Assembly (NCBI GenBank): GCA_963667785.2
Contig: CAXXMU010000002.1
Coordinates: 64,001-128,000, forward strand
Length of the DNA: 64,000 nt
Reading direction: 5' to 3'
Origin: Alphaproteobacteria bacterium
GTDB taxonomy: Bacteria; Pseudomonadota; Alphaproteobacteria; UBA828
Shown: positions 1 to 64,000 of the stretch, one piece after another
Position numbering within the stretch: position 1 is the first letter of the stretch
How the letters are laid out: each line of letters opens with the position of its first letter
Notes under the pieces: model-generated
Told to the model about the DNA's origin: nothing
The model's input: only the letters and a program-made list of their open reading frames with translations
Database searches by the model: none
Translations under genes and position numbers: made by a program

Positions 1-376
1 GGTGGTGGGCGACGGTGGCGCTGAAGCCGACGAGCCGGTCGTGGAAGAAGATGGGCGTGAAGATGAACACGTCGGGGACGTGCTGCCCGCCGTGGTAGGG
101 GTCGTTGTTGATGTAGAAGTCGCCGGGCTCCAGCGTCTCTGGCGGATGGAGCTCGGCGCAGGGCCGGAAGGTGGTGCCGATGGGGCCGAGCTGCATCGCG
201 ATCAGCTCGGCCTGGCTGACGACGTTGCCCTTCGCATCGAGCAGCGCGGCCGAGCAGTCGTTCGCCTCGCGCACGATCGGCGAGTAGGCCGAGCGCACGA
301 GCTTGATCCCCATTTCCTTCGCGGCCGCGACCAGCGCCTGGGAGATGATCGCCTGGTCGACCCGGTCGAGCGCCAT
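1..376 (-). CDS. hydantoinase B/oxoprolinase family protein (5' part; runs off window)
   Basis: Reverse strand from ATG at 376 reads MALDRVDQAIISQALVAAAKEMGIKLVRSAYSPIVREANDCSAA...NNDPYHGGQHVPD, typical Hydantoinase_B motifs; lies directly downstream of the A subunit. Confidence 0.9.
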   Translation of the reverse strand, partial: MALDRVDQAIISQALVAAAKEMGIKLVRSAYSPIVREANDCSAALLDAKGNVVSQAELIAMQLGPIGTTFRPCAELHPPETLEPGDFYINNDPYHGGQHVPDVFIFTPIFFHDRLVGFSATVAHH

Positions 377-387
377 GGTCTCCCGCC

Positions 388-2409
388 TCAGTGCGTCAGG
401 ATGACATTGTTATGCGCGTCCATGCGCGCGCGCCAGCCCGGCGGCACGTAGGCGGTGGAGGTCTCGTCCGCGATGAGCAAGGGCCCGTCGCCCTCGCCCG
501 CCTCCATCAGCGCGCTGCGGTTGATGCGGCGGGCCGGCCGGCACGCGCCGCCGTCAAAGATCGTGACGTCGGCCGCATGCGGCGCGGCGTCGGTGTCGGC
601 GAGGCGGGGGACGGCCGGCGGCGGCGAAGCGATCCCCAGCCGGAAGGAGACGATCTCCGGGCGGTTGGTCCGCGAATCGTCGAACTCGAAGATCCGGTGG
701 TGCGCCTCGTTGAAGCGCTCGCGCAGCAGGCCGGCGTCGAGACCCGCGATCTCGTCGGCGTCGAGCGCGACCGGGACCTCGAAGGCCTGCCCCACGTAGC
801 GCATCTCGAGCGTGTGGGTGTAGCGCAGCCCGCCCGCGAGCCCGAGCGCCGCAAAGGCCGAGTCCGCGTCCTGCCGCATGGCGGCGAACTGCGCGCGCAC
901 GCGCGCCGCCGCGCCATCCTCGTCGATGGCGATGCGCACCGTGCGGCTCTCGTAGCGGACGAAGTCCGAGGCGACGAGGCCGAAGGCCGACAGCACGCCG
1001 GCCGCGGGCGGGACGACGATGGTCGAGATGCCGAGCACCTCGGCGACCCGTGCGGCATGCAGCGGGCCAGCGCCGCCGAAGGGCACGAGCACGTAGTCGC
1101 GCGGGTCGCGGCCGCGCTCCGTCGAGACGAGCTGGATCGCGCGCACGATGTTGTGCTCGGCGACCCGTATCGCGTCGTCCGCGACCTGCTCGACGCTGCG
1201 CTCGAAGTGGGCGGCCAGTGCGGCGAAGGCCTCGCGGGCGAGCGTGGGGTCGACGTCCATGCGCCCGCCGAGGAAGGTGTCGGCGAGCACGCTGCCGCGC
1301 ACGAGGTGGGCGTCGGTGATGGTGGGCTCGGCGCCGCCCCGCCGGTAGCAGGCGGGGCCGGGATCGGCGCCGGCCGAGCGCGGGCCGACCCGCATCATGC
1401 CGCCGTCGTCGCGCCAGACGATCGAGCCGCCGCCCGCGCCCACCGTCACGATGTCGAGCACGGGAATGCGGATGGGGAGGCCGTCGATCTCCGCGTCGCT
1501 GGTCAGCACCGGCGTCCCGTCCTGCACCAGGCAGACGTCGGTGCTCGTGCCCCCCATGTCGAAGGTGATGAGGTCGCGATGGCCCGAGCGCCCCGCCTGC
1601 CGGATCGCGCCCATCACGCCCGCCGCCGGTCCCGAGTAGAGCGCGGTGATGGCGTTGCCCGCCATGCCGCTCGCGGGCAGCCTGCCGCCGTTGGACTGCA
1701 TCAGGCTGAAGCGGCCGCCGAACCCCCGGTCGTCGAGGGCGCGTCCGAACTCGCCCAGGTAGCGGTCGATGACGGGCTGCACGTAGGCCGCGAGCGCGGT
1801 GGTGGACGCGCGCTCGTACTCGCGGAACTCGCGGGTCACGTCGCTCGAGCAGGTGATGCCCGTGCCGGGGAAGCGCTCCGCGACCAGCGCGGCCACCCGT
1901 CGCTCGTGGGCGGGGTTCGCGTAGCTGTTGAGGAGGCAGATCGCGACGGACTCGTAGCCGGCACCCTGCAGCGCCTGTGCGATGCGCTGCCGCGCGGCGG
2001 CGTCGTCCAGCGCGGCGACCACCTCGCCTTCGGGCCCGATGCGCTCCGGCACCTCGAAGGTGTCGCGGCGCGGCACCACCGGCTCGGGCTTCTGGTAGTG
2101 GATGTCGTAGATGGAGCGGCGGCTCTGCCGCTGCAGCGCGAGCAGGTCGCGGAAGCCCTCGGTCGCGAAGAACGCGACCCGCGCTCCCTTGCGCTCGAGC
2201 ACCGCGTTGGTGGCCACGGTCGAGCCGTGCACGAGGTCGCCGGCGCCCTCCAGCGCGAGGCCCGACTCGTCGAGCGCGGCGATGGCCCCGCGGTGGGGCT
2301 CCTGCGGCGTGCTCGGCACCTTGGTGATGCGCACGCCGTCCGCCTCGAACGCGACGAGATCGGTGAAGGTGCCGCCGACCTCGACCCCCACCCTGGTCGG
2401 TCCGCTCAT
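388..2409 (-). CDS. hydantoinase A/oxoprolinase family protein
   Basis: VGVEVGGTFTD, HGSTVATN, SGPAAG, DMGGTSTD, GAGGGS, GPRSAGADPGPACY motifs; start trimmed to MSGPTR. Confidence 0.93.
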   Translation of the reverse strand: MSGPTRVGVEVGGTFTDLVAFEADGVRITKVPSTPQEPHRGAIAALDESGLALEGAGDLVHGSTVATNAVLERKGARVAFFATEGFRDLLALQRQSRRSIYDIHYQKPEPVVPRRDTFEVPERIGPEGEVVAALDDAAARQRIAQALQGAGYESVAICLLNSYANPAHERRVAALVAERFPGTGITCSSDVTREFREYERASTTALAAYVQPVIDRYLGEFGRALDDRGFGGRFSLMQSNGGRLPASGMAGNAITALYSGPAAGVMGAIRQAGRSGHRDLITFDMGGTSTDVCLVQDGTPVLTSDAEIDGLPIRIPVLDIVTVGAGGGSIVWRDDGGMMRVGPRSAGADPGPACYRRGGAEPTITDAHLVRGSVLADTFLGGRMDVDPTLAREAFAALAAHFERSVEQVADDAIRVAEHNIVRAIQLVSTERGRDPRDYVLVPFGGAGPLHAARVAEVLGISTIVVPPAAGVLSAFGLVASDFVRYESRTVRIAIDEDGAAARVRAQFAAMRQDADSAFAALGLAGGLRYTHTLEMRYVGQAFEVPVALDADEIAGLDAGLLRERFNEAHHRIFEFDDSRTNRPEIVSFRLGIASPPPAVPRLADTDAAPHAADVTIFDGGACRPARRINRSALMEAGEGDGPLLIADETSTAYVPPGWRARMDAHNNVILTH

Positions 2410-2571
2410 GGGAATGGCCGTGCCTCTGGACGCTATGCGTCGGCCGGCACCCAGGGGGGAAGCGGCGAGCCGGCGGGGACTTCGACGCGAATGACGGGCA
2501 TCGGCGGGTCTCCTGCTGTCGTCGTCGACGGGTGGCGGGGCGCGAACCTCGGATGGACGGAAACGGGGGGC

Positions 2572-2614
2572 GGAAAAGGAAAGACCGACACGCCTCACCC
2601 GGGAATGTCGGTCT
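2572..2614 (-). terminator. intrinsic terminator downstream of tRNA-Met
   Basis: Inverted repeat AGACCGACA...TGTCGGTCT followed on the minus strand by TTCCTTTT. Confidence 0.6.
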
Positions 2615-2617
2615 CGG

Positions 2618-2693
2618 TGGTAGCGGGGGAGGGACTCGAACCCCCGACCCATGGATTATGATTCCACTGCTCTACCGACTGAGCTACCCCGCC
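2618..2693 (-). tRNA. tRNA-Met (CAT), probably elongator
   Basis: Reverse complement GGCGGGGTAGCTCAGTCGGTAGAGCAGTGGAATCATAATCCATGGGTCGGGGGTTCGAGTCCCTCCCCCGCTACCA, 76 nt, CAT anticodon, encoded CCA. Confidence 0.95.
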
Positions 2694-2712
2694 CCAGAGC
2701 CGGATGCGCATC

Positions 2713-2739
2713 GCTATACGCGCCCTCGCCGCCTGTCAA
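2713..2739 (-). promoter_or_regulatory. sigma70-type promoter of tRNA-Met
   Basis: TTGACA (-35) then TATAGC-like -10 just upstream of the tRNA. Confidence 0.6.
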
Positions 2740-2784
2740 GCGCAGGCTCCTTCCGCCGTCCGGGCGGGCTCCCTCGCCCGTCTG

Positions 2785-3621
2785 TTAGCCGCCCGACTTT
2801 CGACAGAGGATCTCGATCGGCACCGCGCGACGCTCCCTCAGCGCGCGGGCCGAGTTCGCCATCGCATCCTCGGCGAGCGCACCGTGGATCAGGGAGACGG
2901 CGCGGTGCAGCGGCTTTCCGCCGGCCTCGACCGCGGCGCGCGAGCGGGCGCCATAGGCGAGCGCCGCCTCCGTCGTCTCGCGCACGCTCTCGACGGCGAA
3001 GCCCGAGGCCGCGAGGTTCTCGCAGGTCTCGTCCCGGGACGTGAGAAAGCTCGACGCGGCGGTCCGCGCCCACGGCGTCGGGAAGTCCGGCTCGCCGCCG
3101 GGCCCCTGCGCCGCCTCTGACAGCATCAGCCAGGCGCCGGGCCTGAGCACGCGGTGGATCTCCCGATAGAGCGCGCCCTTGTCGGCGATGTTCATCGAGA
3201 CGTTCATCGAGTAGGCGCCGTCGAATTCGGCCTCGCCGTAGGGCATCGCCAGCGCATCGCCCTGCGAGATGGAGACCCGCTCCTCGAGCCCGAGCAGGGC
3301 CGTCAGGTGGCGCGCGACGTCGCAGAACTCGGCGGTCAGATCGATCCCGCTGACCCGGCAGCCGAAGCGACGGGCCATGTAGCGCGCGGGCCCGCCGAGG
3401 CCGCTGCCGATGTCGAGGATGTGATCGGACCCGGTGACGCTGAGCAGGCCGGCCATGTCCTCGGTCGCCTCCAGGCCGCGGCCGTGGAAGTGATCGTAGG
3501 GCGCCAGCGCGTCGAGGGTCGGCCGCCGAGGATCGATCCCGTCCTCCCGCAGCATCGCCTCGAGCCGCGTCAGCAGATCGCCGCTCGTGTAGTGGGCGGA
3601 AATATCGCGTGCATCACTCAC
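2785..3621 (-). CDS. class I SAM-dependent methyltransferase (sarcosine/dimethylglycine N-methyltransferase-like)
   Basis: DHFHGRG, ILDIGSGLGGPAR motif I, GIDLT, GDALAMP, RVLRPG; GTG start inferred. Confidence 0.85.
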   Translation of the reverse strand: MSDARDISAHYTSGDLLTRLEAMLREDGIDPRRPTLDALAPYDHFHGRGLEATEDMAGLLSVTGSDHILDIGSGLGGPARYMARRFGCRVSGIDLTAEFCDVARHLTALLGLEERVSISQGDALAMPYGEAEFDGAYSMNVSMNIADKGALYREIHRVLRPGAWLMLSEAAQGPGGEPDFPTPWARTAASSFLTSRDETCENLAASGFAVESVRETTEAALAYGARSRAAVEAGGKPLHRAVSLIHGALAEDAMANSARALRERRAVPIEILCRKSGG

Positions 3622-3787
3622 CGGCCAACCCCTTCCTGCGCGGCCGGCCGCGACGATAGCAGGCCCGGGCCGCCGCTCCCATGCTCGCACCCGGCCTCGC
3701 GCCCAGGCGGCGCCCGCTCGCGCCCGCCCCGCCGACCGCGCGGCTCGGCGCGTGCTAAGGTCCCGCAGCACGGGCATGGTGGGCGAG

Positions 3788-4726
3788 ATGGCGTCTGGCG
3801 GGGCGACGAGCGCGCAGGAACCGGGGACGCCGTCGCGGCGGCATCAGGTGGTGTCGTTCATCCTGCTCATCGTCTGCGGCGGCACCTTCGGGCTGATCTT
3901 CTCGGCCAACAAGATCGCCGTCACCGGCGGCATTCCCTTCTTCGCCTACGTCTTCTGGCAGACCCTCGGCGCGGGCCTCGTCCTGCTGCTGTTCGCCGCC
4001 GTGCGCGGCCGGCGCCCGCGCCTGGGCTGGCCCTACCTGCGGGCCTACTTCGTCATCGGCTTCTTCACCCTCGCCTTTCCCTTCGTTCTCCTGGCCTTCA
4101 TCGCTCCCAAGCTGCCGGCCGGGGTGATCAGCCTGGGCGGCACGCTCAGCCCGACGATCACCTACATCCTGGCGCTGGCGCTGGCGATGGATCGCTTCCG
4201 CTGGCTGCGGATCGCCGGCATCTCGCTCGGCCTCGCGGGCGTCCTGCTGGTGGTGCTGCCGGAGACCAGCCTGCCCGAGCCCGGCATGGCCGGCTGGGTG
4301 CTGCTCAGCCTGCTGGTGCCGGTCAGCTACGCCTCCGGCACGATCGCCGCCGCGCGGCTCGCGCCGGCCGACGGCGACTCGCTCACGATGGGCAGCGGGC
4401 TGCTCTTCGCCTCGGCGATCATGGTCTTCCCCTTCATGGCGGGCAGCGGGCAGTGGTGGTTCTTCTCCGGCCCGATGAGCGACAGCGACTGGGCGCAGAT
4501 CGGCGCCGTCCTGATCAACGCCGCGTTCTTCTATCTGCTGCTGGAGATCGTCAGGCGCGCCGGGCCGGTGTTCTTCTCGACCCAGAACTACGTCGCGACC
4601 CTGGCGGGAATCGGCTGGGGCATCCTGATCCTGGCGGAGAGCCACAGCGCCTACATCTGGGGCGCCCTGGCGCTGCTCTTCGCCGGGCTCTTCCTGGTGA
4701 CGCGCCGCGGCCCGCGCGCAACGTAG
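3788..4726 (+). CDS. DMT/EamA family transporter
   Basis: About 10 hydrophobic segments in two EamA repeats; GPVFFS motif; start uncertain (3776 or 3788). Confidence 0.88.
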   Translation: MASGGATSAQEPGTPSRRHQVVSFILLIVCGGTFGLIFSANKIAVTGGIPFFAYVFWQTLGAGLVLLLFAAVRGRRPRLGWPYLRAYFVIGFFTLAFPFVLLAFIAPKLPAGVISLGGTLSPTITYILALALAMDRFRWLRIAGISLGLAGVLLVVLPETSLPEPGMAGWVLLSLLVPVSYASGTIAAARLAPADGDSLTMGSGLLFASAIMVFPFMAGSGQWWFFSGPMSDSDWAQIGAVLINAAFFYLLLEIVRRAGPVFFSTQNYVATLAGIGWGILILAESHSAYIWGALALLFAGLFLVTRRGPRAT

Positions 4727-4839
4727 TCCGCCGGCGGTGCCCGCTTCCGACGTCCAGGGCCAGGGGGGCTAGCGGCAGTCCTCCGCCGGGGCGCCGCAGC
4801 CTTCCCTGACGATCAGCGCCGCCGCGGCCTGCCGGCCCA

Positions 4840-6366
4840 TCAGCGTTCCGGCACGCCCCCCTCGGCGACCCGGCGCGCCACGAAATCGTCGAGCTCCTCG
4901 GCGATGGCCGGGTCCAGCCGCGGTGGCTCGTAGTCGGCGAGCAGTTGCTTCCAGATCCTCGTCGCGCGATCCGAGGTCTCGACCGCGCCGTGGTCGCGCC
5001 AGTTCTCGAAGTTGCGCCAGTCCGAGAGCATCGGCCGGTAGAAGGCGGTCTCGTAGCGCGCCATCGTGTGGTTGCAGCCGAAGAAGTGCCCGCCGGGGCC
5101 GACCTCGGCGATGGCGTCGAGGCCCAGCTCCGCCTCGCTCGTTTCCAGGGGCTTCAGGAACTCCTGCATCATCTGGATCATCTCGGCGTCGAGGATGAAC
5201 TTCTCGTAGGAGGCGCAGAGCCCCCCTTCGAGCCAGCCGCACCCGTGGATGATGTAGTTGGCCTGGCCGAGCACGACCGGCCAGAGGGACATCTGCGCCT
5301 CGTAGGCGGCTTGCGCGTCGGCGGCGTTCGAGGCCGTCGCGTTCGAGGAGCGCCAGGGAAAGCTGTAGCGCCGCGCTAGCTGGCCGCTGGCGATGGCCGC
5401 CTTGGCGTATTCTGGCGTGCCGAAGGCGGGCGAGCCGCTCTTCATGTCCACGTTTGAGGTGAAGCTGCCGTAGACCGCCGGCGCGCCGGCGTTGACGCAT
5501 TGCGAGAAGACGATTCCCGCGAGCGCTTCGGCGTTCTGCAGCACCAGCGCGCCGGCGACGTTGACCGGCGCCATCGCGCCCGACAGCGTGAAGGGGGTGT
5601 AGACGACCGGCTGGTTCAGCTCGGCCATCACGATCGCCCCTTCCAGCAGCGCCTTGTCGTAGATCAGCGGCGAGTTGGAATTGACCACCGTGTGAATGGA
5701 CGGCTGGCTCAGCAGGTCCTCACGGCTGACGCCGCGCGCGATGCGCACGATCTCGATGGCGTCCGCCATGCGCTCGCCGCCGATCGCATAGCCGAACTGC
5801 GGCTTGTCGGTGAGGCGAACCGCCGCCGAGAGCGCGTGCAGATGGCGCGTCCGCACCTCAAGATCGCACGGCTCCACCGGATAGCCCGCCAACGCATGCA
5901 ACGCGTTGAGCGCGTGGCTCAGACGGATCAGGTTCTGGTAGTCCTCGAAGTTGCCGGTGATCCGGCCGCGCTCGCGGTCCGACACGTTCGGCGCCGATCC
6001 CACCGTGCCCCAGATCGCACTGTTGCCGCCGAATTCGAGATCGCGGTGGTTCGAGCGGCCGTGCAGGACGAAGCGCGACGGCACGGTCGCGAGCTTCTCC
6101 TCGACGAATGCGGGATCGAAGCGGACGCGCTTGCCGTCCTCGTCCACCGCTGCGCCTGCCTCGCGCAGGATCTCGACCGCGCGCGGGAGCTGGAACTCCA
6201 TGCCGTGGTCGCGCAGCACCCGCAACGAGGCGCGGTGTAGCGCCTCCACCTGATCGTCCGAAATCACCTTCATCGGGGCGTAGGGGTTGCGAACCTGCCC
6301 GAAGGGCGACTGCGCAACGGTGTCTCGAGCGGACGCTCTCCGTTCTCGGGCCCTGCCTCGTCTCAT
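4840..6366 (-). CDS. trimethylamine methyltransferase (MttB) family, non-pyrrolysine
   Basis: NSNSPL, TPFTLSGAMAP, QNAEALAG, SNVDMKSGSPAFGTPE, HGCGWLEGGL, VGPGGHFFG motifs; RBS GGAGGAGG; no in-frame TAG. Confidence 0.92.
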   Translation of the reverse strand: MRRGRARERRASARDTVAQSPFGQVRNPYAPMKVISDDQVEALHRASLRVLRDHGMEFQLPRAVEILREAGAAVDEDGKRVRFDPAFVEEKLATVPSRFVLHGRSNHRDLEFGGNSAIWGTVGSAPNVSDRERGRITGNFEDYQNLIRLSHALNALHALAGYPVEPCDLEVRTRHLHALSAAVRLTDKPQFGYAIGGERMADAIEIVRIARGVSREDLLSQPSIHTVVNSNSPLIYDKALLEGAIVMAELNQPVVYTPFTLSGAMAPVNVAGALVLQNAEALAGIVFSQCVNAGAPAVYGSFTSNVDMKSGSPAFGTPEYAKAAIASGQLARRYSFPWRSSNATASNAADAQAAYEAQMSLWPVVLGQANYIIHGCGWLEGGLCASYEKFILDAEMIQMMQEFLKPLETSEAELGLDAIAEVGPGGHFFGCNHTMARYETAFYRPMLSDWRNFENWRDHGAVETSDRATRIWKQLLADYEPPRLDPAIAEELDDFVARRVAEGGVPER

Positions 6367-6548
6367 GCATTCCTCCTCCAAGGCCTCCGGCGCACGAGCT
6401 ACCGTACGATGCTTCGGGTCCCCCCCGATATCGAAATCTGGCCTCTGTCGCATGTCGGAGGCCGATACTGGCAGCCCCGCAGGGTCGCGGTCGCAGCGTG
6501 CTAAAGTCCCACAGTGAACAGTGCGTCCGGCAGGCCGGGACAGCGACG

Positions 6549-7643
6549 ATGGGCACGAGCACGACCTTCCTGAACGAGCGCGCGTGGCGGTACTTCTGGC
6601 ACCCGGTGTGCACGGTCGCGGAGCTGCGGGCCGCGGCGGCAGACGGGAATCGGCCGCTCGCCGTGACCCTGCTCGGCGAGAGGCTGGCGGTGGCGGAGAT
6701 CGAGGGCCGCATCGCCGCGCTCAAGGACCGCTGCATCCACCGCTCGACGAAGCTCTCGGTGGGGCGCGTCGAGGCCGGCGGGCTGCGCTGCGCCTATCAC
6801 GGATGGCTCTACGGAGCAGACGGGCGCTGCCGCGAGATTCCCTCGATGCCCGACTACGCGATCCCCGACGACTGCAGGGTCGCGGCCCACGATGCGGCAA
6901 TCGAGTACGACCTGGTGTGGGTGCGGCTCGATGCCTCCCTCGATACTCGCATCCCCGGCTGCCCCGCCTTCGGCGATGCCGCGTTTCGCTGCGTGGCGGG
7001 CGAGCCCTACACGTGGCCCACGTCGGCGGCGCGCCGGCTGGAGAACTTCGTCGACCTCGCGCACTTTCCCTTCGTGCACGACGGCACGCTCGGCGACCGG
7101 CGCCAGCCGCTCGTTCCCATCGCCAAGGTCGACCGGCTCAATCGGGAGCTGCGCTTCCGGTTCGTGCCCTCGCCGGAGATGCAGCTCCCCGGCGTCGCGC
7201 TGATGGCGCCCACCGACTATCGCCTCTGGGTGCCGTTCACCGTCAATCTCGAGTTCTTCTTCCCGGACGGAGAGCGCAGCCAGCTCTGGATGTCCGCCTC
7301 CCCGGTGGAATCGGGCGCATGCCGCAGCTTCTGGTTCACCTGCCGGACGGCGGATCGGGACGGGGACGACCAACCGCACCTCGACTTCCAGGCCGTGGTG
7401 CTGAGCGAGGACCTGCCGGTGATCGAGGCGCAGGAGCCGCCCGAGATCCCGGCGCCTGCCGAGGAGTATTCGGTGCGCACCGACAAGGTCTCCATCGCCT
7501 ACCGCAGGTGGCTCAAGGAGCTCTCGAAGGCGGCCGACGAAGGCGCGGATGCGCTGGCCCGCTGCCTCGATTCCGTGCGCATCGAGTCCGACCGGACCTT
7601 CGACGACATGCCGGCCGCCGCGTCCGCTGCGGGCGCGGGCTAG
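6549..7643 (+). CDS. Rieske non-heme iron oxygenase (VanA/N- or O-demethylase-like)
   Basis: CxH...CxYH (DRCIHR, CAYHGW) Rieske site; ENFVDLAHFPFVH mononuclear iron site. Confidence 0.9.
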   Translation: MGTSTTFLNERAWRYFWHPVCTVAELRAAAADGNRPLAVTLLGERLAVAEIEGRIAALKDRCIHRSTKLSVGRVEAGGLRCAYHGWLYGADGRCREIPSMPDYAIPDDCRVAAHDAAIEYDLVWVRLDASLDTRIPGCPAFGDAAFRCVAGEPYTWPTSAARRLENFVDLAHFPFVHDGTLGDRRQPLVPIAKVDRLNRELRFRFVPSPEMQLPGVALMAPTDYRLWVPFTVNLEFFFPDGERSQLWMSASPVESGACRSFWFTCRTADRDGDDQPHLDFQAVVLSEDLPVIEAQEPPEIPAPAEEYSVRTDKVSIAYRRWLKELSKAADEGADALARCLDSVRIESDRTFDDMPAAASAAGAG

Positions 7644-7687
7644 CCCGCGGCGTCACGGCCGCTGGCACGGAAGGGAGACAACGGCGG

Positions 7688-8008
7688 ATGGGAGGAGTCG
7701 TCTACCACGTGGTCGGGCAGAGGGCCCGTCTCCGCGACGGCGACGTCACGTGCGTGGTCGTCGAGGGAAGGGAGATCGCGCTCTACAGGATCGGCGACGA
7801 GTTCTTCGCGACCGACGACGCCTGCACCCATGCCCACGGCTCGCTCTGCGAGGGATACCTGGAGGGCGAGGAGATCGAGTGTCCGCTTCACGCGGGCCGC
7901 TTCAACGTCCGCACCGGCGAAGCGACTTGCTCGCCGGCCACGGAGGCCCTCGCCACCTACGAGGTGAAACGCGACGGCGAGGACATCCTGATCGGCATTC
8001 CCGCGTGA
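7688..8008 (+). CDS. Rieske-type [2Fe-2S] ferredoxin
   Basis: CTHAHGSLCEG...ECPLHAGRF motif, 106 aa. Confidence 0.92.
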   Translation: MGGVVYHVVGQRARLRDGDVTCVVVEGREIALYRIGDEFFATDDACTHAHGSLCEGYLEGEEIECPLHAGRFNVRTGEATCSPATEALATYEVKRDGEDILIGIPA

Positions 8009-8070
8009 GCGTGCCTGCGGACCGGCCACCCGCCCACTGTCCGCATGGCCTCCTAACATACTGATCTGAT

Positions 8071-8117
8071 TGGTACGCCCGCCTGGACTCGAACCAGGGA
8101 CCCTCTGATTAAAAGTC
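8071..8117 (-). repeat. att site: 47-bp duplicate of tRNA-Lys 3' half
   Basis: TGGTACGCCCGCCTGGACTCGAACCAGGGACCCTCTGATTAAAAGTC identical to 27637-27683; diverges just beyond the anticodon loop. Confidence 0.95.
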
Positions 8118-8955
8118 TTGACATTTTCGTTTTGAATCAAGGGGTTTTCGCAGTTTCGAGCCATTTTTCTCCCACTGAATATCAATGGCTTATCGGCAAA
8201 CTGTAAAACACTTTTCATGGCTGATGGAAAGACGAGAGCGGGCCGGAACGACATGGCGGTAGATACTCTCGTTGGGGGCGCGTTCACGGTCCTCCGCGGT
8301 ATGTCGGATTCCAGCAAGCACTGACCCATAATCGGTCCACTCTACTTTGGTTTGCGCGCCAATGGCGGCGATCCCAGCACGATCGGCCTCAAGGCCAAGG
8401 CACCGGCCTCGAGACCCATCGCGGCGGGCTGGTACGGGAAGTTGCGGATGAATGAAACGGGTGTTTCGGGCGTGCTGACGACTGAGTGGCGTCGCCCCTA
8501 ACGAATGAGGCGCAAAGCACGGTGACTAAGACTAACAAAGGAAACTACAGGCTGGGCGCTCGAGAAGTGGGTGCTTGCGAAACGTGTGCTCATTCCTTGG
8601 TGGGTAAGCGTCTGGCGTAGATCCTTTGCCCGGAAACTGTGGCATAGTGGAGCCTGCCCTGGGGCCACGAAGAGCAGGGGAAACTGGGCGACCGTTTCGA
8701 CGTATCCGGTCGAACCGCGTTCGTCACAGGCGCGAGCCGGGGCCACGACGCAGCGATTTTGCGGCAGCTTGCTAGTTTGGCGTGTCAGTCCCAGAATTTG
8801 AACGGGACCACCCATTGGTATCGGGCATTTGCCAACAAGGCGGAGCCGAAGCGCTTTCTGGAAGCTCACTGGGCGAGAGCCATCCCGAAGCGCTTTGGCG
8901 AAGAAGGCCGACGATTCTCGCCCGCGGCCAAGAACTTCGGACGTGAGGGTCGACA

Positions 8956-10086
8956 ATGGTAGGCCGGTTGCAGCGAGCGATTGAAGCCGATGTTCAGTCC
9001 GGCCTCTATGACGGAGCCGCGACGATCGTTGCAGTCGGCGGCGAGATCGCGTTCAACGAGACGATCGGATACGCCGATCGCGCCAACGAGACGCCGCTCC
9101 GCCATGACAGCGTCTTTCCGGTGTTCTCGATTTCGAAGGCACTGACCGCCGTTGCCTTGCTGCAACGCGTCGAACGCGGGGAGGCCAGACTGGATACACC
9201 GGTCTGCGAGGTGATTCCCGAGTTCGGCGTGAAGGGGAAGGCGCGCGCGACGCTCGGGCAGCTTCTCTGTCACACGGCCGGCGTGGCGCCCGGCTTTCCG
9301 GCCGTCCCCGCAGACAAGCAGGGCGATCTCAAGGCGGTGGTTGCCGCCGTCTGCGCCACGCCCGCGGTTTCGGTGCCGGGAGAGGAGGCGAGCTATTCGC
9401 AGATCATGGCGCACGCCGTGGCGGCGGAGTGTGTCCGGAGACTGGACGGAAACGGGCTTCGCTTCCGCGATATCGTGACACGCGACATTTGCGCGCCGCT
9501 CGGCATGGTGGACACGAGCCTCGGCATGCGTGCGGATCTCGCGTCCCGCGGCATTGTCCCCCGCTGCACCGATCGCAGCCCCGGGCTGTTCGATCCGGAC
9601 GCCCTCGTCGCGGCGGCGCAGGACATCATGGACCCTGCGCTCGACCACGAAATGCCCGCTGCCGGCTTCGTCTCGACGCTGAACGACATCTTTGCATTTA
9701 CTGAGGCGCTCCGGTGCGGGGGACGGCGCGACGACGCGCGCGTGCTCTCCCCTGCCATGGTTGCGTTCGCGACCAGGGTTCATACCGGGACCATGGTCAA
9801 CACCCAGTGGCATTTCGCCCGCGAAATGAAGGGCTGGCCCGCGTTCCCGGCCAATCTCGGACTCGGCTTCTTCATCCGTGGCGAGGGCATGATCCCCACG
9901 TACTTCGGGCATCTGTCGAGCCCGGAAACGTTCGGTGCCTTCGGTGCCGGTTCGACCAACATGTGGGTCGATCCGACGCGGGATATGACCATGATCTGCC
10001 TCACGACCGGCATTCTGGAAGAGACGAACAGCGCCGCTCGCTTTCAGCGACTCTCGGACATCGCAATCGCCGAATTCTACGGCTGA
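8956..10086 (+). CDS. serine hydrolase, beta-lactamase/family VIII esterase fold
   Basis: SxxK (FSISK), LLCHTAG, PGEEASYS, PLGM motifs; no signal peptide. Confidence 0.88.
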   Translation: MVGRLQRAIEADVQSGLYDGAATIVAVGGEIAFNETIGYADRANETPLRHDSVFPVFSISKALTAVALLQRVERGEARLDTPVCEVIPEFGVKGKARATLGQLLCHTAGVAPGFPAVPADKQGDLKAVVAAVCATPAVSVPGEEASYSQIMAHAVAAECVRRLDGNGLRFRDIVTRDICAPLGMVDTSLGMRADLASRGIVPRCTDRSPGLFDPDALVAAAQDIMDPALDHEMPAAGFVSTLNDIFAFTEALRCGGRRDDARVLSPAMVAFATRVHTGTMVNTQWHFAREMKGWPAFPANLGLGFFIRGEGMIPTYFGHLSSPETFGAFGAGSTNMWVDPTRDMTMICLTTGILEETNSAARFQRLSDIAIAEFYG

Positions 10087-10803
10087 CGTGCGCAGACCGA
10101 TGTAAGACGAATGCGGTCGCCGCAGGTGTCGCAGCCAGTCATTTGCTTTGCGAAGATCATCAAGCGGCGCGGCGTTTCGTCGCGCAACGCGCGTTTACTG
10201 CGACACGATCGCCAGAGTACGGCCGAGCGGGAGGCCATTGTCCACGCTCAACAACACGCGAGCGCCGAAGGCGATGTCGGCACCGATCAGGGCAGCTTGC
10301 CGCCCGGACAGGTGAAGTTGATGGAGAGCACCTACCGCGGCGTCGTCTTGCTCGCGACCCTGAAGCGCGACGAAATGTTCCGCGACGGTCGTCACGAAGA
10401 GCACGGTCGAATGCTCGAGGACGCCAGAAAGTCGCAGTCGGAACTGTTCTCCGGCGAGTGAGCGGTCACCGATTGCCGTGCGCTTCGTCGACCGCGGCAG
10501 CAGGATGCTGCAGGACTTGCACGAAGAAGCGGCTCTGAGTATCGACCCAGCGGCGAACATCCGGACCGCGAGAGACCGCCTTGGCGGCATGCCGGGACTG
10601 TCCCACGGATTGTCGGCGTTCTCCTTCCAGCAGCCGTAAGCGGTTTGAAGCTACTTGCGTGCCGACTCGCGATAGCTCCCGGCGGGCCTGCGTTTGCCGA
10701 CGGTTAGCGGAAACCACTCTGACAGGTCTCGTAACCGAAATGCCTGCTGCTACATTCGATGCGTCCAAGCAATGGACGCAACCAACACGGCCTTCGACCA
10801 TGT

Positions 10804-12549
10804 TCATCGCACAGCAATTGAGCGTGCGAACTCGTCCGCCCCCGCGTCCGCCGCACGCCGGAAGGACTGCAACGCGTCGTCCAGCCCGTCTCCAGGGTAT
10901 CGATACTCGTCGGGTACCGAATCGTAGCGTGCCTGGGCTCGTTCAAACGAGGTCTGCCATTGGCTCGTGAATCCCTCCGTCTTCGAAACGCAACCCGAGG
11001 CCGTCTGCTGGATCATCTCCAACTCGCCCCTCAGAAAGCCCAGAAAGTCATGGATCGCGACCTGCTGACGGCTGATCTTCTCGAAGTGATAGCCCATGGC
11101 CGCCAGATAGATCGCCTCGGGAAGCATGTGGGGGTGTTTCTTGGAGACCTTGCCGATGAACTTCGAATAGGCAGGGAGCTGCCTGCGGGAGAGACGACGG
11201 CGAACGATCATGAAGGCTGCATCGATCTCGTTCCTGCTCCTGGGCTTTCGAAGATGCCGGACGGGCTTCAGGTGCCTGAACAGGGTCAGGCAGCGGCTGA
11301 AGTAATTCTCCAGGGTCGGATCGTAGAGTGTGGTTAGCACGCGTTCGTAGCCCTCGATCAAGGTGCCGTAACTCATCTCCGTCCTGAAGTTGAGTGGCAT
11401 GGCACTGGTTCCGAGTGGGGCCTCCAGCAGCCGGTTTTCCGACTTCAGGCGCTCGTACATGTCCGTGCCCTTCAAGGCGGTCAACAAATAGATGGGGGCC
11501 ACAGGAATCCCGGTCTCCTGGACAAATTTTATCTGGGCATCGAACACGCCCTCGTCATCGCTATCCAGACCCAGGATGAACCCGCCCTGGACCTGCATGC
11601 CGTGCTGCTGGATTTTTCGAATGGCGTGGAAGAGGAAGTTCTCCTGGGTTTTGCTGGTGTTTTGCTGCTTCTTGGTCTTGAGCAAGGCCTCGGGGTTGGG
11701 GGTTTCGATGCCGACGAACACGGAATCGAAGCCGGCCTCGATCATGGCATCCATCATCGCGTCCATCAGCGCCAGGTTCGCGCTCGCTTCCGTCATCAGG
11801 GTGAACGGATATCCCTTGGCCTTTTGCCACTCGGCGATCGCCGGCAGCAGGTTCAAGGCATCCCGCTTGTTGCCGATGAAGTTGTCGTCAACCAGAAAAA
11901 CCGGGCCTCGCCAGCCCAGGCGGTAGAGGGAATCAAGCTCCTCCACGACCTGTTCCGGCGACTTGGTGCGGGGCACGCGGCCGTAGAGCTTGATGATGTC
12001 GCAGAATTCGCAGTCGAATGGACATCCCCTGGAGAACTGCACGCTCATCGTGGCGTAGTTCTTCAAGTCGATGAGGTCGAAGCGGGGAACCGGCGTCCGG
12101 GTCACGTCCGGCTTCCGTGTTTCCCGCCAGAATTTCTTGGCCGTGCCGGCTTCCAGGTCCTGCAGGAAATCCGCAAAGATTTCCTCGGCCTCGTCCAGCA
12201 CGAAGTGGTCCACGCCCACGATCTCCTCGTGAAACGTGGTCGGATGAGGTCCCCCTGCAACCACCGGAACGCCTTTTCGGTTGCAACGCTCGATCACCGC
12301 GCGTAGCGACACATGTTGCGTGATCATCGTGGACGTGAACACGTAATCCGCCCACTCAAGGTCGGCGTCCTGCAAGGCGCCCACGTTCATGTCGACCACG
12401 CGGAGCGCATAGCTCGGAGGAAACAACGCGGCGATCGTCAGCAGTCCCAGGGGCGGGTGGGTCGCCTTGACCCCCGTCAGCTCCAGCGCGTGGTCGGCCC
12501 CCCAGTAGGTCGGAGGGTGTTCCGGGTAGACCAGCAGAGCGTTTGGCAC
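10804..12549 (-). CDS. B12-binding radical SAM protein (DUF4070-type; SwfC-like)
   Basis: PPLGL and GGPHPT cobalamin-binding domain; SRGCPFDCEFC CxxxCxxC; VDDNF, GIET, GFILGLD. Confidence 0.92.
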   Translation of the reverse strand: MPNALLVYPEHPPTYWGADHALELTGVKATHPPLGLLTIAALFPPSYALRVVDMNVGALQDADLEWADYVFTSTMITQHVSLRAVIERCNRKGVPVVAGGPHPTTFHEEIVGVDHFVLDEAEEIFADFLQDLEAGTAKKFWRETRKPDVTRTPVPRFDLIDLKNYATMSVQFSRGCPFDCEFCDIIKLYGRVPRTKSPEQVVEELDSLYRLGWRGPVFLVDDNFIGNKRDALNLLPAIAEWQKAKGYPFTLMTEASANLALMDAMMDAMIEAGFDSVFVGIETPNPEALLKTKKQQNTSKTQENFLFHAIRKIQQHGMQVQGGFILGLDSDDEGVFDAQIKFVQETGIPVAPIYLLTALKGTDMYERLKSENRLLEAPLGTSAMPLNFRTEMSYGTLIEGYERVLTTLYDPTLENYFSRCLTLFRHLKPVRHLRKPRSRNEIDAAFMIVRRRLSRRQLPAYSKFIGKVSKKHPHMLPEAIYLAAMGYHFEKISRQQVAIHDFLGFLRGELEMIQQTASGCVSKTEGFTSQWQTSFERAQARYDSVPDEYRYPGDGLDDALQSFRRAADAGADEFARSIAVR

Positions 12550-12869
12550 GACCGGGTTCTCCTCTCCTCCACCCTCACGTCCGGCGACCAGCTATCGCCG
12601 AGGGCATGTCTTCAGGCGACGTTGGCGAGACCATGTCCAGACTTTACGAATTGGGCCTCAGTGGAAGCCGTTCTTAGCGCTGGCAGGGCTCTCGGTACCA
12701 ACCGCCCGAGTATCGCGATTGAGCAGTCAATCCGCGAGCGAGAGGCGCCCCCTAACGCCTCTCGGAGAGCGCAAAGTAGCAGGAAAGTGTCCTTAGTGCC
12801 CTGCCGAGTACGCACAGGTATACTGAGTCCGCTCGACACACCCATCCCGTGCAACGTTCGGAACAGGCG

Positions 12870-14054
12870 ATGGCACAGGAAACGACAGAGCCCCAAGGTA
12901 GATCCGGCCGTCCCAAGTGGATGGGCTACGCGCAGCTGATCCTGATATTGGCCGCCGTCGGAGTGGCCCTCTACTTCGCACAGGCGCCGAGCCGCGTGGA
13001 GCGCGACCCGATTTCCGACATGGCGCTCGACCAGGCCAAGCCCACCGTCGCCGTGATTCAGTCGGTGCCGACCGAGCAGGCGCTGAGGGTCGACCTGACA
13101 GGAGGGGTCACGCTGCACGGAAACGTCAAGGTCACCTCCGAAGTCGGCGGCCGCGTGGTCTGGGTCTCGCCCAGTTTCCGGAACGGCGGGTCGATCGCCG
13201 CGAACGAGGCCATCATCAAGGTCGATCCGGCGGAGTACGAGCTCGAGCTCGAAGTTGCCGCCGCGAAGGTCGCAAAGGCGGATGCCCGGGTCCAGATCGA
13301 GAAGGCCAAGGCGGAGGAAAGCCTGGCCACTTTCGCACGCGAGAACCCCGGAGCCGACATTCCCGAGCGGGTGCACCGCGCGGCGTACATCGCGAAGGCG
13401 GAAGCCGTGCTCATGGAGGCGCAGGCCGAGATGAAGCTGGCGCAGCTCCGGCTCGACCGAACCGAGATATCCCTTCCGTTCGACGTCCGGGTCGCAGCGG
13501 CGGACATCGATGTCGGCCAGTTTGTCGGCCCCGCCGAGCTGGTCGGCCGTGCCTCGTCATTGGGGTCCGTCTACCGAACCGACGCGCTCCAGGTCAGAGC
13601 GCCCATCGAACAGGAGAGCTTGGCCTATCTCGCGCCGGCCATCGGTCGCTCCGCCACGGTTCGGACTGCGGCAGGAATATACGACGCCGTGGTGGAGCGC
13701 ACGTCCGCAATCATCGGCCCCAAGTCCCGTCTGGCGAGGGTCTTCCTGAAGTTCGCTGCGGCTCACCCGTCGGATACGCTGCCGATGCCCGGCTCGTTCG
13801 TGGAGGTCTCGATCGCAGGGCCTGTGCACGACAACGTGCTCGTGCTGCCGGAATCGGCCATGCAGGATCAGGGCAGCGTCTGGATTGTCGAGGGCGGCGC
13901 GCTGAAGTCCGTCACGCCGCGCACGCTGGGATACGCCGACGGCGGCGTGGTGGTGGAGGCGTTCGAGGTGGGCGAGGGCATCGTCGTCGGCTCCTTGCCG
14001 GGAGCGCGAGAGGGATTGGCCGTCGAGGTCAGCGCCGCGCAGGCGTCGGAATAG
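12870..14054 (+). CDS. RND efflux membrane fusion protein
   Basis: N-terminal TM, EVGGRV lipoyl half, coiled hairpin, ISLPFD, PGSFVEV, LPESA. Confidence 0.88.
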   Translation: MAQETTEPQGRSGRPKWMGYAQLILILAAVGVALYFAQAPSRVERDPISDMALDQAKPTVAVIQSVPTEQALRVDLTGGVTLHGNVKVTSEVGGRVVWVSPSFRNGGSIAANEAIIKVDPAEYELELEVAAAKVAKADARVQIEKAKAEESLATFARENPGADIPERVHRAAYIAKAEAVLMEAQAEMKLAQLRLDRTEISLPFDVRVAAADIDVGQFVGPAELVGRASSLGSVYRTDALQVRAPIEQESLAYLAPAIGRSATVRTAAGIYDAVVERTSAIIGPKSRLARVFLKFAAAHPSDTLPMPGSFVEVSIAGPVHDNVLVLPESAMQDQGSVWIVEGGALKSVTPRTLGYADGGVVVEAFEVGEGIVVGSLPGAREGLAVEVSAAQASE

Positions 14055-14066
14055 CGGAGTCGGGCC

Positions 14067-17000
14067 ATGAGCATGACCGACGCCGGCAGCACCAACGCCG
14101 GGCCCGCGGCGCAGCCAGGCCCGACCGGCCTCACGTCGGGGCTGATCGCCTACTTCGCCGGCAACCGCGTTGCCGCCAACCTGCTGATGATTCTGCTGAT
14201 CGTCGGCGGCGTGCTTTCGGGGCTTCAGCTCATCGTCCAGTACTACCCGGATATCGAGGCGCGGCGGGCCGCCGTTTCGGTGCTGTATCCGGGCGCCGCG
14301 CCCCAGGAAGTCGAGGAGGACATCAACCGCCGCATCGAGGAAGCCGTCGTCGGGCTGCCGGGCGTCGAGCGCGTGGTGTCGACCGCAAGCCAGAGCCTCG
14401 GCAAGGTCACGGTAGAGATGGCGACCTTCGCGGATACCGACGCCGTCTTCAACGACATTCAGAGCGCCATCGACGGCATCGAGAACTTCCCGCCGGTCAG
14501 GGCGGAGCAGCCGGACGTCAGGCTGCTCAAGATCTCCCACGAGGTCATGACGCTGGCGGTCGTCTCGTCCAGTCTTTCCGAGGACGGACTGCGCCTCGCG
14601 GCGGAAGACCTGCGCGACAGGGTGCTGGCGCTGCCGTCGGTCTCTCAGGTGGGGCTGAAAGGCACCCGGGACCGTGAGATCACGATCGAGCTGAGCGAGG
14701 AGGAGCTGCGCCGCCACGGCCTCTCCATCGGCGAAGTGTCCAGAAAGGTCAGGCGGGCGTCCCTCAACCTCACCATGGGCGAGATACGGACGGGCACCGG
14801 CAGCGTGATCCTGCAGACCGTCGCCAAGAGGAGCGTCGGCCAGGATTTCCAGGACATTCCGCTGCTCACGCATAACGATGGCACGATCATGACGCTCGGC
14901 GACGTCGCCAGGATTCGCGACGGGTTCGTGGACGAGGAGGTGGTCACCGAGGTCAACGGCCATCCGGCGGTGCTGGTTCGCATCGATGCGACCGAGGAGC
15001 AGTCCGTCGTCGAGATGGCCGAGGAGATCAGGAATCTGCTCGCGGTCTATAGCCCGCCCGAAGGCGTGAGTGTCAGTATCTGGAACGACAACGCCAGCCC
15101 CATATTCGACCGGCTGCTGGAGATCGTGAAGAACGGGGCGATCGGCACGATCCTGGTGTTCATCAGCCTCGTTCTCGTCTTCGAGCTCCGCATCGCGTTG
15201 TGGATGACCGTCGGCATCCCCTTGTCGTTCGTGGGCTCGTTGCTCTTCTTCGACGCTGCAGACCTAACGCTCAATCTCGGCACGATTTTCGGCTTCTTCC
15301 TCCTGGTGGGCATCGTCGTGGACGATTCCGTCGTGGTCGGCGAAAGCATCGCGGCGGAACGCGAGAAGGGGAAGAATGCGCTCGACGCGGCGGTCTCGGG
15401 CGCGCGGGCCATGGTGGGTCCGCTCACCATCGGCGCCGTCACGACGATTCTGGCCTTCCTGCCATTCCTCTTCATCACGTCGCCCGCGTTCCAGATCGTG
15501 AACGTGTTCCCCTATGTCGCGATCCTCGTCTTGCTCGTCTCGCTGGTTGCGGCGTTCTTCATCCTCCCGGCGCATCTCTCGCACGGGAGGCGCTGGAGCC
15601 TCTCACCGCTGAGCGACGTGCAGACCCAGGTCGGAGGATGGCTGGACGAGGTGCGCGACAGGGTCGTGGCGCCTGCAGCCTCGTGGGCCGTGCGCAACGT
15701 CTGGCTGTCGATCGTCGGCGCACTCCTCGTTCTGGTCGCTGCCGTTCTGCTCCTCGGCTCCGATGCCGTTCGGATCGTCCTCTTCGACGAGAACCTGAGC
15801 AGCACCGACAACGTGCAGGCGGACATCTATCTGCCGGTGGGTGCGCCGTTCGAGGAGACGCTGGCTGCAGCCGACCGCTTCGTCGAGGCAGCGCACAGCC
15901 TCAACGACCGGCTGGAGGGCACCCCCGTCGACGCGGTGAGCATGATCGTCGGCAACATCGAGACAGGGCGGAAAGACGGGGAGAAGCTGAACAGCAGCCA
16001 TCTCGCCTCCGTGCGGCTGCATCTCAGCGACCAGGCCGATCGCAGCGCGAGCCCGCCCGAAGTCGAGCGAGCATGGCGCGAGGCCATCGGTTCCGTGACG
16101 AACCTGGAAAAGGCCGAATTCCGCTCCGGGCGCTTTGCCGCCAGGCCGAGCGTTTCCTACTCGCTCAAGCACGACCATATGGAGACGCTGAGAAGCGCGG
16201 CCGCGGAGCTGAGGGAGGGGATGGCGACCGTGCCGGGCATCTACGGCATCCATGATGACCTGGCGCCGGGCAAGCGCCACTTCGAGATTGAGCTGACCCC
16301 GGCAGGCAAGGCCGCAGGGCTGACGCCGGCACTGATCGGGACGCAGCTGCGCTCCAGCTTCCACGGCGTGGACGTCCAGCGCATCCAGAGGGGCCGCGAG
16401 GAAATCAACGTGGTGGTCAGGTATCCGGCCGAGCGGCGGCGCAGCCTGAGCGAGCTGGCCAGCGAACGGATCCAACGGCCGGGCGGCGGCGAAATCCCGC
16501 TCTCGCTGGTGGCGACGATCACCGAGAAGCGCGAGCCGGCGACGCTGACGCGGATCGACGGCAAGCGGGCGGCGCGCGTCAACGGGCGGGCGGACACTGC
16601 GGTGATCACGCCGATTCAGGCGCGGCAGGAGGTTCGCAACCAGGTCATTCCCGACCTTCTGGAGGCGTATCCCGGCCTTGCCATCGAGGTCGAAGCCGGC
16701 GCGCGGGACGAGAGCGACATGCTCGAGACGCTGGCGGTTCTCGTCCCCATCGTCCTGATCGCGATCTACGCCCTCATCGCGGCCTTCCTGCGCAGCTACT
16801 GGAAGCCGGTGATCGCGGTCGTGGGCATTCCCATCGCGTTCGCAGGCGCGATCGTGAGCCACTGGATACTCGGCTGGGATCTGACCACCATGTCGATCTT
16901 CGGCATGATCGCCGTCGGCGGCGTGGTCGTGAACGACGCCCTCGTGCTGCTGGACCGATACAACACGATCCGGCGGGACAATGCGACGATCCCCGCCATC

Positions 17001-17222
17001 GCCGCCGCAGCGGCCGCGACACGGCAGCGCTTCCGGCCGGTGTTCCTGACCACCCTCACCACGCTGCTGGGACTCTCGCCCCTGCTCTACGAGCGCAGTG
17101 ACGAGCTGGTCGGGTTCGTGCCCTTCGTCGTCAGCATGCTGGGCGGCCTCACGTTCTCCACCCTCTCGATCCTGTTCGTGCTGCCGGCATTAGTGATGAT
17201 CGTCGCGGGTCGTCACGACTAG
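14067..17222 (+). CDS. RND transporter permease (AcrB/AcrD/AcrF family)
   Basis: 1051 aa, NRVAANLL, YPGAAPQEVE, GIVVDDSVVVGE, RFRPVFLTTLTT. Confidence 0.93.
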   Translation: MSMTDAGSTNAGPAAQPGPTGLTSGLIAYFAGNRVAANLLMILLIVGGVLSGLQLIVQYYPDIEARRAAVSVLYPGAAPQEVEEDINRRIEEAVVGLPGVERVVSTASQSLGKVTVEMATFADTDAVFNDIQSAIDGIENFPPVRAEQPDVRLLKISHEVMTLAVVSSSLSEDGLRLAAEDLRDRVLALPSVSQVGLKGTRDREITIELSEEELRRHGLSIGEVSRKVRRASLNLTMGEIRTGTGSVILQTVAKRSVGQDFQDIPLLTHNDGTIMTLGDVARIRDGFVDEEVVTEVNGHPAVLVRIDATEEQSVVEMAEEIRNLLAVYSPPEGVSVSIWNDNASPIFDRLLEIVKNGAIGTILVFISLVLVFELRIALWMTVGIPLSFVGSLLFFDAADLTLNLGTIFGFFLLVGIVVDDSVVVGESIAAEREKGKNALDAAVSGARAMVGPLTIGAVTTILAFLPFLFITSPAFQIVNVFPYVAILVLLVSLVAAFFILPAHLSHGRRWSLSPLSDVQTQVGGWLDEVRDRVVAPAASWAVRNVWLSIVGALLVLVAAVLLLGSDAVRIVLFDENLSSTDNVQADIYLPVGAPFEETLAAADRFVEAAHSLNDRLEGTPVDAVSMIVGNIETGRKDGEKLNSSHLASVRLHLSDQADRSASPPEVERAWREAIGSVTNLEKAEFRSGRFAARPSVSYSLKHDHMETLRSAAAELREGMATVPGIYGIHDDLAPGKRHFEIELTPAGKAAGLTPALIGTQLRSSFHGVDVQRIQRGREEINVVVRYPAERRRSLSELASERIQRPGGGEIPLSLVATITEKREPATLTRIDGKRAARVNGRADTAVITPIQARQEVRNQVIPDLLEAYPGLAIEVEAGARDESDMLETLAVLVPIVLIAIYALIAAFLRSYWKPVIAVVGIPIAFAGAIVSHWILGWDLTTMSIFGMIAVGGVVVNDALVLLDRYNTIRRDNATIPAIAAAAAATRQRFRPVFLTTLTTLLGLSPLLYERSDELVGFVPFVVSMLGGLTFSTLSILFVLPALVMIVAGRHD

Positions 17223-17474
17223 TCGCGTCCCGTCGTGCGATTTGCGGCGGGCAACATGGGCCGCAGAGAGTCGTTTCCCGAATCGCCCGTCGCGATCACC
17301 CTGGATGACTCCAATGTCAACCACTTGATGTCACATGACAAATCAAACACCATGCACAGTCGTCGACAACCCACCAAGTGACCTGAAGGCTATGCTATCG
17401 AGGCGCAATGGGCATGCACGCGTGTCCGGCCCGTTCGCGGCCGCTACCGCCGTGCCCGGGCTCCGAGCGACAGC

Positions 17475-20400
17475 ATGACGTCGCAGAGGAGAGAAAGCGA
17501 CGTCGCCATCGTGGGATACGGCCATCGCATGCCCGGCGGCATCCGCTCGGACTCCGATTTCTGGCGCCTACTCACCGAGCGCGAGATCGTCCAGGAGCCG
17601 GTAAGAGATCGTTACGGCAGAGGCCACCTGCCGATCGGGGAATTTTCAGGCCCGGGGCGCCTTGCCAGTCCCTGGGAAGGACTGATCCGCGACAGCGACG
17701 AGCTGCTCTTCGACCGCACGCTGTTCGGAATGTCCCACAACGAAATGATGAAGACGGAACCGCAGGTCAGGATGCTGCTGAACTGCGCGTGGGAGACGAT
17801 CGAGCATGCCGGCTGGGACTTCCATGCGCTGCGCAACAGCCCCACCGGAGTCTTCGTCGGGGCGCAGCTTCCGGCCGTGTCCAACTGGCGGCCCCTGCAT
17901 GGCGTCAACGAGTACTCCGTCACCAGCATCAGCGTGGCCATGTTGGCCAACCGGATCTCGTACCACTTCAACCTCATGGGGTCCTCGATCGCGTACTGCA
18001 CGGCCTGCTCCGCCGGGCTGAGCGCCCTGCATGCGGCGATGAACGCGCTCCTGTGCGGCGACTGCGATCAGGCGCTCGTCGGGTCCGTCACCTACTTGGG
18101 CAGCGCCAGGATGGGCAGCAGCTTCAACCTCATGGGGGTCATCAGCCCGGAAGGCAAGTGCCACTCCTTCGACGCCCAGGCCAACGGCTACATGCGTTCC
18201 GAAGGCGCCTTCGTCTTCGCGCTGAAGCCCCTGGTGGCGGCGGAGCGCGATGGGGACCCAATTCATGCCGTGATCGAGGCGAGCGCGGTCAACGCAGCCG
18301 GCGCGGCGGACGATGCCGTCGGCCTGCCCCCGGGCCGCAACATCACCGCGCCGACCCGTCACGCACAGGTCGAGCTGATGCGCACCGCAGCCGCCCGTGC
18401 CGGGCGCACTGCCGGGGAGTTCGACTACCTCGAAGCCCATGCAACGGGCACCGTGGTGGGCGATCGCATCGAAGGCAACGCCATCGCGGAAGCGTTCAGC
18501 GGCTTCGATCGCGAGGTGCCGCTTCGGGTCTCGAGCGTCAAGAGCAACGTCGGGCATATGGAAGCGGCCGCATTCCATTGCGCGATGCTGAAGGTCGTCC
18601 TGATGATGCAACGGCGCACCTTTGCGCCGACATCGAAGAATCACCTGGTGCCGAATCCCGAGATCGACTTCGACCGCTGCCCGATGCGAGTGCAGACGGA
18701 AGTCGAGCCCTTTCCCGAACATCCCGTCGTCGTCGGTATCAACTCCTTCGGCTTCGGTGGCGCCAACGGGCACTGCGTGGTGCGCGAGTACCGCCCGGCG
18801 CGTCCCCGCATCTGGTCGGTGGCCCTGGCCCCGGAGGCCGGCTACGTCGTTCCCCTGTCGGCGCGCAATGCGAAGTCGCTCGCCCGGACCGCGGGGCAGC
18901 TTCGCGAGATGCTCGACCGGCGGCCTATGGATCTCTACACGCTGGCCGGCAATCTCAGCCGCCGTCGCACCCATTTCTCCACGCGCGCCGCGCTTGCGGT
19001 GCGCGACCTGCAGGAGCTCGAAGAGGGGCTCGATGCCGTTGCGGAGGAACGCGCCCCGGTCGCGACCGTAGAGGAGGGCGAGCCGCGGCTGACGATGGTG
19101 TTCGCCGGACAGGGCACGCAGTGGGCCGGTTGCGGCCGCGCGCTCTACGGCGCCGACCCCGTGTTTCGCCGCGTCATCGACGCGATCGAGGCGCACTGGC
19201 GCGAACATTCGGACGTTTCGCTGCGCGAGGCCTGCTTCTCCGCGCCGCAGTCGGAGCTCGACGAATGCGAGTTGGCTCAGCCCGTGATCTTCATGCTCCA
19301 GTGCGCGCTCGTCGAATTGTTCAAGACCTGGGGGGTCTATCCGGACTGCGTGGTCGGCCACAGCTCCGGCGAGGTGGCCGCGGCCTACGCCTGCGGAGCG
19401 CTTTCCCTGGGAGACGCGACGCGACTGGTCTTCCATCGCGCCACGTTGCAGCAACGCACCGCCGGGTCGGGCCGGATGCTGGCGATCGGCCTTGATCGTT
19501 GCGGCGTCGAGGAGTTGCTGGACACCCTCGATGTTCCCTTCCGGCTCGATGCGAACCGACCGGTCCAGGTCGAGATCGCCTGCGAGAATGCGCCTGCCAA
19601 TACCGTCATTTGCGGCAGCGAAACCGCCTTGCAGCCTGTCATCGAGGAGCTCGACCGGCGCAACCTGCAGAATCGGCTGGTTCCCGGAAACATCGCCTTT
19701 CACTCCCGGGCGATGGACGCCATCCGGGAGGACGTGGCGGCGGCGCTGTCCTTCCTTGATGAGCGCGCCTTCGACCTCGACGTTCCCTTCGTTTCATCGG
19801 TGACCGGCTGCCTCACCGAGCGCCTCGACAGCGCGTACTGGTGGTCGAACATCCGCCAGCCCGTGCGCTTTGCCGCCGCGATGGACATCGTCAAGCGCGA
19901 CCACCGGCCGCACGCGGTGCTCGAGCTTGCGCCGCACTGCGCGCTGCAGCCCGTCATCGCCCAATGCCTGGCCGACGGTGTGTCCACCCCGACCTCGATC
20001 GCGACATTCATGCGCGACGGCGATACGCGCAACGGTTTTCTCGAATCGCTGGGGGCTTTGTTCAGAGCCGGCGTGACCCTCGACTTCGCCTCCCGGTATC
20101 CGCGCCCCGAGCCCCTCCCTCACCTGCTGCCGGGACATCCGAGGGACGAGGAGAAGAAGGCGGATACCACGGCGGACGACGAGTTCCACAATCAGGCAGC
20201 CGAGTACTCTCACGGCCCGCTCGTCGGTCACCGGATCCCGTGCGATCACCTGATGTTCGAGGCGCGTTTCTCTGACCGGGCCTTTCCGTGGGCCGCCGAC
20301 CACGTGGTCCATCACGCGGCGATCATGCCGGCGACGGGCTACATCGAGATGGTTCTCGAGGCGTTCGGCGGGGTGCCGGTGCACTTCGACGTGATCGAGT

Positions 20401-23400
20401 TTCTTCAGCCCTGCCCGGTCCCGAGAACGCCGGTGCGCCTGCAGACGGTGCTACATCCGGTCGCCAATTCCCCGTCCGAATTCACCTTCGTCATCTCCAC
20501 CCGGCCCTACGGCGGGGAAAGCAGGAGCGAGCCGCACTGTCGGGGCAAGGTGCGACTGTTGAGCGACCCGCCGGCGCCAGACACTCCGGGCAGGCTCGAG
20601 GACGTCGACCGCTCCGGCTACGCGCCAGTCGAGAACGGCTCAGGAGACGAACTCTACGAATGCTTCGAGGCAGTGCTGGGCGATACGTACCGCTACGGTC
20701 CCCACTGCAGAAACATCCGGCAGATCCAGCGCCACGTGTCGACCCGGTCCTATCTGGTCGATCTCGAAGTCGACGAAAGCCTGTGGGCCGACGGCCTAGA
20801 GGAGGGGTACGTCTGCTACCCCCCGCTGATCGACGGCGCATTTCAGGCGTTTCTCTACAGCCTGTTGGGTACGTCCGATCACCTGTGCATTCCACGGCGA
20901 ATCGAGCAAATGACGTTTCTCGGCGCGGCGGCGGGACCGCGGCTGACCTGTCTCCTGAGGGATCCTCCGGATCGCGCCCTGGATATCGACGACAAGGGCC
21001 AGTTCAGCCCTTTGGAGGGCGAGCGGCTGTCGGGCAGCATCAGCTTCTACGACCAGTCCAATGGAGCCCTCGTTGCCTACGTCCAGAAATACATCCATTT
21101 CGACTCGAACCTGAAAAGGGGGGACCTGCCCCACAGCAAGCACCGGATCGTCTGGCAGCCCAAGTTCCTGCCGAACGCCCAGGTGTTCGCCGACCGGCTG
21201 CCCGCCGGCGACATCGATCCCGTGGCGTTGATCGCCGCTCTTGAACGGCGCGTTGACGGCGAGGGCCGCGCGTGTCGCATCCTGGAGTTCGCCGGGTGCA
21301 GGGAGCCCGAGCAGACCATGCTCGAGCAGTGCGTCGGGCACCTGTCGAGTGCCGGAGGGCACGGCGAGTTCTGGCTCGTCAGCGACGATGAAGAAACCGC
21401 CGGGAATAACTACGAGGCGTTTCACGCGGCCGACGCCGCTCTGCGATTCGAATGCATCGACCCGGCCGAGCGCCAGGCGATCGGTCTCGACGAGGGTCTG
21501 CTGCGTCCGGGTGCGGTGGAGGTGCTCCTTCTGCATCGCGATACGGCCGCATTCTCCCCCGCCGACTGGGAGTTCTGGAGACGCCTGCTGGTGGCCGGAG
21601 GCCTGGCGCTGGTCTCTCACTCCGAAGGCGACGTACTCGAACCGGGCGCCGGATGGGCCGTCGTTCGCGCCGCGCCGCGCAGCACCCTGCTTCAGGCCCC
21701 GCAGTCGTGGCCGGACTCCCTGAACGCGACGGCTGTTCCGACGCCCCGTTGGGTGGTGGGTGAAGCGCACAGCCCGGCGCAGGACTGGGCCTCCCTGCTC
21801 GACGATCCGGAGGTGTACCCGATCGACTTTCAGCCCCTCGTCTGCGGTGAGGACCACGATATCGAGGAGTGGCCACGGGCGGCGGACGTGCAGGCTGTCG
21901 ACTTCTTCTGTGGTCGTGATCCGCAGGACCCCACCGGCGAGGGGGTGGTGTCGGCTCTCGTCGCCCTCGTCAGGGCACTGGTGTCGTACCGCACCGAGCA
22001 TGCGCATTCCCGGTGCCGCGTCACCGTTGTGACCCAGGGGGCCGCCTTCGATGTTCACGACCCGCGCGGGTGCGGTTTGTGGGGCGCGGTTCGCAGCATG
22101 GCGATCGAGGTGGGCGAGGACGCCGGTATCGACTTCCGTCAGGTGGATCTCGGTGCCGACGACGACCTGAAGACCCTGGCCTCGCTCGCTCGCTGCGATC
22201 TGCGCGATCGGGAGATCGCGGTGCGGGAGGGCCGCCTGTGGGTGCCCCGCATAGAGAGCATTCGTGACCATGCTCCCTGCGTCCCCGCCGGCGACGAAAC
22301 CACCTACCGCCTGTGCCTGGACAACCCGGGGCAGATCGGCGGGTTGCAGATGAAGACGTACGAACCCGCGGCGCTCGGGCCGGGCATGGTGGAGATCGAC
22401 GTGAAGGCAGCGGCGCTCAACTTCCGCGATGTCATGGTGACCTTGGGACTGCTGCCCTCGGCAGCCTACGAACGCTCCGCGCTGGGGCTGGAGGTCGGCA
22501 TGGAAGCAAGTGGAGTCGTGCGCCGGGTCGGCGAGGGTGTGGACCATTGCCTGGCCGGCGACGAGGTGGTTTTCACCAAGGGCGGGTGTATCGCCAATCG
22601 GGCAGTCGTCGACGCCCCCCTTGTGTTTTCCAAGCCCGCCCGCCTCGACATGGAGCAAGCCGCGTCTTCGCTGTCGGTCTACCTCACCGCGTACTATGCC
22701 CTTGTTCACCTGGCTCGGCTCTCCGAAGGTCAGAGTGTCCTCATTCACTCGGCCATGGGCGGCGTGGGGCAGGCCGCCATCGCGCTTGCCAGGCGCGCAG
22801 GGGCCACGATCTACGCAACGGCGGGAAGCGATGCCAAGCGCGAGCGGCTTCTCGAGCTCGGTGCGAGTGCGGCGTTCGATTCGCACAGCGAGAATTGGTA
22901 CGACGAGCTGATGGAAGCGACACGCGGCGAGGGTGTCGACGTGGTGCTGAATTCCCTCGCCGGCCGTCATCTCGCGCTGTGCCTGGAGGCTCTGCGTCCG
23001 GGCGGTTGGCATTGCGAGATTGGGAAGGTCGACATCTACTCCGACAACCCGCTAGGCCTCTACGTCTTCCGCAAGAACCTGCGCTTCGCGGCGGTCGACG
23101 TGGATCGCCTGATGGTCGATGACCCCTGGCTCCTGCGCCGACTCTCAGAGACCTGTCTCGACCTGCTCGAACGGGGCGAACTGCCGCCGTTGCCGATCAC
23201 GGTCTACGACTATGAGGACTACGCCAAGGCCCTGCGCTTGATGACCAGCGGCAAGCATCAGGGGAAGCTGGTGCTCAGGGCCCCGCCGGCCGGCGTTCAT
23301 CCGCGGTTCCCGATCGTCGATCGGCGTCCACTGCTCGACCCCGATGCGACCTACCTCGTGAGCGGCGGCCTCGGCGGATTCGGCCTGTCCCTGCTGCCCT

Positions 23401-24530
23401 ATCTCGTATCAATCGGAGCCCGCCATCTCACGTTGATGGATCGGGACCCCGAGCGCCGCCGCAACGCCGACTGGGTGAGCGAATCGACCGCGCTGCAATA
23501 CATGGACTGGGAGTGCGAGATCGACATCGTCGTTGGCGATGTCGCGATTGCGGCGGACGTTGAGCGCTGCGTCGCCTGCCTGCGCCGGCCGCTCAAGGGC
23601 GTCTTTCACTTCGCCGGTGTGCTCGATGACCGTCTGCTCGACACCATGTCGCGGGACTCCGTGGAGACGGTATTCGCTCCCAAGGCTACCGGCGCGCTGA
23701 ATCTTCACCGGGCGACCGCCGGGCATCCGCTCGACCTCTTCGTCATGGCCTCGTCCACTGCCTCAACCTTCGGCAATCCTGGACAGATCAACTACAGCGC
23801 CGCCAACGCTTACCTCGATGGCCTCGCAGTGTGGCGCCGCAGGCAGGGTTTGCCGGCGCTGTCCTACAACATTGCGGCGGTCGCCGAGGTCGGTATGGCC
23901 TCGCGAAACCACCATGTGCTGCGCATGCTGAGGATGGTCGGCATGCCCCCGGTGAGCGTTCACTTCGCAATCGCCAACCTCGACTACACGCTGCGCAGAC
24001 TGCCCGACAGCGACCACCTGGTGACCGCGCTGTTCAAGCGGGTTCCGTTGACCGTCGACTCTGCGGACTACATGCGCATCGGTCGCCTGATGAGCAACAA
24101 CGATGCGTTCCAGGGTCATTCCGACGACCGACTCACGCTCGAAACCGTGATGACGCAGATTGCCGAGAAGGTCGCCGAGCTATGCGGCCACGATGAAGGC
24201 GACATGGACGAGCCGTTGGCGAGCTTCGGATTCAATTCGATCTCCGTTGCCGAGCTCGTGGCGTATCTTCAGAATCAGTTCAACTTCCAGGTCAGCGCTC
24301 TGGAACTGATGACCACCGCCACCTGCCAGTCCTTGGCGCATGCGATCGTCCACAGAGCGGAACAGCCCGAGGAGGTGGAAGGCGAGACCGATGCGGTGGA
24401 GAGCGCGGACGCGCCTCTCTCCGGGCGGCTCCGCGGACGCCGAAGGCCGTCGGAATTCGCAAGCGTCCTGGAAGATCACTTTCCGCCAGCGCCCGGTGCG
24501 AGCCGAAACGAAATGACGACGGAGTCTTGA
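17475..24530 (+). CDS. mono-modular type I PKS/FAS, KS-AT-DH-(pseudo-MT)-ER-KR-ACP (SwfA-like)
   Basis: KS CTACSAG, EAHATGT, KSNVGH; AT GQGTQW, GHSSG, AFHS; DH HVVHHAAIMP; ER LIHSAMGGVG; KR GGLGGFG, YSAAN; ACP GFNSIS. Confidence 0.95.
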   Translation: MTSQRRESDVAIVGYGHRMPGGIRSDSDFWRLLTEREIVQEPVRDRYGRGHLPIGEFSGPGRLASPWEGLIRDSDELLFDRTLFGMSHNEMMKTEPQVRMLLNCAWETIEHAGWDFHALRNSPTGVFVGAQLPAVSNWRPLHGVNEYSVTSISVAMLANRISYHFNLMGSSIAYCTACSAGLSALHAAMNALLCGDCDQALVGSVTYLGSARMGSSFNLMGVISPEGKCHSFDAQANGYMRSEGAFVFALKPLVAAERDGDPIHAVIEASAVNAAGAADDAVGLPPGRNITAPTRHAQVELMRTAAARAGRTAGEFDYLEAHATGTVVGDRIEGNAIAEAFSGFDREVPLRVSSVKSNVGHMEAAAFHCAMLKVVLMMQRRTFAPTSKNHLVPNPEIDFDRCPMRVQTEVEPFPEHPVVVGINSFGFGGANGHCVVREYRPARPRIWSVALAPEAGYVVPLSARNAKSLARTAGQLREMLDRRPMDLYTLAGNLSRRRTHFSTRAALAVRDLQELEEGLDAVAEERAPVATVEEGEPRLTMVFAGQGTQWAGCGRALYGADPVFRRVIDAIEAHWREHSDVSLREACFSAPQSELDECELAQPVIFMLQCALVELFKTWGVYPDCVVGHSSGEVAAAYACGALSLGDATRLVFHRATLQQRTAGSGRMLAIGLDRCGVEELLDTLDVPFRLDANRPVQVEIACENAPANTVICGSETALQPVIEELDRRNLQNRLVPGNIAFHSRAMDAIREDVAAALSFLDERAFDLDVPFVSSVTGCLTERLDSAYWWSNIRQPVRFAAAMDIVKRDHRPHAVLELAPHCALQPVIAQCLADGVSTPTSIATFMRDGDTRNGFLESLGALFRAGVTLDFASRYPRPEPLPHLLPGHPRDEEKKADTTADDEFHNQAAEYSHGPLVGHRIPCDHLMFEARFSDRAFPWAADHVVHHAAIMPATGYIEMVLEAFGGVPVHFDVIEFLQPCPVPRTPVRLQTVLHPVANSPSEFTFVISTRPYGGESRSEPHCRGKVRLLSDPPAPDTPGRLEDVDRSGYAPVENGSGDELYECFEAVLGDTYRYGPHCRNIRQIQRHVSTRSYLVDLEVDESLWADGLEEGYVCYPPLIDGAFQAFLYSLLGTSDHLCIPRRIEQMTFLGAAAGPRLTCLLRDPPDRALDIDDKGQFSPLEGERLSGSISFYDQSNGALVAYVQKYIHFDSNLKRGDLPHSKHRIVWQPKFLPNAQVFADRLPAGDIDPVALIAALERRVDGEGRACRILEFAGCREPEQTMLEQCVGHLSSAGGHGEFWLVSDDEETAGNNYEAFHAADAALRFECIDPAERQAIGLDEGLLRPGAVEVLLLHRDTAAFSPADWEFWRRLLVAGGLALVSHSEGDVLEPGAGWAVVRAAPRSTLLQAPQSWPDSLNATAVPTPRWVVGEAHSPAQDWASLLDDPEVYPIDFQPLVCGEDHDIEEWPRAADVQAVDFFCGRDPQDPTGEGVVSALVALVRALVSYRTEHAHSRCRVTVVTQGAAFDVHDPRGCGLWGAVRSMAIEVGEDAGIDFRQVDLGADDDLKTLASLARCDLRDREIAVREGRLWVPRIESIRDHAPCVPAGDETTYRLCLDNPGQIGGLQMKTYEPAALGPGMVEIDVKAAALNFRDVMVTLGLLPSAAYERSALGLEVGMEASGVVRRVGEGVDHCLAGDEVVFTKGGCIANRAVVDAPLVFSKPARLDMEQAASSLSVYLTAYYALVHLARLSEGQSVLIHSAMGGVGQAAIALARRAGATIYATAGSDAKRERLLELGASAAFDSHSENWYDELMEATRGEGVDVVLNSLAGRHLALCLEALRPGGWHCEIGKVDIYSDNPLGLYVFRKNLRFAAVDVDRLMVDDPWLLRRLSETCLDLLERGELPPLPITVYDYEDYAKALRLMTSGKHQGKLVLRAPPAGVHPRFPIVDRRPLLDPDATYLVSGGLGGFGLSLLPYLVSIGARHLTLMDRDPERRRNADWVSESTALQYMDWECEIDIVVGDVAIAADVERCVACLRRPLKGVFHFAGVLDDRLLDTMSRDSVETVFAPKATGALNLHRATAGHPLDLFVMASSTASTFGNPGQINYSAANAYLDGLAVWRRRQGLPALSYNIAAVAEVGMASRNHHVLRMLRMVGMPPVSVHFAIANLDYTLRRLPDSDHLVTALFKRVPLTVDSADYMRIGRLMSNNDAFQGHSDDRLTLETVMTQIAEKVAELCGHDEGDMDEPLASFGFNSISVAELVAYLQNQFNFQVSALELMTTATCQSLAHAIVHRAEQPEEVEGETDAVESADAPLSGRLRGRRRPSEFASVLEDHFPPAPGASRNEMTTES

Positions 24531-24790
24531 CCATTCGCCAGCCCGGCCCGGATTCCATACCGACCAGGGCACCGGCACATTACAAAAAACTACATGCCTC
24601 CATGCGGCGCGTTGTCGGGAAGGTGGCACTCATGGATCGGACACGGCCTCCTCCGCAGCGTCGCACCCCTGGTTCTGCAGACCCGAGCATTCCCGGGGTG
24701 CTCGGTTTCCGATCCGCGGCCCAGCAGTCGCAGCCCGCGGCGACCGGGTGGGCTCAGGTTCGGCGCCCCCGGTAGCGAGCGAGACACGAG

Positions 24791-27286
24791 ATGGCTGAAA
24801 CACTCCCCGCTTCCCGCGTGGTGCCCTCCCTTGCTGGTCGCATGCCGATGCAGTGCCAGCGCGACCTCGACGGTTTGCGCAGTTTCATTCATTCCACCAT
24901 CGGGGAGGAATCGCCGGCCGAACCGGTATCTGCAAACGACTTCCGGGAAGTGCTGCTGACCGGCGCCACCGGGTTCGTGGGCCGCTTTCTGTTGCGCGAT
25001 CTCCTGCTGCAAGACGATAGCCTCGTCGTGCATTGCCTGGTCCGCGCGGACGGCGTCGAGCATGGCTTCGCGCGGATACGCGCCGCCCTGGAGCACGCCG
25101 AGATCTGGGACGACGCATTCGGGCCGCGCATCCGGGTCGTGGCCGGGGATATCCGCGCGCCTCGATTGGGTCTGAGCGATGCGAAATTCGACGATCTGTG
25201 CCGACGCATCGACGCGGTCTACCACCTCGCCGCCGACCTCTCCCTCGTGTCGTCCTACGCCTCGATACGCGACGTGAACGCGACCAGTCTTCGCAATGTG
25301 CTCGCGTTGTGCCTGCGAACGCGTTTCAAGCACGTCTTCTACGCTTCCACGATGGCCGTTTTCCCCGAGTACTTCTGCAATTTCTCGAACGAATTCAGTC
25401 GCAGTCGTATCGGACATCACATGCAGCCCGATCTGGCAACTATGAAGAGGCTGTTGCCGCTCGGTTTCCTTGGATACCCGTGGAGCAAGCTCGTTTCCGA
25501 GCAGGTCCTGCTCTTCGCGAACGCGGCCGGACTGCCGGTGGCGATTTTTCGCCTGCCGCAGACGGGGATGTCCAGCACAGGTTTCACGAACGCGAGCGCC
25601 GTCGCGCTCTCCATCTACCTCGCGGCGATACAGATCGAAATGGCTCCCGCCGGCTTCTCCATACAGAGCTGTGCCGAGCCGGTGGATACGCTCACCGAGA
25701 TATGCGCCGCAATCTCGGCGAATCCCGAGCGGCGGTTCACGATCTACCATTGCTGCGATCCGCAACCTCCGCATGACGATTTCGGGCCGGCCGATTTCGG
25801 ACTCTACTTGCGCGAAGTTCCATACGAGACGTTCAAGCGTGCCTGCGAGGCGCTTGGAGAGCGCTCTCCGCTGCACGGGCTGTGGACCCTGCTCGATTTC
25901 TTCGCATCGTACTGGTTCGCGGACGGCGAGGCCCGCGGCGTCGCTCCGGTCGACGATCGCGCCATTCGCGAGGACTGTCCCTTTCCTGTCCGGTGGCCGG
26001 CATTGCTCCTCCGGCATTCGCGCTCCTACGACTGGATACGGCGACAGGGCGATGGGTGGCCCTATCCGGTGCCGAAAGCCCGCCTGGACCTCGACCGCCT
26101 GATGGCGCAGGCCGAGGGTTACGCCGAACGCGTCGGCGTTCCCTTCGACCACACGTTTCCCGCGTGGATGCGTACGGGATTCCAGCGCCTTGTGGAGGTA
26201 CTCAGCGCACCACAGGCCGGATTGCTGGAGGAGAGACGCCCGCATCTCGTCTACGAACTGAACCGCCAGCTTCGCAACAATGCGGCGCTCGCCCGCGAGT
26301 GGCAGCAGCACCCCGAGATCGAGCGCGAGGAGATCGTGCGTCCGGTGTTCATCGTGGGGATCAATCGAACCGGCACCACGTTTCTGCACCGCATGATGGC
26401 GCGCGACGAAAGGTTCTGGACGCTGCGACGCTACGAGCTGTCGGAGCCGGTCCTGTCAAGCGGGGCGTACGATACCGTGGCGCGCACCGCCGGCGACCCG
26501 CGCCGACTTCACGTGAAGGAGGTGCTGGACTCCATTCGGGTCGTGGATCAGTTCGCCGAAATGCACCGCATCGACATCGACGAGCCCGAGGAGGATTTCC
26601 CGATCCTCAGGCAGTCCTTCGCATCCTGGGTCAACGCCGTCGCGTACTACGTGCCGGACTACCGCAGCTGGCTTGCCGCCACCGGTTCGGACAATGCCTA
26701 CGCCTATCACCGTCGCGTCATGCGGCACTTCACCTGGCAGCGCCGGCAGCGCGAGCGCGACGCCCGGAAGGCTTGGTTGTTCAAGATGCCCTTCCATCTC
26801 ATGGAGCTGGAGGCACTGCTCGCGAATTACCCGGATGCGGTTTTCATCCAGACCCATCGCGAGCCCACGCAGTTCATGGGATCGTGGAACAGCCTTGTGG
26901 ACCGGATACGCTCCGTCTCCATCGAGCCGCGCCCGCGGCACGACACCGGTGCCGAGCAGCTGGACCTGATGAGCGGCATGCTCAACGAGGCGATGCGGTT
27001 CCGGGCGTCGTGCCCCGAGCTCGAGGCGCGCTGGGTCGATGTGAACTACCGCGACCTGGTCGAGAACCCGATGGGGGTGGTCAGCGAAATTTACGAACGG
27101 TTCGATTGGCGGCTCGAGCCGGCGGCTACGGCCGAAATGGAGAGTTGGCTCGAACGGCAGGCGGAACAGCGTCGGCAAGAGCCGCCGCATCGATACAACC
27201 TGGAGGACTTCGGCCTCAACACAGAACGGGTCTCAGCCGCATTTGCGCCGTATCGGGAGTTCGTTGGCTCGCGGAAGATTGCGTAG
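24791..27286 (+). CDS. thioester reductase-sulfotransferase fusion (SwfB-like)
   Basis: N-terminal LLTGATGFVG and GYPWSK (extended SDR/R domain); C-terminal FIVGINRTGTTFLH PAPS-binding loop, KMP, THREP. Confidence 0.9.
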   Translation: MAETLPASRVVPSLAGRMPMQCQRDLDGLRSFIHSTIGEESPAEPVSANDFREVLLTGATGFVGRFLLRDLLLQDDSLVVHCLVRADGVEHGFARIRAALEHAEIWDDAFGPRIRVVAGDIRAPRLGLSDAKFDDLCRRIDAVYHLAADLSLVSSYASIRDVNATSLRNVLALCLRTRFKHVFYASTMAVFPEYFCNFSNEFSRSRIGHHMQPDLATMKRLLPLGFLGYPWSKLVSEQVLLFANAAGLPVAIFRLPQTGMSSTGFTNASAVALSIYLAAIQIEMAPAGFSIQSCAEPVDTLTEICAAISANPERRFTIYHCCDPQPPHDDFGPADFGLYLREVPYETFKRACEALGERSPLHGLWTLLDFFASYWFADGEARGVAPVDDRAIREDCPFPVRWPALLLRHSRSYDWIRRQGDGWPYPVPKARLDLDRLMAQAEGYAERVGVPFDHTFPAWMRTGFQRLVEVLSAPQAGLLEERRPHLVYELNRQLRNNAALAREWQQHPEIEREEIVRPVFIVGINRTGTTFLHRMMARDERFWTLRRYELSEPVLSSGAYDTVARTAGDPRRLHVKEVLDSIRVVDQFAEMHRIDIDEPEEDFPILRQSFASWVNAVAYYVPDYRSWLAATGSDNAYAYHRRVMRHFTWQRRQRERDARKAWLFKMPFHLMELEALLANYPDAVFIQTHREPTQFMGSWNSLVDRIRSVSIEPRPRHDTGAEQLDLMSGMLNEAMRFRASCPELEARWVDVNYRDLVENPMGVVSEIYERFDWRLEPAATAEMESWLERQAEQRRQEPPHRYNLEDFGLNTERVSAAFAPYREFVGSRKIA

Positions 27287-27355
27287 CCCCATGGCGTATC
27301 GATAGGAGTGGGCGCAGCCGCCGCCCACCGTTCCAGTTCTGGGGGCGATACGGCC

Positions 27356-27525
27356 ATGAGCGTCTGCCCCGGGGTAACACCCAGGATTGTCGGGGTGAAG
27401 TTCCAGGGGATCAGGTCGTCGATGCATGACATGGGGTGCATGTCGACCGACGATCCGGCGCAGGGTGTCGGCGAGATACGCCTGCGGATTGACGTCGCTG
27501 AGTTTGCAGGTGCCGATGAGGCTGG
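27356..27525 (-). pseudogene. IS66 transposase (TnpC) C-terminal remnant with degenerate right end
   Basis: SLIGTCKLSDVNPQAYLADTLRRI then, in another frame, HPMSCIDDLIPWNF; ends GGCAGACGCTCAT resembling the IS66 terminus GGACGCTTAC. Confidence 0.8.
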
Positions 27526-27636
27526 CGCTCCGCGCCGAAGGGCGGATCAGGAACAAAAGTGCAAAACCGTTCCCGAAAAAGTGTAAAACAAGATGCAGAA
27601 GTGTTGACCTATTGTTCTCTAAGTTATTGAGTTGAA

Positions 27637-27712
27637 TGGTACGCCCGCCTGGACTCGAACCAGGGACCCTCTGATTAAAAGTCAGATGCTCTACCGCCTG
27701 AGCTACGGGCGC
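27637..27712 (-). tRNA. tRNA-Lys (TTT)
   Basis: Reverse complement GCGCCCGTAGCTCAGGCGGTAGAGCATCTGACTTTTAATCAGAGGGTCCCTGGTTCGAGTCCAGGCGGGCGTACCA, 76 nt. Confidence 0.96.
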
Positions 27713-27725
27713 GCCCTGTCGCGAG

Positions 27726-27754
27726 ACGATAGGGAGGCGCCGGCGGAGGGTCAA
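27726..27754 (-). promoter_or_regulatory. sigma70 promoter of tRNA-Lys
   Basis: TTGACC-17 bp-TATCGT on the minus strand. Confidence 0.65.
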
Positions 27755-27855
27755 GCGGCCGTCCCCGCCGTATTCCCGTTTCATACCCGCCGCGTTCGCG
27801 CCGCGTCCCTGCCGCCGTTTCGGCCGCCGGGCGGGGGCTGTAGAGTGTCACCGCC

Positions 27856-29031
27856 ATGAACCAGCACGAGAAGCCGGCCCTGCTGCCGACCGGTCTGCGC
27901 GACCTGCTGCCGCCCGACGCGGGCGCCGAGGCCGCGCTTGCCGAGGCGTTGCTCGCGCGCTTCGCGGCCCACGGCTACGAACGGGTCAAGCCGCCGCTGG
28001 TCGAGTTCGAGGACAGCCTGCTGAGCGGCGCCGGCGCCGGGCTCGCCGACCAGACCTTCCGCCTGATGGACCCGGCCTCGCACCGCATGCTGGCGCTCCG
28101 CAGCGACCTCACGCCGCAGATCGCGCGCATCGCGGCCTCCCGCCTCACCCGCAGCCCGAGGCCGCTGCGCCTCAGCTACGCCGGCGAGATCCTGCGGGTG
28201 CGGGGCAGCGAGCTCCGGCCGGAGCGCCAGTTCCGCCAGGTCGGCTTCGAGCTGATCGGCATCGGCGCCGGCGCCGCCTGCGATGCCGAGGTCATCCTGC
28301 TGGCCGCAGATGCGCTCGCCGGCCTCGGGATCGAGGAAGGCCTCTCCGTGGATCTCAACGCGCCGACTCTGGTGGCGTCGCTGCTGGATGACGCAGGTCT
28401 CGACGCCGGCCAGGCGGTGCCGCTACGCGAGGCGCTGGATCGCAAGGACGCGACCGCGGTGGCCGAGGCGGGCGGCGAGGTGGCGGAGCGCCTGCTCTCC
28501 CTGCTGCGCGCCACCGGCCCGGCGGAGACGGCGCTTGATGCGCTCGGGCCGCTCGCGCTCCCCGGCGCGGCGGGGAGGGCGCTGGCCGCGCTGACCGGGA
28601 TCGCGGCGCTGCTGCGCGAGGCGGCGCCGGCGCTCCCCATCACCGTCGACCCGGTGGAATGGCGCGGCTTCGAGTACCACACCGGTACGGGCTTCAGCCT
28701 GTTCGCCGGCGGCGTGCGCACCGAGCTCGGCCGCGGCGGCCGCTATTCGGTGGGCGACACCGGCGCGGACGAGGAGGCCGTCGGCTGCACGCTCTACCTC
28801 GATACGCTGCTGCGCGCCGCGCCCGCGCCCCCGGCGCCCCGCCGGATCTATCTGCCCTACGGCACCGCGCGGGCGGCCGGCGCCGCGCTCCGCGAGGAGG
28901 GCTGGATCACCGTCGCCGGCCTCGCGCCCGCGGACGACCCGGCGGCGGAGGCCGCGCGGCTCGGCTGCGATCACCTCTGGCAGGCCGGCGGCGCACGCCC
29001 GCTCGCCGCTGTGGACGGCGAAGAGGGCTGA
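27856..29031 (+). CDS. hisZ: ATP phosphoribosyltransferase regulatory subunit
   Basis: [43 protein letters not shown]; upstream of purA. Confidence 0.92.
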
Positions 29032-29033
29032 GC

Positions 29034-30326
<1,293 letters not shown>

Positions 30327-30329
<3 letters not shown>

Positions 30330-30552
30330 AGCATTATCCGACCATACGAGGTCACCACGGCTTGACTCCCACCTCCCCCTGTCCCCCTCCCCCAAGGGCG
30401 GAGGGGGAACGCGACGGCGCCGCCTTCTCTCCCTCTCCGCCCTTGGGGGCGGAGAGGGCCGGGGTGAGGTGGGGGAAGCTCGGGCAACACCGCACGAAGA
30501 TTGGGCACCCGCAGCAACTCGCTGCGATCGTGTCTGAACGAAAAGTGCTCTA
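30327..30552. repeat. TAGAGCA...TGCTCTA MITE-like element with internal REP-like hairpins (copy 1)
   Basis: Terminal inverted repeats; internal CCCTCTCCGCCC...GGGCGGAGAGGG hairpin; homologous in inverted orientation to 38688-38919. Confidence 0.8.
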
Positions 30553-30563
30553 GCCCGGGGAAG

Positions 30564-32018
30564 TCAGGCCAGCGGAAGCGCCGCGCCGTCCGCGCCGAGC
30601 GGGTCGATGGGCGTGGGCGTCGCGGCGGGGATGGCCTCCTCAATCGCCGCAGCCGCCCGCAGCACCGCCGCCTCGCCGCGCGGGGGGCCCAGGATCTGCA
30701 GGCCCACCGGCAGCCCGGACGCGGTGAAGCCCACCGGCACCGAGGCGGAAGGACACGCGGTCAGCGTCAGCACGAAGGTCATGCCCAGCCAGTCGACGTA
30801 GTTGTCGAAGCGGTGGCCCTCGATCTCGTCGACCCAGCGCGTGTCCACGTCGAAGGGCGGCACGATCACGCAGGGGCAGAGCAGCAGCTCGTGGCGCTCG
30901 AAGAAGCGCACGCAGCGCTGGTAGATGACGCCGCGCGCCCGCTCCGCCCGGGCGATCCTGTCGGCGTCGAGCGCGAGGCCCTTCTCGATGTTCCAGATGA
31001 TCTCCGGCTTGAGCGCGTCGCGGTGGGTCTCGAGCAGCTCGCCCTTGTCGGCGGCGAAAAGCGCGGCCCGCAGCACCTGGAAGACGTCGATGGCGCCCGC
31101 GAGGTCCGGGCAGGCGTCCGCGATCTCGACGCCGGCGCCCGCGAGCGTCTCCACCGCGCCGACGCAGAGGGCGGCGACCTCGCGGTCCACCGGCAGCAGG
31201 CCGAGATCGGGACTCCAGCCGACGCGCTGCGGCAGCGCCGCCTGCGCCACCGCGTCCGCAAAACTCTCCGCCGGCGCCTCGATGGACAGCGGGTCCTCGG
31301 GATGGGCGCCGGCCATGGCGTCGAGCATTAGCGCGCAGTCCCGCGCGTCGCGTGCCATGGGGCCGTCCACCATCAGCCCTTCGAAGGGCAGGCGCTTGGG
31401 CCCGTGCGCGACCCGGCCCGGGCTCGGGCGGAAGCCGAAGACGCTGCAGAAGCTCGCGGGGATCCGCAGGCTGCCGCCGAGGTCCGAGCCGGTCGCGAGC
31501 CAGACCTGGCCCACGGCCAGCGCCGTCGACGAGCCGCCGGAGGAGCCGCCACAGGTCTTGTCGGTGTTCCACGGGTTCCGGGTCTTGCCGAAGACCTCGT
31601 TGAAGGTGTTGGCGCCGGCGCCGAACTCGGGCGTGTTGGACTTGCCGATGACGATGGCGCCGCGCGCCTCCAGGGTCTCCACCGCCACGTCGGAGCGCGG
31701 CGGCACGTGGTCGGCGTAGATGGGCGAGCCCCAGGTCGTGCGCACGCCTTCGACCGGCACCAGGTCCTTGACCGCAATGGGCACGCCGCCGAGCCAGCCT
31801 TCGGGGCGTTCCGCGCCCGCTCCGTCCGCCATGATCCGCTCGGCATGGGCGCGCGCCCGCTCGATGCAGAGCGTCGGGATTGCGTTGAGGTGCCCGTCGG
31901 TGGCGGCGATGCGGTCTACGCTCGCCTCCACCAGCTCCAGCGGCGAGACCTCGCGCCGTCGCAGCAGGTCCACGACCTCGGTCGCGCTGAGCCGCCAGAG
32001 CTCGCCACCCGCCGCCAT
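30564..32018 (-). CDS. amidase signature family protein
   Basis: GVPIAVKD, GKSNTPEF, GGSSGGS, GSDLGGSLRIPAS. Confidence 0.93.
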   Translation of the reverse strand: MAAGGELWRLSATEVVDLLRRREVSPLELVEASVDRIAATDGHLNAIPTLCIERARAHAERIMADGAGAERPEGWLGGVPIAVKDLVPVEGVRTTWGSPIYADHVPPRSDVAVETLEARGAIVIGKSNTPEFGAGANTFNEVFGKTRNPWNTDKTCGGSSGGSSTALAVGQVWLATGSDLGGSLRIPASFCSVFGFRPSPGRVAHGPKRLPFEGLMVDGPMARDARDCALMLDAMAGAHPEDPLSIEAPAESFADAVAQAALPQRVGWSPDLGLLPVDREVAALCVGAVETLAGAGVEIADACPDLAGAIDVFQVLRAALFAADKGELLETHRDALKPEIIWNIEKGLALDADRIARAERARGVIYQRCVRFFERHELLLCPCVIVPPFDVDTRWVDEIEGHRFDNYVDWLGMTFVLTLTACPSASVPVGFTASGLPVGLQILGPPRGEAAVLRAAAAIEEAIPAATPTPIDPLGADGAALPLA

Positions 32019-32031
32019 CGTGCCGCCCTCC

Positions 32032-33429
32032 TCAGGCTGCCGACGGCGTGCGGCTGTGCCAGTCGGTGTCCTGCTGGTAGGCGTGGCCGGCCTGGAGCAG
32101 CCGTCCCTCGCTGAGGCGGGGGCCGACGATCTGGAAGCCCAAGGGCACGCCGCCCTCGTCGAAGCCGCCGGGCAGGCACACGGACGGCGTTCCCGCCATG
32201 TCGTGGGGGGCGGTGAACGAGATCAGCCGCTCCACCGAGCCCTCCTCGGCGCCGAGGGTCTCCATGAACGCGTTGGTGGGCGTGGGGTAGGGCTGCGAGG
32301 GGATGATGATGGCGTCGACGTCGGCGAAGACGGCGTTGAGCGCGCCGGTGAACTTGTCGCGCTCGATCTGGATGCGGGCGTGGTCCACGCCGCTCAGCGC
32401 GAGCCCGGCCTCGATCAGGCTGCTCAGCACCGGCCCGTAATCCGCCTTGTTGGCCTCGTAGTAGGGCTCGTGCGCGATGGCCGTGTCGGCGCCGCAGAAG
32501 TCGTTCCAGCGATCGACCATCACCGTCGCGTCGGGGAAGGCGATCGGCCTGATGTCGGCGCCGCGCTCCCGCAGCACGTCGGCCGCGTGCAGGACCATGG
32601 CGGTCACCCGCGCGTCGACGCCGTCGGAGCAATAGGCCTCGTCGAGGCCGATGCGCATGCCGGCGATGCCTGAGTCGATGCTGCCGAGATAGTCCGGCAC
32701 CGGCGCGTTGACCGTGGTGGGGTCGGCGGGGTCGTAGCCGGCGATGACGCCGAGGATGGCGGCGCAGTCGGCCGCCGAGCGTGCCATCGGCCCGATATGG
32801 TCGAGGGTTTCCGAGAGCGCGAAGGCGCCGGCCCGGCTGACGAGGCCCCGGCCGGGCTTGAGCCCGGTGACGCCGCAGGCCTGGGAGGGGAAGCGGATCG
32901 AGCCGCCGGTGTCGGTCCCGAGCGAGCCGTAGCAGAGGCGCGCGGCGGTGGCGACGCCGGAGCCGCTCGACGAGACGCCGGTCCAGTAGTCGGCGTGCCA
33001 GGGATTGACCGGCGGCGCAATCTCGGGGTGATGCACCGCGTAGGCGCCCTCGGTCATCTGCAGCTTGCCGGCGAAGACGGTGCCCGCCTCGCGGAGCTTC
33101 GCCGTGACGGTGCCGTCGACGCCCGGGCTCCAGTCGCGCAGCGCGATGGAGCCGACATGGGTCGGCGCGTCCCTGGTCGCGCAGAGGTCCTTGAGGCCGA
33201 AGGGGACGCCGTGGAGCGGCCCCCGCACGGTGCCGCCCGCGATCTCCTCGTCGGCCTGCGCCGCCTGCGCGGTGGCGACATCGGCCATCACCGTGGCGTA
33301 GCTGCGGAGCGTGCCGTCGAGCCGCTCGATCCGCGCCAGCGTGTGCGCCGTCACCTCGGCCGCCGACACCTCGCGCGCCCGAATCCTGGCCGCGACCTCG
33401 GTCAGCATCAGCTCGTGCAGGTCAGACAT
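32032..33429 (-). CDS. amidase signature family protein
   Basis: GPLHGVPFGLKD, GVSSSGS, GTDTGGSIRFP. Confidence 0.93.
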   Translation of the reverse strand: MSDLHELMLTEVAARIRAREVSAAEVTAHTLARIERLDGTLRSYATVMADVATAQAAQADEEIAGGTVRGPLHGVPFGLKDLCATRDAPTHVGSIALRDWSPGVDGTVTAKLREAGTVFAGKLQMTEGAYAVHHPEIAPPVNPWHADYWTGVSSSGSGVATAARLCYGSLGTDTGGSIRFPSQACGVTGLKPGRGLVSRAGAFALSETLDHIGPMARSAADCAAILGVIAGYDPADPTTVNAPVPDYLGSIDSGIAGMRIGLDEAYCSDGVDARVTAMVLHAADVLRERGADIRPIAFPDATVMVDRWNDFCGADTAIAHEPYYEANKADYGPVLSSLIEAGLALSGVDHARIQIERDKFTGALNAVFADVDAIIIPSQPYPTPTNAFMETLGAEEGSVERLISFTAPHDMAGTPSVCLPGGFDEGGVPLGFQIVGPRLSEGRLLQAGHAYQQDTDWHSRTPSAA

Positions 33430-33552
33430 CCGAACCCTCCGTCATCGATAGTGGCCGCCGATTGAACGCCAAAGCCGCCGGCCACGCAAAGCCAATCTCC
33501 CGGCGCGGCGCCGGGGCGCGCAGGGCGGCGCACGGTGTTGCGGGTGCGCCGC

Positions 33553-34557
33553 TCAGCCGCCCGGCGGAGCGGGGTCGAGACAGCGGCCGGGCACGGCGGT
33601 GAGGGTGTCCGCCGCCTCGTCGACGATGCGCCGGACCAGCTCGCCGGCGCCGGGCCGGTCGGCGATCAGGTCGAGCCCCTCGCCGGCGAAGGTGACCGCC
33701 GTCTCCGTATCGCCGGCACGCTGCGCTGCGAAGAAGCGCTCGCGCATCGCCTCGCCCTCCGCGCGCAACTCGTCGTCTCGCTCGTGCCAGCGGTCGGCGA
33801 ATGCGTTGCGGATGGCCCGCCCGGTGTAGGGTTCCGGCCAGGTGATGCCGCGGGCGGTATCGAACGCGCTGGTGCGGAGCGTATCGTCGCCGCCCGAGCG
33901 CTCGATCAGCGCCTTCTGGTTCGCGTGCCCCAGCGCCTCCCGCGTCGCCCAGAAGCGGGTGCCGACCAGGACGGCCTCCGCGCCCAGCACCAGGGCTGCG
34001 GCGAGCCCGCGGCCGTCGGCGATGCCGCCTGCGGCGGCGACCGGCACCGGCGCCACCGCATCGACCACCGCCGGCACCAGCGGCAGGGTGGCCCGGTCCG
34101 CCCCGTGGCCGCCGGCCTCGGTGCCCTGGGCGACGATGATCTGGGCGCCGTTCGCCGCCGCCGCCCGTGCATCCTTCAGGGTCTGGACCTGGCAGATCAG
34201 GACGGCGCCGGCGTCGCGGATCTTCGCGGCATGGGGCGCGACGTCGCCGAAGGAGAGCATGACGGCCTTCGGCCGGAAGCCCAGCGCGTGGTCGAGGGCG
34301 GCGGGCCGCCGCTCCAGCGCCCAGGTGATGAAGCCGATTCCGACGGCATGATTGCCCGCCTTGCCGAACTCGCTCCGCACCCAGTCGTCGGAGCCAAAGC
34401 CGAGCGCGGGGTCGGCATAGCCGGCGCCGATCAGGCCCAGCCCGCCGGCCGCCGAGACCGCGCCGGCCAGCGCGCCGCCGGCGACGCCGCCCATCGGCGC
34501 GAGCAGGACCGGGTGGTCGATGCCGAGCAGGCGGGTGATCGCCGTTGAGAGCGCCAT
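33553..34557 (-). CDS. nitronate monooxygenase family flavoprotein
   Basis: LAPMGG, AQGTEAGGH, AAGGIADGRG, VGTRF. Confidence 0.9.
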   Translation of the reverse strand: MALSTAITRLLGIDHPVLLAPMGGVAGGALAGAVSAAGGLGLIGAGYADPALGFGSDDWVRSEFGKAGNHAVGIGFITWALERRPAALDHALGFRPKAVMLSFGDVAPHAAKIRDAGAVLICQVQTLKDARAAAANGAQIIVAQGTEAGGHGADRATLPLVPAVVDAVAPVPVAAAGGIADGRGLAAALVLGAEAVLVGTRFWATREALGHANQKALIERSGGDDTLRTSAFDTARGITWPEPYTGRAIRNAFADRWHERDDELRAEGEAMRERFFAAQRAGDTETAVTFAGEGLDLIADRPGAGELVRRIVDEAADTLTAVPGRCLDPAPPGG

Positions 34558-34790
34558 GTGCCTCGGCATAGCGGCTTCGCCGGCCGTTGCCAAGCGGAAC
34601 GCCTCCCGTTCCCCGCCGGCGTGCGCGCGGCCGCCTGCGCGCCGGGGCCGCCATGCGCGCGGGGCCTGTCTCCCCTGCACCTGCCGCGATTGCCCGGCCG
34701 GGCGGGCCGTGATATCGACAGCGGCCCGGGAGCCGCACGCAAGGCGCCGCGAGACGCGACGGCGCGGGCACGGGCGGGCAAGGGGGGATC

Positions 34791-35183
34791 ATGGCAGAGC
34801 GTTTCGCGATGACCATCGACGGCCGCACGGTCGTCGCCGAATTGCTGGGGCGCGAGGCGCCCAACGTCGTCAAGGCGTTCACCGAGAGCCTGCCGTGCGA
34901 GAGCTTCTCGGTGCATGCCAAGTTCGCGGGCGACGAGCTGATCGTGATGCTCCCGTTCTACTGCGATTCCGAGAACGAGATCCTCAACGTCAAGCCCGGC
35001 GACATCGGCTTCTATCCGGGGCGTCAGACCGCCTGCATCTTCTACGGCGATACGAAGCCCTTCGGAAAGGTGAGCGTGTTCGCGAAGATCGTGGAGGGAC
35101 TGGAGCACCTGAAGCCCGCCGGCAGGAAGATCCTCGCCAAGGGGCCGCTCCCGGTCCGGCTCGAGCTGGTGCAGGGAGGGTAG
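34791..35183 (+). CDS. DUF3830/cyclophilin-like fold protein
   Basis: LLGREAP..AF.ESLP, HAKFAGDEL, EN....PGDIGFYPG, IFYG, FAKIVEG pattern. Confidence 0.75.
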   Translation: MAERFAMTIDGRTVVAELLGREAPNVVKAFTESLPCESFSVHAKFAGDELIVMLPFYCDSENEILNVKPGDIGFYPGRQTACIFYGDTKPFGKVSVFAKIVEGLEHLKPAGRKILAKGPLPVRLELVQGG

Positions 35184-35186
35184 GGC

Positions 35187-35666
35187 ATGGCCGCAACGGA
35201 AACCGCCGCCATCGTCGAGCGGCTGGAGAGGTTCGCCAAGCGCAACTGGCGCAGCGAGCCCGGCGACATCACCCGGCTGCGCGCGCATTCGCTGCCGCCG
35301 ATGGGAACCACGCCGCCGGTGCTCTACGCCAACTTCAACACCTTCTGGATGGGCGAGAACATCCAGGTCGTGCGCCAGCTCGCGCTCGACAAGGCGCTGC
35401 CGCCGGCCGCCCTCAACACCATGGCGGCGGCGATCCTGAACCGCCACGCCGGCCGGCTCGCCAAGTGGAAGCTGACCAACACGGTCAAGCTCGTGCGCGA
35501 GCTCGCCGCCTATTTCGAAGGCGGCGGCGCCGGGAGCCACGGCGAGGTGGTGCAGGTCTGCGAGGCGGCGATGGTGGCGTTCGACCGGATCAACGCCTGG
35601 ATCGACGCGATGATCCCGTGGGCGCACTTCGACAAGAAGGTCAAGCTGCTCGACGCGGCCGGCTGA
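35187..35666 (+). CDS. helical protein resembling cucumopine synthase C-terminal domain
   Basis: NWRSEPGDITRL near N-terminus and DRINAWIDAMIPW near C-terminus; all-helical character; recognised from memory of the family. Confidence 0.55.
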   Translation: MAATETAAIVERLERFAKRNWRSEPGDITRLRAHSLPPMGTTPPVLYANFNTFWMGENIQVVRQLALDKALPPAALNTMAAAILNRHAGRLAKWKLTNTVKLVRELAAYFEGGGAGSHGEVVQVCEAAMVAFDRINAWIDAMIPWAHFDKKVKLLDAAG

Positions 35667-35692
35667 CGGCAGCGCGGGGGGGAGCGAAGGCC

Positions 35693-36598
35693 ATGTGCGG
35701 CGTCGGCGGCGTCTTCTTCAAGACCACCGAGCATCATCGCAAGACCGGCGAGATCGCCTACCACGTGCTGGACGGCATCTACCGGCGCGGACCGGATTCC
35801 ACCGGGCTCGCGTTCGTCCAGCCGGCCGGCGAGGACCGCCTCTACATCGGCATCAACTGCGAGGAGCCCGGCGGCGGCGGTCGCGCGCTCGCGCTGCTCG
35901 ACGAGCTCGGCCGGGTCGAGCACGCCACCGACGGCGAGGGCTACATCCGCACCACGCTCCGCTACGACGGCGACGACGAGACGCTGGTGGACGCGATCGA
36001 TTCGCTCGGGCCCGCCTACACGGTCGCCAGCATCGGCGCGCAGCTCGAGGTGGTGAAGCACATGGGCGGCGTCGAGCAGCTCGAGGAGAAGTTCACCATC
36101 ACCGACTACGACGGGCCGCTCGCCATGGGGCTCACGCGCTACGCCACCGAGAGCACGATCGACTTCACCCACGGCCAGCCGCTCTCGGCGAGGCTGCATC
36201 GCGATCTCGCGATCATGCACAACGGCCACATCACGAACTTCCACCATCTCCGCTATCACTTCGAGCGCGCCGGCTACACCTTCGCCACCGGTAACGATTC
36301 CGAGGTGATCGCCGTCACCATCGCCGACGAGATGGGGAAGGGGGCGAGCTTCCGCGAGGCGCTGGAGCGCTCCGTCTCCATCCTCGACGGATGCTTCACC
36401 TACATCGCCGTGACCGCGGACGAGGTCGGGGTCGTCAAGGACCCCTATGCCGCCAAGCCGCTGGTGGTCGGCGAGACCGACCGTCTGGTGGCGGTGTCGT
36501 CCGACTGCTGGTCGCTGCGCGACGGGGTGGGCGAGGACATCGAGGTCTGGGAGCCGGGCGCCGGCGAAGTGGTGACATGGCGGATTCCGCTCCACTGA
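35693..36598 (+). CDS. glxB: class II glutamine amidotransferase (GlxB/MgsA)
   Basis: N-terminal MCG, RGPDSTG, RYATES, HNGHITN, DSEVIA. Confidence 0.85.
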   Translation: MCGVGGVFFKTTEHHRKTGEIAYHVLDGIYRRGPDSTGLAFVQPAGEDRLYIGINCEEPGGGGRALALLDELGRVEHATDGEGYIRTTLRYDGDDETLVDAIDSLGPAYTVASIGAQLEVVKHMGGVEQLEEKFTITDYDGPLAMGLTRYATESTIDFTHGQPLSARLHRDLAIMHNGHITNFHHLRYHFERAGYTFATGNDSEVIAVTIADEMGKGASFREALERSVSILDGCFTYIAVTADEVGVVKDPYAAKPLVVGETDRLVAVSSDCWSLRDGVGEDIEVWEPGAGEVVTWRIPLH

Positions 36599-37281
36599 CC
36601 ATCGACTGCGCCGGGCGGTCGACGCGCGCGATCAACGAGGAGATCCGCCGCGCGGCCGACGACGGCGTGCCGGTTGTGGAGCTCCTCAACCCGCAGGCGC
36701 GGCACAATCTCGGCGTCTCGATCCTCAAGCCCATCCATGTCGTCTACCGCGGCCATGTCGGCTCCTACACGGCCGGGCTCTGCGACGGCATCACCGCCGA
36801 GGTCCATGGCACCGCCGGCTGGGGCGTGGCCGACAACCTGATGAGCGGCGAGGTGGTCGTGCACGGCAACGCCGCCACCTCGGCGGCGCCGTCGATTCGC
36901 GGCGGGCGCGTCGTCGTGCGCGGCGACGCGGGCCCGCGGTCCGGCATGATCCTGAAGAAGGGCGAGCTCATCGTCGGCGGCAACACCGGCTACATGTCGG
37001 GCTTCATGATGCAGAACGGCCGCATGATCGTTTGCGGCGACGCCGATACCGGGCTCGGCGATTCCATGTATCAGGGCGTGATCTTCCTCGGCGGCCGGGC
37101 GAAGGAGCTCGGCTCCGGCCTCGAGGAGGTCGATGTCGAGAACGGCGAGCTCGACGAGGTCGGGGCGCTGCTCGACCGCTTCGAGATCAAGGCGCCGGCG
37201 GCGTTCCGCAAGCTCCGGTCGGACCGCAAGCTGTGGCACTTCAACAAGCATGACTTCGCTGCCTGGAAGGACGTGCTATGA
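36577..37281 (+). CDS. glxC: GXGXG beta-helix protein (GlxC/MgsB)
   Basis: Repeated GxxGxxxG turns, ADNLMSG, final LWHF; between glxB and glxD. Confidence 0.85.
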   Translation: MADSAPLTIDCAGRSTRAINEEIRRAADDGVPVVELLNPQARHNLGVSILKPIHVVYRGHVGSYTAGLCDGITAEVHGTAGWGVADNLMSGEVVVHGNAATSAAPSIRGGRVVVRGDAGPRSGMILKKGELIVGGNTGYMSGFMMQNGRMIVCGDADTGLGDSMYQGVIFLGGRAKELGSGLEEVDVENGELDEVGALLDRFEIKAPAAFRKLRSDRKLWHFNKHDFAAWKDVL

Positions 37282-38690
37282 GCGAGACTCCGAGCGCACC
37301 GCCCGCGGCGCACGCGGGCGATTCCACGGTCGAGGTTCTGGACGAGGCGCGGCCTGCGCCCAACGGCGCCTACCCGCGGCCCGAGAGCTTCAGCGGAGTC
37401 TGGGCGCCCGAAGTGATCGAGGAGATTCAGGAGAAGGCCGCGCTCGGGCGCTACCAGATTCGCGGCCAGGCGACGAAGCGCGCAGGGCTCCCCTCCTTCG
37501 ACGACCTCGTGTTCGTGCCGGCCGGCCTCTCGCGCATGCCGCTCGAAGGCTACCGCGAGAAGTGCGACACGCGGGTGGTGATCGGCGAGGGCGCGTGCGA
37601 GAGGCCGCTCGTCCTGGAGCGGCCCATCATGATCGCCGGCATGAGCTTCGGCGCGCTCTCGGTCCACGCCAAGCGGGCGCTCGGCATGGCGGCGAGCCGC
37701 TGCGGCATCTCCACCTGCACCGGCGAGGGCGGCATGCACCACGAGGAGCGCCGCTACTCCGACAAGCTGGTGATGCAGTACCTGCCGAGCCGCTACGGCA
37801 TGAACCCCTACGACCTCAAGAAGGCCGACATGATCGAGATCGGCGCCGGCCAGGGCGCGAAGCCCGGCACCGGCGGCGTCCTGCTCGGGCTCAAGATGTC
37901 GGACGAGGTGGCGGAGATGCGCGACCTGCCCGAGGGCGTGGACCAGCGCAGCCCCTGCCGCCATCCGGACTGGATGGGCGCCGACGACCTCTACATGAAG
38001 CTGGAGGAGATCCGCGAGGTCACCGAGTACAAGGTGCCGATCTCCATCAAGGTGGGGGCCGCGCGCATCGCCAACGACGTGCGCATCGCGGCCAAGGCGG
38101 GCGTCGACGCGATCGTCTTCGACGGCATGGAGGGCGGCACCGCCGCCTCGCCCACCATCCAGCTCGACCATGCCGGCATTCCCACGATCGCCGCCGTCGC
38201 CGAGGCCGCCGAGTCCCTCGCCGACATGGGCAAAAAGGACACGATGAAGATCATCGTCGGCGGCGGCATCCGCAACGGGGCGGACGCGGCGAAGTGCATC
38301 GCGCTGGGCGCCGACGTGGTCTATCTCGGCACCGCGCCGATCATCGCCATGGGCTGCCACAAGCCGATCTATCTCGAGGACTACGCCCGCCTCGGCACCT
38401 CGCCCTACGAGTGCCAGCACTGCCACACCGGGCTCTGCCCGGTCGGCATCACCACCCAGTTGCCCAAGCTGATGGAGCGCCTCGACGTGGACGAGGCGGC
38501 CGACAGCGTGACCAACTACCTCAACGCGCTGACCATGGAGATCCAGCTCTTCGCCCGCGCCTGCGGCAAGAACCGGGTGAGCGACCTCGACCCCAACGAC
38601 CTCCGCGCGCTGACCCACGACGTGGCCATGATGACCGGCGTCGACATGGTGGGCCTCGGCGGACGCACCCCCTGGTGGAAGAAGTTCTAG
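37278..38690 (+). CDS. glxD: FMN-binding glutamate synthase family protein (GlxD/MgsC)
   Basis: MSFGALS, TGEGGM, GQGAKPGTGG, RSPCRHPDW, CHTGLCPVGITTQ. Confidence 0.9.
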   Translation: MSETPSAPPAAHAGDSTVEVLDEARPAPNGAYPRPESFSGVWAPEVIEEIQEKAALGRYQIRGQATKRAGLPSFDDLVFVPAGLSRMPLEGYREKCDTRVVIGEGACERPLVLERPIMIAGMSFGALSVHAKRALGMAASRCGISTCTGEGGMHHEERRYSDKLVMQYLPSRYGMNPYDLKKADMIEIGAGQGAKPGTGGVLLGLKMSDEVAEMRDLPEGVDQRSPCRHPDWMGADDLYMKLEEIREVTEYKVPISIKVGAARIANDVRIAAKAGVDAIVFDGMEGGTAASPTIQLDHAGIPTIAAVAEAAESLADMGKKDTMKIIVGGGIRNGADAAKCIALGADVVYLGTAPIIAMGCHKPIYLEDYARLGTSPYECQHCHTGLCPVGITTQLPKLMERLDVDEAADSVTNYLNALTMEIQLFARACGKNRVSDLDPNDLRALTHDVAMMTGVDMVGLGGRTPWWKKF

Positions 38691-38919
38691 CGCACAATCC
38701 GACCGGACGAGACCATACCCAATCGCCACAGGTTCTCACCTGTTGTGCGGTGCGGGCCGAGACTCCCCCACCTCACCCCGGCCCTCTCCGCCCCCAGGGG
38801 CGGAGAGGGAGTAACAGTCGGCGCTGCTCGCGTTTCCCCTCCGCCTTTGGGGGAGGGGGACAGGGGGAGGTGGCATTCGTTCGGCCTGTCGTGACCCGGT
38901 ATGGTCGGACAATGCTCTA
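38688..38919. repeat. MITE-like element (copy 2, inverted)
   Basis: Imperfect terminal inverted repeats CTAGCGCACAATCCGACC / GGTCGGACAATGCTCTAG; reverse complement aligns with 30327-30500. Confidence 0.8.
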
Positions 38920-39193
38920 GCGTCCCGCCTGACGGGTCTTTCCCCACGTTGGTCACGCCCGGCCATGACGTGAGGGATTCTTGATTTCGCGCTCGCGACC
39001 TTGCAGGCGCGGGTGATTCTTCTTCCGCGCGCATGACCCTTCGGGCATGCGCGACCCCGCACCATGGTGCGGTGCACGGCGTGGGGCGCGGGTGCAACGA
39101 TCGCGTCATGCAGTGCGTGAGAGAGCGGGCCGGGGCAGACGGGGCAAACGGGCGAGACGCCCGGCGCCGTGTCGCGCTTGTGGGCATCGTCGA

Positions 39194-39350
39194 GGAATCC
39201 CGCCGATATCCCAACGGAATCCCTTGGTATCCCGGCGAATCCCGCCTCGGGGGTGTCCGCCGCCGGAGTCCCGGGGAATCCCACCCGACGTCTCCGCGGA
39301 ATCCCTCGGTATCCCGGTGAATCCCGCATGGGGGAGTGGGCCGGAATCCC
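39194..39350. repeat. phased (G/T/A)ATCCC repeat array with 31-bp direct repeat
   Basis: ATCCC at 39197, 39208, 39219, 39229, 39239, 39278, 39301, 39311, 39321, 39346; 39215-39245 matches 39297-39327 at 29/31. Confidence 0.8.
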
Positions 39351-39402
39351 GGAGAGTTCCGCCGAATGCTGTGTCGCTTCCTCTCTTGCCGCGTCGCCGC
39401 GC

Positions 39403-40407
39403 TCAAGTGGCCGGGGCGGGATCGAGCCAGGTCGCGAACGCCGCGCGGATCGCGGCATCGTCCGCGCCCGCCATCAGCAGCAGCGTGAGCAGCAGGCGCG
39501 CCTTGAGCCCGTCGAGCCAGCCGGCGCCGATGAGCCCGCGCGCCAGCAGGTCGGTCTCCGAGCCCCTGAAATCGTAGGTCCGGCGCAGCATCTCGCCGGC
39601 GCCGGTGCGCGACGCCATCACCACAGGCACGCGCCCGGCGGCTTCCGCCAGCCGGTCGGCGACCCAGCCGGCGGCATGGCCGCCGCCGGTGCATTCCACG
39701 ACGATCCCCCGGTAGCCGGCATCGAGCGCCCGCTCGATCAGCCTGCCGTCGTCGCCGAGGGTCACGGTCAGCAGTGCGACCGGCACCGGCTCTGCGTCGC
39801 GGGCCACGGCGAGCGCGTGCCGGGGGCCGGGGCGGTATGCGATGCGCACCGCGCCCTCCGCGAACCAGCCGAGCGGCCCCGGCGGGAACGAGCGGAAGGC
39901 GGCGGGGTTCGAGGTCTCCCCCTTCTGCACGAAGCGCGCCGCGTGGATCTCGTCGTTCATCACCACCGTGACGCCGAGGCCCCGCGCCGGCTCGTGCACG
40001 GCGAGCCGCACCGCGTTCAGCAGGTTGGCGGGCCCGTCCGGCCCGGCCATGGTCGGGTTGCGCATCGCGCCGGTCAGCATCACCGGCGCGTCGATGCCGA
40101 GTATGCGGTCGAGCACGAAGGCCGATTCCTCCATCGTGTCGGTGCCGTGGGTGATGACCGCGCCCGCCGCGCCGGCCGCCACCGCCGCCTCGATGGCGTC
40201 CGCCAGCGCGAAGAGATCGGGGATCGTGACCTCCGGGCTCGGCAGCAGGCGGAAGGTACGGGCCTCGATGGCGGCGACGTCTGCGAGCTGCGGTACCGCG
40301 TCGATCAGGGCGCCGGCGTCGAGCGAAGGCTTGACGCCGTGCTCGCCGCGCCCGGCCATGGCGATGGTGCCGCCCATGGCGAAGACGGCGACGGAGGGAA
40401 GCGGCAT
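39403..40407 (-). CDS. asparaginase/glutaminase family protein
   Basis: MGGTIAM, THGTDTMEE, TGAMR, DGPANL motifs. Confidence 0.92.
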   Translation of the reverse strand: MPLPSVAVFAMGGTIAMAGRGEHGVKPSLDAGALIDAVPQLADVAAIEARTFRLLPSPEVTIPDLFALADAIEAAVAAGAAGAVITHGTDTMEESAFVLDRILGIDAPVMLTGAMRNPTMAGPDGPANLLNAVRLAVHEPARGLGVTVVMNDEIHAARFVQKGETSNPAAFRSFPPGPLGWFAEGAVRIAYRPGPRHALAVARDAEPVPVALLTVTLGDDGRLIERALDAGYRGIVVECTGGGHAAGWVADRLAEAAGRVPVVMASRTGAGEMLRRTYDFRGSETDLLARGLIGAGWLDGLKARLLLTLLLMAGADDAAIRAAFATWLDPAPAT

Positions 40408-40417
40408 GGTCCGCGCC

Positions 40418-40993
40418 TCAGCCGCGCAGCCAGGTCTCGGACCAGGCGAGGCAGCAGGAAGACGCCGCGCGCCCGAACATGACGTTCTCGTAAGCCCCGC
40501 CCTGGGCGCGCGTTCCCGCCACCTCGAGCGTGGCGGTGCGGCACGGCGTGAGGCAGCTGTAAACGGCCCACGGGCCCGTGTCGTCGTTGTCGGGCGGCAG
40601 CGTGAGCATGAAGGGCTCGCCCATGTCCGACCAGCTCAGCTCGATGCGGCCGTCGGCGGAATCGACGATCTCGCGATAGCCGGAGCGGAAGGCGCCCTCG
40701 CGCGAGAACGCGGCCTCGGCCACGGGCAGGGACGTGTCGGCGAAGGGCGGGTTCAGGATCGCCTCCAGCTCGCTCTGCAGCCAGCGCGCCAGGCTCTCGT
40801 TGTCGGCGTAGAGCCTGACCTCGCCGCCGGTGGCGTCCGAGCGGATGAAGAGGCAGGTGCCGGGGCCGCCCGGCGAGATCAGCGCGCGCCAGTGGGCGCA
40901 GACGGTGGTCTCCGGCCCGTCGGCCTCGGTCTTGAGCCGCAGGAAGGAGTTCTCCCCGGTGAAGTGAACCTGGTTCGGATCGATGGCGGGCAT
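40418..40993 (-). CDS. hypothetical protein
   Basis: Host-like codon usage, RBS GAGGGAG, in operon between neighbours; TGEN and AWSETW look like conserved motifs. Confidence 0.75.
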   Translation of the reverse strand: MPAIDPNQVHFTGENSFLRLKTEADGPETTVCAHWRALISPGGPGTCLFIRSDATGGEVRLYADNESLARWLQSELEAILNPPFADTSLPVAEAAFSREGAFRSGYREIVDSADGRIELSWSDMGEPFMLTLPPDNDDTGPWAVYSCLTPCRTATLEVAGTRAQGGAYENVMFGRAASSCCLAWSETWLRG

Positions 40994-41050
40994 GTCGGCT
41001 CTCCCTCTGTGGTGCGATGCCCGGACGGGCGGTGCATGCAGCTTACAGCG

Positions 41051-41818
41051 TCAGGCGCCGGAGCGACGCCTGAGCCTCTCGGCCCCGGCGCGCAGTCGGG
41101 CCTGCGCCTCCTCGCCGTGCCAGATGTCGACCTGGCGGGCGATGCGGGACGGCATCTGCTCCCGCAGGTCGGCGCAGAACTTCCCGAGCCGCATGCGCTT
41201 CGATTCCGCGAACGCGTCCGGCGCGAGGTCGCGCAGGAACAGCAGGCGCTCCCACGCCATCCGCTCGATCTCCGCCTTCGGCCCGACCTCGTGCACGAGG
41301 TTGAGGGCGCGCCCCTCCTCGGCGCGGACGAGCCTGCCGGTGTAGATCAGGTCGGAGGCGACGTGGTCGCCGGCGACGAAGCGCAGGAGCTGGTCGCCGT
41401 AATAGGGGTTGGGCACGCCGAGCAGGACCTCCGGCTTGCCGATGAGCACGCGGCCGCTCGCGGCGTAGCGATAGTCGGACGCGAGCAGGATCGCCATGCC
41501 GCCGCCGATGGCGTGGCCCCTGATGGCGCCGACGACCGGCAGCGGCGATTCCAGCAGGGCCAGGACGAGGTGCGCGAGCTCGTGGAACATCTCCCCGATC
41601 TCGGCACGGGAGCAGGCCAGCGCCCAGTCGAGATCGAGGCCGTTGCAGAAGAACTTCTCGCCGCCGCAGAGCATCATGCCCCGGCTCTCGCGCCCGGCGT
41701 CGGCCACGGCGGTCGCGAGGTCGCGGATGACGGCGGTGGTGAGCGCGTTGGTGGCGTCGCCGCAGGTGATACGGATACGCACGCAGCCGTCCTCCTGCTC
41801 GCACCGGGTGTTGGTCAC
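41051..41818 (-). CDS. enoyl-CoA hydratase/isomerase family protein
   Basis: FCNGLDL, GHAIGGG, PEVLLG crotonase motifs. Confidence 0.9.
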   Translation of the reverse strand: MTNTRCEQEDGCVRIRITCGDATNALTTAVIRDLATAVADAGRESRGMMLCGGEKFFCNGLDLDWALACSRAEIGEMFHELAHLVLALLESPLPVVGAIRGHAIGGGMAILLASDYRYAASGRVLIGKPEVLLGVPNPYYGDQLLRFVAGDHVASDLIYTGRLVRAEEGRALNLVHEVGPKAEIERMAWERLLFLRDLAPDAFAESKRMRLGKFCADLREQMPSRIARQVDIWHGEEAQARLRAGAERLRRRSGA

Positions 41819-41957
41819 GCCGTCCTCCCCTCTTGCGCCGCGAGCGCCGCGTGAGCGCCGGTCATTTCGGTCCTCGCCTCTTTATGCGATACCCGGAGCT
41901 TATGACCGCAGGCGCCTGCCGGGAAAGGCCGCTGGCGCTCATGGCAAGGAGGGCGGC

Positions 41958-42998
41958 ATGACGGGCAATCACGTCGATCTGAGGAGTGACACGGTGACTC
42001 GGCCGACGCCGGCCATGCGCCAGTCCATGGCCGAGGCCGAGGTCGGCGACGAGCAGCGCGGCGAGGACCCCACCGTCAACGCGCTCCAAGCCCGGGTCGC
42101 GGGGCTGCTGGGCAAGGAGGCGGCGGTCCTCCTCCCCTCCGGCACCATGTGCAACGAGATCGCGCTGCTGGTCCATTGCCGCCCCGGCGACGAGGTGATC
42201 TGCGACCGCACGGCGCACATCATCACCGCCGAGGGCGGCGGCCCGGCGGCGCTCGCCGGCGCCATGGTGCGCGCGCTCGACGGCGAGGGCGGGGTCTATT
42301 CGCCCGACCAGCTCGCCGATGCGGTCCGCCCGGCGAGCCGCTATGCGCCGCGGTCCAGGCTCGCGGTCGTGGAGCAGACCTCGAACCAGGGCGGCGGCAC
42401 GATCTGGCCCGCAGACGCCATCGAGGCGGTGGGCGAGGCGGCGAAGGCGCACGGGCTGCTGCTCCACATGGACGGCGCCCGGCTGATGAACGCCGTCGTC
42501 GAGACGGGCGTGGACGCCGCCCGCTACGCCGCCCCTTTCGAGTCACTCTGGATCGACTTCAGCAAGGGGCTGGGCTGCCCGGTCGGCGCCGTCCTCGCCG
42601 GCTCGGCCGAGTTCATCGAGGCCGCGTGGCAGTGGAAGCAGCGCCTCGGCGGCGCCATGCGCCAGTCAGGCATTCTCGCGGCCGCCGCGCTCCACGCGCT
42701 CGACCACCACGTCGACCGCCTCGCCGAGGACCACGCCAACGCCCGCCGCCTCGCCGCTGCGGTGGGCGCCGTGCCGCAGCTCTCGCTCGATCAGCCGCGC
42801 GTCGACAGCAACCTGGTCTTCTTCGATTGCGCCGGCACCGGCCTCAGCGCCGCGACTCTCTCCGAGGCGCTCCGGGCGAAGGGCGTGCTGATCGGCGCCA
42901 TGGGCGCCCACCGCCTGCGCGCGGTGACGCACCTGGATGTGGACGCCGCCGCCGTCGACACGGCGGGCGAGGCGCTCGGCGCGGTGGTCGGCGGGTAG
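41958..42998 (+). CDS. ltaE: low-specificity L-threonine aldolase
   Basis: DLRSDTVT, PSGTMCN, HMDGARL, FSKGLG, GGAMRQSG. Confidence 0.9.
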   Translation: MTGNHVDLRSDTVTRPTPAMRQSMAEAEVGDEQRGEDPTVNALQARVAGLLGKEAAVLLPSGTMCNEIALLVHCRPGDEVICDRTAHIITAEGGGPAALAGAMVRALDGEGGVYSPDQLADAVRPASRYAPRSRLAVVEQTSNQGGGTIWPADAIEAVGEAAKAHGLLLHMDGARLMNAVVETGVDAARYAAPFESLWIDFSKGLGCPVGAVLAGSAEFIEAAWQWKQRLGGAMRQSGILAAAALHALDHHVDRLAEDHANARRLAAAVGAVPQLSLDQPRVDSNLVFFDCAGTGLSAATLSEALRAKGVLIGAMGAHRLRAVTHLDVDAAAVDTAGEALGAVVGG

Positions 42999-43025
42999 GG
43001 GAGGGCGGGGGCCGAGTTGCGCGGC

Positions 43026-43664
43026 TCAGCGTAGGTAGAGCTGCAGGTACTGGCGGATCGCCGCGTCCTGGCTGGCGTTGTAGTCGCGAATCAGGTCGTC
43101 GACGATCTCGGCATACTGCCGTTCCCGCTCGGTGAGCGAGATGCCCTCGGGCAGCGTGCGGGAGCGCCGCGCGTCGGCGATGGCGCTGCCGCGCACCTGG
43201 CCTGTACCGTCGATCGCCTCGATGGTGACGCGCAGCCGCACCTCCACCCGCTCGTTCTGCTCACGGGTGAACAGGTCCTCGATGTCGGTGTTGGTCGCGA
43301 GCGGCGTGGCCCTGGCGCTGGCCTCGTCGATGGTGACGCGCAGTAGGCCGTCGATCCCGTCGGCCCGCAGCCGCTCCTCCGCCCAGAGCCTCACGGCGAC
43401 CGCAGGCGACGTGGGGAAGAGATGGTCCACGTCGGTCGCGTGCGGTGCCGCGGAGGGAGCGACGATCTCGATCCGGCCGAGGTCGAACACCAGGGGCGGC
43501 AGATGGGCGAATGACGGCGGCGCGCGCTCGGGAGTCTTCGGCAGCGTGATCTCGCAGCCGGCGGCGGCGATCGCCACGACGACCAGCAGGGTGCCGGCGC
43601 GAGCCGCCCGGATCGCCCCGCCGCGCACCATCGAAAGCCGTTCCCGCACTGCCGTGCCGTTCAT
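43026..43664 (-). CDS. hypothetical lipoprotein
   Basis: Hydrophobic stretch ending in AAAGC lipobox; RBS GGAGG; start uncertain. Confidence 0.7.
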   Translation of the reverse strand: MNGTAVRERLSMVRGGAIRAARAGTLLVVVAIAAAGCEITLPKTPERAPPSFAHLPPLVFDLGRIEIVAPSAAPHATDVDHLFPTSPAVAVRLWAEERLRADGIDGLLRVTIDEASARATPLATNTDIEDLFTREQNERVEVRLRVTIEAIDGTGQVRGSAIADARRSRTLPEGISLTERERQYAEIVDDLIRDYNASQDAAIRQYLQLYLR

Positions 43665-43831
43665 GCCGAGCCTCCGTGACCGCAGCGTCCCATCCCGTGC
43701 GCGCCTGCGTAGTCGACGACTCGGGCCGTCGTCAAAGGTGCGCACGGGCCCCTCGCGATTCAAGGGGCGAGGATTGGCCCGGCGGCCGCCCGCTGCGCTA
43801 CACTCGCCGGGCCGGTAAGGAGAGGCGGGCC

Positions 43832-44635
43832 ATGATGCCGACGCAAGCCGAGATCGACGCCTATCGCAGCGACGGCGTGGTCTGCCTGCGGGGCGTGATC
43901 GACTGCGACTGGATCGAGCGCCTGCGGGAGGGCGTCGCCGCCGACATGGCCGCGCCCGGCCCCCACGTCGAGATCTACACGACGGAGGCGGACCCCGGCC
44001 TCTTCTTCAACGATTTCGACCTCTGGCGCCACGTGCCGCAGATGAGGGACTTCGCGCTCGAGGGGCCCCTCGCCGCGATCGCCGCCGCGCTCTCGGGCTC
44101 GTCGCGGATCACCTTCTTCTACGACCAGGTGTTCGTGAAGGAGCCGGGCACCGAAGGCCTCACCCGCTGGCACCAGGATCAGCCCTACATGGCGGTGGAC
44201 GGAGACCAGCTCTGCTCCAACTGGATTCCGCTGGACCCGATCACGCCGGAAACGACGCTCGAGTTCGTGCGCGGTTCGCATCGCTGGGGGCGCTGGTTCG
44301 CGCCTTTCGACAGCATGCTGGACGGCAGCCGCCATCCGAGCGCCACGTTCGAGCGCTGCCCGGACATCGAGGCCGCGCGCGGCGACTACGACATCGTCTC
44401 GTGGGAGCTGGAGCCGGGGGACTGCATCTTCTTCCAGGGGCTGGTGGTGCACCAGGGCCGCAACAACCCGACGCAGGATCTGCGCCGCCGCACGCTCACC
44501 CACCGCTGGCTCGGCGACGACGTGCGCTTCATCCTGCGCGACCCGCCCGCCGAGTTCCCCAAGCACCCGACGGCGCTCGCGACCGGCGAGCCCTTCCACG
44601 CGGACCCGCAGTTCCCGGTCGTCTGGCGGGCGTGA
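43832..44635 (+). CDS. phytanoyl-CoA dioxygenase (PhyH) family Fe/2OG oxygenase
   Basis: WHQD, WIPLD, GSH, PGDCIFF..H motifs. Confidence 0.9.
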   Translation: MMPTQAEIDAYRSDGVVCLRGVIDCDWIERLREGVAADMAAPGPHVEIYTTEADPGLFFNDFDLWRHVPQMRDFALEGPLAAIAAALSGSSRITFFYDQVFVKEPGTEGLTRWHQDQPYMAVDGDQLCSNWIPLDPITPETTLEFVRGSHRWGRWFAPFDSMLDGSRHPSATFERCPDIEAARGDYDIVSWELEPGDCIFFQGLVVHQGRNNPTQDLRRRTLTHRWLGDDVRFILRDPPAEFPKHPTALATGEPFHADPQFPVVWRA

Positions 44636-44711
44636 GCGCGGCCACGCTTTTCCGCCGCCGCTCCATCTGCTAGGGACGGCCGACTGATCGGGCCGGGCGA
44701 GGGAGCGGGCG

Positions 44712-45383
44712 ATGAGCGGCGAGAACGGCGGCGAGCTGGTCCTGGTGCACACGGTGGCGGCGCTCGCCGATCTCTTCGACGGATTGCGCGACGAGATCGA
44801 CCCGGACGTGCCCGTCCGTCACGTCGTCGAGGCGGCATTGCTCACGGACGCGATCGAGGCGGGCGGGCTCACCGACGAGATCAGGGCGCGCACCCGCACG
44901 GCGCTGCTGGAAGCGAGCGTCGGCGCGCGCCTCGTGCTCTGCACCTGCTCGACCGTGGGCCCCGGCGCCGACGATGCCGCGGCGCAGGCGCGCGTGCCGA
45001 TCCTCCGCGTCGACAGGCCCATGGCCGAGGCGGCGGTGGCGGCGGGCCGGCGCATCACCGTGGTCGCGACGCTGGCGACCACCATCGGGCCCACCGCCGA
45101 TCTGGTGGCGGATGCCGCGCGGCGCGCCGACAGGCAGGTGGAAATCTCTTCGGTCGTCTTCGCCGAGGCCCGCGCCCGGCTGGTGGCAGGCGACGCGGAG
45201 GCGCATCACCGGATCATCGCCGACGGTCTGCACGACGCGGCGGCCGGCGCCGACGCCATCGTGCTCGCCCAGGCCTCCATGACGCCTGCGCTTGCCCACT
45301 GCGCCGATATCCGGGTGCCGCTGCTGACCAGCCCGCGCTCCGGCCTCGAGGCCGCCATCGCGCGCTGGCGCTCGGCCGCATAG
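44712..45383 (+). CDS. Asp/Glu/hydantoin racemase-like protein
   Basis: LVHT, CTCST, RVDRPMA, VLAQASM, SP motifs. Confidence 0.8.
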   Translation: MSGENGGELVLVHTVAALADLFDGLRDEIDPDVPVRHVVEAALLTDAIEAGGLTDEIRARTRTALLEASVGARLVLCTCSTVGPGADDAAAQARVPILRVDRPMAEAAVAAGRRITVVATLATTIGPTADLVADAARRADRQVEISSVVFAEARARLVAGDAEAHHRIIADGLHDAAAGADAIVLAQASMTPALAHCADIRVPLLTSPRSGLEAAIARWRSAA

Positions 45384-45407
45384 CCGCGCGGGAGAGGGGA
45401 GCGCGCG

Positions 45408-45887
45408 ATGCCGGCGGCCAAGACGCTCTACCTGGCGAACCCCTACGGTTTCTCCGCCCAGCAGAACGCGGGCCCGCTGCGGGCGCTGGTCGCAGCACTG
45501 GAGGCGCTCGGCGCCGAGGTGTGGGAGCCCTTCGCCCGCAACAACCAGATCGACAAGGCGGCGGCCGGCTGGGCCTACAAGATCGGCCAGGCGGACCTCC
45601 GCGACGTGCGCGATGCCGACGGCATCTTCGCGGTGGTGAACGGCTGCCCGCCGGACGAAGGCGTGATGGTGGAGCTCGGCATGGCGATCGCCTGGGAGAA
45701 GCCGGTGTTCCTGTTCCGCGACGACTTTCGCCGCTGCACCGACAGCGAGGCCTATCCGCTCAACCTGATGGTCTTCACCGGCCTGCCGGAGTCGGGCTGG
45801 GAGGCCTACTGGTACGCGTCGGTGGACGAGCTCGCCGATCCCGAGAAGGCGCTCGTCCGCTGGCTGAGGGACGCCGCGCCGGCCTGA
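45408..45887 (+). CDS. nucleoside 2-deoxyribosyltransferase family protein
   Basis: YLANPYGF, DEGVMVELGMA, KPVF, NLM. Confidence 0.88.
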   Translation: MPAAKTLYLANPYGFSAQQNAGPLRALVAALEALGAEVWEPFARNNQIDKAAAGWAYKIGQADLRDVRDADGIFAVVNGCPPDEGVMVELGMAIAWEKPVFLFRDDFRRCTDSEAYPLNLMVFTGLPESGWEAYWYASVDELADPEKALVRWLRDAAPA

Positions 45888-45899
45888 GAGCCCGCCCTC

Positions 45900-46343
45900 C
45901 TACTCCACGCGAGTCCAGGTCTCGGTCTTGCAGATGAAGAAGACGCAGCCGCTCACCTCCACGGTGTTCGCGTCTATGACCTCGACTTCGCCGCTGTAGG
46001 TCTCGCCGTCCCTGGCATTGTAGATATCGCCGTCGTCCCACTCGCCGTCGCCCTGGTCCTCCAGATCCCACAGCACCTGGATGCCGAGGAGCGGCCGGTC
46101 GCGAAGCGATTCGTCGTCGTTGTGAACGTCGCGCCGCGGCTTGCCGTCGTCGCCGAGCGCTCTCTTGAGCCAGACGATCTCCCCGCAAAGCTCCCCGTCG
46201 TCGCAGGGATAGAGCTTCACGTGCGCATCCTGCCGCCCGTTGAGCCAGACGCCCCAGGGCTCTGCCGCCAGCGCGCCGCCTGCCGAGCCCGCAACCATCA
46301 GGGCGGCGACCGCAGCGCCGCATATCGCATTCCGTGTCTTCAT
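45900..46343 (-). CDS. DUF2147 family secreted protein
   Basis: Signal peptide; G.W, LCGEIVW, D..N....R.RPLLG, G.IYN..DG.TY. Confidence 0.85.
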   Translation of the reverse strand: MKTRNAICGAAVAALMVAGSAGGALAAEPWGVWLNGRQDAHVKLYPCDDGELCGEIVWLKRALGDDGKPRRDVHNDDESLRDRPLLGIQVLWDLEDQGDGEWDDGDIYNARDGETYSGEVEVIDANTVEVSGCVFFICKTETWTRVE

Positions 46344-46530
46344 GAGTGCCAGCCTCCCCGTCGCCCGCGCCGGCCGCCTGCGGTGCTCCCGATAGCCGGG
46401 CCGGCGGGTCCGATACGACGCTGGCACCCTCCCGCCCAGCCTGTCAAGACGGGGCCGGCCTCTGGAGCCGGCATGGCCTCTGGCGCTCGGGCCGCGGTAC
46501 CGTGGCGCGTACCGAAGCCCGGAGGGTTCC

Positions 46531-47838
46531 ATGCCGAGCGATGTGCTGACGGCGGATTTCAGGGAGACGCCGTACTGGTGGGACCTGGCGCCAAGGCCCG
46601 ACATCGGCGACGAGAGGCCGCCGGCCGAGGCGGAGGTGGCGATCGTGGGCGCCGGCAATGTCGGCCTCTCGGCGGCGCTGACGCTCGCCCGCCGGGGCGC
46701 GGACGTGGTGGTCCTCGATGCCGAGGCCGCCGGCCACGGCGCCAGCACGCGCAACGCCGGCTATCTCGGCCGCCAAGTCTGGCACAAGTACGGCGACATG
46801 GTGCCGAAGCTCGGGCGCGAGCGGGCGGCGGAGGTCTGCCGCGCGGCGGTCGCCGCCCACGACTATGCCGCCTCCCTGATCGAGAGGGAGCAGATCGCCT
46901 GCTTCTACCGCAACACCGGCCGCTTCATCGCTGCGCCCTCGAAGCGCGTGTTCGACGGGCTCGCGCGCGACCTCGCCATGATGCGGGAGGACGGCGTCCT
47001 GGTGGATGCCGAGATGGTCGAGCCGGCGGCAGCGCCGCCCGCCTACCGCGACGGGTACTATCACGGCGGCCAGATCCTGCGCGGCAACGGCACGATCCAC
47101 GCCGGGCTCTACCATGCGGGGCTGCTGGAGCGTGCCTCCCGCGACGGCGCGCGCATCATCGGCCACTGCCCGGTGCAGGCCATCGAGCGGACAGGCGGCG
47201 GCTTTCGCGTGGCGACGCCGCGCGGCACTGTGCGGGCGGGCCACGTGATCGTCGCGACCAACGGCTACACGCCGAAGGCCGCGCACTGGCTGCGGCGGCG
47301 CGTGGTGCCGGTCGATGCCTTCATGATCGCGACCGAGCCGCTGCCCCCGGAGCGGATCGAGCATATCGCGCCGGCCGGCCGGCCCATGGTCGAGCACCGT
47401 TACTCGCCCTGCTGGATCAGGCCCAACGAGGACGGCACGCGCATCCTCTTCGGCGGGCTCAGCGCCGAGCCGCCCGCCGACCTCGCGCGCAAGGCGCGCA
47501 GCCTGCGCGACGTCATGGTGCGGATCGTGCCGGCGCTGGACGGTGTGAAGATCAGCCATTGCTGGACCGGGAAGACCGCCTTAACCTTCGACATGATGCC
47601 CCATACCGGGAGCCACGACGGCGTCGAGTACGCCATGGGCTGGTGCGGCTCCGGCGTGCCGATGGGGACCTTCCTCGGCCACAAGACCGCGCTCCGGGTG
47701 CTCGGCGACCCGGATGCCGCATCCGCCTTCGACGGACGGCCCTTCCCGAGCATGCCGTTCTACACCGGCCGCCCCTGGTTCCTGCCGCTCGCGGTGGCCT
47801 GGAACAAGCGCAAGGACCGCAGGCTGTTTAAGGGGTAG
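46531..47838 (+). CDS. FAD-dependent oxidoreductase (DadA/PuuB-like)
   Basis: IVGAGNVG, GASTRNAG, ATNGY, ATEPL, WTG, GWCGSGV. Confidence 0.9.
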   Translation: MPSDVLTADFRETPYWWDLAPRPDIGDERPPAEAEVAIVGAGNVGLSAALTLARRGADVVVLDAEAAGHGASTRNAGYLGRQVWHKYGDMVPKLGRERAAEVCRAAVAAHDYAASLIEREQIACFYRNTGRFIAAPSKRVFDGLARDLAMMREDGVLVDAEMVEPAAAPPAYRDGYYHGGQILRGNGTIHAGLYHAGLLERASRDGARIIGHCPVQAIERTGGGFRVATPRGTVRAGHVIVATNGYTPKAAHWLRRRVVPVDAFMIATEPLPPERIEHIAPAGRPMVEHRYSPCWIRPNEDGTRILFGGLSAEPPADLARKARSLRDVMVRIVPALDGVKISHCWTGKTALTFDMMPHTGSHDGVEYAMGWCGSGVPMGTFLGHKTALRVLGDPDAASAFDGRPFPSMPFYTGRPWFLPLAVAWNKRKDRRLFKG

Positions 47839-47901
47839 ACTCCGGGTCCCCTCATCCGCGCGCGGCGGCCGCACCGCCGGAACAGCCCACGTACATCCAC
47901 C

Positions 47902-48531
47902 ATGAGCGACGATACAGCCCCGCCCGCGGCGAGAGGGAAGCGCCGGCTCGTCCGTCGCATCTACGACTGGGCGCTGGAGAGCGCCGGCACGCGGCGCGCC
48001 GTCTGGGTGCTGGCGGGGCTCTGCTACCTGCAGAGCCTCTTCCTGCCGGTGCCGCCGGACCTGCTGCTCATCCCGATGGTGCTGGCGAAGCGGGCGAAGG
48101 CGTGGCTCTTCGCCGGCATTGCCACCGTCTCGTCGGTCGGCGGCGGCGTCACCGGCTGGATGATCGGCTACTTCCTCTACGACTGGCTGGGCGAGCCCCT
48201 CCTCGCCATCTCCGGCCACTCCGGCGACCTCACGGCGTTCTACGAATACAGGGACAGGTGGGGCGCCTGGATCGTCGCCGCCGGCGCGCTGACGCCCTTT
48301 CCCTACAAGCTGGTCGCCATCGCCAGCGGCGCCGCCCACCTCGACATCGGCGCCTTCATCCTGGCGTCGCTCGCCGCCAGGGGTATGCGCTTCTACGTCG
48401 AGGCGGGATTGCTCTGGTATCTGGGGCCCAAGGCGCGGCGGCTGATCGAGCACCGCTACGGCGCGGCGCTGGTGATCGGCGTGGCCGCCGCCACCCTTGC
48501 GGTCCTGGTGCTCATCCCGTTCGTCATCTGA
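47902..48531 (+). CDS. YqaA/DedA family membrane protein
   Basis: FLPVPPD, SVGGG, TPFPYK, RGMRF. Confidence 0.88.
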   Translation: MSDDTAPPAARGKRRLVRRIYDWALESAGTRRAVWVLAGLCYLQSLFLPVPPDLLLIPMVLAKRAKAWLFAGIATVSSVGGGVTGWMIGYFLYDWLGEPLLAISGHSGDLTAFYEYRDRWGAWIVAAGALTPFPYKLVAIASGAAHLDIGAFILASLAARGMRFYVEAGLLWYLGPKARRLIEHRYGAALVIGVAAATLAVLVLIPFVI

Positions 48532-48570
48532 GCGGACGGCGCCGCCGCGGCTACCCGCTTCCGCCCCGGA

Positions 48571-49531
48571 CTATTCCGCCGAGGCCCCGAGCAGCGCCTT
48601 GACCACCGCCGCGGCGTTGCCGGCGGCGAGGCCGAGGAAGGCCTCCATCTGGTTCGCTCCCTCGCCGCCGCCGGCGAGGTCGGCGAGGCTGCGGACGGCG
48701 ATGAACGGCACGTCGTTGGCGAAGGCCACATGGGCGACGGCGGCGCTCTCCATGTCCAGCACCCGGGCGCCGAAGGTCTCGAAGGCCCAGGTGCGGAAGG
48801 CCGCGTTGTCGACGAAGGCGCCGCCGGAGACGCCGGGGCCGCCGACGACGATCCTGGGCGTCCGCTCGAGGCAGCGACCGTCGGCCGTGCACCGCGCCAG
48901 CGTCACGTCGGCCGTTGCGCTGCGCGCGCCCGCCAGCAGCGCCTCCTCCACGGGGAACCAGAACCGGGTCTCCGGCGCGTCGGCGCCGGCGCGCAGCACG
49001 GTGACCGAGCGCGGGAACATCATGCCGAAGTTCGCGTAGGGGTATTCCGAAGAAAGGCATCGTCGCCCAGCCGCCGTCGACCTCCCGGGCGAAGAGCATT
49101 TCCAGGTACTGCCCCCAGCGGTCGGCGATCACGACATCGCCGATGTTCAGCGCCGGGTCCACGCCGCCCGCGATGCCCGAGAAGACGATGCGCTCGATGG
49201 CGAAGTGATCCAGCGCGAGCTGCACGGTCATCGCCGCGTTGACGACGCTGATCCCGCTCAGGAAGAGCACGACCCCCTGTCCCTCCAGGGTGCCGACGGC
49301 GAACTCGACGCCGTTGACTCGTTGCACGGACGAATCCTCCAGCTCCTGCTTGAGGATCGCCATCTCCGGGGCGAAGGCGGAGACCACGGCGATGCGGGGG
49401 ATCGCGTCGCGCTGGTCGTGCGCCTCCGCCGGGGCCGGTGCGGCGAGGGCCAGCAGCAGCGCGGCGGCGAGGGCTACCGCCAGTTTCCGAAGGAAGACGC
49501 TGCGTGGGCTCGGGCCAAGGTGCGTCATCAT
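48571..49531 (-). pseudogene. 5'-MTA/SAH nucleosidase family protein with signal peptide, +1 frameshift at ~49047
   Basis: VSAFAPE, SGISVVNAA, FSGIAGG in one frame; DMESAAVAHV, RSLADLAGG in the next; removing one G restores PFFEYPYANFGMMFP. Confidence 0.8.
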
Positions 49532-49628
49532 GGTGTCCTCCGCGTCAGGGCGATGTCGTTCGGGCAGCGTGACGATGCGCCGCGCCGCTGTCACCCTGTC
49601 GCTGCCAGCACGAGCGCCCGAGGCCGGA

Positions 49629-50615
49629 ATGCCCCTCTTCCACACCCACGTCGTCGTCGACTGGTCGGCGCGGTCGAGGCCGAGTCCCGAGACGCCCACG
49701 AGGGACGCGATCTGGTGGGCTGTCGCCCGGGTTACCCGGCGCGGCATCAGGGTGAGGAAGCCGGAATACGCCCGAACCCGTCACGAGGCGCTCGACCGTC
49801 TCGCCGACCTGATCGCGGGCGAACTCGACGCCGGCAGGCGGGTGCTGGCGGGATTCGACTTCCCCTTCGGCTATCCGGCAGGCGTCGCGAAGCACCTGAC
49901 GGGCCGGGCGTCTGCGCTCGCGCTCTGGGCGTGGCTTGCGGCCCGCATCGAGGACGGCTCCGACAACGCCAACAACCGCTACGACGTGGCGGCCGCGATC
50001 AACGCCGCCTATCCGGGCCTCGGCCCGTTCTGGGGCCGCCCGGGCACATGGGACTACCGGACGATTCCGGTGCGCGCCTCGGCGCGTACGCGGCAGGGGA
50101 GTCATCCGAGTGAACGCCGCATCGCCGACCACCGTGCGCGCGGGGCCAAGACGGTGTGGCAGCTCGCCTATGCCGGCTCGGTCGGCTCCCAGATGCTGCT
50201 GGGCCTGCCGGCACTGAAGCGCCTGACGGAAGACCCGCGCATCGCCGGCCGCACCAAGGTCTGGCCCTTCGAGACCGATCTGCGACCGCCCACCGCATTG
50301 GCCGTGATCGCCGAGGTCTACCCGTCGCTCCTCAGGGCGGAGGTCCGCGCGCGGCGGCGCGACGGCGAGATCCTCGATCGCGCCCAGGTGCGGGTGAACG
50401 CCGAGGCCTTCGCCCGTCTGGATGCCGGCGGCGGGCTCGCGCCCCTCTTCGCTGGCGCGCCCGGCCTTACGCCCGAAGAGCGTCACCTCGTCGAGACCGA
50501 GGAAGCCTGGATCCTCGGCCTCGGCCACGAGGCGGTGCTGAAGGGTGCGCTCCCGCCGCCCCGACCGGCACATCTCAGGCCGGTTGCGACGCCTCTCCCG
50601 CGCTGCAAACGGTGA
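49629..50615 (+). CDS. DUF429-like RNase H-fold protein
   Basis: VVVDWSA, AGFDFPFGYP, GSVGSQ, VWPFE, EVYP, EGW-like EEAWIL. Confidence 0.7.
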   Translation: MPLFHTHVVVDWSARSRPSPETPTRDAIWWAVARVTRRGIRVRKPEYARTRHEALDRLADLIAGELDAGRRVLAGFDFPFGYPAGVAKHLTGRASALALWAWLAARIEDGSDNANNRYDVAAAINAAYPGLGPFWGRPGTWDYRTIPVRASARTRQGSHPSERRIADHRARGAKTVWQLAYAGSVGSQMLLGLPALKRLTEDPRIAGRTKVWPFETDLRPPTALAVIAEVYPSLLRAEVRARRRDGEILDRAQVRVNAEAFARLDAGGGLAPLFAGAPGLTPEERHLVETEEAWILGLGHEAVLKGALPPPRPAHLRPVATPLPRCKR

Positions 50616-53600
50616 GCTGGGCGCGGCGTTCGGCGGTGCCGGCCTCGTCCACCGCGAGCGTGCCGTCCTCCGCGCTTCCCGTCAGTATCACGCCGTAGAC
50701 CGCGTGCGCGTGGTCCCGCGTCACATACCCCTCCACCACGTCTTCCAGCACCCTCGCGGGCTCGCGGGTGAGGGGGTCGCCGTAGCCGCTGCCGCCGTTG
50801 TCGACCGAGCGCACGAACTCACCCGGCCCGAGCGCCAGCATCACGCCGTTCGGCACCGGGTCCTCCGCGCCGTCCGCGTGCAGGTGCCCGTGGTAGGCGT
50901 GGTTGGCGTCGCCGCCGCCGCGCACGCCCTTCGGCGGGTTGATCGTGCCGCCGCCCATGATGCTCACGGTCATCGGGTCGCGGCGCGGGCCGAAGATGAC
51001 CTCGGTCGCGGGCCCGCCGCGCCTGCGCCCGGCGCCGCCCGAATCGGGCAGAAGGCGCTGGGAGCGGATCAGCATGGGGAAGCGCTGCTCGTCGAACTCG
51101 ATGCTGTCCCGGTGCAAGAGCCCGCAGCCGCCCGGCGTGAGCAGGTAGATCATTCCGTCATGCTCGGGTAGCGCCGGCCCGCCGCCGCCCATCAGGTAGA
51201 CCTGGTTGATGTACTCGGCCCCGCCGCGGCGCCAGTCCTTGCCGGAGACCACGCCCATGCCGGCCGAGAAGCAGAGATTGCCCTGCGCCAGCCCGTGGCC
51301 GTCGCCGAGCTGGGTGAAGGCCGACTGCACCAGGTTCACCACCACGTCCGCCATGTTGGTGGTCGCGAGCGAGCAGGAGTGGGGGAAGCGCGGGATGCCG
51401 ACGACGCAGCCCTCCCGCAGCTTCACCTCGAGGCAGCGGAAGCTGCCGGCGTTGGGCGGGATGTCGGCCTCCAGGTTCTCGAACACGCCCTGGATGCAGT
51501 TGGCGGTGGCGCAGGCCTCGGTGAGATTGAGACCGGCGTCGATGCAGTCCGGGTTGTCGCGGAGGTCCACGGTGATGCGGCCCTGCTCGGGATCGATCGC
51601 GACCTTGACCGTGATCTCCAGGCTCTCGGGCAGGAAGGGCTGCACCGGGTCGTGCATGCCGCTGTTGACCAGGGTGCCGGCCGGCAGCCTGCCGATGGCG
51701 TGGCGTGCGCGGCGCTCGGCATAGTCGAACCAGGCATCGATGAAGCGCCGAACCCGGGCGACGCCGTGCTTGGCCGCGAAGGCCTTGAGCCGGCGCTCGC
51801 CGATCCGCGCCGCGCCGAGCTGCGAGAGGTAGTCGCCGTACCACTGCTCCGGCACCCTGATGCGGCGGCGGCACATGCGCACGATGTCCTCGTTGTCGCG
51901 GAACTCCCGCTGTACCCGCACGCAGGGGAAGATCAACGCGCCTTCTTCGTACACGTCGCGGGCGCGCGGCGTGTAGGTGGTGGGGATGCTGTCGCCGCAA
52001 TCGGCCTGATGGCCCTTCACGGTGACGTTGAAGAGGTGCTCGCCCTCGCAGAAGACCGGCACGATGATGGACCAGTCGGCGGCGTGGCTGTTGCCGTCGT
52101 AGGGGTCGTTGTGGAGGTAGGCGTCGCCCTCCTGAAAATCCGGGTGCACGCGGCACATGGTCCTAGTCTGCAGGTGGGCGCCGTAGATGTGGGCGGGGAT
52201 GCCCTCGGCGGCCGCCAGCAGCTCGTTCGAGGCGGTGACGATGGCGCAGGAGAAATCGCGCGACTGGCCGATCACCGCCGAGCGTGCGGTGCGCATCACG
52301 ACGCCGGTCATCTCGCGCAGAATGGCGTCGATGCGGTTCCCCATGATCGCCACCTGCACCGGGTCGAGCGTTTCGTCGCCGTCGCCCCTTGCGGCCCGCG
52401 CCTGCGCCTCCTCGTCCGCCGCTTCCAGGATGTAGTTGGCGCCGGGCGAGACCCGCGCCCGCATCAGGGGATAGACCACCACGGTGGTGGTCGGCTCCTC
52501 GATGATGGCGGGGCCTGCGATCGTGTCGCCCGCGATGAGGCTTGCGCCTTCGTAGACCGGTGTCTCCAGGAACCCGGCATCGCCGAAATAGGCGCGCGTG
52601 ACACGCCGCGGTGCGCGTTCGCCGCGTCCTGCCGTGCCGTCGACGGCTGCGGCGGGCCTGGGCCGGTCGAGCAAGGCCGTGAGCCGGCCCTTCCAGTTCA
52701 GGCACTCGAGCAGCCCGTCCTCCTCCTTCACGCCGTAGAGCCGCTCGTGCACCTCGTGGAAGTGCCCGACCAGCGCGTCGACGGCCTCGCGGCCGGCGAA
52801 GCGGGCGGCGGGCATCGCGATCTCCGTCTCCCACTGCTGGTTGAGGTAGCGCGCATCGACGAAATAGTCCGTGCGGAAGCGGGCGATCCCACGCGCCCGG
52901 AGGCGGTCCGCGAACTCCTCCATGCGCTCGTCGATCGCCGCCAGGGTCTCGTTGACCGCCGCCTCGTCCCAGTGGTCGGTGCGGACGTAGTGGCTCGCGC
53001 TGAACTCGGCGACGATGTCCGAGTACTGCGCGCCGCAGGCGCTGAGCGCGCCTGCCGTCTTGGGCAGCAGCACCCGGGTGCAGCCGAGGGCGGCGGCGAT
53101 CGGCAGGATGTTGAGGCCGGCAGCGCCCCCGCCCGCCACCAGCACGCTCTCGCGCGGGTTGACCCCCTCGTTGACCGTGATCTCCTCGATCGCCTTGATC
53201 ATGGTCTCGCTGGCGAGCGTGAGGATGGCCGCGGCCGTCTCCTCCACCGCCTTGCCGAGGGCTGCGGCCAACGAGGCGACCGCGCGCCGGGCGGCATCCA
53301 CGTCCAGCGTCATGCGCCCGCCGAGGAAGGCGTCCGGGTCGATATAGCCGAGCACCACGGCGGCGTCGGTCACAGTGGCCGCATCTCCGCCCCGGCCGTA
53401 GCACGCAGGCCCCGGGTCGGCGCCGGCGCTCTCCGGGCCGACGCGCAGCAGCCCGCCCGGGTCGATCCAGGCGATGGACCCGCCGCCCGCGCCGACGCTC
53501 CTCACGTCGACCGAGGAGAGCCCCAGATTGTGGCCGGAGAAGAGCCCGCCGAGCCAAGTCTCGCGCGTGTACTTGACCGCGCCGTCGCGCACCATGCTCA

Positions 53601-54495
53601 CGTCGAAGGTGGTGCCGCCGGCGTCGACCACCAGCACGTTCCGGCCGAGTCCCTCGGCCTCGGCGTAGGCGATGCCGGCGAGCGGCGCCATCGCCGGGCC
53701 GGACTTGACCATGAAGATCGGCCGGTCGGCGACGTCCTCCACGTGCATCAGGCCGCCGGAGACGGTGCTGACCAGCAGCTCGCCGGCGAACCCGGCGGCG
53801 CCGAGGTCGTCGCTGAGCGCCCGCAGGTGGCGCTGCATGAGTGGCTTCAGCGAGGCGTCGATCGCGGCCGAGGATGCGCGCGGATATTCGCGCAGGATCG
53901 GGTTGAGCTGGTGAGACAGCGTGTAGGGAACCCCGGGCATCGCCTCCTCGATCAGGGCGCCCAGCCGCTCCTCGTGCGCCGGGTTCCTGATCGACCAGAG
54001 CAGGCAGACGGCGACGGCCTCCACACCCTGGCGCGCAAGCCGGGCGAGCGCCGCGCGCGCCGCATCCTCGTCGAGCGCGCGCTCCACCTCGCCTTCCGCC
54101 GTCACCCGCTCGGGAATCTCGGCCGTGAGGCGGCGCGGCACGTAGGGCTTGAGCGGGTCGATATGGAGCTCGAAGGGATGCAGCTTGCCGCCCTGGCGGT
54201 AGACCAGGATGTCGGGAAAGCCCTCGGTCACGAGCAGCGCCGTCTTCGCGGTCGTGCCGGTGACGATCGCGTTGGTCGCCCAGGTCGTGCCGTAGATCAG
54301 CACGTCCGTCTCGCCGATCAGCGCCTCGAAGGGAATTCCCAGGTTGCGGGCCGCATCGGCCAGCCCCGCTTTCACGCCATCGGCGCTGCGTGCCGGGGTG
54401 GACGGCGCCTTGCCGACCGTGAGCGCGCCGCCGGGCGCTGCGACGACGACATCGGTGAAGGTGCCGCCGGTATCGACGGCGATTCGATAGGGCAT
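50575..54495 (-). CDS. fused hydantoinase A/B (5-oxoprolinase family)
   Basis: DTGGTFTD, SGPA, GAGGGS, GPESAGADPGPACY, then B-domain RDFSCAI, NDPYDGNSH, GGSGYGDP. Confidence 0.93.
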   Translation of the reverse strand: MPYRIAVDTGGTFTDVVVAAPGGALTVGKAPSTPARSADGVKAGLADAARNLGIPFEALIGETDVLIYGTTWATNAIVTGTTAKTALLVTEGFPDILVYRQGGKLHPFELHIDPLKPYVPRRLTAEIPERVTAEGEVERALDEDAARAALARLARQGVEAVAVCLLWSIRNPAHEERLGALIEEAMPGVPYTLSHQLNPILREYPRASSAAIDASLKPLMQRHLRALSDDLGAAGFAGELLVSTVSGGLMHVEDVADRPIFMVKSGPAMAPLAGIAYAEAEGLGRNVLVVDAGGTTFDVSMVRDGAVKYTRETWLGGLFSGHNLGLSSVDVRSVGAGGGSIAWIDPGGLLRVGPESAGADPGPACYGRGGDAATVTDAAVVLGYIDPDAFLGGRMTLDVDAARRAVASLAAALGKAVEETAAAILTLASETMIKAIEEITVNEGVNPRESVLVAGGGAAGLNILPIAAALGCTRVLLPKTAGALSACGAQYSDIVAEFSASHYVRTDHWDEAAVNETLAAIDERMEEFADRLRARGIARFRTDYFVDARYLNQQWETEIAMPAARFAGREAVDALVGHFHEVHERLYGVKEEDGLLECLNWKGRLTALLDRPRPAAAVDGTAGRGERAPRRVTRAYFGDAGFLETPVYEGASLIAGDTIAGPAIIEEPTTTVVVYPLMRARVSPGANYILEAADEEAQARAARGDGDETLDPVQVAIMGNRIDAILREMTGVVMRTARSAVIGQSRDFSCAIVTASNELLAAAEGIPAHIYGAHLQTRTMCRVHPDFQEGDAYLHNDPYDGNSHAADWSIIVPVFCEGEHLFNVTVKGHQADCGDSIPTTYTPRARDVYEEGALIFPCVRVQREFRDNEDIVRMCRRRIRVPEQWYGDYLSQLGAARIGERRLKAFAAKHGVARVRRFIDAWFDYAERRARHAIGRLPAGTLVNSGMHDPVQPFLPESLEITVKVAIDPEQGRITVDLRDNPDCIDAGLNLTEACATANCIQGVFENLEADIPPNAGSFRCLEVKLREGCVVGIPRFPHSCSLATTNMADVVVNLVQSAFTQLGDGHGLAQGNLCFSAGMGVVSGKDWRRGGAEYINQVYLMGGGGPALPEHDGMIYLLTPGGCGLLHRDSIEFDEQRFPMLIRSQRLLPDSGGAGRRRGGPATEVIFGPRRDPMTVSIMGGGTINPPKGVRGGGDANHAYHGHLHADGAEDPVPNGVMLALGPGEFVRSVDNGGSGYGDPLTREPARVLEDVVEGYVTRDHAHAVYGVILTGSAEDGTLAVDEAGTAERRAQLTVCSAGEASQPA

Positions 54496-54550
54496 GGCGG
54501 GGCTCCGCGGCGCGAACGAGGCGCCCATTCTACAGACTCCGGCGGTTGAG

Positions 54551-54674
54551 CGAGCGCCCGGCGCCTGAGGGATATGAACGGGGCCGTCAGGCCCCAACGG
54601 CGCGACTGCGCCGCGCGCCGAAGGCGCGTAGCCAAGCGAGTGGAACGAGCGCCCGGCGCCTGAGGGATATGAAC
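54551..54674. repeat. 29-bp perfect direct repeat pair flanking a 66-bp hairpin-rich spacer
   Basis: CGAGCGCCCGGCGCCTGAGGGATATGAAC at 54551-54579 and 54646-54674. Confidence 0.85.
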
Positions 54675-54737
54675 AAATGTGGACGCCCTCTCGGCCCCGC
54701 GATAGTGTCGCGCCGCCAGTGAGAGAGGGGGCCTTTC

Positions 54738-55460
54738 ATGCGTCCATCCGGCCGTAGAGCGGACGAAATGCGCCAGGTCAGGCTGGAGCCCGGCGTGAGC
54801 AAGCATGCCGAGGGCTCTTGCCTGGTGTGCTTCGGTGACACGCAGGTGCTGTGCACGGCGAGCGTCGAGGAGCGTGTGCCGCCCTTCCTCCGCAACTCGG
54901 GGCGAGGCTGGGTCACCGGCGAGTATGGCATGCTGCCGCGCTCCACCGGCTCGCGGTCGGCCCGCGAAGCGGCGCGCGGGCGCCAGGGCGGGCGCACCCA
55001 GGAGATCCAGCGCCTGATCGGGCGCTCGCTCCGCGCCGTGACCGAGCTGGACGCCCTCGGCGAGCGTCAGATCACGCTGGACTGCGACGTCATCCAGGCC
55101 GATGGCGGCACCCGCACCGCAGCGATCACCGGCGCCTACGTGGCGCTGCATGCGGCGCTCGAGGGCCTCGTGGCATGCGGAGCGATCGAGCGGCCGCCGC
55201 TCGCGGACCAGGTCGCCGCCGTGAGCTGCGGCGTCGTCGGCGGCGAGGCGGTGCTCGATCTCGACTACGACGAGGACAGCAACGCGGACGCGGACGCGAA
55301 CTTCGTGCTCACCGCGGCAGGCGGGATCGTCGAGGTCCAGGGCACGGCGGAGGGCGACCCCTTCAGCGAGGCGCAGCTCCTCGCCATGCTGGCGCTCGCC
55401 CGCTCGGGCGCCGAGCGGCTCTTCGCCCTGCAGCGGGACGCGCTGGCCGGGGGAGGATAG
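54738..55460 (+). CDS. rph: ribonuclease PH
   Basis: [39 protein letters not shown]. Confidence 0.98.
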
Positions 55461-55468
55461 GCGCTCTC

Positions 55469-56086
55469 ATGGCCCGACGGCTCGCGGCCTCGCGCCTGAT
55501 CGTGGCGAGCCACAACGCAGGCAAGGTGTGCGAGATCGAGGCGCTGCTCGGCCCCCTCGGTATCGAGACGGTGGGTGCTGCGGCGCTCGGCCTCGCGGAG
55601 CCGGAGGAGACCGGCGAGACCTTCGTCGCCAACGCGGCGCTCAAGGCCCGCGCGGCGGCCACAGCCAGCGGAGAGCCTGCGCTTGCGGACGATTCCGGCC
55701 TCGTGGTGCCGGCGCTCGACGGTGCGCCCGGCATCTATTCCGCCCGCTGGGCCGGGCCGGGGAAGGATTTCCGCGTGGCGATGGACCGTATCGAGCGGGA
55801 GCTGGCGGCCCGTGGGGTCGCGATCGTGGGCACGGCGGCCTATTTCGTCTGCTCTCTCTCCCTCGGCTGGCCCGACGGCCAGTGTGAGACGGTGGAGGGG
55901 CGGGTGGATGGCACGCTCACCTGGCCGCCGCGCGGCCCCCACGGCTTCGGCTACGACCCGATCTTCGTCCCCGAAGGCCATGCGCGCACCTTCGGCGAGA
56001 TGCCGCCCGAGGAGAAGCAGCCGTTGACCCACAGGGCGCGGGCCTTCGAGCGCCTCGTCGCGTCATGCCTGCAGCCCCCGCCGTGA
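55469..56086 (+). CDS. rdgB: non-canonical purine NTP pyrophosphatase
   Basis: [38 protein letters not shown]. Confidence 0.96.
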
Positions 56087-57270
56087 GCGCCGCTGCCGAT
56101 CCGTTGCCCGGAGCCACGCCGGCCGCGCTCGCCCTCTATGTCCACTGGCCCTTCTGCCTCTCCAAGTGCCCGTACTGTGACTTCAACAGCCACGTCCGCG
56201 AGAGCGTCGATGAGGCCCGCTGGCAGCGCGCACTGCTCGCCGAGCTCGACCACTTCGCCGACATGCTGCCCGGCGCGACTGTCGCCAGCGTCTTCTTCGG
56301 CGGGGGTACGCCCTCGCTGATGCCGCCCGGCACCGCGGCCCGCATCATCGAGCGGGCGGCGGCGCGCTGGGTACTCGCGGCGGATGCCGAGATCACCCTC
56401 GAAGCTAACCCGACCTCGACCGAGGCGGCCCGGCTCGAGGATTTTCGCTCGGCCGGCGTGAACCGCGTCTCGCTCGGCGTGCAGGCGCTGGACGATGGCG
56501 CGCTCGGCTTCCTCGGGCGCGGGCACGACGCGGCCGAAGCGCGCGCTGCGGTCGCGCTGGCGCAGCGCATCATGCCGCGCAGCTCCTTCGACCTCATCTA
56601 CGCGCGGCCGGGCCAGACCGTCGAGGCATGGCGTGCGGAGCTGAACGAGGCGCTGGCCCTGGCCGGCGATCACCTGTCGCTCTACCAGCTCACCATCGAA
56701 AAGGGCACCCCCTTCTTCCGGCTGGAGCGCGAGGGCGCGTTCGCCCTGCCCGACGACGACCTCAGCCGCGCCCTCTTCGACCTGACGCAGGAGGCGACGG
56801 CGGCGGCCGGCTTCGCGGCCTACGAGGTCTCCAACCACGGGCGGGGCGGCGATGTCTGCCGACACAATCTCGCCTACTGGCGCTATGACGACTATGTGGG
56901 CATCGGGCCGGGCGCCCACGGCCGCATCCGGCCGGCAGGGGGCGGGCGGCAGGCGCTGCGCCAGCACGCCGGGCCGGAGGGCTGGCTTGCCGCCGTCGAG
57001 CGCGACGGCTTCGGTACCGCCGAGACCCGCCACTTGAGCGCGGACGAGCAGGCGCGCGAGATGCTGATGATGGGCCTTCGCCTGGCGGAAGGGGTGTCGG
57101 AATCGCGCCTGGCCGAGCGCACCGGCTGCGATCCCGACCGGGTGATCGACCGCGCCGGCCTCGACCGCCTCTGCCGGGCGGGCTACCTGGAGCGGCGGGG
57201 CGGGCGCCTCTGCGCCACCGCTGCCGGTCGGCCGCTCCTCAACAGCCTGCTGGTTACCCTGCTCGCCTGA
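56083..57270 (+). CDS. hemW: radical SAM heme chaperone HemW
   Basis: [35 protein letters not shown]; GTG overlaps rdgB stop. Confidence 0.93.
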
Positions 57271-57298
57271 GCGGCTGGCGCCGCCCCAAGGGTGCGGG

Positions 57299-57988
57299 CT
57301 ACGGCCGGTCCGTCCCTGCGCGCGTCTGCATCGGGCCGGCGGCGGCACGGGCGGCCTCGCGGAGGCGCCGCAGCAGTCCCAGCTCGGGCGGGCGGAAGCG
57401 GGCGAGGCGCGCGCGCACGGTCTGGACGCGCATCACGTCGGCGATGCGGCGGTCGAGGAAGGCCCAGCTCGCCTCCGATCCCTCCGAGCTGTCGTTCAAC
57501 CAGTAGAGGAGCGTGGAGAGATAGACGCCCGCGAGCAGGGCGCGCTTGGAGTAGAAGCCGAAATCGGTGGTCCGGTCGCCCGTCGCGAACCAGATCGTGT
57601 CCACGGTGCGGTAGAGCGAGATCAGCGCGTGCGGGCCGTTGGCCGGTTGCGCCAGGATCGGCAGCGCGGCGCGAATCGCCTCCCGGTGCGCCGCGTTCTG
57701 CCCGAGCCTAAGCCGCACGGCATGCGCGATCCGCTCCCGCACCTTGAGCTCCGCCAGGTCGGTCTCTTCGAGCGCTTCCTCCAGGCGGCGGTCGGCGTAG
57801 GCCGCGTGGTAGATGACGAGAGCGACCGGGCCGCCGGGGAAGGCGTCGCGTGCCGCCTCGGGCTCCAGCTCGAGCTCGGCCGCCGCTGTCGTGAGCGCCG
57901 CATCGGACCAACCGTCGAACGGCACGTGGGGCAGCGCCGCGAGCAGTAGACGGTCGCGGGTCTCGTCCCCCGGAAGCGCCTGCCACAC
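57299..57988 (-). CDS. COQ9 family protein
   Basis: HVPFDGWS, FPGG, IW...GD...DF.FYSKR, FLDRRI. Confidence 0.88.
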   Translation of the reverse strand: MWQALPGDETRDRLLLAALPHVPFDGWSDAALTTAAAELELEPEAARDAFPGGPVALVIYHAAYADRRLEEALEETDLAELKVRERIAHAVRLRLGQNAAHREAIRAALPILAQPANGPHALISLYRTVDTIWFATGDRTTDFGFYSKRALLAGVYLSTLLYWLNDSSEGSEASWAFLDRRIADVMRVQTVRARLARFRPPELGLLRRLREAARAAAGPMQTRAGTDRP

Positions 57989-57991
57989 GGC

Positions 57992-58561
57992 TCAGGCCTC
58001 CTCCACCGGCCCCTCCCGGCCGAGCTCGCTGGTGAAGGCGAGGGTCGAGAGGTCGTTCATCCGCATGGGGTAGAGGATGCCGTCCAGGTGGTCGCACTCG
58101 TGCTGCACCACCCGCGCATGGAAACCGTGCGCCTCGCGCTCGCGAGCGCGGCCCTCGGTATCGGTCCAGCGATAGCGGATGCGGTCGTGGCGCGGCACCA
58201 GGCCGGCGAGACCGGGGAGCGAGAGGCACGCCTCCAGGTCCTCCACCATGTGCTCGCCGATGGGCTCGATCACCGGATTGATCAGGACCGTGGGCGATTC
58301 GAGCGCGGCCGGGTCCGCCCCGTCGCCGTCGTCCCCATCCGCGCCATCCGCCGTCTCGCGGCCGGGGGGCACGCGGAAGAGCACGAGGCGCAGCGGCACG
58401 TGCACCTGGGGCGCCGCGAGACCGGCGCCGTTCGCATCCGCGAGCGTCTCCATCATGTCCCCGATCAGGCGCGCGATCTCGGGCGCGGCCGGATCGGCGA
58501 CCGGTGCGGCCGCGCCGCCGAGCACGGGATGGCCCATGCGCGCGATCTTGAGGATTGCCAT
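57992..58561 (-). CDS. def: peptide deformylase
   Basis: GAGLAAPQV, EACLS, QHECDHLDG. Confidence 0.95.
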   Translation of the reverse strand: MAILKIARMGHPVLGGAAAPVADPAAPEIARLIGDMMETLADANGAGLAAPQVHVPLRLVLFRVPPGRETADGADGDDGDGADPAALESPTVLINPVIEPIGEHMVEDLEACLSLPGLAGLVPRHDRIRYRWTDTEGRAREREAHGFHARVVQHECDHLDGILYPMRMNDLSTLAFTSELGREGPVEEA

Positions 58562-58749
58562 GCCCCCTATATGGACCGCGCCGGGCCCGCCGTAAACCGC
58601 CGCACGGCGGCGAAGCGGCCGAGGCAGTAGCATCCGGCCCCGTTTTCGCCCGTCTGACCCGCGCGGACCGGGGGCAGCAGAGGGACTGGCGACAACATCT
58701 CAATTTCGGTATGCTCCGCCCCCGCTGCGGAACAATATTTCGAAATTCA

Positions 58750-59286
58750 ATGACCGGACCTGCCACCGCGCGGCTGCTGTTCCTCGTCCCGGCGCTCGTG
58801 GGCGTCGCCCTTCTCGGCGGCATCCAGGGAGCGGACGCCCAGCCGAAGCCCGAGCCCCTGGCGTCGAACGCGAACTGGGCGGCGCACAGCTACGTCACGG
58901 ACGGGAACAAGGTCTGCTACATGTACGCCAAGCCGGCCAACTCCAAGGGCAACTTCACGCGGCGCAGCCCGCCCAATGTCATGGTGACCCGGCGCCAGGG
59001 AAGCAGGACGACCGAGGAGGTGAGCGTGACCTCGGGCTATCCCTATCCGGCGAAGAAGCCTGTGAGGGTAACCATCGACGGCCGGCGCTTCAGTTTCGAC
59101 GTGACCCTGGACGAGCATGCCTGGGTGAGCGAAGAGTCGCTGGATGCGACGGTCGTCAAGGCCATGATCCGCGGCCGCGAGCTGACGGTGCGCGGAACCT
59201 CCCTCAAGGGCACCTATTCCGAAGACACGTACTCCCTCATCGGCTTTACCAAGATCCGCGACGCCATCGTCAAGGCGTGCCCCTAG
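58750..59286 (+). CDS. invasion-associated locus B (IalB) family protein
   Basis: Signal peptide; W...C Y, GY.., G.S.KGT...DTYSL.GF, terminal Cys; upstream of rlmN. Confidence 0.8.
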
Positions 59287-60473
59287 ACCGGGGGCCGGGC
59301 GTGCAGCACCTGCCCGCCGCCGGCGACGAAGCCACCATCCGAGCGAACACCGTGCCCGACGAGCGCGAGAGCGTGATCGGGCTCACGCGCGACGAGCTCG
59401 CCGACCGCCTGCGCGCTCTCGACGTGCCGGCGGAGCGCGTGCCCATGCGGGTCAAGCAGCTCTGGCACTGGATTTACCACCGCGGCGCCACCGAATTCGA
59501 CGCCATGACCACGATCGGCGGCGCGCTCCGCGGCGCGCTGGCGGAGCGCCACACCCTGGCGCGCCCCGGGCTGGCGGCGGAGCAGCGCTCGGCGGACGGC
59601 ACGCGGAAGTGGCTGCTGCGCTTCGCCGACGGCCGGGAGGTTGAGACCGTCTATATCCCCGAGGAGGACCGCGGCGCGCTCTGCCTCTCCTCCCAGGTCG
59701 GTTGCACGCTCTCCTGCACCTTCTGCCATACGGGAACCCAGCGCCTGGTGCGCAACCTGACGGCGGGCGAGATCGTCGCGCAGGTCCTCGTGGCCCGCGA
59801 TTCCTACGGCGAGTGGCCGTCCCCGCGCGGGCCGCGCATGCTGTCCAACATCGTGATGATGGGCATGGGCGAGCCTCTCTTCAATTTCGACAATGTCGCG
59901 AGCGCGCTCCGTACCGTCATGGATCCGGAGGGCATCGCGCTCTCGCGCCGGCGGATCACGTTGTCCACCGCCGGCGTCGTGCCGATGATCGAGCGCTGCG
60001 GCGCCGAGCTCGGCGTGGGTCTCGCGGTCTCGCTCCACGCGGTGCGCGACGGGCTCCGCGACGAGCTCGTGCCCATCAACCGCAAGTACCCGATCGCCGA
60101 CCTGCTCGACGCCTGCCGCCGTTACCCCGGCGCCAGCAATGCGCGTCGCATCACCTTCGAGTACGTGATGCTGCGGGGCGTGAACGATACCGAGTCCGAC
60201 GCCCGCGAGCTGGTGCGGCTGATCGCGGGGATTCCGGCCAAGCTCAACCTGATTCCCTTCAATCCCTGGCCGGGTGCGCCCTACGAATGCTCGTCGGCGG
60301 ACGCGATCGAGAGGTTCGCGGCGATCGTCAACCGGGCGGGCTATGCGGCGCCGGTGCGCACCCCGCGCGGCCGCGACATCCTGGCGGCGTGCGGCCAGCT
60401 CAAGTCAGCGAGCGCCCCCCGCCCGCGTCGGCGCGGCGTCGCGGCGCAGCATGCGGGAGCGCCTGCCGGCTGA
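59277..60473 (+). CDS. rlmN: 23S rRNA m2A2503/tRNA m2A37 methyltransferase
   Basis: [36 protein letters not shown]; true start may be slightly downstream. Confidence 0.96.
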
Positions 60474-60487
60474 GCCGAGACTTGCCC

Positions 60488-60594
60488 TCCTCACCCCGGC
60501 CCTCTCCTCCCCCGGGCGGAGAGGGAGAGCATGCCGGTGCCGTCTGCGTCCCCTCTCCGCCCTTCGAGGGGGGAGAGGGACAGGGAGAGGTGGG
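60488..60594. repeat. REP-like double-hairpin core (copy 3)
   Basis: CCTCACCCCGGCCCTCTCC...GGAGAGGG...CCCTCTCC...GGAGAGGGACAGGGAGAGGTGG shared with the MITE cores; between convergent genes. Confidence 0.8.
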
Positions 60595-60636
60595 TGCCGT
60601 TCGTGCCGCCGCAATCCGGAAAGGTCGGAAGCTGCC

Positions 60637-62754
60637 CTAACCACCCCGCGCCTCTCGGTCGAGGTCGGCGAAGCCCTTGCCGTCCGCCGCGAGCCGGCTC
60701 AGCAGCGGCGCCGGCTCCCAGTAGTCCTGGCCGCTCTCGTCGAGGCGCGCGACGGTCTTGTGGATGGCGGCGAGGCCGACTCCGTCGGCCCAGTGCATCA
60801 CGCCGCCCCGCCAGCGGGGAAAGCCGTATCCGTTGATCCACACGAGATCGACGTCGCTCGCGCGGAGCGCGATGCCCTCGTCCAGGAGCCGCGCGCCTTC
60901 GTTCACCAGCGGGTAGAGGAGGCGCTCGACGATCTCGTCCGCCCCGATGGAGCGGCGGGCGATGCCGCTTTCCGCCGCGACCTCGGCGATGAGCGCGTCC
61001 ACCTCCGGATCCGGGATCGGCGTGCGGCTGCCGGGCTCGTAGCGGTAGTAGCCGGCGCCGGTCTTCTGGCCGAAGCGGCCGCGCTCGCACAGCCGGTCCG
61101 CCACCGCCGAATAGCGCTTGGACGGGTCGCGCAGGTGGGCGTCGGCCTTGCGCTTGCGCCAGCTCACGTCGAGGCCGGCGAGATCGGCGACGGCACATGG
61201 CCCCATCGCCATGCCGAAGCCGGTCATCGCGGCGTCGACGTCGATCGGCGATGCGCCTTCCTCCAGCAGGAAGCGCACCTGCCGCGTGTAGCCCTCGAGC
61301 ATGCGGTTGCCGATGAAGCCGTGGCAGACGCCCGCCACGACCGCGAGCTTGCCGAGCCTCTGCGCGAGCGCAAGCACGGTCGCCAGCGTCTCGGGCGAGG
61401 CCGAATCGGTGCGCACCACCTCCAGCAGCCGCATCACCTGCGCCGGGCTGAAGAAGTGCATGCCGAGCACGCATCCCGCGTCCCGCCGCCGGGGGACGGT
61501 ATCGGCCAGGTGGTTGACGTCGAGATAGGAGGTATTGGACGCGATGATCGCGCCCTCGTCGCATGCCGTATCGAGGGTCCTGAACACCTCCTCCTTCAGC
61601 GGCATCTCCTCGAACACCGCTTCGATGACGAGGTCGGCGCCGGCGACACCCTCCATGGTCTCGACGGGCTCGATCAGCGCCATGCGGGCCTCGGCGTCGG
61701 CCGCGCCGATGCGTCCGCGCGCGACGCGGCTCTCGTAACCGCTCCGGATCGCCGCGAGTGCACGCTCCAGGGCGCTGCCGTCGGAATCCGTCAGCCGCAC
61801 GGGGATGCCGGCGTTGGCGAAGCAGATGGCGATGCCGGTGCCCATGGTGCCGGCGCCGATGATCGCGGCCCGCTCCACCTGCCGCGCCGGCGTCTCCTTG
61901 CCGATGCCCGGCACCCTGCGGGCCTGCCGCTCCGCGAAGAACACGTGGCGGAGGGCCTTCGATTCCGCGGATGCCATGCAGGCCTCGAAGACCTCCCGCT
62001 CGTGCCGGATCCCCTCGTCGAAGGGCAGCGTCAGCGCCATCTCGACGCATTCGAGGCAGGCGAGCGGCGCCCGCTGGCCGCGCGCCCGGCGCGCCAGACG
62101 CTCGCGGGTGGCGTCGAAGACCCCCGGATCGTCCAGCACCGGTGTGCGGTCGAGCGCGAGCGGATGCGGCGGGCCGGCGGCGACCCTCTCCTCGGCGAAG
62201 GCGACGGCGCCCTGCAGCAGGTCGCCCTCGATCACCCGGTCAAGAATGCCGTGCTCGGCGGCCTCCTCGGCGGGGACGCGGGTGCCGTCGACGATCATGG
62301 CGAGCGCCGTCGAGACGTTCGCGATGCGGGGCAGGCGCTGGGTGCCGCCGGCGCCGGGCGGGAAGCCCAAGAGAACCTCCGGCTGGCCGACCCCGGTCTC
62401 CCGGCTCGCGACGCGATAGTGGCAGGAGAGCGCCATCTCGAGCCCGCCGCCGAGGCAGTAGCCGGCGAGCGCGGCGATGACCGGCTTGGTCGAGCGCTCA
62501 ATGGCCGGGATGACATGGCGGAGCGTTGGCTCGTCCTCGGGCCAGGGCTTGCCGAACATGCCGATGTCGGCGCCGGCCAGCGCGCCCCTGCCGCCGCCGC
62601 GCAGCACGATCGCGTCGATCGCATCGTCCGCTTGGGCTTCTCCCAGCCGGCTCAGGATCGCGCCGGGCACGCCCACGCTCATGGCGTTCACCGGCGGGTT
62701 GTCGATGGTGATGACGCCGATCGCGCCGTGGCGTTCCAGACTCGCGCCGCCCAT
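60637..62754 (-). CDS. enoyl-CoA hydratase/3-hydroxyacyl-CoA dehydrogenase multifunctional enzyme
   Basis: NPPVNA, GGGLE, PEV.LG, GAGTMG, SNTS, GMHFFSPA, GFIGNR. Confidence 0.93.
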   Translation of the reverse strand: MGGASLERHGAIGVITIDNPPVNAMSVGVPGAILSRLGEAQADDAIDAIVLRGGGRGALAGADIGMFGKPWPEDEPTLRHVIPAIERSTKPVIAALAGYCLGGGLEMALSCHYRVASRETGVGQPEVLLGFPPGAGGTQRLPRIANVSTALAMIVDGTRVPAEEAAEHGILDRVIEGDLLQGAVAFAEERVAAGPPHPLALDRTPVLDDPGVFDATRERLARRARGQRAPLACLECVEMALTLPFDEGIRHEREVFEACMASAESKALRHVFFAERQARRVPGIGKETPARQVERAAIIGAGTMGTGIAICFANAGIPVRLTDSDGSALERALAAIRSGYESRVARGRIGAADAEARMALIEPVETMEGVAGADLVIEAVFEEMPLKEEVFRTLDTACDEGAIIASNTSYLDVNHLADTVPRRRDAGCVLGMHFFSPAQVMRLLEVVRTDSASPETLATVLALAQRLGKLAVVAGVCHGFIGNRMLEGYTRQVRFLLEEGASPIDVDAAMTGFGMAMGPCAVADLAGLDVSWRKRKADAHLRDPSKRYSAVADRLCERGRFGQKTGAGYYRYEPGSRTPIPDPEVDALIAEVAAESGIARRSIGADEIVERLLYPLVNEGARLLDEGIALRASDVDLVWINGYGFPRWRGGVMHWADGVGLAAIHKTVARLDESGQDYWEPAPLLSRLAADGKGFADLDREARGG

Positions 62755-62777
62755 CTGTTGTGTTCCTCTGTCTCTGC

Positions 62778-62841
62778 TGTGGAAGACCTGCGGGTAACCT
62801 GTGGAAAGTCGGTGAGTTTGCTGTTGAAAACGAATGGAAAA
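62778..62841. promoter_or_regulatory. cluster of DnaA-box-like 9-mers at 11-bp phasing
   Basis: TGTGGAAGA 62778, TGCGGGTAA 62789, TGTGGAAAG 62800, TGTTGAAAA 62822, AATGGAAAA 62833 versus TGTGGATAA. Confidence 0.5.
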
Positions 62842-62855
62842 CGCCGCCGGCGCCC

Positions 62856-64000
62856 TCAGGCCGCGCACACCTCGTCGAGCAGGCGGCGCATGAAGGCCTC
62901 GCAGGCGCGCACCTGGCTCACCTCGATGTACTCGTTGGGCTGATGCGCCTGTAGGATGCTGCCGGGCCCGCAGATCACGGTCGGGATTCCGACCTCCTGG
63001 AAGAGACCCGCCTCGGTGCCGTAGGCGACCACCTCGGTATGGTTGGTGCGCGCAAGCGCCATCACGATCGCCTCGGCCGGTGAGCCGTCCTCGGGCACCA
63101 GCCCCGGCACCTGGGCGCGGGATTCGGTGGTGATCGCGGTACCGGGATCGACGGCCTGCATGCGGGGCAGCACGGTCTCCGTGGCGAATTCCTCGAAACG
63201 GGCGCGAATCTCGTCGGGGTCCGCCCCCGGCATCAGCCGGTATTCCCAGGTGAAGCCGCAGTCGAGCGGCACGATGTTCTGGGCCGTGCCGCCACGGATC
63301 GTGCCCACGTGAACGGTCGTGTAGGGCGGATCGAAGCCGCTCTCCGGCTCGGCGCGGCCGGCCATCTCGTCGGCCATCTCGGTCAGGAAGTGGACCAGCG
63401 TCGCCGCATGCTGCACCGCATTCACCCCGAGATGGGTGGCGCTGGAATGGACCTCCCGGCCGCGCACGCGGGTCTGGAAGCTGTAGACGCCCTTGTGAGC
63501 GTTCACCACAGCCATGTTCGTGGGCTCGCCCACGATCACGATGTGCGGCTTGACGCCGAGCGAGGTGCCCAGCCGGTCGATCATCAGCGGCGCGCCGAGG
63601 CAGCCGACCTCCTCGTCGAAGGAGAGCGCGAAATGGATCGGGGTCTTGAGCGGCCGCGCGACGAATTCCGGGACCAGGGCGAGCGCGATCGCGCTGAAGC
63701 TCTTCATGTCCGAGGTGCCGCGCCCGTAGAGGCGGCCGTCCTTCTCCACGACGCGGAAGGGATCGGTATCCCAGGGCTGGCCGTCCACCGGCACCACATC
63801 GGTGTGGCCCGAGAGCGCGATGCCGGGCACGTCCTCCGGCCCCACCGTCGCGTAAAGATTCGCCTTGTTTTCGTTCTCGTCGTGAATAAGTGTAGAATCA
63901 ATACCGTGCGAGGCGAGATAGTCTCGTACGAAGTGAATGAGCGCGAGGTTAGACTCGCGACTAGTCGTGTCAAAAGACACGAGCCGCTCAATCAACTCGA
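62856..64000 (-). CDS. argE: acetylornithine deacetylase (M20 family); start probably just outside window
   Basis: LSGHTDVVP, GRGTSDMK, DEEVGC, GEPT, AHKG, GTEAG, AHQPNE. Confidence 0.9.
   Translation of the reverse strand, partial: ELIERLVSFDTTSRESNLALIHFVRDYLASHGIDSTLIHDENENKANLYATVGPEDVPGIALSGHTDVVPVDGQPWDTDPFRVVEKDGRLYGRGTSDMKSFSAIALALVPEFVARPLKTPIHFALSFDEEVGCLGAPLMIDRLGTSLGVKPHIVIVGEPTNMAVVNAHKGVYSFQTRVRGREVHSSATHLGVNAVQHAATLVHFLTEMADEMAGRAEPESGFDPPYTTVHVGTIRGGTAQNIVPLDCGFTWEYRLMPGADPDEIRARFEEFATETVLPRMQAVDPGTAITTESRAQVPGLVPEDGSPAEAIVMALARTNHTEVVAYGTEAGLFQEVGIPTVICGPGSILQAHQPNEYIEVSQVRACEAFMRRLLDEVCAA

Follow-up and report, generated by a model that had tools for sequence, protein, structure and literature searches.

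A probable degenerate tRNA-Lys(UUU) island with an swf-type cargo in a sponge-associated alphaproteobacterial genome

Introduction

Integration at the anticodon-loop sublocation of a tRNA gene is tied to particular integrase subfamilies. Elements of this kind can be compared with cis-mobilizable elements (CIMEs), which, as defined in the available text of PMC6323972, keep the attL and attR sites of a site-specific integration and have lost the genes for integration and transfer.

The swf cluster ('sponge symbiont widespread FAS') was described by Della Sala et al. 2013 (PMC3908369). The available part of that paper gives lengths of 2349-2361 amino acids for swfA, 832-839 for swfB and 585 for swfC. 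Few biosynthetic clusters in sponge microbiomes are as widespread as swf, whose distribution is described as independent of bacterial taxonomy in the accessible portion of PMC9426513. The literature searched contained neither a demonstrated vehicle for its spread nor a later paper on its product.

Here we analyse a window of 64,000 nucleotides from an alphaproteobacterial metagenome-assembled genome (MAG). A preliminary description, made from the sequence alone, had placed an swf-type cluster in this window between perfect att repeats at a tRNA-Lys gene and had left undecided whether the island is stabilised or mobilised in trans.

Results

The island lies between a partial and an intact copy of tRNA-Lys(UUU) and contains the following features.

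8071-8117, minus strand: distal att core, which repeats the 3′ 47 nt of tRNA-Lys(UUU) without change, CCA to anticodon loop
8118-8260, plus strand: distal arm, homologous to congener arms beside partial tRNA-Lys copies, with a 13-nt motif at 8197-8209
8956-10086, plus strand: serine hydrolase of the PF00144 (beta-lactamase/esterase) family, best match esterase/lipase-like
10804-12549, minus strand: swfC-like B12-binding radical SAM enzyme, 581 aa (B12-binding, Radical_SAM and DUF4070)
12849-14054, plus strand: RND efflux periplasmic adaptor (HlyD_3; TIGR01730)
14067-17222, plus strand: RND efflux permease, 1051 aa (ACR_tran)
17475-24530, plus strand: swfA-like single-module type I PKS/FAS, 2351 aa (KS-AT-DH-ER-KR-ACP)
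24791-27286, plus strand: swfB-like thioester reductase-sulfotransferase fusion, 831 aa (NAD_binding_4, Sulfotransfer_3; TIGR01746 domain match)
27380-27523, minus strand: 3′ fragment of an IS66-family transposase gene, truncated and frameshifted (Pfam IS66_C over 27437-27523)
27524-27636, plus strand: proximal arm, homologous to arms beside tRNA-Lys in the congeners G014 and G018, with the motif at 27555-27567 and 27577-27589
27532-27564, plus strand: tyrosine integrase remnant, the last 10 codons (27532-27561) and the former stop codon, now CAA
27637-27712, minus strand: intact tRNA-Lys(UUU) (ARAGORN), whose 3′ 47 nt (27637-27683) form the proximal att core

A repeat search of the window returned the direct repeat pair 8053-8117 and 27619-27683. 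Its core is identical at 47/47 nt (8071-8117 and 27637-27683), 12 of the 18 nt upstream of the core also match, and the span between the cores is 19.5 kb. Mapped on the tRNA, the core starts at the encoded CCA end, takes in the T arm and the anticodon loop, and reaches 2 nt into the 5′ anticodon-stem strand. With up to three mismatches allowed, the 47-mer occurs at exactly two sites in the 4,094,588-base assembly, both with 0 mismatches, and the reversed 47-mer, used as a control, at none. The likelihood of a 47-nt match arising by chance within 64 kb is negligible. A repeat taken from the 3′ part of a tRNA, together with an intact tRNA gene at one end, is a hallmark of a tRNA-integrated island. 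The proposal that the repeats derive from tyrosine-recombinase integration into the 3′ half of tRNA-Lys was thus borne out.

The integrase that such an island carries at one end is missing. Pfam searches of all called ORFs revealed no intact integrase, relaxase or replication gene in the island, and a six-frame genome search placed no PF00589 match between the repeats; of the 18 matches found elsewhere, the nearest is at C2:21447-24451, outside the window. From 25 stop-to-stop ORFs in the three unassigned stretches, Pfam recovered only the IS66 C-terminal element. A candidate integrase gene sought by lenient tBLASTn with the integrases of seven relatives was rejected as noise (best E 0.024, inside swfB). 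When the integrases of eight relatives were used in tBLASTn, only that of G014 gave a match, which comprised the 10 terminal residues, 9/10 of them identical to the G014 C-terminus (27532-27561). In this congener the full gene (L145:1570-2658) occupies the equivalent position of the homologous arm. Its product matches PF00589 with an E of 1.3e-20 and is 75% identical to the integrase encoded at L032:11454-12476 in a second congener, G003. The two tyrosine integrases measure 340-362 aa, their genes end within the tRNA-proximal arm, and a Pfam match to Arm-DNA-bind_3 is absent from both.

The IS66 fragment directly abuts the break in the integrase gene. With the queries used, no further IS66 copy or end was detected in the assembly, and 27380-27523 stands alone. 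A composite transposon was considered and rejected because no second IS66 copy or end to define one was found in the genome. The claim that the island has no integrase therefore needs qualification: it holds for an intact gene, but a ten-codon 3′ remnant persists at 27532-27561. Likewise, the proposed tBLASTn of integrases against the unassigned stretches yielded no gene but did yield these last ten codons. That no working mobility gene is present was confirmed by the PF00589, Pfam and tBLASTn searches alike, and the combination of an integrase with a relaxase, coupling protein or type IV secretion system that marks ICEs and IMEs was not found in the island.

The arms inside the cores are shared with other members of the genus. 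The distal arm occurs in 4 of 61 genomes, this one included, with three copies in G014 (87%, 85% and 80% identity) and further matches in G020 (81%) and G018 (81-83%). The proximal arm is 82% identical to that of G014 over 102 nt; used alone as a query it found G014 and not G018, which required a longer alignment including the tRNA. Against G018, 27562-27757 matches at 85% and 8070-8241 at 83% (E 1.5e-43). The 13-nt motif is present three times in the window, always within the arms, versus 0.08 expected copies. For the G003 arms the likeness does not go beyond the level of the motif, with BLASTN extending at most about 10 nt past the core. G018 contains a remnant of the same arm family whose cores differ by 3 mismatches and whose homologous arms enclose unrelated cargo, namely metal-uptake genes. 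In G014 and G020 the cargo found with the shared arms consists of peptide-transporter and monooxygenase genes.

The tRNA-Lys gene is a frequent target in this genus. At least 9 of 20 same-genus genomes have partial copies of 41-50 nt of its 3′ half (among the matches listed: G003, G004, G005, G007, G008, G014, G017, G018 and G020), and in G004, G005, G007, G008 and G017 a P4-type integrase lies beside the partial copy. The site is empty in G012, where the tRNA is located about 100 nt from an ion-channel gene and no second copy occurs in the 12 kb covered. The check for an empty attB thus succeeded in part: an unoccupied tRNA-Lys site exists, but the anticipated adjacency of ferredoxin and tRNA-Lys was absent from the genomes searched. 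The left chromosomal flank, consisting of Rieske oxygenase and ferredoxin genes, adjoins tRNA-Lys in no relative searched, and therefore the pre-insertion site is not directly observed. A conserved flank gene sits 41 kb further left in this genome. This 41-kb stretch, mostly host-like in composition, is a mosaic of genus-like segments that are 81-90% identical to DNA scattered in relatives. A second tandem island within it was rejected, as it holds no third copy of the core.

Base composition sets the island apart. Every 1-kb bin of 8001-28000 has a GC content of 0.584-0.682 inside the island, against 0.673-0.744 to the left, 0.663-0.770 to the right and about 0.72 overall outside. Tetranucleotide distances of the 5-kb windows across 7501-27500 rank between the 86.8th and the 96.6th percentile among 812 genome windows, while windows fully outside the island, for the part of the scan inside the 64-kb window, range from the 1.2nd to the 81.9th percentile. 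The sliding GC and tetranucleotide profiles thus proved atypical between the repeats. Atypical composition coincides here with an unoccupied site in a relative, although the distal flank of G012 differs from that of the present locus.

The cargo was correctly identified as an swf-type cluster, and the cluster is complete: the six domains and 2351 aa of SwfA, the 831 aa of SwfB and the 581 aa of SwfC match the available description in PMC3908369. None of the island proteins reached the cut-off of an NCBIfam equivalog, and the PF00144 hydrolase scores far below every NCBIfam beta-lactamase cut-off. Homologues of swf are found in MAGs of many phyla, and sponge metagenome runs contain island sequence. 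Judging from the domains, as was done in the swf paper, the product is predicted to be a reduced, possibly methylated, long-chain alkyl sulfate. We further suggest, as an idea of the present report, that it might be exported through the RND pump.

Over 14.5 kb, the swf block is 92.9% identical at the nucleotide level to a copy in G018. The identity decreases from 95.8% in swfB and 93.6% in swfA to 90.4% in the adaptor-pump pair and 86.5% in swfC, and therefore the block itself is mosaic and its history not one clean transfer. Seven syntenic core segments of the two genomes are 83-91% identical; the block (93%) is thus only modestly closer than core genes. Genes for a P4-type integrase and a TrwC relaxase bracket the G018 copy, and one for a T4 coupling protein is found farther along; a VirB4-type gene was not seen in 70 kb of this region. 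SwfB shares 82-84% identity with Paracoccaceae copies versus 60-63% with the genus's own copies. In a tree of 73 rows, the window and G018 element copies group together (SH-aLRT 98) as sister to three Paracoccaceae rows (100), apart from the clade in which the genus's own copies fall (99). The Paracoccaceae swf loci have a GC content of 0.61-0.66 and belong to sponge-associated genomes. The atypical composition, the mobile copy in G018 and a SwfB tree running against taxonomy substantiate the earlier proposal and support horizontal acquisition of the swf block.

The opposite view, that the region descended vertically from an ancestor and that the repeat arose when part of the tRNA gene was duplicated locally, without integration, is scarcely credible. 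The identity of the arms to G018 (83-85%) is near that of core genes (83-91%), so the arms could indeed be old. Vertical descent nevertheless conflicts with the atypical composition, with the SwfB tree and with the integrase-gene remnant in the arm. Moreover, among congeners the site is seen empty and with other occupants, and G018 carries unrelated cargo between homologous arms.

Public reads were examined as Logan contigs and unitigs. For run X20, short-read unitigs show 0 differences from 8088-8674 and 27282-27666, and both break inside the core, the behaviour expected of a real 47-nt repeat. A near-identical strain in run X1 is represented by an 8.3-kb contig that shows 60 differences from 19352-27666. 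At the left end, the contig of this strain carries one additional A within the distal core and is devoid of 8143-8384 and 8661-8738; the first of these deletions, 242 nt long, takes out the distal 13-nt motif. A contig of run X22 joining 8112 to 27678, with 32 letters on the shorter side, was rejected as an empty site because both places lie in repeated tRNA sequence; it is most simply another organism's tRNA-Lys.

These data also bear on the suspicion that the repeat is an assembly artefact, and on a chimera in which assembly or binning of the metagenome spliced in a segment of another organism in the sample via the conserved tRNA-Lys. Linkage across the 47-nt cores is provided by the assembly alone, as public contigs break there and the unitigs stop inside both cores without bridging; the assembly is a bin with an estimated contamination of 6.6%, and the island's GC content resembles that of the Paracoccaceae loci. 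For a chimera, however, the same 47 nt would have had to serve for two mis-joins, each independent of the other. Both arms are homologous to congener arms at tRNA-Lys, including those of G018, a single-contig chromosome of 4.15 Mb. In addition, read depth in X20 is similar for the island edges (6.3-8.0) and the right flank (5.7), and the independent sample X1 has the same right junction into the core. We regard a chimera as very unlikely.

Discussion

We consider it highly likely that 8071-27712 is a degenerate, horizontally acquired tRNA-Lys(UUU) island of CIME-like structure whose integrase was deleted and whose cargo is the swf cluster. An element whose attP had 47 nt identical to the 3′ half of the tRNA recombined with the tRNA gene, an event that regenerated an intact tRNA and left the partial copy 19.5 kb away. 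A rearrangement or deletion associated with IS66 may have removed the integrase, and the presumed outcome is a cargo-only island unable to excise by itself. The order of IS66 arrival, integrase loss and swf capture is conjectural. Only the last ten integrase codons are left, which makes the locus the stranded remains of a mobile island of a familiar type.

In its sequence features, the island fits the structural definition of a CIME. attL and attR are kept, with identical cores and with the motif in both arms; genes for integration, excision or transfer are absent; and derivation by deletion is indicated by the 3′ integrase remnant and the abutting IS66 fragment. As a mobile element it is an ordinary degenerate island.

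Between the two options raised in the preliminary description, the evidence favours a stabilised cargo-only island over one mobilised in trans, because the integrase is deleted, a cognate is missing from the assembly and, in a near-identical strain from another sample, a portion of the left arm is gone. As a counterpoint, the cores are still identical (47/47), consistent with either a recent event or att sites that can still be used. The island could be mobile, with the integrase of a related element acting in trans or, once that element has integrated alongside (accretion), in cis through joint excision of the pair. In keeping with this, both arms have retained the repeated 13-nt motif along with the identical cores, elements of the same arm family with an integrase exist in the genus (G014, G003), and at least 9 of 20 congeners have some element at the site. 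In G014 the searches made returned three distal arms but a single tRNA-Lys(UUU) locus, a pattern expected of a tandem array. CIMEs, as defined above, are known to be mobilised in this way according to the text available of PMC6323972. Several observations nevertheless make continued mobility unlikely. In this 98%-complete assembly, homologues of the G014 integrase reach at most 29% identity. The insertion in the distal core of the X1 strain and its 242-nt deletion of the motif argue against selection on the att region, and the G014 assembly is fragmented, so that a contiguous array is conjectural. The island is most likely immobilised.

A broader scenario, which we put forward as doubtful, is a guild of integrase-less tRNA-Lys cargo islands that would serve as docking and exchange modules and would be moved in cis by elements of the G014/G003 type via tandem accretion. 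For accretion, the one hint is the trio of distal arms found in G014, whose assembly is fragmented. If true, biosynthetic clusters like swf would be spread between families of sponge symbionts by an active CIME network.

Returning to the stranded island as the preferred reading, one swf block is found in two mobile contexts within one genus, namely in this island and in the G018 element. Boundaries, att sites and a candidate integrase are now concrete for testing swf movement. The transferred unit appears to include a dedicated RND pump, and this offers a starting point in the search for an exported product.

Several known systems resemble the locus. In comparison with the swf cluster in the available part of PMC3908369, the same three genes with the same domain orders and similar lengths are found here. 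The arrangement departs from that description in the RND adaptor-pump pair between swfC and swfA and in the divergent orientation of swfC, and the copy lies inside mobile-element boundaries. The G018 element (about C1:525-569 kb) has the same swfC-adaptor-pump-swfA-swfB block at 86-96% nucleotide identity and shares the right boundary of the island, about 90 nt past swfB. In contrast to the island, it possesses the P4-type integrase, TrwC relaxase and T4 coupling protein, is not inserted at tRNA-Lys, and has a co-directional swfC where that of the island is inverted.

With regard to the vehicle, anticodon-loop islands of tyrosine integrases show the same identity from anticodon loop to CCA, regenerated tRNA, atypical GC content and arm-type repeats. 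Here, however, ten integrase codons are left, whereas the intact relatives in G014 and G003 carry the integrase tRNA-proximally. P4-type satellite-like islands at the same tRNA have kept the integrase beside the partial copy, unlike the present island. CIMEs such as CIMEL3catR3 of Streptococcus thermophilus, in the available account, are flanked by attL and attR and have lost integration and transfer genes, as here, and, as with CIMEs, related integrase-bearing elements use the island's site in relatives. The differences from CIMEL3catR3 are the host, an alphaproteobacterial sponge-associated MAG, and the site, tRNA-Lys, and mobilisation by accretion is putative in the present case. Compared with CIMEs, the trace of the integrase and the IS66 fragment probably mark the route by which the island was disabled.

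Repeat, composition and gene content of the island

ARAGORN placed two tRNA genes in the window, which corresponds to C2:64001-128000 of an assembly of 4,094,588 bases in 14 contigs (98.1% complete, 6.6% contamination). A repeat search returned the direct repeat 8053-8117 / 27619-27683, whose final 47 nt are identical, with 12 of the preceding 18 nt matching between the copies. Mapped onto tRNA-Lys, this 47-nt stretch starts at the encoded CCA, takes in the T arm and the anticodon loop, and ends two bases into the 5′ strand of the anticodon stem. At up to three mismatches the 47-mer occurs exactly at these two places in the whole assembly, the reversed control giving none. Repeat search, ARAGORN and 47-mer count thus agree with the preliminary description of identical 47-bp att cores reaching from the CCA through the anticodon loop.

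Features of the tRNA-Lys island (protein-coding genes from Pfam and NCBIfam, tRNA from ARAGORN)
8956-10086, plus strand, PF00144 serine hydrolase, esterase-like
10804-12549, minus strand, B12-binding radical SAM enzyme with DUF4070 (swfC-like)
12849-14054, plus strand, RND adaptor
14067-17222, plus strand, RND permease
17475-24530, plus strand, single-module PKS, KS-AT-DH-ER-KR-ACP, 2351 aa (swfA-like)
24791-27286, plus strand, thioester reductase and sulfotransferase fusion, 831 aa (swfB-like)
27637-27712, minus strand, tRNA-Lys(ttt)

The hydrolase scores far under every beta-lactamase cut-off of NCBIfam. GC content is 0.584-0.682 in all 1-kb bins of 8001-28000, and 0.673-0.744 and 0.663-0.770 in the flanking bins to the left and right, respectively. 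In a tetranucleotide scan of 812 genome-wide 5-kb windows, those within 7501-27500 lie between the 86.8th and 96.6th percentile and those of the studied window fully outside the island between the 1.2nd and 81.9th; one 5-kb window upstream of the studied window reaches the 95th. Values inside the repeats depart from those of the flanks.

tRNA-Lys loci in the genus

We searched 40 relatives, 20 of them of the same genus, in many of which tRNA-Lys adjoins hisZ. Separate 41-50-nt copies of the tRNA 3′ half occur in at least nine of these 20 congeners (G003, G004, G005, G007, G008, G014, G017, G018 and G020), and 14 such loci were examined by mapping cores and tRNAs, calling ORFs and searching 67 ORFs against Pfam. 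In G004 and G008, a P4-type integrase (Arm-DNA-bind_3 and Phage_integrase) directly adjoins the partial copy of a ~10-kb island, followed by an HTH_36 gene, large terminase, capsid, prohead protease and portal genes and nothing else phage-like, a layout that presumably resembles capsid-forming phage satellites. The same integrase type lies beside the partial copy in G007 (~10 kb) and G017, where the phage-like genes were matched in part and the G017 contig ends within the island.

P4-type islands of ~10 kb at tRNA-Lys
L030:6650-16978, G004
L034:5208-14727, G008
L028:3879-14391, G007
L039:8333-end, G017

The G005 locus has two integrases, and in G003 perfect 50-nt repeats enclose a 25.8-kb element with replication genes, IS elements and a 340-aa integrase ending 49 nt from the tRNA. 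In G018, a 12.3-kb island without integrase (L035:4637-17025) lies between arms homologous to those of the window; its metal-related genes (DUF1513, di-haem oxidoreductase, imelysin, DUF2325, ZnuABC, Fur-like) have no homologues in the window's genome. As congener loci hold differing islands and integrases, tRNA-Lys is a hot spot for at least two integrase types.

The preliminary description had pictured the empty attB as ferredoxin directly next to tRNA-Lys. An empty site does exist: in G012, a gene for a 274-aa ion channel lies ~100 nt from tRNA-Lys, and the 12 kb examined contain no second core. In G010 the neighbour is the same, separated from the tRNA by an IS element. The neighbour is thus the ion-channel gene and not ferredoxin; the Rieske oxygenase and ferredoxin genes (6471-8012) are 85-90% identical to counterparts in G003, G004, G006, G008 and G012 that are all far from tRNA-Lys. 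The ion-channel gene, which flanks the site in five congeners, lies 41 kb leftward in the studied genome, G000 (C2:29891-30712). Because this flank is so far off, the genome has no third core copy, and the DNA in between is a mosaic of genus-like segments scattered in relatives, this lineage's own pre-insertion site was not observed among the relatives searched. The intervening C2:30713-72070 (window 1-8070 plus 33 kb upstream) is a 41-kb lineage-specific arrangement with tRNA-Met (window 2618-2693), hydantoinase, an MttB-family methyltransferase and the Rieske pair, all scattered in relatives. It also has dispersed repeats of ~300 and ~150 nt (L041:16976-17282 and L042:11059-11231; C2 ~36.98 and ~51.06 kb) that look like MITE- or REP-type elements, each of five congeners searched having dozens of copies that are 70-93% identical.

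Island arms and the lost integrase

By BLASTN, the distal arm (8070-8241) is 83% identical to DNA beside the G018 partial tRNA copy (E 1.5e-43), and 27562-27757 is 85% identical to DNA beside the G018 tRNA. The distal arm alone is present in four of 61 genomes searched, namely the studied genome, G014, G020 and G018; a search with just the proximal arm gave G014 (82% over 102 nt). G014 has three distal arms (87, 85 and 80%), and a partial core directly precedes two of them and the single G020 copy.

Distal-arm loci
L146:10086-10275, L147:4889-4997 and L148:578-732, G014
L149:8551-8703, G020

Against these three arms, a single tRNA-Lys(UUU)-hisZ locus was seen in G014, and the arms may form a tandem array. 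Behind the distal arm, G014 (C129) and G020 carry an oligopeptide-type ABC transporter and a luciferase-like monooxygenase. A 13-nt motif has three sites in the window (8197, 27555 and 27577; 0.08 expected), all in the arms and in the same orientation, of which only the third is independent since the pattern was built from two of them.

That the island has no integrase, as described before, holds for intact genes: a six-frame search gave 18 PF00589 matches in the genome and none between the repeats. It does not hold for remnants. Among 25 stop-to-stop ORFs from 8118-8955, 10087-10803 and 27287-27636, searched against Pfam at E up to 1, the sole significant match is an IS66 C-terminal element (27437-27523, minus strand), which extends, frameshifted, to ~27380; the queries used found no further IS66-like sequence in the assembly. 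In G014, the ORF entering the proximal arm beside tRNA-Lys encodes a 362-aa tyrosine integrase (PF00589, E 1.3e-20), 75% identical to that of G003. In a three-locus alignment, window 27532-27561 corresponds to the final ten codons of this gene, with 9/10 residues identical and the former stop codon now CAA. Homology ends at ~27531, the start of the IS66 fragment, and the rest of the assembly contains no G014-integrase homologue above 29% identity. Because this 3′ remnant occupies the G014-homologous arm position, the island once had a G014-type integrase, since deleted, and the truncated IS66 marks the break. Separately, three G000 copies of a ~412-aa tyrosine integrase (C2:23879-25114, C5:346257-347492 and C6:940430-941665) are 86-87% identical to one near the G012 tRNA-Lys and 57-60% identical to that of the G018 swf-carrying element.

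Sampled words of the window occurred in 23 sequencing runs; the two that contain most of these words bear a coded organism label, and the others are mostly sponge, marine or coral-reef metagenomes with small shares. Contigs of four runs were compared with the window. Pieces from run X20 (8088-8674 and 27282-27666) show zero differences and end inside the core. Run X1, from another study, gave an 8.3-kb contig across 19352-27666 with 60 differences and a left-end contig whose distal core has an additional A and in which 8143-8384 and 8661-8738 are deleted. To judge from these single contigs, a close strain appears to have a decaying left att region. Mobilization of the island, whose two cores are still identical, by an incoming related element seems rather unlikely.

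Origin of the swf block

The swf-type assignment proved correct, since the architecture is that of swfA (six domains KS-AT-DH-ER-KR-ACP, 2349-2361 aa), swfB (R+ST, 832-839 aa) and swfC (B12 radical SAM, 585 aa) in the defining paper (PMC3908369). The product proposed there is an alkyl sulfate, possibly methylated, and its authors left the function open.

SwfB homologues away from tRNA-Lys occur in 13 of 20 congeners, with 60-63% identity where full length. The sole match in G003 (C1:1095284-1096081) covers residues 565-829 with an in-frame TAG, so this genus-type swfB may have decayed. G018 has one genus-type copy and a second at 95% identity, whose block matches window 12858-27375 at 92.9% nucleotide identity over 14.5 kb; core-genome identity over seven syntenic segments is 83-91%. 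Along the block, identity falls from swfB (95.8%) through swfA (93.6%) and adaptor-pump (90.4%) to swfC (86.5%, in opposite relative orientation), the values against G018's own swf locus being 71%, 76% and 85%. Window swfC is equally far from a third, unlinked G018 copy (C1:2682284-2684005). To judge from these identities, the swf cluster of the window is a recombinant mosaic. Homology to the G018 element stops ~90 nt past swfB, where the IS66-like tail starts.

The G018 block is flanked by a P4-type integrase and helicase on one side and by TrwC relaxase and T4 coupling protein on the other, GC being low up to ~569 kb. As no VirB4-type gene was seen in the 70 kb examined, the element looks mobilizable, not self-transmissible.

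A scan of species-representative genomes gave 78 loci, spread over MAGs from many phyla. Next in identity to G018 come four Paracoccaceae/Boseongicola MAGs (82-84%), three of which (L057, L058 and L063) share the pump-swfA-swfB order at a locus GC of 0.61-0.66. In a maximum likelihood tree (quick search, LG+G4, 73 rows, midpoint root for drawing only), leaving out rows with fewer than ~780 aligned residues or internal stops, the window and G018 element copies group (SH-aLRT 98) with three Paracoccaceae rows as sister (100), apart from the clade (99) in which the genus's own copies fall. Horizontal acquisition of the swf block, as claimed beforehand, is well supported by composition, the G018 element copy and this grouping; the donor direction we infer from composition only. 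An artefact or a vertical history, taken jointly, is very improbable.

Comparison with known elements

Most likely, the island is what remains of a G014/G003-type element at tRNA-Lys, now immobilised, with an swf block acquired horizontally as its cargo. A widespread cluster thereby gains a documented mobile context and att sites open to testing. Compared with the swf cluster as presented in PMC3908369, the window adds an RND pair between swfC and swfA. With both att sites kept and integration and transfer genes gone, the island matches a cis-mobilizable element (CIME) as structurally defined in PMC6323972, and is a further example of an already known sort of element.

Follow-up and report, generated by a model that had tools for sequence, protein, structure and literature searches.

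The swf cluster of sponge symbionts (Della Sala 2013, PMC3908369) encodes three products, namely the synthase SwfA, a thioester reductase–sulfotransferase (R-ST) fusion, SwfB, and the radical SAM protein SwfC. According to the available text of that paper, the KS of SwfA is recognised by DPQ(I/V)R replacing DPQQR and HATGT replacing HGTGT, and the AT by IAFH, GHSSGE and the signature QCALVEL, the meaning of the AT motifs being taken from this source. A contiguous R-ST is there said to be found elsewhere only in coccidian FAS. The chemistry suggested in the initial annotation of the DNA described here, with an alcohol, a sulfate ester and a methyl branch, was already proposed by the 2013 authors, and no new metabolite appeared when they expressed a whole swf cluster in E. 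coli BAP1 (PMC3908369). The swf product is called unknown in the available text of PMC3908369, PMC9426513 and PMC10227082, in agreement with the initial annotation of the DNA described here, which had regarded it as not established.

The window analysed, a stretch of 64,000 nucleotides from an alphaproteobacterium (GCA_963667785.2 CAXXMU010000002.1:64001-128000), contains five genes at positions 10804-27286. These are swfC (10804..12549, minus strand; 581 aa; Pfam B12-binding, Radical_SAM and DUF4070), encoding a B12-binding radical SAM protein and probable C-methyltransferase; the gene for an MFP, the periplasmic adaptor of an RND pump (12849..14054, plus strand; Pfam HlyD_3); the gene for an RND permease of a distinct swf-linked orthologue group (14067..17222, plus strand; 1051 aa; Pfam ACR_tran, 5e-129); swfA (17475..24530, plus strand; 2351 aa), encoding a predicted iterative, fully reducing type I PKS/FAS; and swfB (24791..27286, plus strand; 831 aa; Pfam), encoding the R-ST fusion and starting 260 nt past the end of swfA. 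The initial annotation had listed a single reducing PKS module without a TE, an R-ST fusion, a B12 radical SAM gene and an MFP-RND pair, and Pfam recovers every one of them, with the same coordinates. It had also spoken of a complete cluster with its own exporter; the genes are all there, but the displacement and inversion of swfC and the tRNA-flanked island described below had been missed. Compared with the published orders A-C-B, A-B-C and A-B (PMC3908369, available text), swfC here lies upstream on the opposite strand, outside any swfA-swfB-swfC operon, with the MFP-RND genes between it and swfA. No promoter or terminator signals above chance were found at the swf/pump locus. The catalytic motifs of all domains correspond to residues that are invariant across 61 full-length PKS, 69 SwfB and 44 SwfC homologues and the swf genes therefore look intact.

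SwfA is a single module, KS-AT-DH-ER-KR-ACP, with no TE domain among the Pfam calls along the 2351-aa protein; all of its domains are on the plus strand. The KS (17496..18635, aa 8-387; ketoacyl-synt and Ketoacyl-synt_C) has the Cys of TACSAG, HATGT and the His of NVGH, which are invariant in 61/61 family rows, and the AT (19095..20075, aa 541-867; Acyl_transf_1) is malonyl-type by motif. In the DH (20217..20930, aa 915-1152; PKS_DH_N and PS-DH) the H-x8-P motif keeps its His and Pro, and in the KR (23346..23885, aa 1958-2137; KR, 2.5e-51) the catalytic Tyr is kept, likewise in all 61 rows; the GGVG motif of the ER (22377..23276, aa 1635-1934; ADH_N, ADH_zinc_N and ADH_zinc_N_2) is conserved across the family, and the attachment Ser of the ACP (24156..24347, aa 2228-2291; PP-binding) is present in 60/60 aligned rows.

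All five published SwfA motifs are present in the window synthase, as EPQVR, HATGT, GHSSGE, QCALVEL and IAFH; judged by these published motifs, EPQVR differs from the described form in its first residue, E in place of D, and has the expected V. In the full-length synthases encoded beside SwfB, HATGT (61/61), IAFH (61/61) and GHSSGE (60/61) are near-constant, whereas five outgroup PKS lack the swf motifs and carry DPQ[HQ]R, HGTGT and HAFH instead. A KS tree of 72 rows unites the window KS and 66 KS from SwfB-neighbour loci in one clade, set apart by a long branch (100*) from the outgroups, which are five plasmid-borne PKS including those of Sinorhizobium, Mesorhizobium and Burkholderia; published SwfA and the named WcbR and RkpA lie outside this tree. 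With its SwfA motifs and a KS in the clade of SwfB-neighbouring synthases, the core is placed, on sequence grounds, in the swf family already described, as the initial annotation had held. Compared with swf-type loci of other phyla it is 47-70% identical, which we deem within the family range, given as >58% among three examples in the available text of PMC3908369.

The poribacterial copy was first read as a WcbR/RkpA-type capsule enzyme (PMC3908369, available text), and an enzyme supplying a capsular polysaccharide with its lipid anchor would have the same single-module, fully reducing architecture as SwfA. This reading is disfavoured for the present locus and we regard it as highly improbable: none of 910 plasmid-borne PKS records, rhizobial and Burkholderia ones included, exceeds 41% identity to the KS, the motifs and the branch length separate it from the outgroups, and capsule export and glycosyltransferase genes were not found in the island.

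SwfB consists of an R domain (24956..25666, plus strand, aa 56-292; NAD_binding_4, 1.7e-47) and an ST domain (26342..27118, plus strand, aa 518-776; Sulfotransfer_3, 8.4e-34), the second match bearing out the sulfotransferase that had been assigned to the C-terminus of the fusion. It is 47-95% identical to its counterparts in 78 related loci. In the R domain, whose closest solved relative is MxaA (4u7w, 1e-39), the TGxxGxxG and YxxxK motifs are conserved across the family. A coccidian PKS thioester reductase has a primary alcohol as its product (bioRxiv 10.1101/2023.05.23.541938, available text). The NRTGTT and THR motifs (PAPS loop) of the ST domain are conserved in 69 homologues. A search of solved structures up to E = 10 gave the ST domain significant matches only to 2zq5 (1.2e-36) and 2z6v (4.9e-23), which we take to be mycobacterial Stf proteins (the structure file says only 'putative uncharacterized protein'). 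The other four matches, to a cullin, phage collar/portal proteins and aq_2013, are at chance level (E 0.65-1), and sulfotransferases of CurM or OLS type are missing from the matches within that limit.

The 78 related loci are all from MAGs, some with sponge-linked names, and the sole RNA-library run that has words in common with the region bears the label 'sponge metagenome'. A SwfA-like PKS adjoins swfB in 71 of these loci and the rSAM gene is present in 45 and missing in 33. A GTPase and APS-kinase fusion gene directly follows swfB in 9/78, and small STAS/'s94' genes occur in 34/78, all of them loci where no pump is adjacent. The SwfC of the window is 60-77% identical to the rSAM proteins of the 45 loci and 82% identical to the copy in G001, the closest relative, where the gene is co-directional. 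Its motif is CPFDCEFC, and the CX3CX2C pattern is invariant in 44 homologues. Similarity to any characterised rSAM protein is only weak and the reaction proposed for SwfC, a methylation, is for this reason a guess.

A different fate of the chain is conceivable, in which no stable alkyl sulfate would be made: the R domain may stop at an aldehyde that is put to another use, or, by analogy with the curacin and olefin synthases, sulfation may create a leaving group, so that the chain ends up as an alkene, an ether or some other alkylated compound. Two-electron and four-electron reductases are indistinguishable by sequence, which makes the outcome of the R domain unpredictable from it, activating sulfation has a precedent in CurM, and alkyl sulfates are unreported as widespread sponge lipids (both from the available text of PMC3908369). 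Against this, the ST domain resembles the two structures named above and none of CurM/OLS type, the island is without a thioesterase, aminotransferase or other follow-up enzyme, and conservation across the loci is limited to swfA, swfB and swfC, a gene for PAPS supply, and the pump or STAS/s94 modules. We consider such a fate unlikely, and a stable alkyl sulfate is the product assumed below.

By Pfam the RND permease is of the AcrB fold family. It falls outside every named HAE-1 subfamily (AcrB/Mdt/Mex) and is below the cut-off for all 16 NCBIfam models listed, the best being RND_permease_2 (374 bits vs 1250). The MFP scores 89 bits with the NCBIfam model RND_mfp, for which the cut-off is 94.9; its true start may sit some codons downstream because its relatives are 394 aa long. 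With orthologues defined by at least 43% identity and paralogues having at most 38%, 48 RND orthologues form one clade apart from five paralogues, and every orthologue examined retains its MFP partner.

Of 76 swf-bearing genomes, 39 have an RND orthologue and 37 do not. In 24 of the 39 (24/76 overall), from several phyla, no more than 15 kb separates it from swfB, and three orientations occur: co-directional upstream, divergent upstream and convergent downstream. Among swf-bearing Pseudomonadota the orthologue is found in 25/28 genomes, compared with 1/200 sampled genomes of the class, an enrichment of about 100-fold. The pump–swf link is thus real at the population level and not universal, so that the association suggested by the initial annotation stands for co-occurrence and adjacency but does not extend to all swf-bearing genomes. 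RND and KS distances are correlated for adjacent pairs (r=0.73; 0/2000 permutations as high) and uncorrelated for non-adjacent ones (r=0.11). After near-copies were thinned the correlation was weak (n=13, r=0.42; 111/2000 permutations as high).

The weakness of this deep co-phylogeny is what would be expected if the MFP-RND genes were an unrelated passenger on the same mobile DNA, for example a general solvent or drug efflux system, with the swf cluster as described and its product not handled by the pump. Adjacency to swfB is also lacking in the assemblies of 15 of the 39 orthologue-bearing genomes: in four the pump is on the same contig at a distance of at least 122 kb, and in 11 it is on another contig. 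Two of these 11, G012 and G014, have pump flanks without swf, the solitary MFP-RND pair (88-91% nucleotide identity) being next to transposase, OsmC and amidase genes, and one further genome (G195) has an orthologue without swfB, beside fatty-acid hydroxylase, thioesterase and MaoC genes. Hitch-hiking alone, however, hardly suffices to explain adjacency across several phyla and in three orientations, and the enrichment in swf-bearing Pseudomonadota also speaks against a passenger. RND pumps are known to extrude anionic detergents, and an alkyl sulfate would chemically be of this kind. A passenger role is therefore possible but doubtful, and the pump, which looks dedicated in its position beside swf, hints at export of the presumed sulfated lipid.

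The swf and pump genes are located on a 19.5-kb island with a GC content of 60-66%, against 69-75% in the rest of the window, where one far-end bin is at 68.8%. The left boundary, a short way past a small Rieske-type ORF ending at 8008, is an attL-like copy of the 3' part of a tRNA-Lys gene (8053..8117); it forms a 65-nt direct repeat (D1) with a partner copy at 27619-27683, the two being 91% identical overall and without a mismatch in the last 47 nt. The partner overlaps the gene for tRNA-Lys(UUU) (27637..27712, minus strand; ARAGORN; Rfam tRNA, 71 bits), the predicted integration site and right boundary. A frameshifted remnant of the C-terminus of an IS66-family transposase is situated just inside it (27428..27526, minus strand; Pfam DDE_Tnp_IS66_C, 4.4e-12, above cut-off, in a six-frame reading). 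The island also carries the gene for a beta-lactamase-fold serine hydrolase or esterase-like protein (8956..10086, plus strand; Pfam Beta-lactamase, 1.6e-55), with best NCBIfam matches, below cut-off, to LipE/LipL-type esterases. Other swf loci do not keep this gene (a single locus gives one weak match, 24%), and it is considered island cargo and not part of swf. G001 has the same block at 91% nucleotide identity between unrelated flanks with a TrwC relaxase and an integrase, and in two other relatives (L005 and L006) the tRNA gene found downstream is one for tRNA-Gln and not tRNA-Lys. Neither the island nor its tRNA-Lys flank is part of the published swf description (PMC3908369, available text). 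The genome has an alpha-type two-piece tmRNA, which, with the names of the closest records, supports the alphaproteobacterial setting proposed initially; the genome also encodes an APS kinase and has two PPTase and two TolC-type genes.

On balance we lean, with little more than even confidence, towards an intact swfABC cluster with an MFP-RND pump on a horizontally acquired island at the 3' end of tRNA-Lys, operating as follows. One of the two host PPTases would prime SwfA in trans, and the synthase would work iteratively in the manner of a FAS, using malonyl units to build a saturated acyl-ACP. The R domain of SwfB would then release the chain reductively, most likely by four-electron reduction to a primary alcohol, and the ST domain would transfer sulfate from PAPS, with the host APS kinase helping its supply, to give an alkyl sulfate, an anionic detergent-like lipid. 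SwfC, as a B12 radical SAM enzyme, might add a methyl group to an unactivated carbon. The MFP-RND pair, together with a TolC-type channel encoded elsewhere, would take up the amphiphile at the inner membrane or in the periplasm and deliver it to the surface or medium, and this export may also protect the producer. The best inference for the product is an alkyl sulfate, possibly methyl-branched, exported by the pump.

The locus shares with the swf cluster of sponge symbionts (PMC3908369, available text) the three products, the domain order, the KS and AT motifs and the R-ST fusion. The WcbR and RkpA capsule-lipid PKS of Proteobacteria have the same single-module KS-AT-DH-ER-KR-ACP organisation and differ in KS clade, in motifs and in their capsule context, which is absent here. 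In MxaA of myxalamid synthase and in the coccidian PKS/FAS the reductase is C-terminal in the megasynthase, whereas the swf R-ST is free-standing and would act in trans. The ST-TE modules of CurM and the olefin synthases likewise have a sulfotransferase at the end of the PKS line; the swf locus lacks a TE and has its ST on a protein of its own, joined to a reductase. Together with the lack of a CurM/OLS-type structure match, this led us to reject assignment as an activating sulfotransferase of that kind. The mycobacterial sulfolipid-1 pathway comprises Pks2, the sulfotransferase Stf0 and the RND-superfamily lipid exporter MmpL8. Pks2 is the best NCBIfam match of SwfA, but at 874 bits against a cut-off of 2400 membership of the sulfolipid-1 family is ruled out. 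The likeness is one of organisation, as in both cases PAPS-dependent sulfation and RND-superfamily transport would be combined with a reducing PKS to yield an exported sulfated lipid; in the swf locus the sulfate acceptor would be the reduced chain end and not trehalose, and the pump is AcrB-type with an MFP and not MmpL.

The five genes that the initial annotation had placed at 10804-27286 were all found by ORF listing and Pfam scans. A B12 radical-SAM gene, swfC, lies on the minus strand (10804-12549; 581 aa; Pfam B12-binding, Radical_SAM and DUF4070; motif CPFDCEFC) and is followed on the plus strand by genes for an MFP (12849-14054; 401 aa; HlyD_3), an RND permease (14067-17222; 1051 aa; ACR_tran), the synthase SwfA (17475-24530; 2351 aa; KS, AT, DH, ER, KR and ACP, with no TE domain detected in the Pfam scan) and SwfB (24791-27286; 831 aa), a fusion of a thioester reductase (R; NAD_binding_4) and a sulfotransferase (ST; Sulfotransfer_3). 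None of the five proteins reached the curated NCBIfam cut-offs, and the RND protein belongs to no named RND subfamily in that collection. The genes look functional, since all of their catalytic motifs match residues that are invariant across 61 full-length synthases, 69 R-ST proteins and 44 radical-SAM proteins from related loci. No credible small ORF was found in the 260-nt gap between swfA and swfB. Promoter and terminator scans of 10500-27800 gave no signal (one promoter-like and nine terminator-like sites, where shuffled sequence averaged 2.0 and 8.8). Contigs of the RNA-library run X1 (share 0.07; compared with two other runs) reach 29 of 30 bins, but 334 of 508 are only 90-95% alike to the window, so they derive mainly from relatives; as DNA carry-over is also possible, this coverage was rejected as a sign of transcription. 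Elsewhere in the same genome (G000:C6:1063662-1064582) there is a second, distant sulfotransferase-domain homologue; it lies in a 598-aa open frame and is 29% identical to the sulfotransferase half of SwfB.

The swf cluster was already known from Della Sala et al. 2013 (PMC3908369), whose main text defines SwfA by its domain order, the KS motifs DPQ(I/V)R and HATGT, and the AT motifs IAFH, GHSSGE and the signature QCALVEL. The window synthase has EPQVR, HATGT, GHSSGE, QCALVEL and IAFH. A survey with the R-ST protein as query, one genome per species, gave 110 pattern matches, of which 85 were confirmed; the best 80 of these represent 78 distinct loci, all from MAGs and 47-95% identical. Among these 78 loci a SwfA-like synthase adjoins swfB in 71, and six of the other seven are broken by contig ends. 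The seventh, in a Bryobacterales MAG (L049), is a true orphan swfB homologue, whose 10-kb flanks contain neither a SwfA-like synthase nor swfC. A radical-SAM gene was found at 45 of the 78 loci, in 38 of them between the synthase and swfB, which is the poribacterial order. The SwfA motifs recur in the synthases of swf loci and are absent from five plasmid-borne outgroup PKS. Of the 910 plasmid-borne PKS records found, none is more than 41% identical to the window KS.

In a quick IQ-TREE phylogeny of 72 KS rows (short matches led to the exclusion of L027 and L067, and at ten loci no KS was within reach), a 100* branch sets the window and 66 KS of swf loci on one side, and the window falls in a 99* group with four loci from Alphaproteobacteria or Paracoccaceae (L003, L005, L006 and L011). 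A KS phylogeny, as called for by the initial annotation, thus groups the window with swf-locus KS and not with the five plasmid-borne outgroup PKS. A word-index search with the KS-AT region gave 3319 matches among 8000 scored; the best 120 of these are 73-91% identical and carry a single name, 'SDR family NAD(P)-dependent oxidoreductase'. The assignment to swfABC made in the initial annotation is borne out by the position of the KS inside the clade of swfB-adjacent synthases and by the SwfA motifs; judged from sequence, it rests on the criteria of PMC3908369 and on architecture, SwfA being compared by description.

Between 8 and 28 kb of the window the GC content drops to 60-66%, from 69-75%, in a genome whose contigs have 69-72% GC. 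A direct repeat of 65 nt, identical over 47 nt, is present at 8053-8117 and 27619-27683 and contains the 3' part of a tRNA-Lys(UUU) gene (27637-27712, minus strand), which forms the right boundary. The repeat pair delimits an island of about 19.5 kb, which also holds the C-terminal remnant of an IS66 transposase (27428-27526). One contig of run X4 connects 8112 with 27678, omitting 19565 bases; since it is one contig only, with a shorter arm of 32 letters and 90% likeness, it is a weak hint of an island-free tRNA-Lys site. A beta-lactamase-fold esterase gene inside the island (8956-10086) was rejected as a cluster member, being without conservation at other swf loci.

The window's genome has an alpha-type two-piece tmRNA, and the same model detected only Caulobacter among 14 control genomes. 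To the left of the island are a homologue of MttB-family trimethylamine methyltransferases (4840-6453, minus strand), a Rieske/VanA-type oxygenase (about 6500-7643, plus strand) and a small Rieske ferredoxin-like ORF (about 7690-8008, plus strand), a set that suggests a neighbourhood for the demethylation of methylamines or aromatics. To the right are hisZ (27856-29031), purA (about 29040-30329) and two tandem amidase genes of 484 and 465 aa (30564-33429, minus strand).

In the closest relative, G001 (SwfB 95% identical), nucleotide similarity is confined to window positions 10860-27375 and the flanks are unrelated. There, swfC is immediately preceded by a TrwC-type relaxase/helicase of 1443 aa (L086:8225-12556), and about 4.4 kb past swfB follows a tyrosine integrase that carries an Arm DNA-binding domain (L087:13489-14802). 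This setting suggests that the block is carried by an integrative mobilisable or conjugative element. The swfC of G001 is co-directional with the pump genes, that is, with the MFP-RND pair, so it is the window swfC that is inverted. No tRNA was found in the 35 kb around the G001 copy; in L005 and L006 a tRNA-Gln lies downstream, in place of tRNA-Lys. On the KS tree, the phylum labels require 18 changes against a minimum of 9, which points to transfer between phyla and agrees with the remark in the main text of PMC9426513 that clusters of the swf type are 'independent of bacterial taxonomy'. The att-flanked island, together with the relaxase and integrase context in G001, offers a concrete explanation for the distribution of swf across taxa.

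The initial annotation had proposed a check of RND co-occurrence at other swf loci. When the RND and SwfB proteins were searched in the 76 genomes behind the 78 loci (best 80 of 85 matches), RND matches were bimodal, with orthologues 43-92% identical and paralogues at 38% or less; in a FastTree phylogeny 48 orthologues form one clade, separate from five paralogues. The co-occurrence is real but not universal: an orthologue is present in 39 of the 76 genomes (25 of the 28 Pseudomonadota and 14 of the 48 from other phyla) and in 24 of them at most 15 kb of one contig separates it from a swfB. The specific pump orthologue thus accompanies swf in about a third of carriers. By comparison, 200 genomes drawn evenly from the same class gave one RND orthologue (G195) and no swfB. 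The orthologue in G195 (L097:4934-8689), a genome without swfB, also has lipid-related neighbours, namely MaoC dehydratase, fatty-acid hydroxylase and 4HBT thioesterase genes.

Three arrangements were found: co-directional upstream, as in the window; divergent upstream (Bryobacterales, Terriglobia and Vicinamibacteria); and convergent downstream (several Gamma- and Alphaproteobacteria). G001, G003 and G029 each have two adjacent RND-swfB pairs. In G029, an Arenicellales MAG, three swfB and two RND orthologues occupy about 47 kb (G029:C1:3811808-3858246; L031, L075, L121 and L125), and two of the three swf clusters are in tandem. The orthologue is not beside swfB in 15 of the 39 genomes. In two of these the MFP-RND pair is 88-91% nucleotide-identical to that of the window and solitary, among DDE transposase, OsmC and amidase genes (L085, G012:C3, 12861-17210; L088, G014:C172, 11317-15669), with the swf cluster on another contig; evidently the pump module moves independently of swf. 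Of the other 13, four have the orthologue on the contig of swfB but at a distance, and nine have it on a different contig, several of these contigs being too short for a verdict. At eight such non-adjacent places, examined with 8 kb of flank on either side, the MFP is kept in all and a swf gene is found in none. For RND and KS distances the correlation is strong when all 22 adjacent pairs are taken together (r = 0.73, a value that none of 2000 permutations reached) and weaker once near-copies are thinned (r = 0.42; reached by 111 of 2000); over 11 non-adjacent pairs r is 0.11. We read the tie between pump and swf as a real functional linkage that has been re-formed repeatedly; the pump is not obligatory for swf. 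The pump lacks an outer-membrane gene of its own, and two TolC-type genes are present elsewhere in the window's genome. A literature search found no report of swf with an RND pump, and the terms 'efflux', 'RND' and 'AcrB' are absent from the main text of PMC3908369 and PMC9426513, whose supplementary figures may show neighbours.

Other small partner genes lie beside swf in 34 of the 78 loci (best 80 of 85): a STAS-domain protein of about 115 aa, a protein of about 94 aa (s94) without any Pfam match, or both. They are found just upstream of swfA, or fused and divergent after swfB; examples are L029:176-523, L029:571-855, L007:806-1084 and, for the fused form, L034:12541-13188. In the Acidobacteriota the two are fused. 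These genes are missing from all 22 loci where an RND orthologue is adjacent, and the window's genome contains no homologue of the 94-aa protein. A GTPase and APS-kinase fusion of the CysN/CysC type lies directly downstream of swfB in nine of the 78 loci (L007:13108-14913; L008, L025, L026, L028, L041, L045, L057 and L065), which supports the use of PAPS.

Beyond domain content, intact motifs and gene linkage, the alkyl-sulfate pathway is one that we infer; the proposal itself is that of the 2013 authors, whose expression of swf in E. coli gave no product (PMC3908369). As a single fully reducing module, SwfA would synthesise a saturated chain iteratively, and the R domain of SwfB would release it reductively. 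The nearest solved relative of the R domain is MxaA; a coccidian relative yields a primary alcohol, and two- and four-electron reductases are indistinguishable by sequence (bioRxiv 10.1101/2023.05.23.541938). The presence of the ST domain points to O-sulfation with PAPS as the likely donor, and the host genome encodes an APS kinase and two PPTases. Among solved structures listed up to E = 10, the only significant ST matches are 2zq5 and 2z6v, which we take to be Stf proteins; four other chains (E 0.65-1) are at chance level, and the matches include no curacin-type sulfotransferase. SwfC may add a methylation, a weakly founded step, its matches to solved structures being weak (best 5.8e-10). 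Linked as it is to the cluster, the MFP-RND pump would export the product, and an RND pump beside an SDS-like alkyl sulfate makes chemical sense for delivery and self-protection.

The swf loci are among the most widespread biosynthetic loci in sponge microbiomes. A pump orthologue that travels with them points to an exported or surface-located amphiphile, so that negative-mode MS should be directed at culture supernatant and outer-membrane fractions. A missing pump, missing B12 supply or limited PAPS could explain the failed expression in E. coli, and the compact 16.5-kb alphaproteobacterial block (swfC, MFP, RND, swfA and swfB) is a natural cassette for a related cultivable host. It is possible, if rather unlikely, that swf is a horizontally traded symbiosis module, in which a tRNA-targeting island spreads a detergent-like sulfated-lipid pathway over at least 10 phyla of sponge-associated bacteria, each lineage pairs the pathway with a dedicated trafficking module of one of two kinds that exclude each other (the MFP-RND pump, found mostly in Proteobacteria and in some Acidobacteriota, or the STAS-domain protein together with the unannotated protein of 94 aa, found in Nitrospirales, Latescibacterota and others), and the exported lipid serves the sponge holobiont as a common surface or signalling molecule. 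The literature searched (supplementary figures aside) describes neither the repeated association of swf with a pump, nor the att-flanked island, nor the STAS/s94 module as its complement; the core of the cluster is a further member of the known swf family.

Follow-up and report, generated by a model that had tools for sequence, protein, structure and literature searches.

Genes 1 and 2 of a five-gene operon from an alphaproteobacterium are, on the evidence of structural models, two halves of one protein with the McbB/KslB fold, and they precede a complete glutamate synthase-like subunit set. Our preferred reading, held at slightly less than even confidence, is that this pair cleaves the C=N adduct of an oxidised N-alkylglutamate to glutamate and an aldehyde in a catabolic amine route. 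Reading of the ORFs in the window (the whole 64-kb stretch of DNA analysed) identified five plus-strand ORFs packed as an operon at 34791–38690, with intergenic gaps of 3 bp (genes 1/2) and 26 bp (genes 2/3) followed by overlaps of 22 bp and 4 bp, in agreement with the tight packing reported in the preliminary description. No match to a sigma-70 promoter was found and terminator matches were close to chance level. RNA runs cover only small shares of the window; contigs of relatives assembled from RNA libraries span genes 1, 2 and 3, which is not proof of transcription. The five genes are as follows.

34791..35183, + strand, gene 1, 130 aa: DUF3830 cyclophilin-like beta-barrel half of the predicted McbB fold (Pfam, PDB sequence matches, profile alignment, conservation)
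35187..35666, + strand, gene 2, 159 aa: predicted helical-bundle half, remote Cucumopine_C homologue (model, fold searches, homologue Pfam matches, fusions, conservation, complex prediction)
35693..36598, + strand, gene 3, 301 aa: GlxB/MgsA-like class II glutamine amidotransferase with N-terminal nucleophile Cys (Pfam GATase_6)
36577..37281, + strand, gene 4, 234 aa: GlxC/MgsB-like GXGXG subunit (Pfam GXGXG)
37278..38690, + strand, gene 5, 470 aa: FMN-binding subunit of glutamate-synthase type, GlxD/MgsC-like, carrying a Cys cluster motif at its C terminus (Pfam Glu_synthase, trees)

The gene 1 product scored 49.8 bits against Pfam DUF3830 (PF12903; cut-off 26) and also matched Cyclophil_like, confirming the DUF3830/cyclophilin-like pattern previously noted, and its PDB sequence matches were TM1367 and 3kop. 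For gene 2 there was no Pfam match, including to Cucumopine_C (PF18631), at E≤0.1, and a PDB sequence search with gene 2 alone returned nothing meaningful; among 44 homologues scanned, 17 matched Cucumopine_C at E≤0.1 and three passed the cut-off. The best structural match of the gene 2 AlphaFold model (pLDDT 90.1) was McbB (3x27; Z 17.0, rmsd 2.8, 151 aligned), followed by KslB (9k0a; Z 15.2), with the next fold at Z 11.0. KslB and McbB chains also occupied the top 32 ranks in Foldseek, none of them at E≤0.001. ESM Atlas gave no usable neighbours, and a weak match of gene 2 to haemolysin E was rejected as a chance similarity between helical proteins. The fused gene 1–gene 2 form occurs naturally, in 7/29 genome loci and as eight full fusions among 66 representatives; one such fusion matched McbB over 281 residues (Z 28.2, rmsd 2.9), and a profile of the fusions matched McbB at E 2.4e-14. 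Identity to the known enzymes of this fold was 13–16%. The predicted gene 1/gene 2 complex scored 0.90 versus 0.24 for the best control, with at least 74% of contacts shared between runs and a partner pLDDT of at least 88. Of 157 solved pairs, 116 attained the mark applied to this score, as did 2 of 215 mismatched pairs, and the pass obtained here may stem from likeness to McbB. The two products would probably assemble as alpha2beta2. The McbB-like identity proposed for both halves is therefore upheld by the fold searches and the fusion profile, and the similarity of gene 2 to the McbB C-domain, on which the preliminary description had staked that identity, is present at Z 17.0.

McbB and KslB/AsKslB are bacterial Pictet-Spenglerases belonging, with the cucumopine and mikimopine synthases, to the Pfam PF18631 family. 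Like McbB (PDB 3X27) and KslB/AsKslB, the pair comprises a barrel and a helical bundle over its whole length, in the McbB domain order, and residues 42–47 of gene 1 align without gaps on the carboxylate-binding backbone loop of McbB, residues 43–47 being invariant. Unlike these enzymes, the pair is made as two chains in the host, carries Pro in place of the catalytic Glu together with invariant Lys44, Glu49 and Cys82, and is found in a catabolic and microcompartment context. The catalytic McbB Glu97, which corresponds to Glu274 of KslB and Glu276 of AsKslB (the McbB numbering offset of 21 was confirmed against Leu85 named in PMC12547825), aligned with Pro90 of gene 1, and Pro occupied this position in 65/66 sequences. 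Glu274 and Glu276 are indispensable in KslB and AsKslB, respectively. Across the 66 sequences Lys44, Glu49, Gln79, Thr80 and Cys82 of gene 1 were invariant, and Arg32, Glu57, Arg86, Arg90 and Lys93 of gene 2 were conserved. With Pro in place of the catalytic Glu and another invariant set kept, the aligned sequences indicate that the pair is not a Pictet-Spenglerase as defined, and the cucumopine-type synthesis with 2-oxoglutarate entertained in the preliminary description is not sustained. Judged from the alignment, Lys44, Glu49 and Cys82 would instead face the pocket and stand in for Glu97. KslB binds 2-oxoglutarate through Lys264 and Arg256; mapped indirectly through McbB His87, the Lys appears to be Thr80. 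The DUF3830/TM1367 proteins 3KOP and 1ZX8 have a similar barrel fold (Z 19.3 and 18.7) but are single barrels, whereas the barrel studied here is always paired with a helical bundle. The Lys and Glu are present in 3KOP and the Glu and Cys in TM1367; a Cys82 equivalent in TM1367-type barrels may indicate a structural residue. No mention of DUF3830 was found in the literature searched.

Genes 3–5 form a complete MgsABC-type set of Cys-initiated GATase, GXGXG and FMN domain subunits. The gene 3 product begins Met-Cys, and this nucleophile Cys is kept in 37/37 homologues. Identities to the Sinorhizobium meliloti proteins were 32% (gene 3 and GlxB), 39% (gene 4 and GlxC) and 52% (gene 5 and GlxD). 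As in the N-methylglutamate pathway (GmaS, MgsABC/GlxBCD, MgdABCD), there is a three-gene split glutamate synthase with the Cys nucleophile intact, a GS-like ligase is linked in relatives, and a sarcosine-oxidase-like flavoprotein is often present. The system differs from that pathway in the 32–52% identity of its trio, the extra McbB-fold enzyme and the aldehyde-to-acid genes of relatives, and no folate-binding Mgd subunits were seen next to it. A clade of pair-linked MgsC subunits, given support of 80 in a quick tree, was not confirmed in a careful tree, where their monophyly received support of 55/97, a value that neither establishes it nor speaks against it, and the canonical rows, only two of which were included, formed their own long branch.

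Subunit B of the trio was present in 27/29 genome loci carrying the pair, and linkage of the pair to the MgsABC/GlxBCD paralogue was seen in both Alphaproteobacteria and Chloroflexota, with two gene orders occurring, so that the association with glxBCD anticipated in the preliminary description is conserved in other genomes. Within the host's order gene 2 was found in 34/49 genomes, 32 of which also encode the ligase. Elsewhere the distribution is patchy: in phylum samples, each counting the centre genome, 3/401 Chloroflexota genomes contained gene 2 and 1/301 genomes from the phylum of locus L029 contained the fused form. At L029 the fused gene has no trio or ligase nearby. Within a single genus, five genomes (G013, G015, G019, G020 and G022) keep the trio and lack both pair genes, three of them encoding the ligase, and G016 retains only a fragment of gene 2. 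The pair is therefore dispensable in these genomes and may be accessory.

The GS-like ligase gene adjoined the operon in 12/29 genome loci and was present in 49/80 metagenome loci, the latter set being partly near-copies and hence not independent. This ligase has neither the ammonium Asp and Glu flap of GS nor Asp177 of GmaS, and it falls under the TIGR03105 cut-off; its closest PDB matches were ordinary GS, with no characterised ligase close, and on these sequence features it is not GmaS. An orthologue is encoded elsewhere in the genome of the window, as is a canonical GmaS, but no canonical MgsABC was found in that genome (best 52%). Neither gmaS nor mgdABCD was present near the operon; the absence of gmaS and mgd reported earlier thus stands for the operon's surroundings but fails genome-wide for gmaS. 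Amine-oxidase genes were neighbours in 28/80 metagenome loci and 3/29 genome loci, with a sarcosine-oxidase-like gene as the immediate upstream neighbour of gene 1 in the majority of long low-GC loci. Neither the window nor any of the six Chloroflexota genome loci examined has an oxidase next to the pair, and the oxidases seen in other loci were of two types, approximately 28% alike. Dimethylformamidase-like genes adjoined 4/29 loci. Overall, the genes around the pair are for uptake, hydrolysis and aldehyde oxidation rather than for tailoring enzymes. The suggestion that neighbouring amidases feed the pathway found little backing, since amidases lay next to the pair in 6/29 loci, all close kin at 87–91% identity; amidases and asparaginase were rejected as core members for this reason, and a divergent nitronate-monooxygenase gene was rejected for want of a full-length match in the 29 loci.

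Shell or PduL genes were present in 46/80 metagenome loci. In soil relatives the pair lies in microcompartment loci with acetate kinase, PduL and an acylating aldehyde dehydrogenase that exceeds its NCBIfam cut-off, and full shell/aldehyde dehydrogenase/PTAC/kinase sets were found in four loci (L039, L042, L050 and L084). Among low-GC loci whose sequence continues downstream for at least 2.3 kb, shell genes accompanied gene 2 in 11/11 cases where it carried an N-terminal extension and in 0/8 where it did not; in three high-GC microcompartment loci gene 2 lacks the extension. Judged by eye, this extension may resemble encapsulation peptides. The host genome gave no BMC-H, BMC-P, BMC-T, PduL or acetate-kinase match at E≤1e-8. 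The relatives' loci share shell genes, aldehyde dehydrogenase, PduL, acetate kinase and an extended core enzyme with the EUT and PDU metabolosomes. The MIC2 metabolosome of Sutter et al. 2021 (PMC8217296) shares GS but differs in its other enzymes. In the parts of the catalogue searched, no metabolosome type contained DUF3830 or a subunit of glutamate synthase.

Taken together, the pair could release the aldehyde in a route of amine degradation that is a paralogue of the N-methylglutamate pathway. The GS-like ligase, encoded elsewhere, would convert R-CH2-NH2 to a gamma-glutamyl-amide, and the trio, by analogy with MgsABC, would move the amine onto the 2-oxoglutarate skeleton to give an N-alkylglutamate, which a flavin amine oxidase would oxidise to an imine or its cyclic adduct. 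The conserved backbone loop of the pair would hold the amino-acid carboxylate while the C=N adduct is split to glutamate and R-CHO, with Lys44, Glu49 and Cys82 replacing Glu97; this would be the iminium-forming half of the Pictet-Spengler reaction in reverse. In relatives, which alone carry the genes, the aldehyde would pass via acyl-CoA and acyl-phosphate to the acid inside a microcompartment. Our guess at the substrate is a small C2-C3 alkyl- or alkanolamine first and methylamine second. Simple imines hydrolyse unaided, which weakens the need for a C=N-cleaving enzyme, and as the pair-less genomes keep the trio the cleavage step would be dispensable there. The undescribed amine–glutamate conjugate pathway envisaged in the preliminary description is supported, and cleaving such a conjugate fits better than making it. 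A more doubtful extension would make the pair the signature enzyme that forms the aldehyde, both in a metabolosome of an uncatalogued type and in a route that handles small amines (for example ethanolamine, ethylamine or aminopropanol) without B12, PLP or radicals. Glutamate/2-oxoglutarate would then act as an electron sink that is recycled, C-N cleavage or imine tautomerisation would fall to a protein of the Pictet-Spenglerase fold, and the window would hold a shell-free version. Nothing bearing on this system came from literature searches on an ethylamine/N-ethylglutamate route, TynAB and a Pictet-Spenglerase-microcompartment link.

Five genomes that keep the trio have cleanly lost the two pair genes, which is also consistent with metabolite repair, in which the pair would rescue a dead-end side product of the ligase or trio (lactam, hydroxylactam or aldehyde-amino-acid adduct), possibly in a methylamine pathway, using Cys82, Glu49 and Lys44 as an amidase-like triad. 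The invariance of these residues, the presence of canonical GmaS but not canonical MgsABC (best 52%) in the host and the dimethylformamidase-like genes beside 4/29 loci agree with this rather unlikely reading. However, it leaves unexplained both the tracking of shell genes by the gene 2 extension and the surrounding aldehyde-to-acid genes, the linked ligase lacks GmaS Asp177, and the Cys, shared with TM1367-type barrels, may be structural. We consider improbable a cofactor-free transamination, in which Lys44 would act as base in 1,3-tautomerisation of an amine/2-oxoglutarate ketimine to an aldimine, yielding aldehyde and glutamate with no separate oxidase. Many loci indeed have no adjacent oxidase, McbB-fold Pictet-Spenglerases bind the amine/2-oxoglutarate iminium, and Lys44 aligns, by an inferred mapping, with an AsKslB loop residue projecting its side chain into the pocket; nevertheless, most of the long low-GC loci have a sarcosine-oxidase-like gene immediately upstream of gene 1, Lys264 of KslB is apparently Thr (as mapped through McbB), and no precedent was found in the literature searched.

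Biosynthesis by a Pictet-Spenglerase or opine synthase, in which 2-oxoglutarate or an aldehyde would be condensed with an amine or an amino acid, is a little less probable still. All characterised members of the fold in the literature examined condense such substrates, and the fold and carboxylate loop are retained, but the indispensable Glu274/Glu276 is Pro in 65/66 sequences and uptake, hydrolase and aldehyde-oxidising genes take the place of tailoring enzymes. We give the same low standing to a non-catalytic role in binding or scaffolding, in which the pair would carry the labile intermediate or link the trio with the microcompartment or with regulation. The loss of the known catalytic Glu and the dispensability of the pair in some genomes favour this role. 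Against it, the Lys, Glu, Cys, Gln and Thr that are invariant in different phyla look like an active site, and L029 has the fused gene without the trio nearby.

In the literature examined all characterised proteins with the McbB fold make alkaloids or opines, and a catabolic branch would add a primary-metabolic role. Such a branch with another active site, if true, would hint at the origin of Pictet-Spenglerases and offer a lead on the breakdown of opines such as mikimopine. This paralogue of the N-methylglutamate pathway is unstudied; it is common in the host's order (34/49 genomes), occurs also in SAR202 and in soil bacteria, and bears on how far mgs-like genes can be read as markers of methylamine use. 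For soil relatives, the pair is a candidate core enzyme of a microcompartment type absent from the catalogue parts searched. The proteins concerned are small and soluble.

The split into two chains is not peculiar to this operon, as the mikimopine Ri plasmid pRi1724 also encodes a split DUF3830 and Cucumopine_C pair (WP_010900212 / WP_010900213), in the same order, nearly abutting and with approximately 30% barrel identity. Unlike the host pair, it retains the catalytic-loop Glu and has no trio or ligase nearby. No function for it was found in the literature searched. Its neighbours, an ABC transporter and hydantoinase/oxoprolinase, are catabolic-looking, and the location of this pair beside transporter and hydantoinase genes provides a catabolic precedent.

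The five open reading frames of the preliminary description were found on the forward strand at window positions 34791–38690; the first three are separated by 3 and 26 bp, and the remaining junctions overlap by 22 and 4 bp:
34791–35183 (+), gene 1, DUF3830 barrel half of the pair
35187–35666 (+), gene 2, helical-bundle half of the pair
35693–36598 (+), gene 3, Cys-initiated class II amidotransferase (subunit B of the trio)
36577–37281 (+), gene 4, GXGXG subunit (C)
37278–38690 (+), gene 5, FMN glutamate-synthase subunit (D)
Domains of the trio were assigned with Pfam, and its proteins share 32–52% identity with S. meliloti GlxBCD. The DUF3830/cyclophilin pattern noticed in gene 1 was borne out by scores above the Pfam DUF3830 and Cyclophil_like cut-offs, and gene 2 had no match in Pfam at E ≤ 0.1. 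Compared with three close relatives, synonymous codon differences outnumbered non-synonymous ones in both genes of the pair.

When 48,161 chains were compared with a gene 2 model built from 44 homologues (pLDDT 90.1), McbB was the best match (Z 17.0, rmsd 2.8, 151 aligned), followed by KslB (Z 15.2), the next other fold being at 11.0. Cucumopine_C (PF18631) matched 17/44 scanned gene 2 homologues at E ≤ 0.1, three of the 44 lying above its cut-off. Among 66 homologue representatives at E ≤ 0.001, eight full and two partial natural gene 1–gene 2 fusions were present; a profile of 12 natural fusions matched McbB across both domains (E 2.4e-14), and the model of one aligned with McbB at Z 28.2 over 281 residues. 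A predicted 2+2 complex of genes 1 and 2 scored 0.90 against 0.24 for the best control (contact agreement ≥ 74%, partner pLDDT ≥ 88), the score mark being reached by 116/157 solved and 2/215 mismatched pairs; this high value was likely helped by resemblance to McbB and is no demonstration of binding. KslB Glu274 and AsKslB Glu276, both equivalent to McbB Glu97, are described as indispensable in portions of PMC12012969 and PMC12547825, respectively. In a profile alignment this Glu lies opposite Pro90 of gene 1, a position occupied by Pro in 65/66 distinct homologues. Of the split McbB-type pair first proposed, the McbB fold of both halves therefore stands but membership of the Pictet-Spenglerase family does not, because Pro90 replaces its defining catalytic Glu. 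The loop that contacts the amino-acid carboxylate through its backbone is retained in gene 1, in which Lys44, Glu49, Met53, Gln79, Thr80 and Cys82 are invariant (66/66), and gene 2 keeps Arg32, Glu57, Arg86, Arg90 and Lys93 (92/93); alignment to KslB residues named in papers suggests that these residues face the pocket. The pair is genuine and conserved and represents an uncharacterised variant of an established fold; the literature searched contained no mention of DUF3830. This genome has another DUF3830 gene, which stands alone (L035:7474–8010; contig C2, 473.5–474 kb); it lacks Lys44/Glu49, and no helical partner was found for it.

Linkage to glxBCD in other genomes, as anticipated, was observed among the 29 genome loci sampled, with gene 1 adjacent in 28, subunit B in 27 and subunits C and D in 26. 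Missing neighbours correspond to contig ends except at L029, a Desulfobacteraceae locus with the fused gene alone and without the trio. The order was pair then trio at 22/29 loci (Alphaproteobacteria or Proteobacteria by record title) and trio then fused gene at six (Chloroflexota; SAR202/Dehalococcoidia). Amidases were adjacent in only 6/29 loci, all close kin. An opine-oxidase-like cluster adjoins three related loci, has a counterpart elsewhere in this genome (55–59% identity) and also occurs in genomes without the pair; within the window no oxidase is adjacent to the operon. In five genomes of one genus the trio is kept next to a dimethylformamidase-like gene or CocE-like hydrolase and genes 1 and 2 are both gone, three of the five retaining the glutamine-synthetase (GS)-like ligase gene described below; a sixth genome has a gene 2 fragment only. 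FMN subunits of the pair-less genomes nest among those of pair-bearing genomes in the tree, so that absence represents loss, and the pair is dispensable in those genomes.

The ligase, a single GS-like clade, adjoins the operon in 12/29 genome loci; of 128 metagenome loci the best 80 were considered, and 49 of these have it beside the pair. This genome's copy lies on another contig and is 70% identical to one linked copy and 51% to another (other paralogues ~30%). Across 49 genomes of the window's order, which include kin and are not independent, gene 2 was present in 34 and the ligase in 37 (32 genomes having both, two gene 2 alone, five the ligase alone and ten neither of them). The ligase scores under the cut-offs for both GmaS and PuuA, and the ammonium Asp and the Glu flap of GS are missing from it; it also has Asn (6/6 clade members aligned) at GmaS Asp177, given as strictly conserved in part of PMC7948447. 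It is therefore probably a gamma-glutamyl-amine ligase for a non-ammonia substrate and not a typical methylamine enzyme. A canonical GmaS stands alone in this genome (L144:9391–10695), without adjacent mgsABC, and none of the genome's three trios is a canonical MgsABC; methylamine may therefore be a substrate. Canonical MgsC sequences form their own long branch in the tree, which neither shows nor rejects a single origin of pair-linked subunits. The second trio (L032:1105–7584; contig C1, 835–842 kb) is another amine module, equipped with separate GS-like and flavoprotein genes plus a 130-aa gene lacking annotation, beside dimethylformamidase-like, adenosine-deaminase-like and polyamine-type transporter genes. 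In the third (L033:7780–13175; C2, 696–701 kb) GXGXG and FMN subunits are fused and followed by a GltD-like Fe-S flavoprotein.

Shell or PduL genes lay beside the pair at 46/80 metagenome loci (the best 80 of 128; many short). Full sets carry genes for BMC-H, BMC-P, PduL and acetate kinase, for amino-acid permeases and for a sarcosine-oxidase-like flavoprotein, as well as for an acylating aldehyde dehydrogenase above the PRK15398 cut-off, whose nearest PDB entries are 5JFL and 4C3S, presumably PduP-class enzymes. Loci of this kind also occur in two Chloroflexota genomes, shell genes being present in one of the two. Gene 2 has an N-terminal extension of 60–160 residues in many microcompartment loci. 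Where low-GC loci had at least 2.3 kb of downstream sequence, shell genes accompanied 11/11 with the extension, 0/8 split loci without it (one lacking a clear start, two with a PduL match only) and 1/3 fused loci; high-GC loci gave 4/4, 3/3 and 0/1, respectively. At L113 and L117 it is instead the aldehyde dehydrogenase that has an N-terminal extension. Because metabolosomes hold back aldehyde produced by an encapsulated enzyme (portions of PMC9397018), the pair is the strongest candidate for that enzyme. No shell genes were found in this genome, nor a pair-type metabolosome in portions of the text and supplements of the Sutter et al. 2021 catalogue (PMC8217296).

A plasmid search with a fusion retrieved a split pair consisting of DUF3830 and a Cucumopine_C protein (89 bits):
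L146:11959–12926 (pRi1724 27055–28022), split pair adjoining the T region, ABC transporter and hydantoinase/oxoprolinase genes
Splitting of barrel and bundle is thus not unique to the window's pair. The plasmid pair also adjoins a fused 308-aa gene, taken from its place and domains as mikimopine synthase; opine catabolic genes usually adjoin the T region (PMC8087989, in part). The plasmid pair, which retains the catalytic-loop Glu, is a candidate mikimopine-cleaving enzyme; the fold could plausibly also work in reverse, as a cleaving enzyme. A Sinorhizobium medicae plasmid (L147) carries a similar pair. A further fused McbB-like family (~29% identity) occurs on Shinella and Neorhizobium plasmids (L148:9917–10777 and L149:9935–10792); genes nearby encode a B12-binding protein of 579 aa, a pyrroline-5-carboxylate-reductase-like protein and a branched-chain ABC transporter.

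The pair probably works within a new amine pathway. MgsABC converts gamma-glutamyl-methylamide to N-methylglutamate, a reaction for which portions of PMC6237917 describe biochemical detail as lacking. By analogy, the ligase would convert an amine to a gamma-glutamyl-amide, the trio would convert this to an N-alkylglutamate and a flavoprotein would yield an imine or cyclic adduct, from which the pair would release glutamate and an aldehyde, the latter then being converted to an acid. An ornithine-cyclodeaminase-like gene, adjacent in two loci, could provide an alternative route to an N-alkyl amino acid. Assignment of the pair to aldehyde release is tentative, at slightly under an even chance. 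A repair function is unlikely, and cofactor-free tautomerisation distinctly more so. All PF18631 members characterised in the literature covered (part of PMC12536604) are synthases. Pictet-Spengler synthesis is improbable for the pair, and a non-catalytic role is just as improbable.

Several further features of the window were recorded around the operon. A nitronate-monooxygenase-like gene (33553–34560, −) between the amidases and gene 1 was found at the equivalent place in 0/29 related loci and is probably a recent insertion. Two copies of a ~230-bp dispersed repeat (30327–30553 and 38687–38919, opposite orientation) flank the amidases, this gene and the operon; with 34 matches of at least 150 bp in the genome, it is a common repeat and does not mark specific ends. 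A 191-aa protein (40418–40993, −) without Pfam or NCBIfam match is 80–92% conserved beside asparaginase in 7/29 related loci. A lower-GC island (0.60–0.68) at 8000–27290 ends just before hisZ-purA. It codes for a type I polyketide synthase of 2351 aa and for a reductase-sulfotransferase fusion; an RND-type transporter pair and a radical SAM gene also lie within it.
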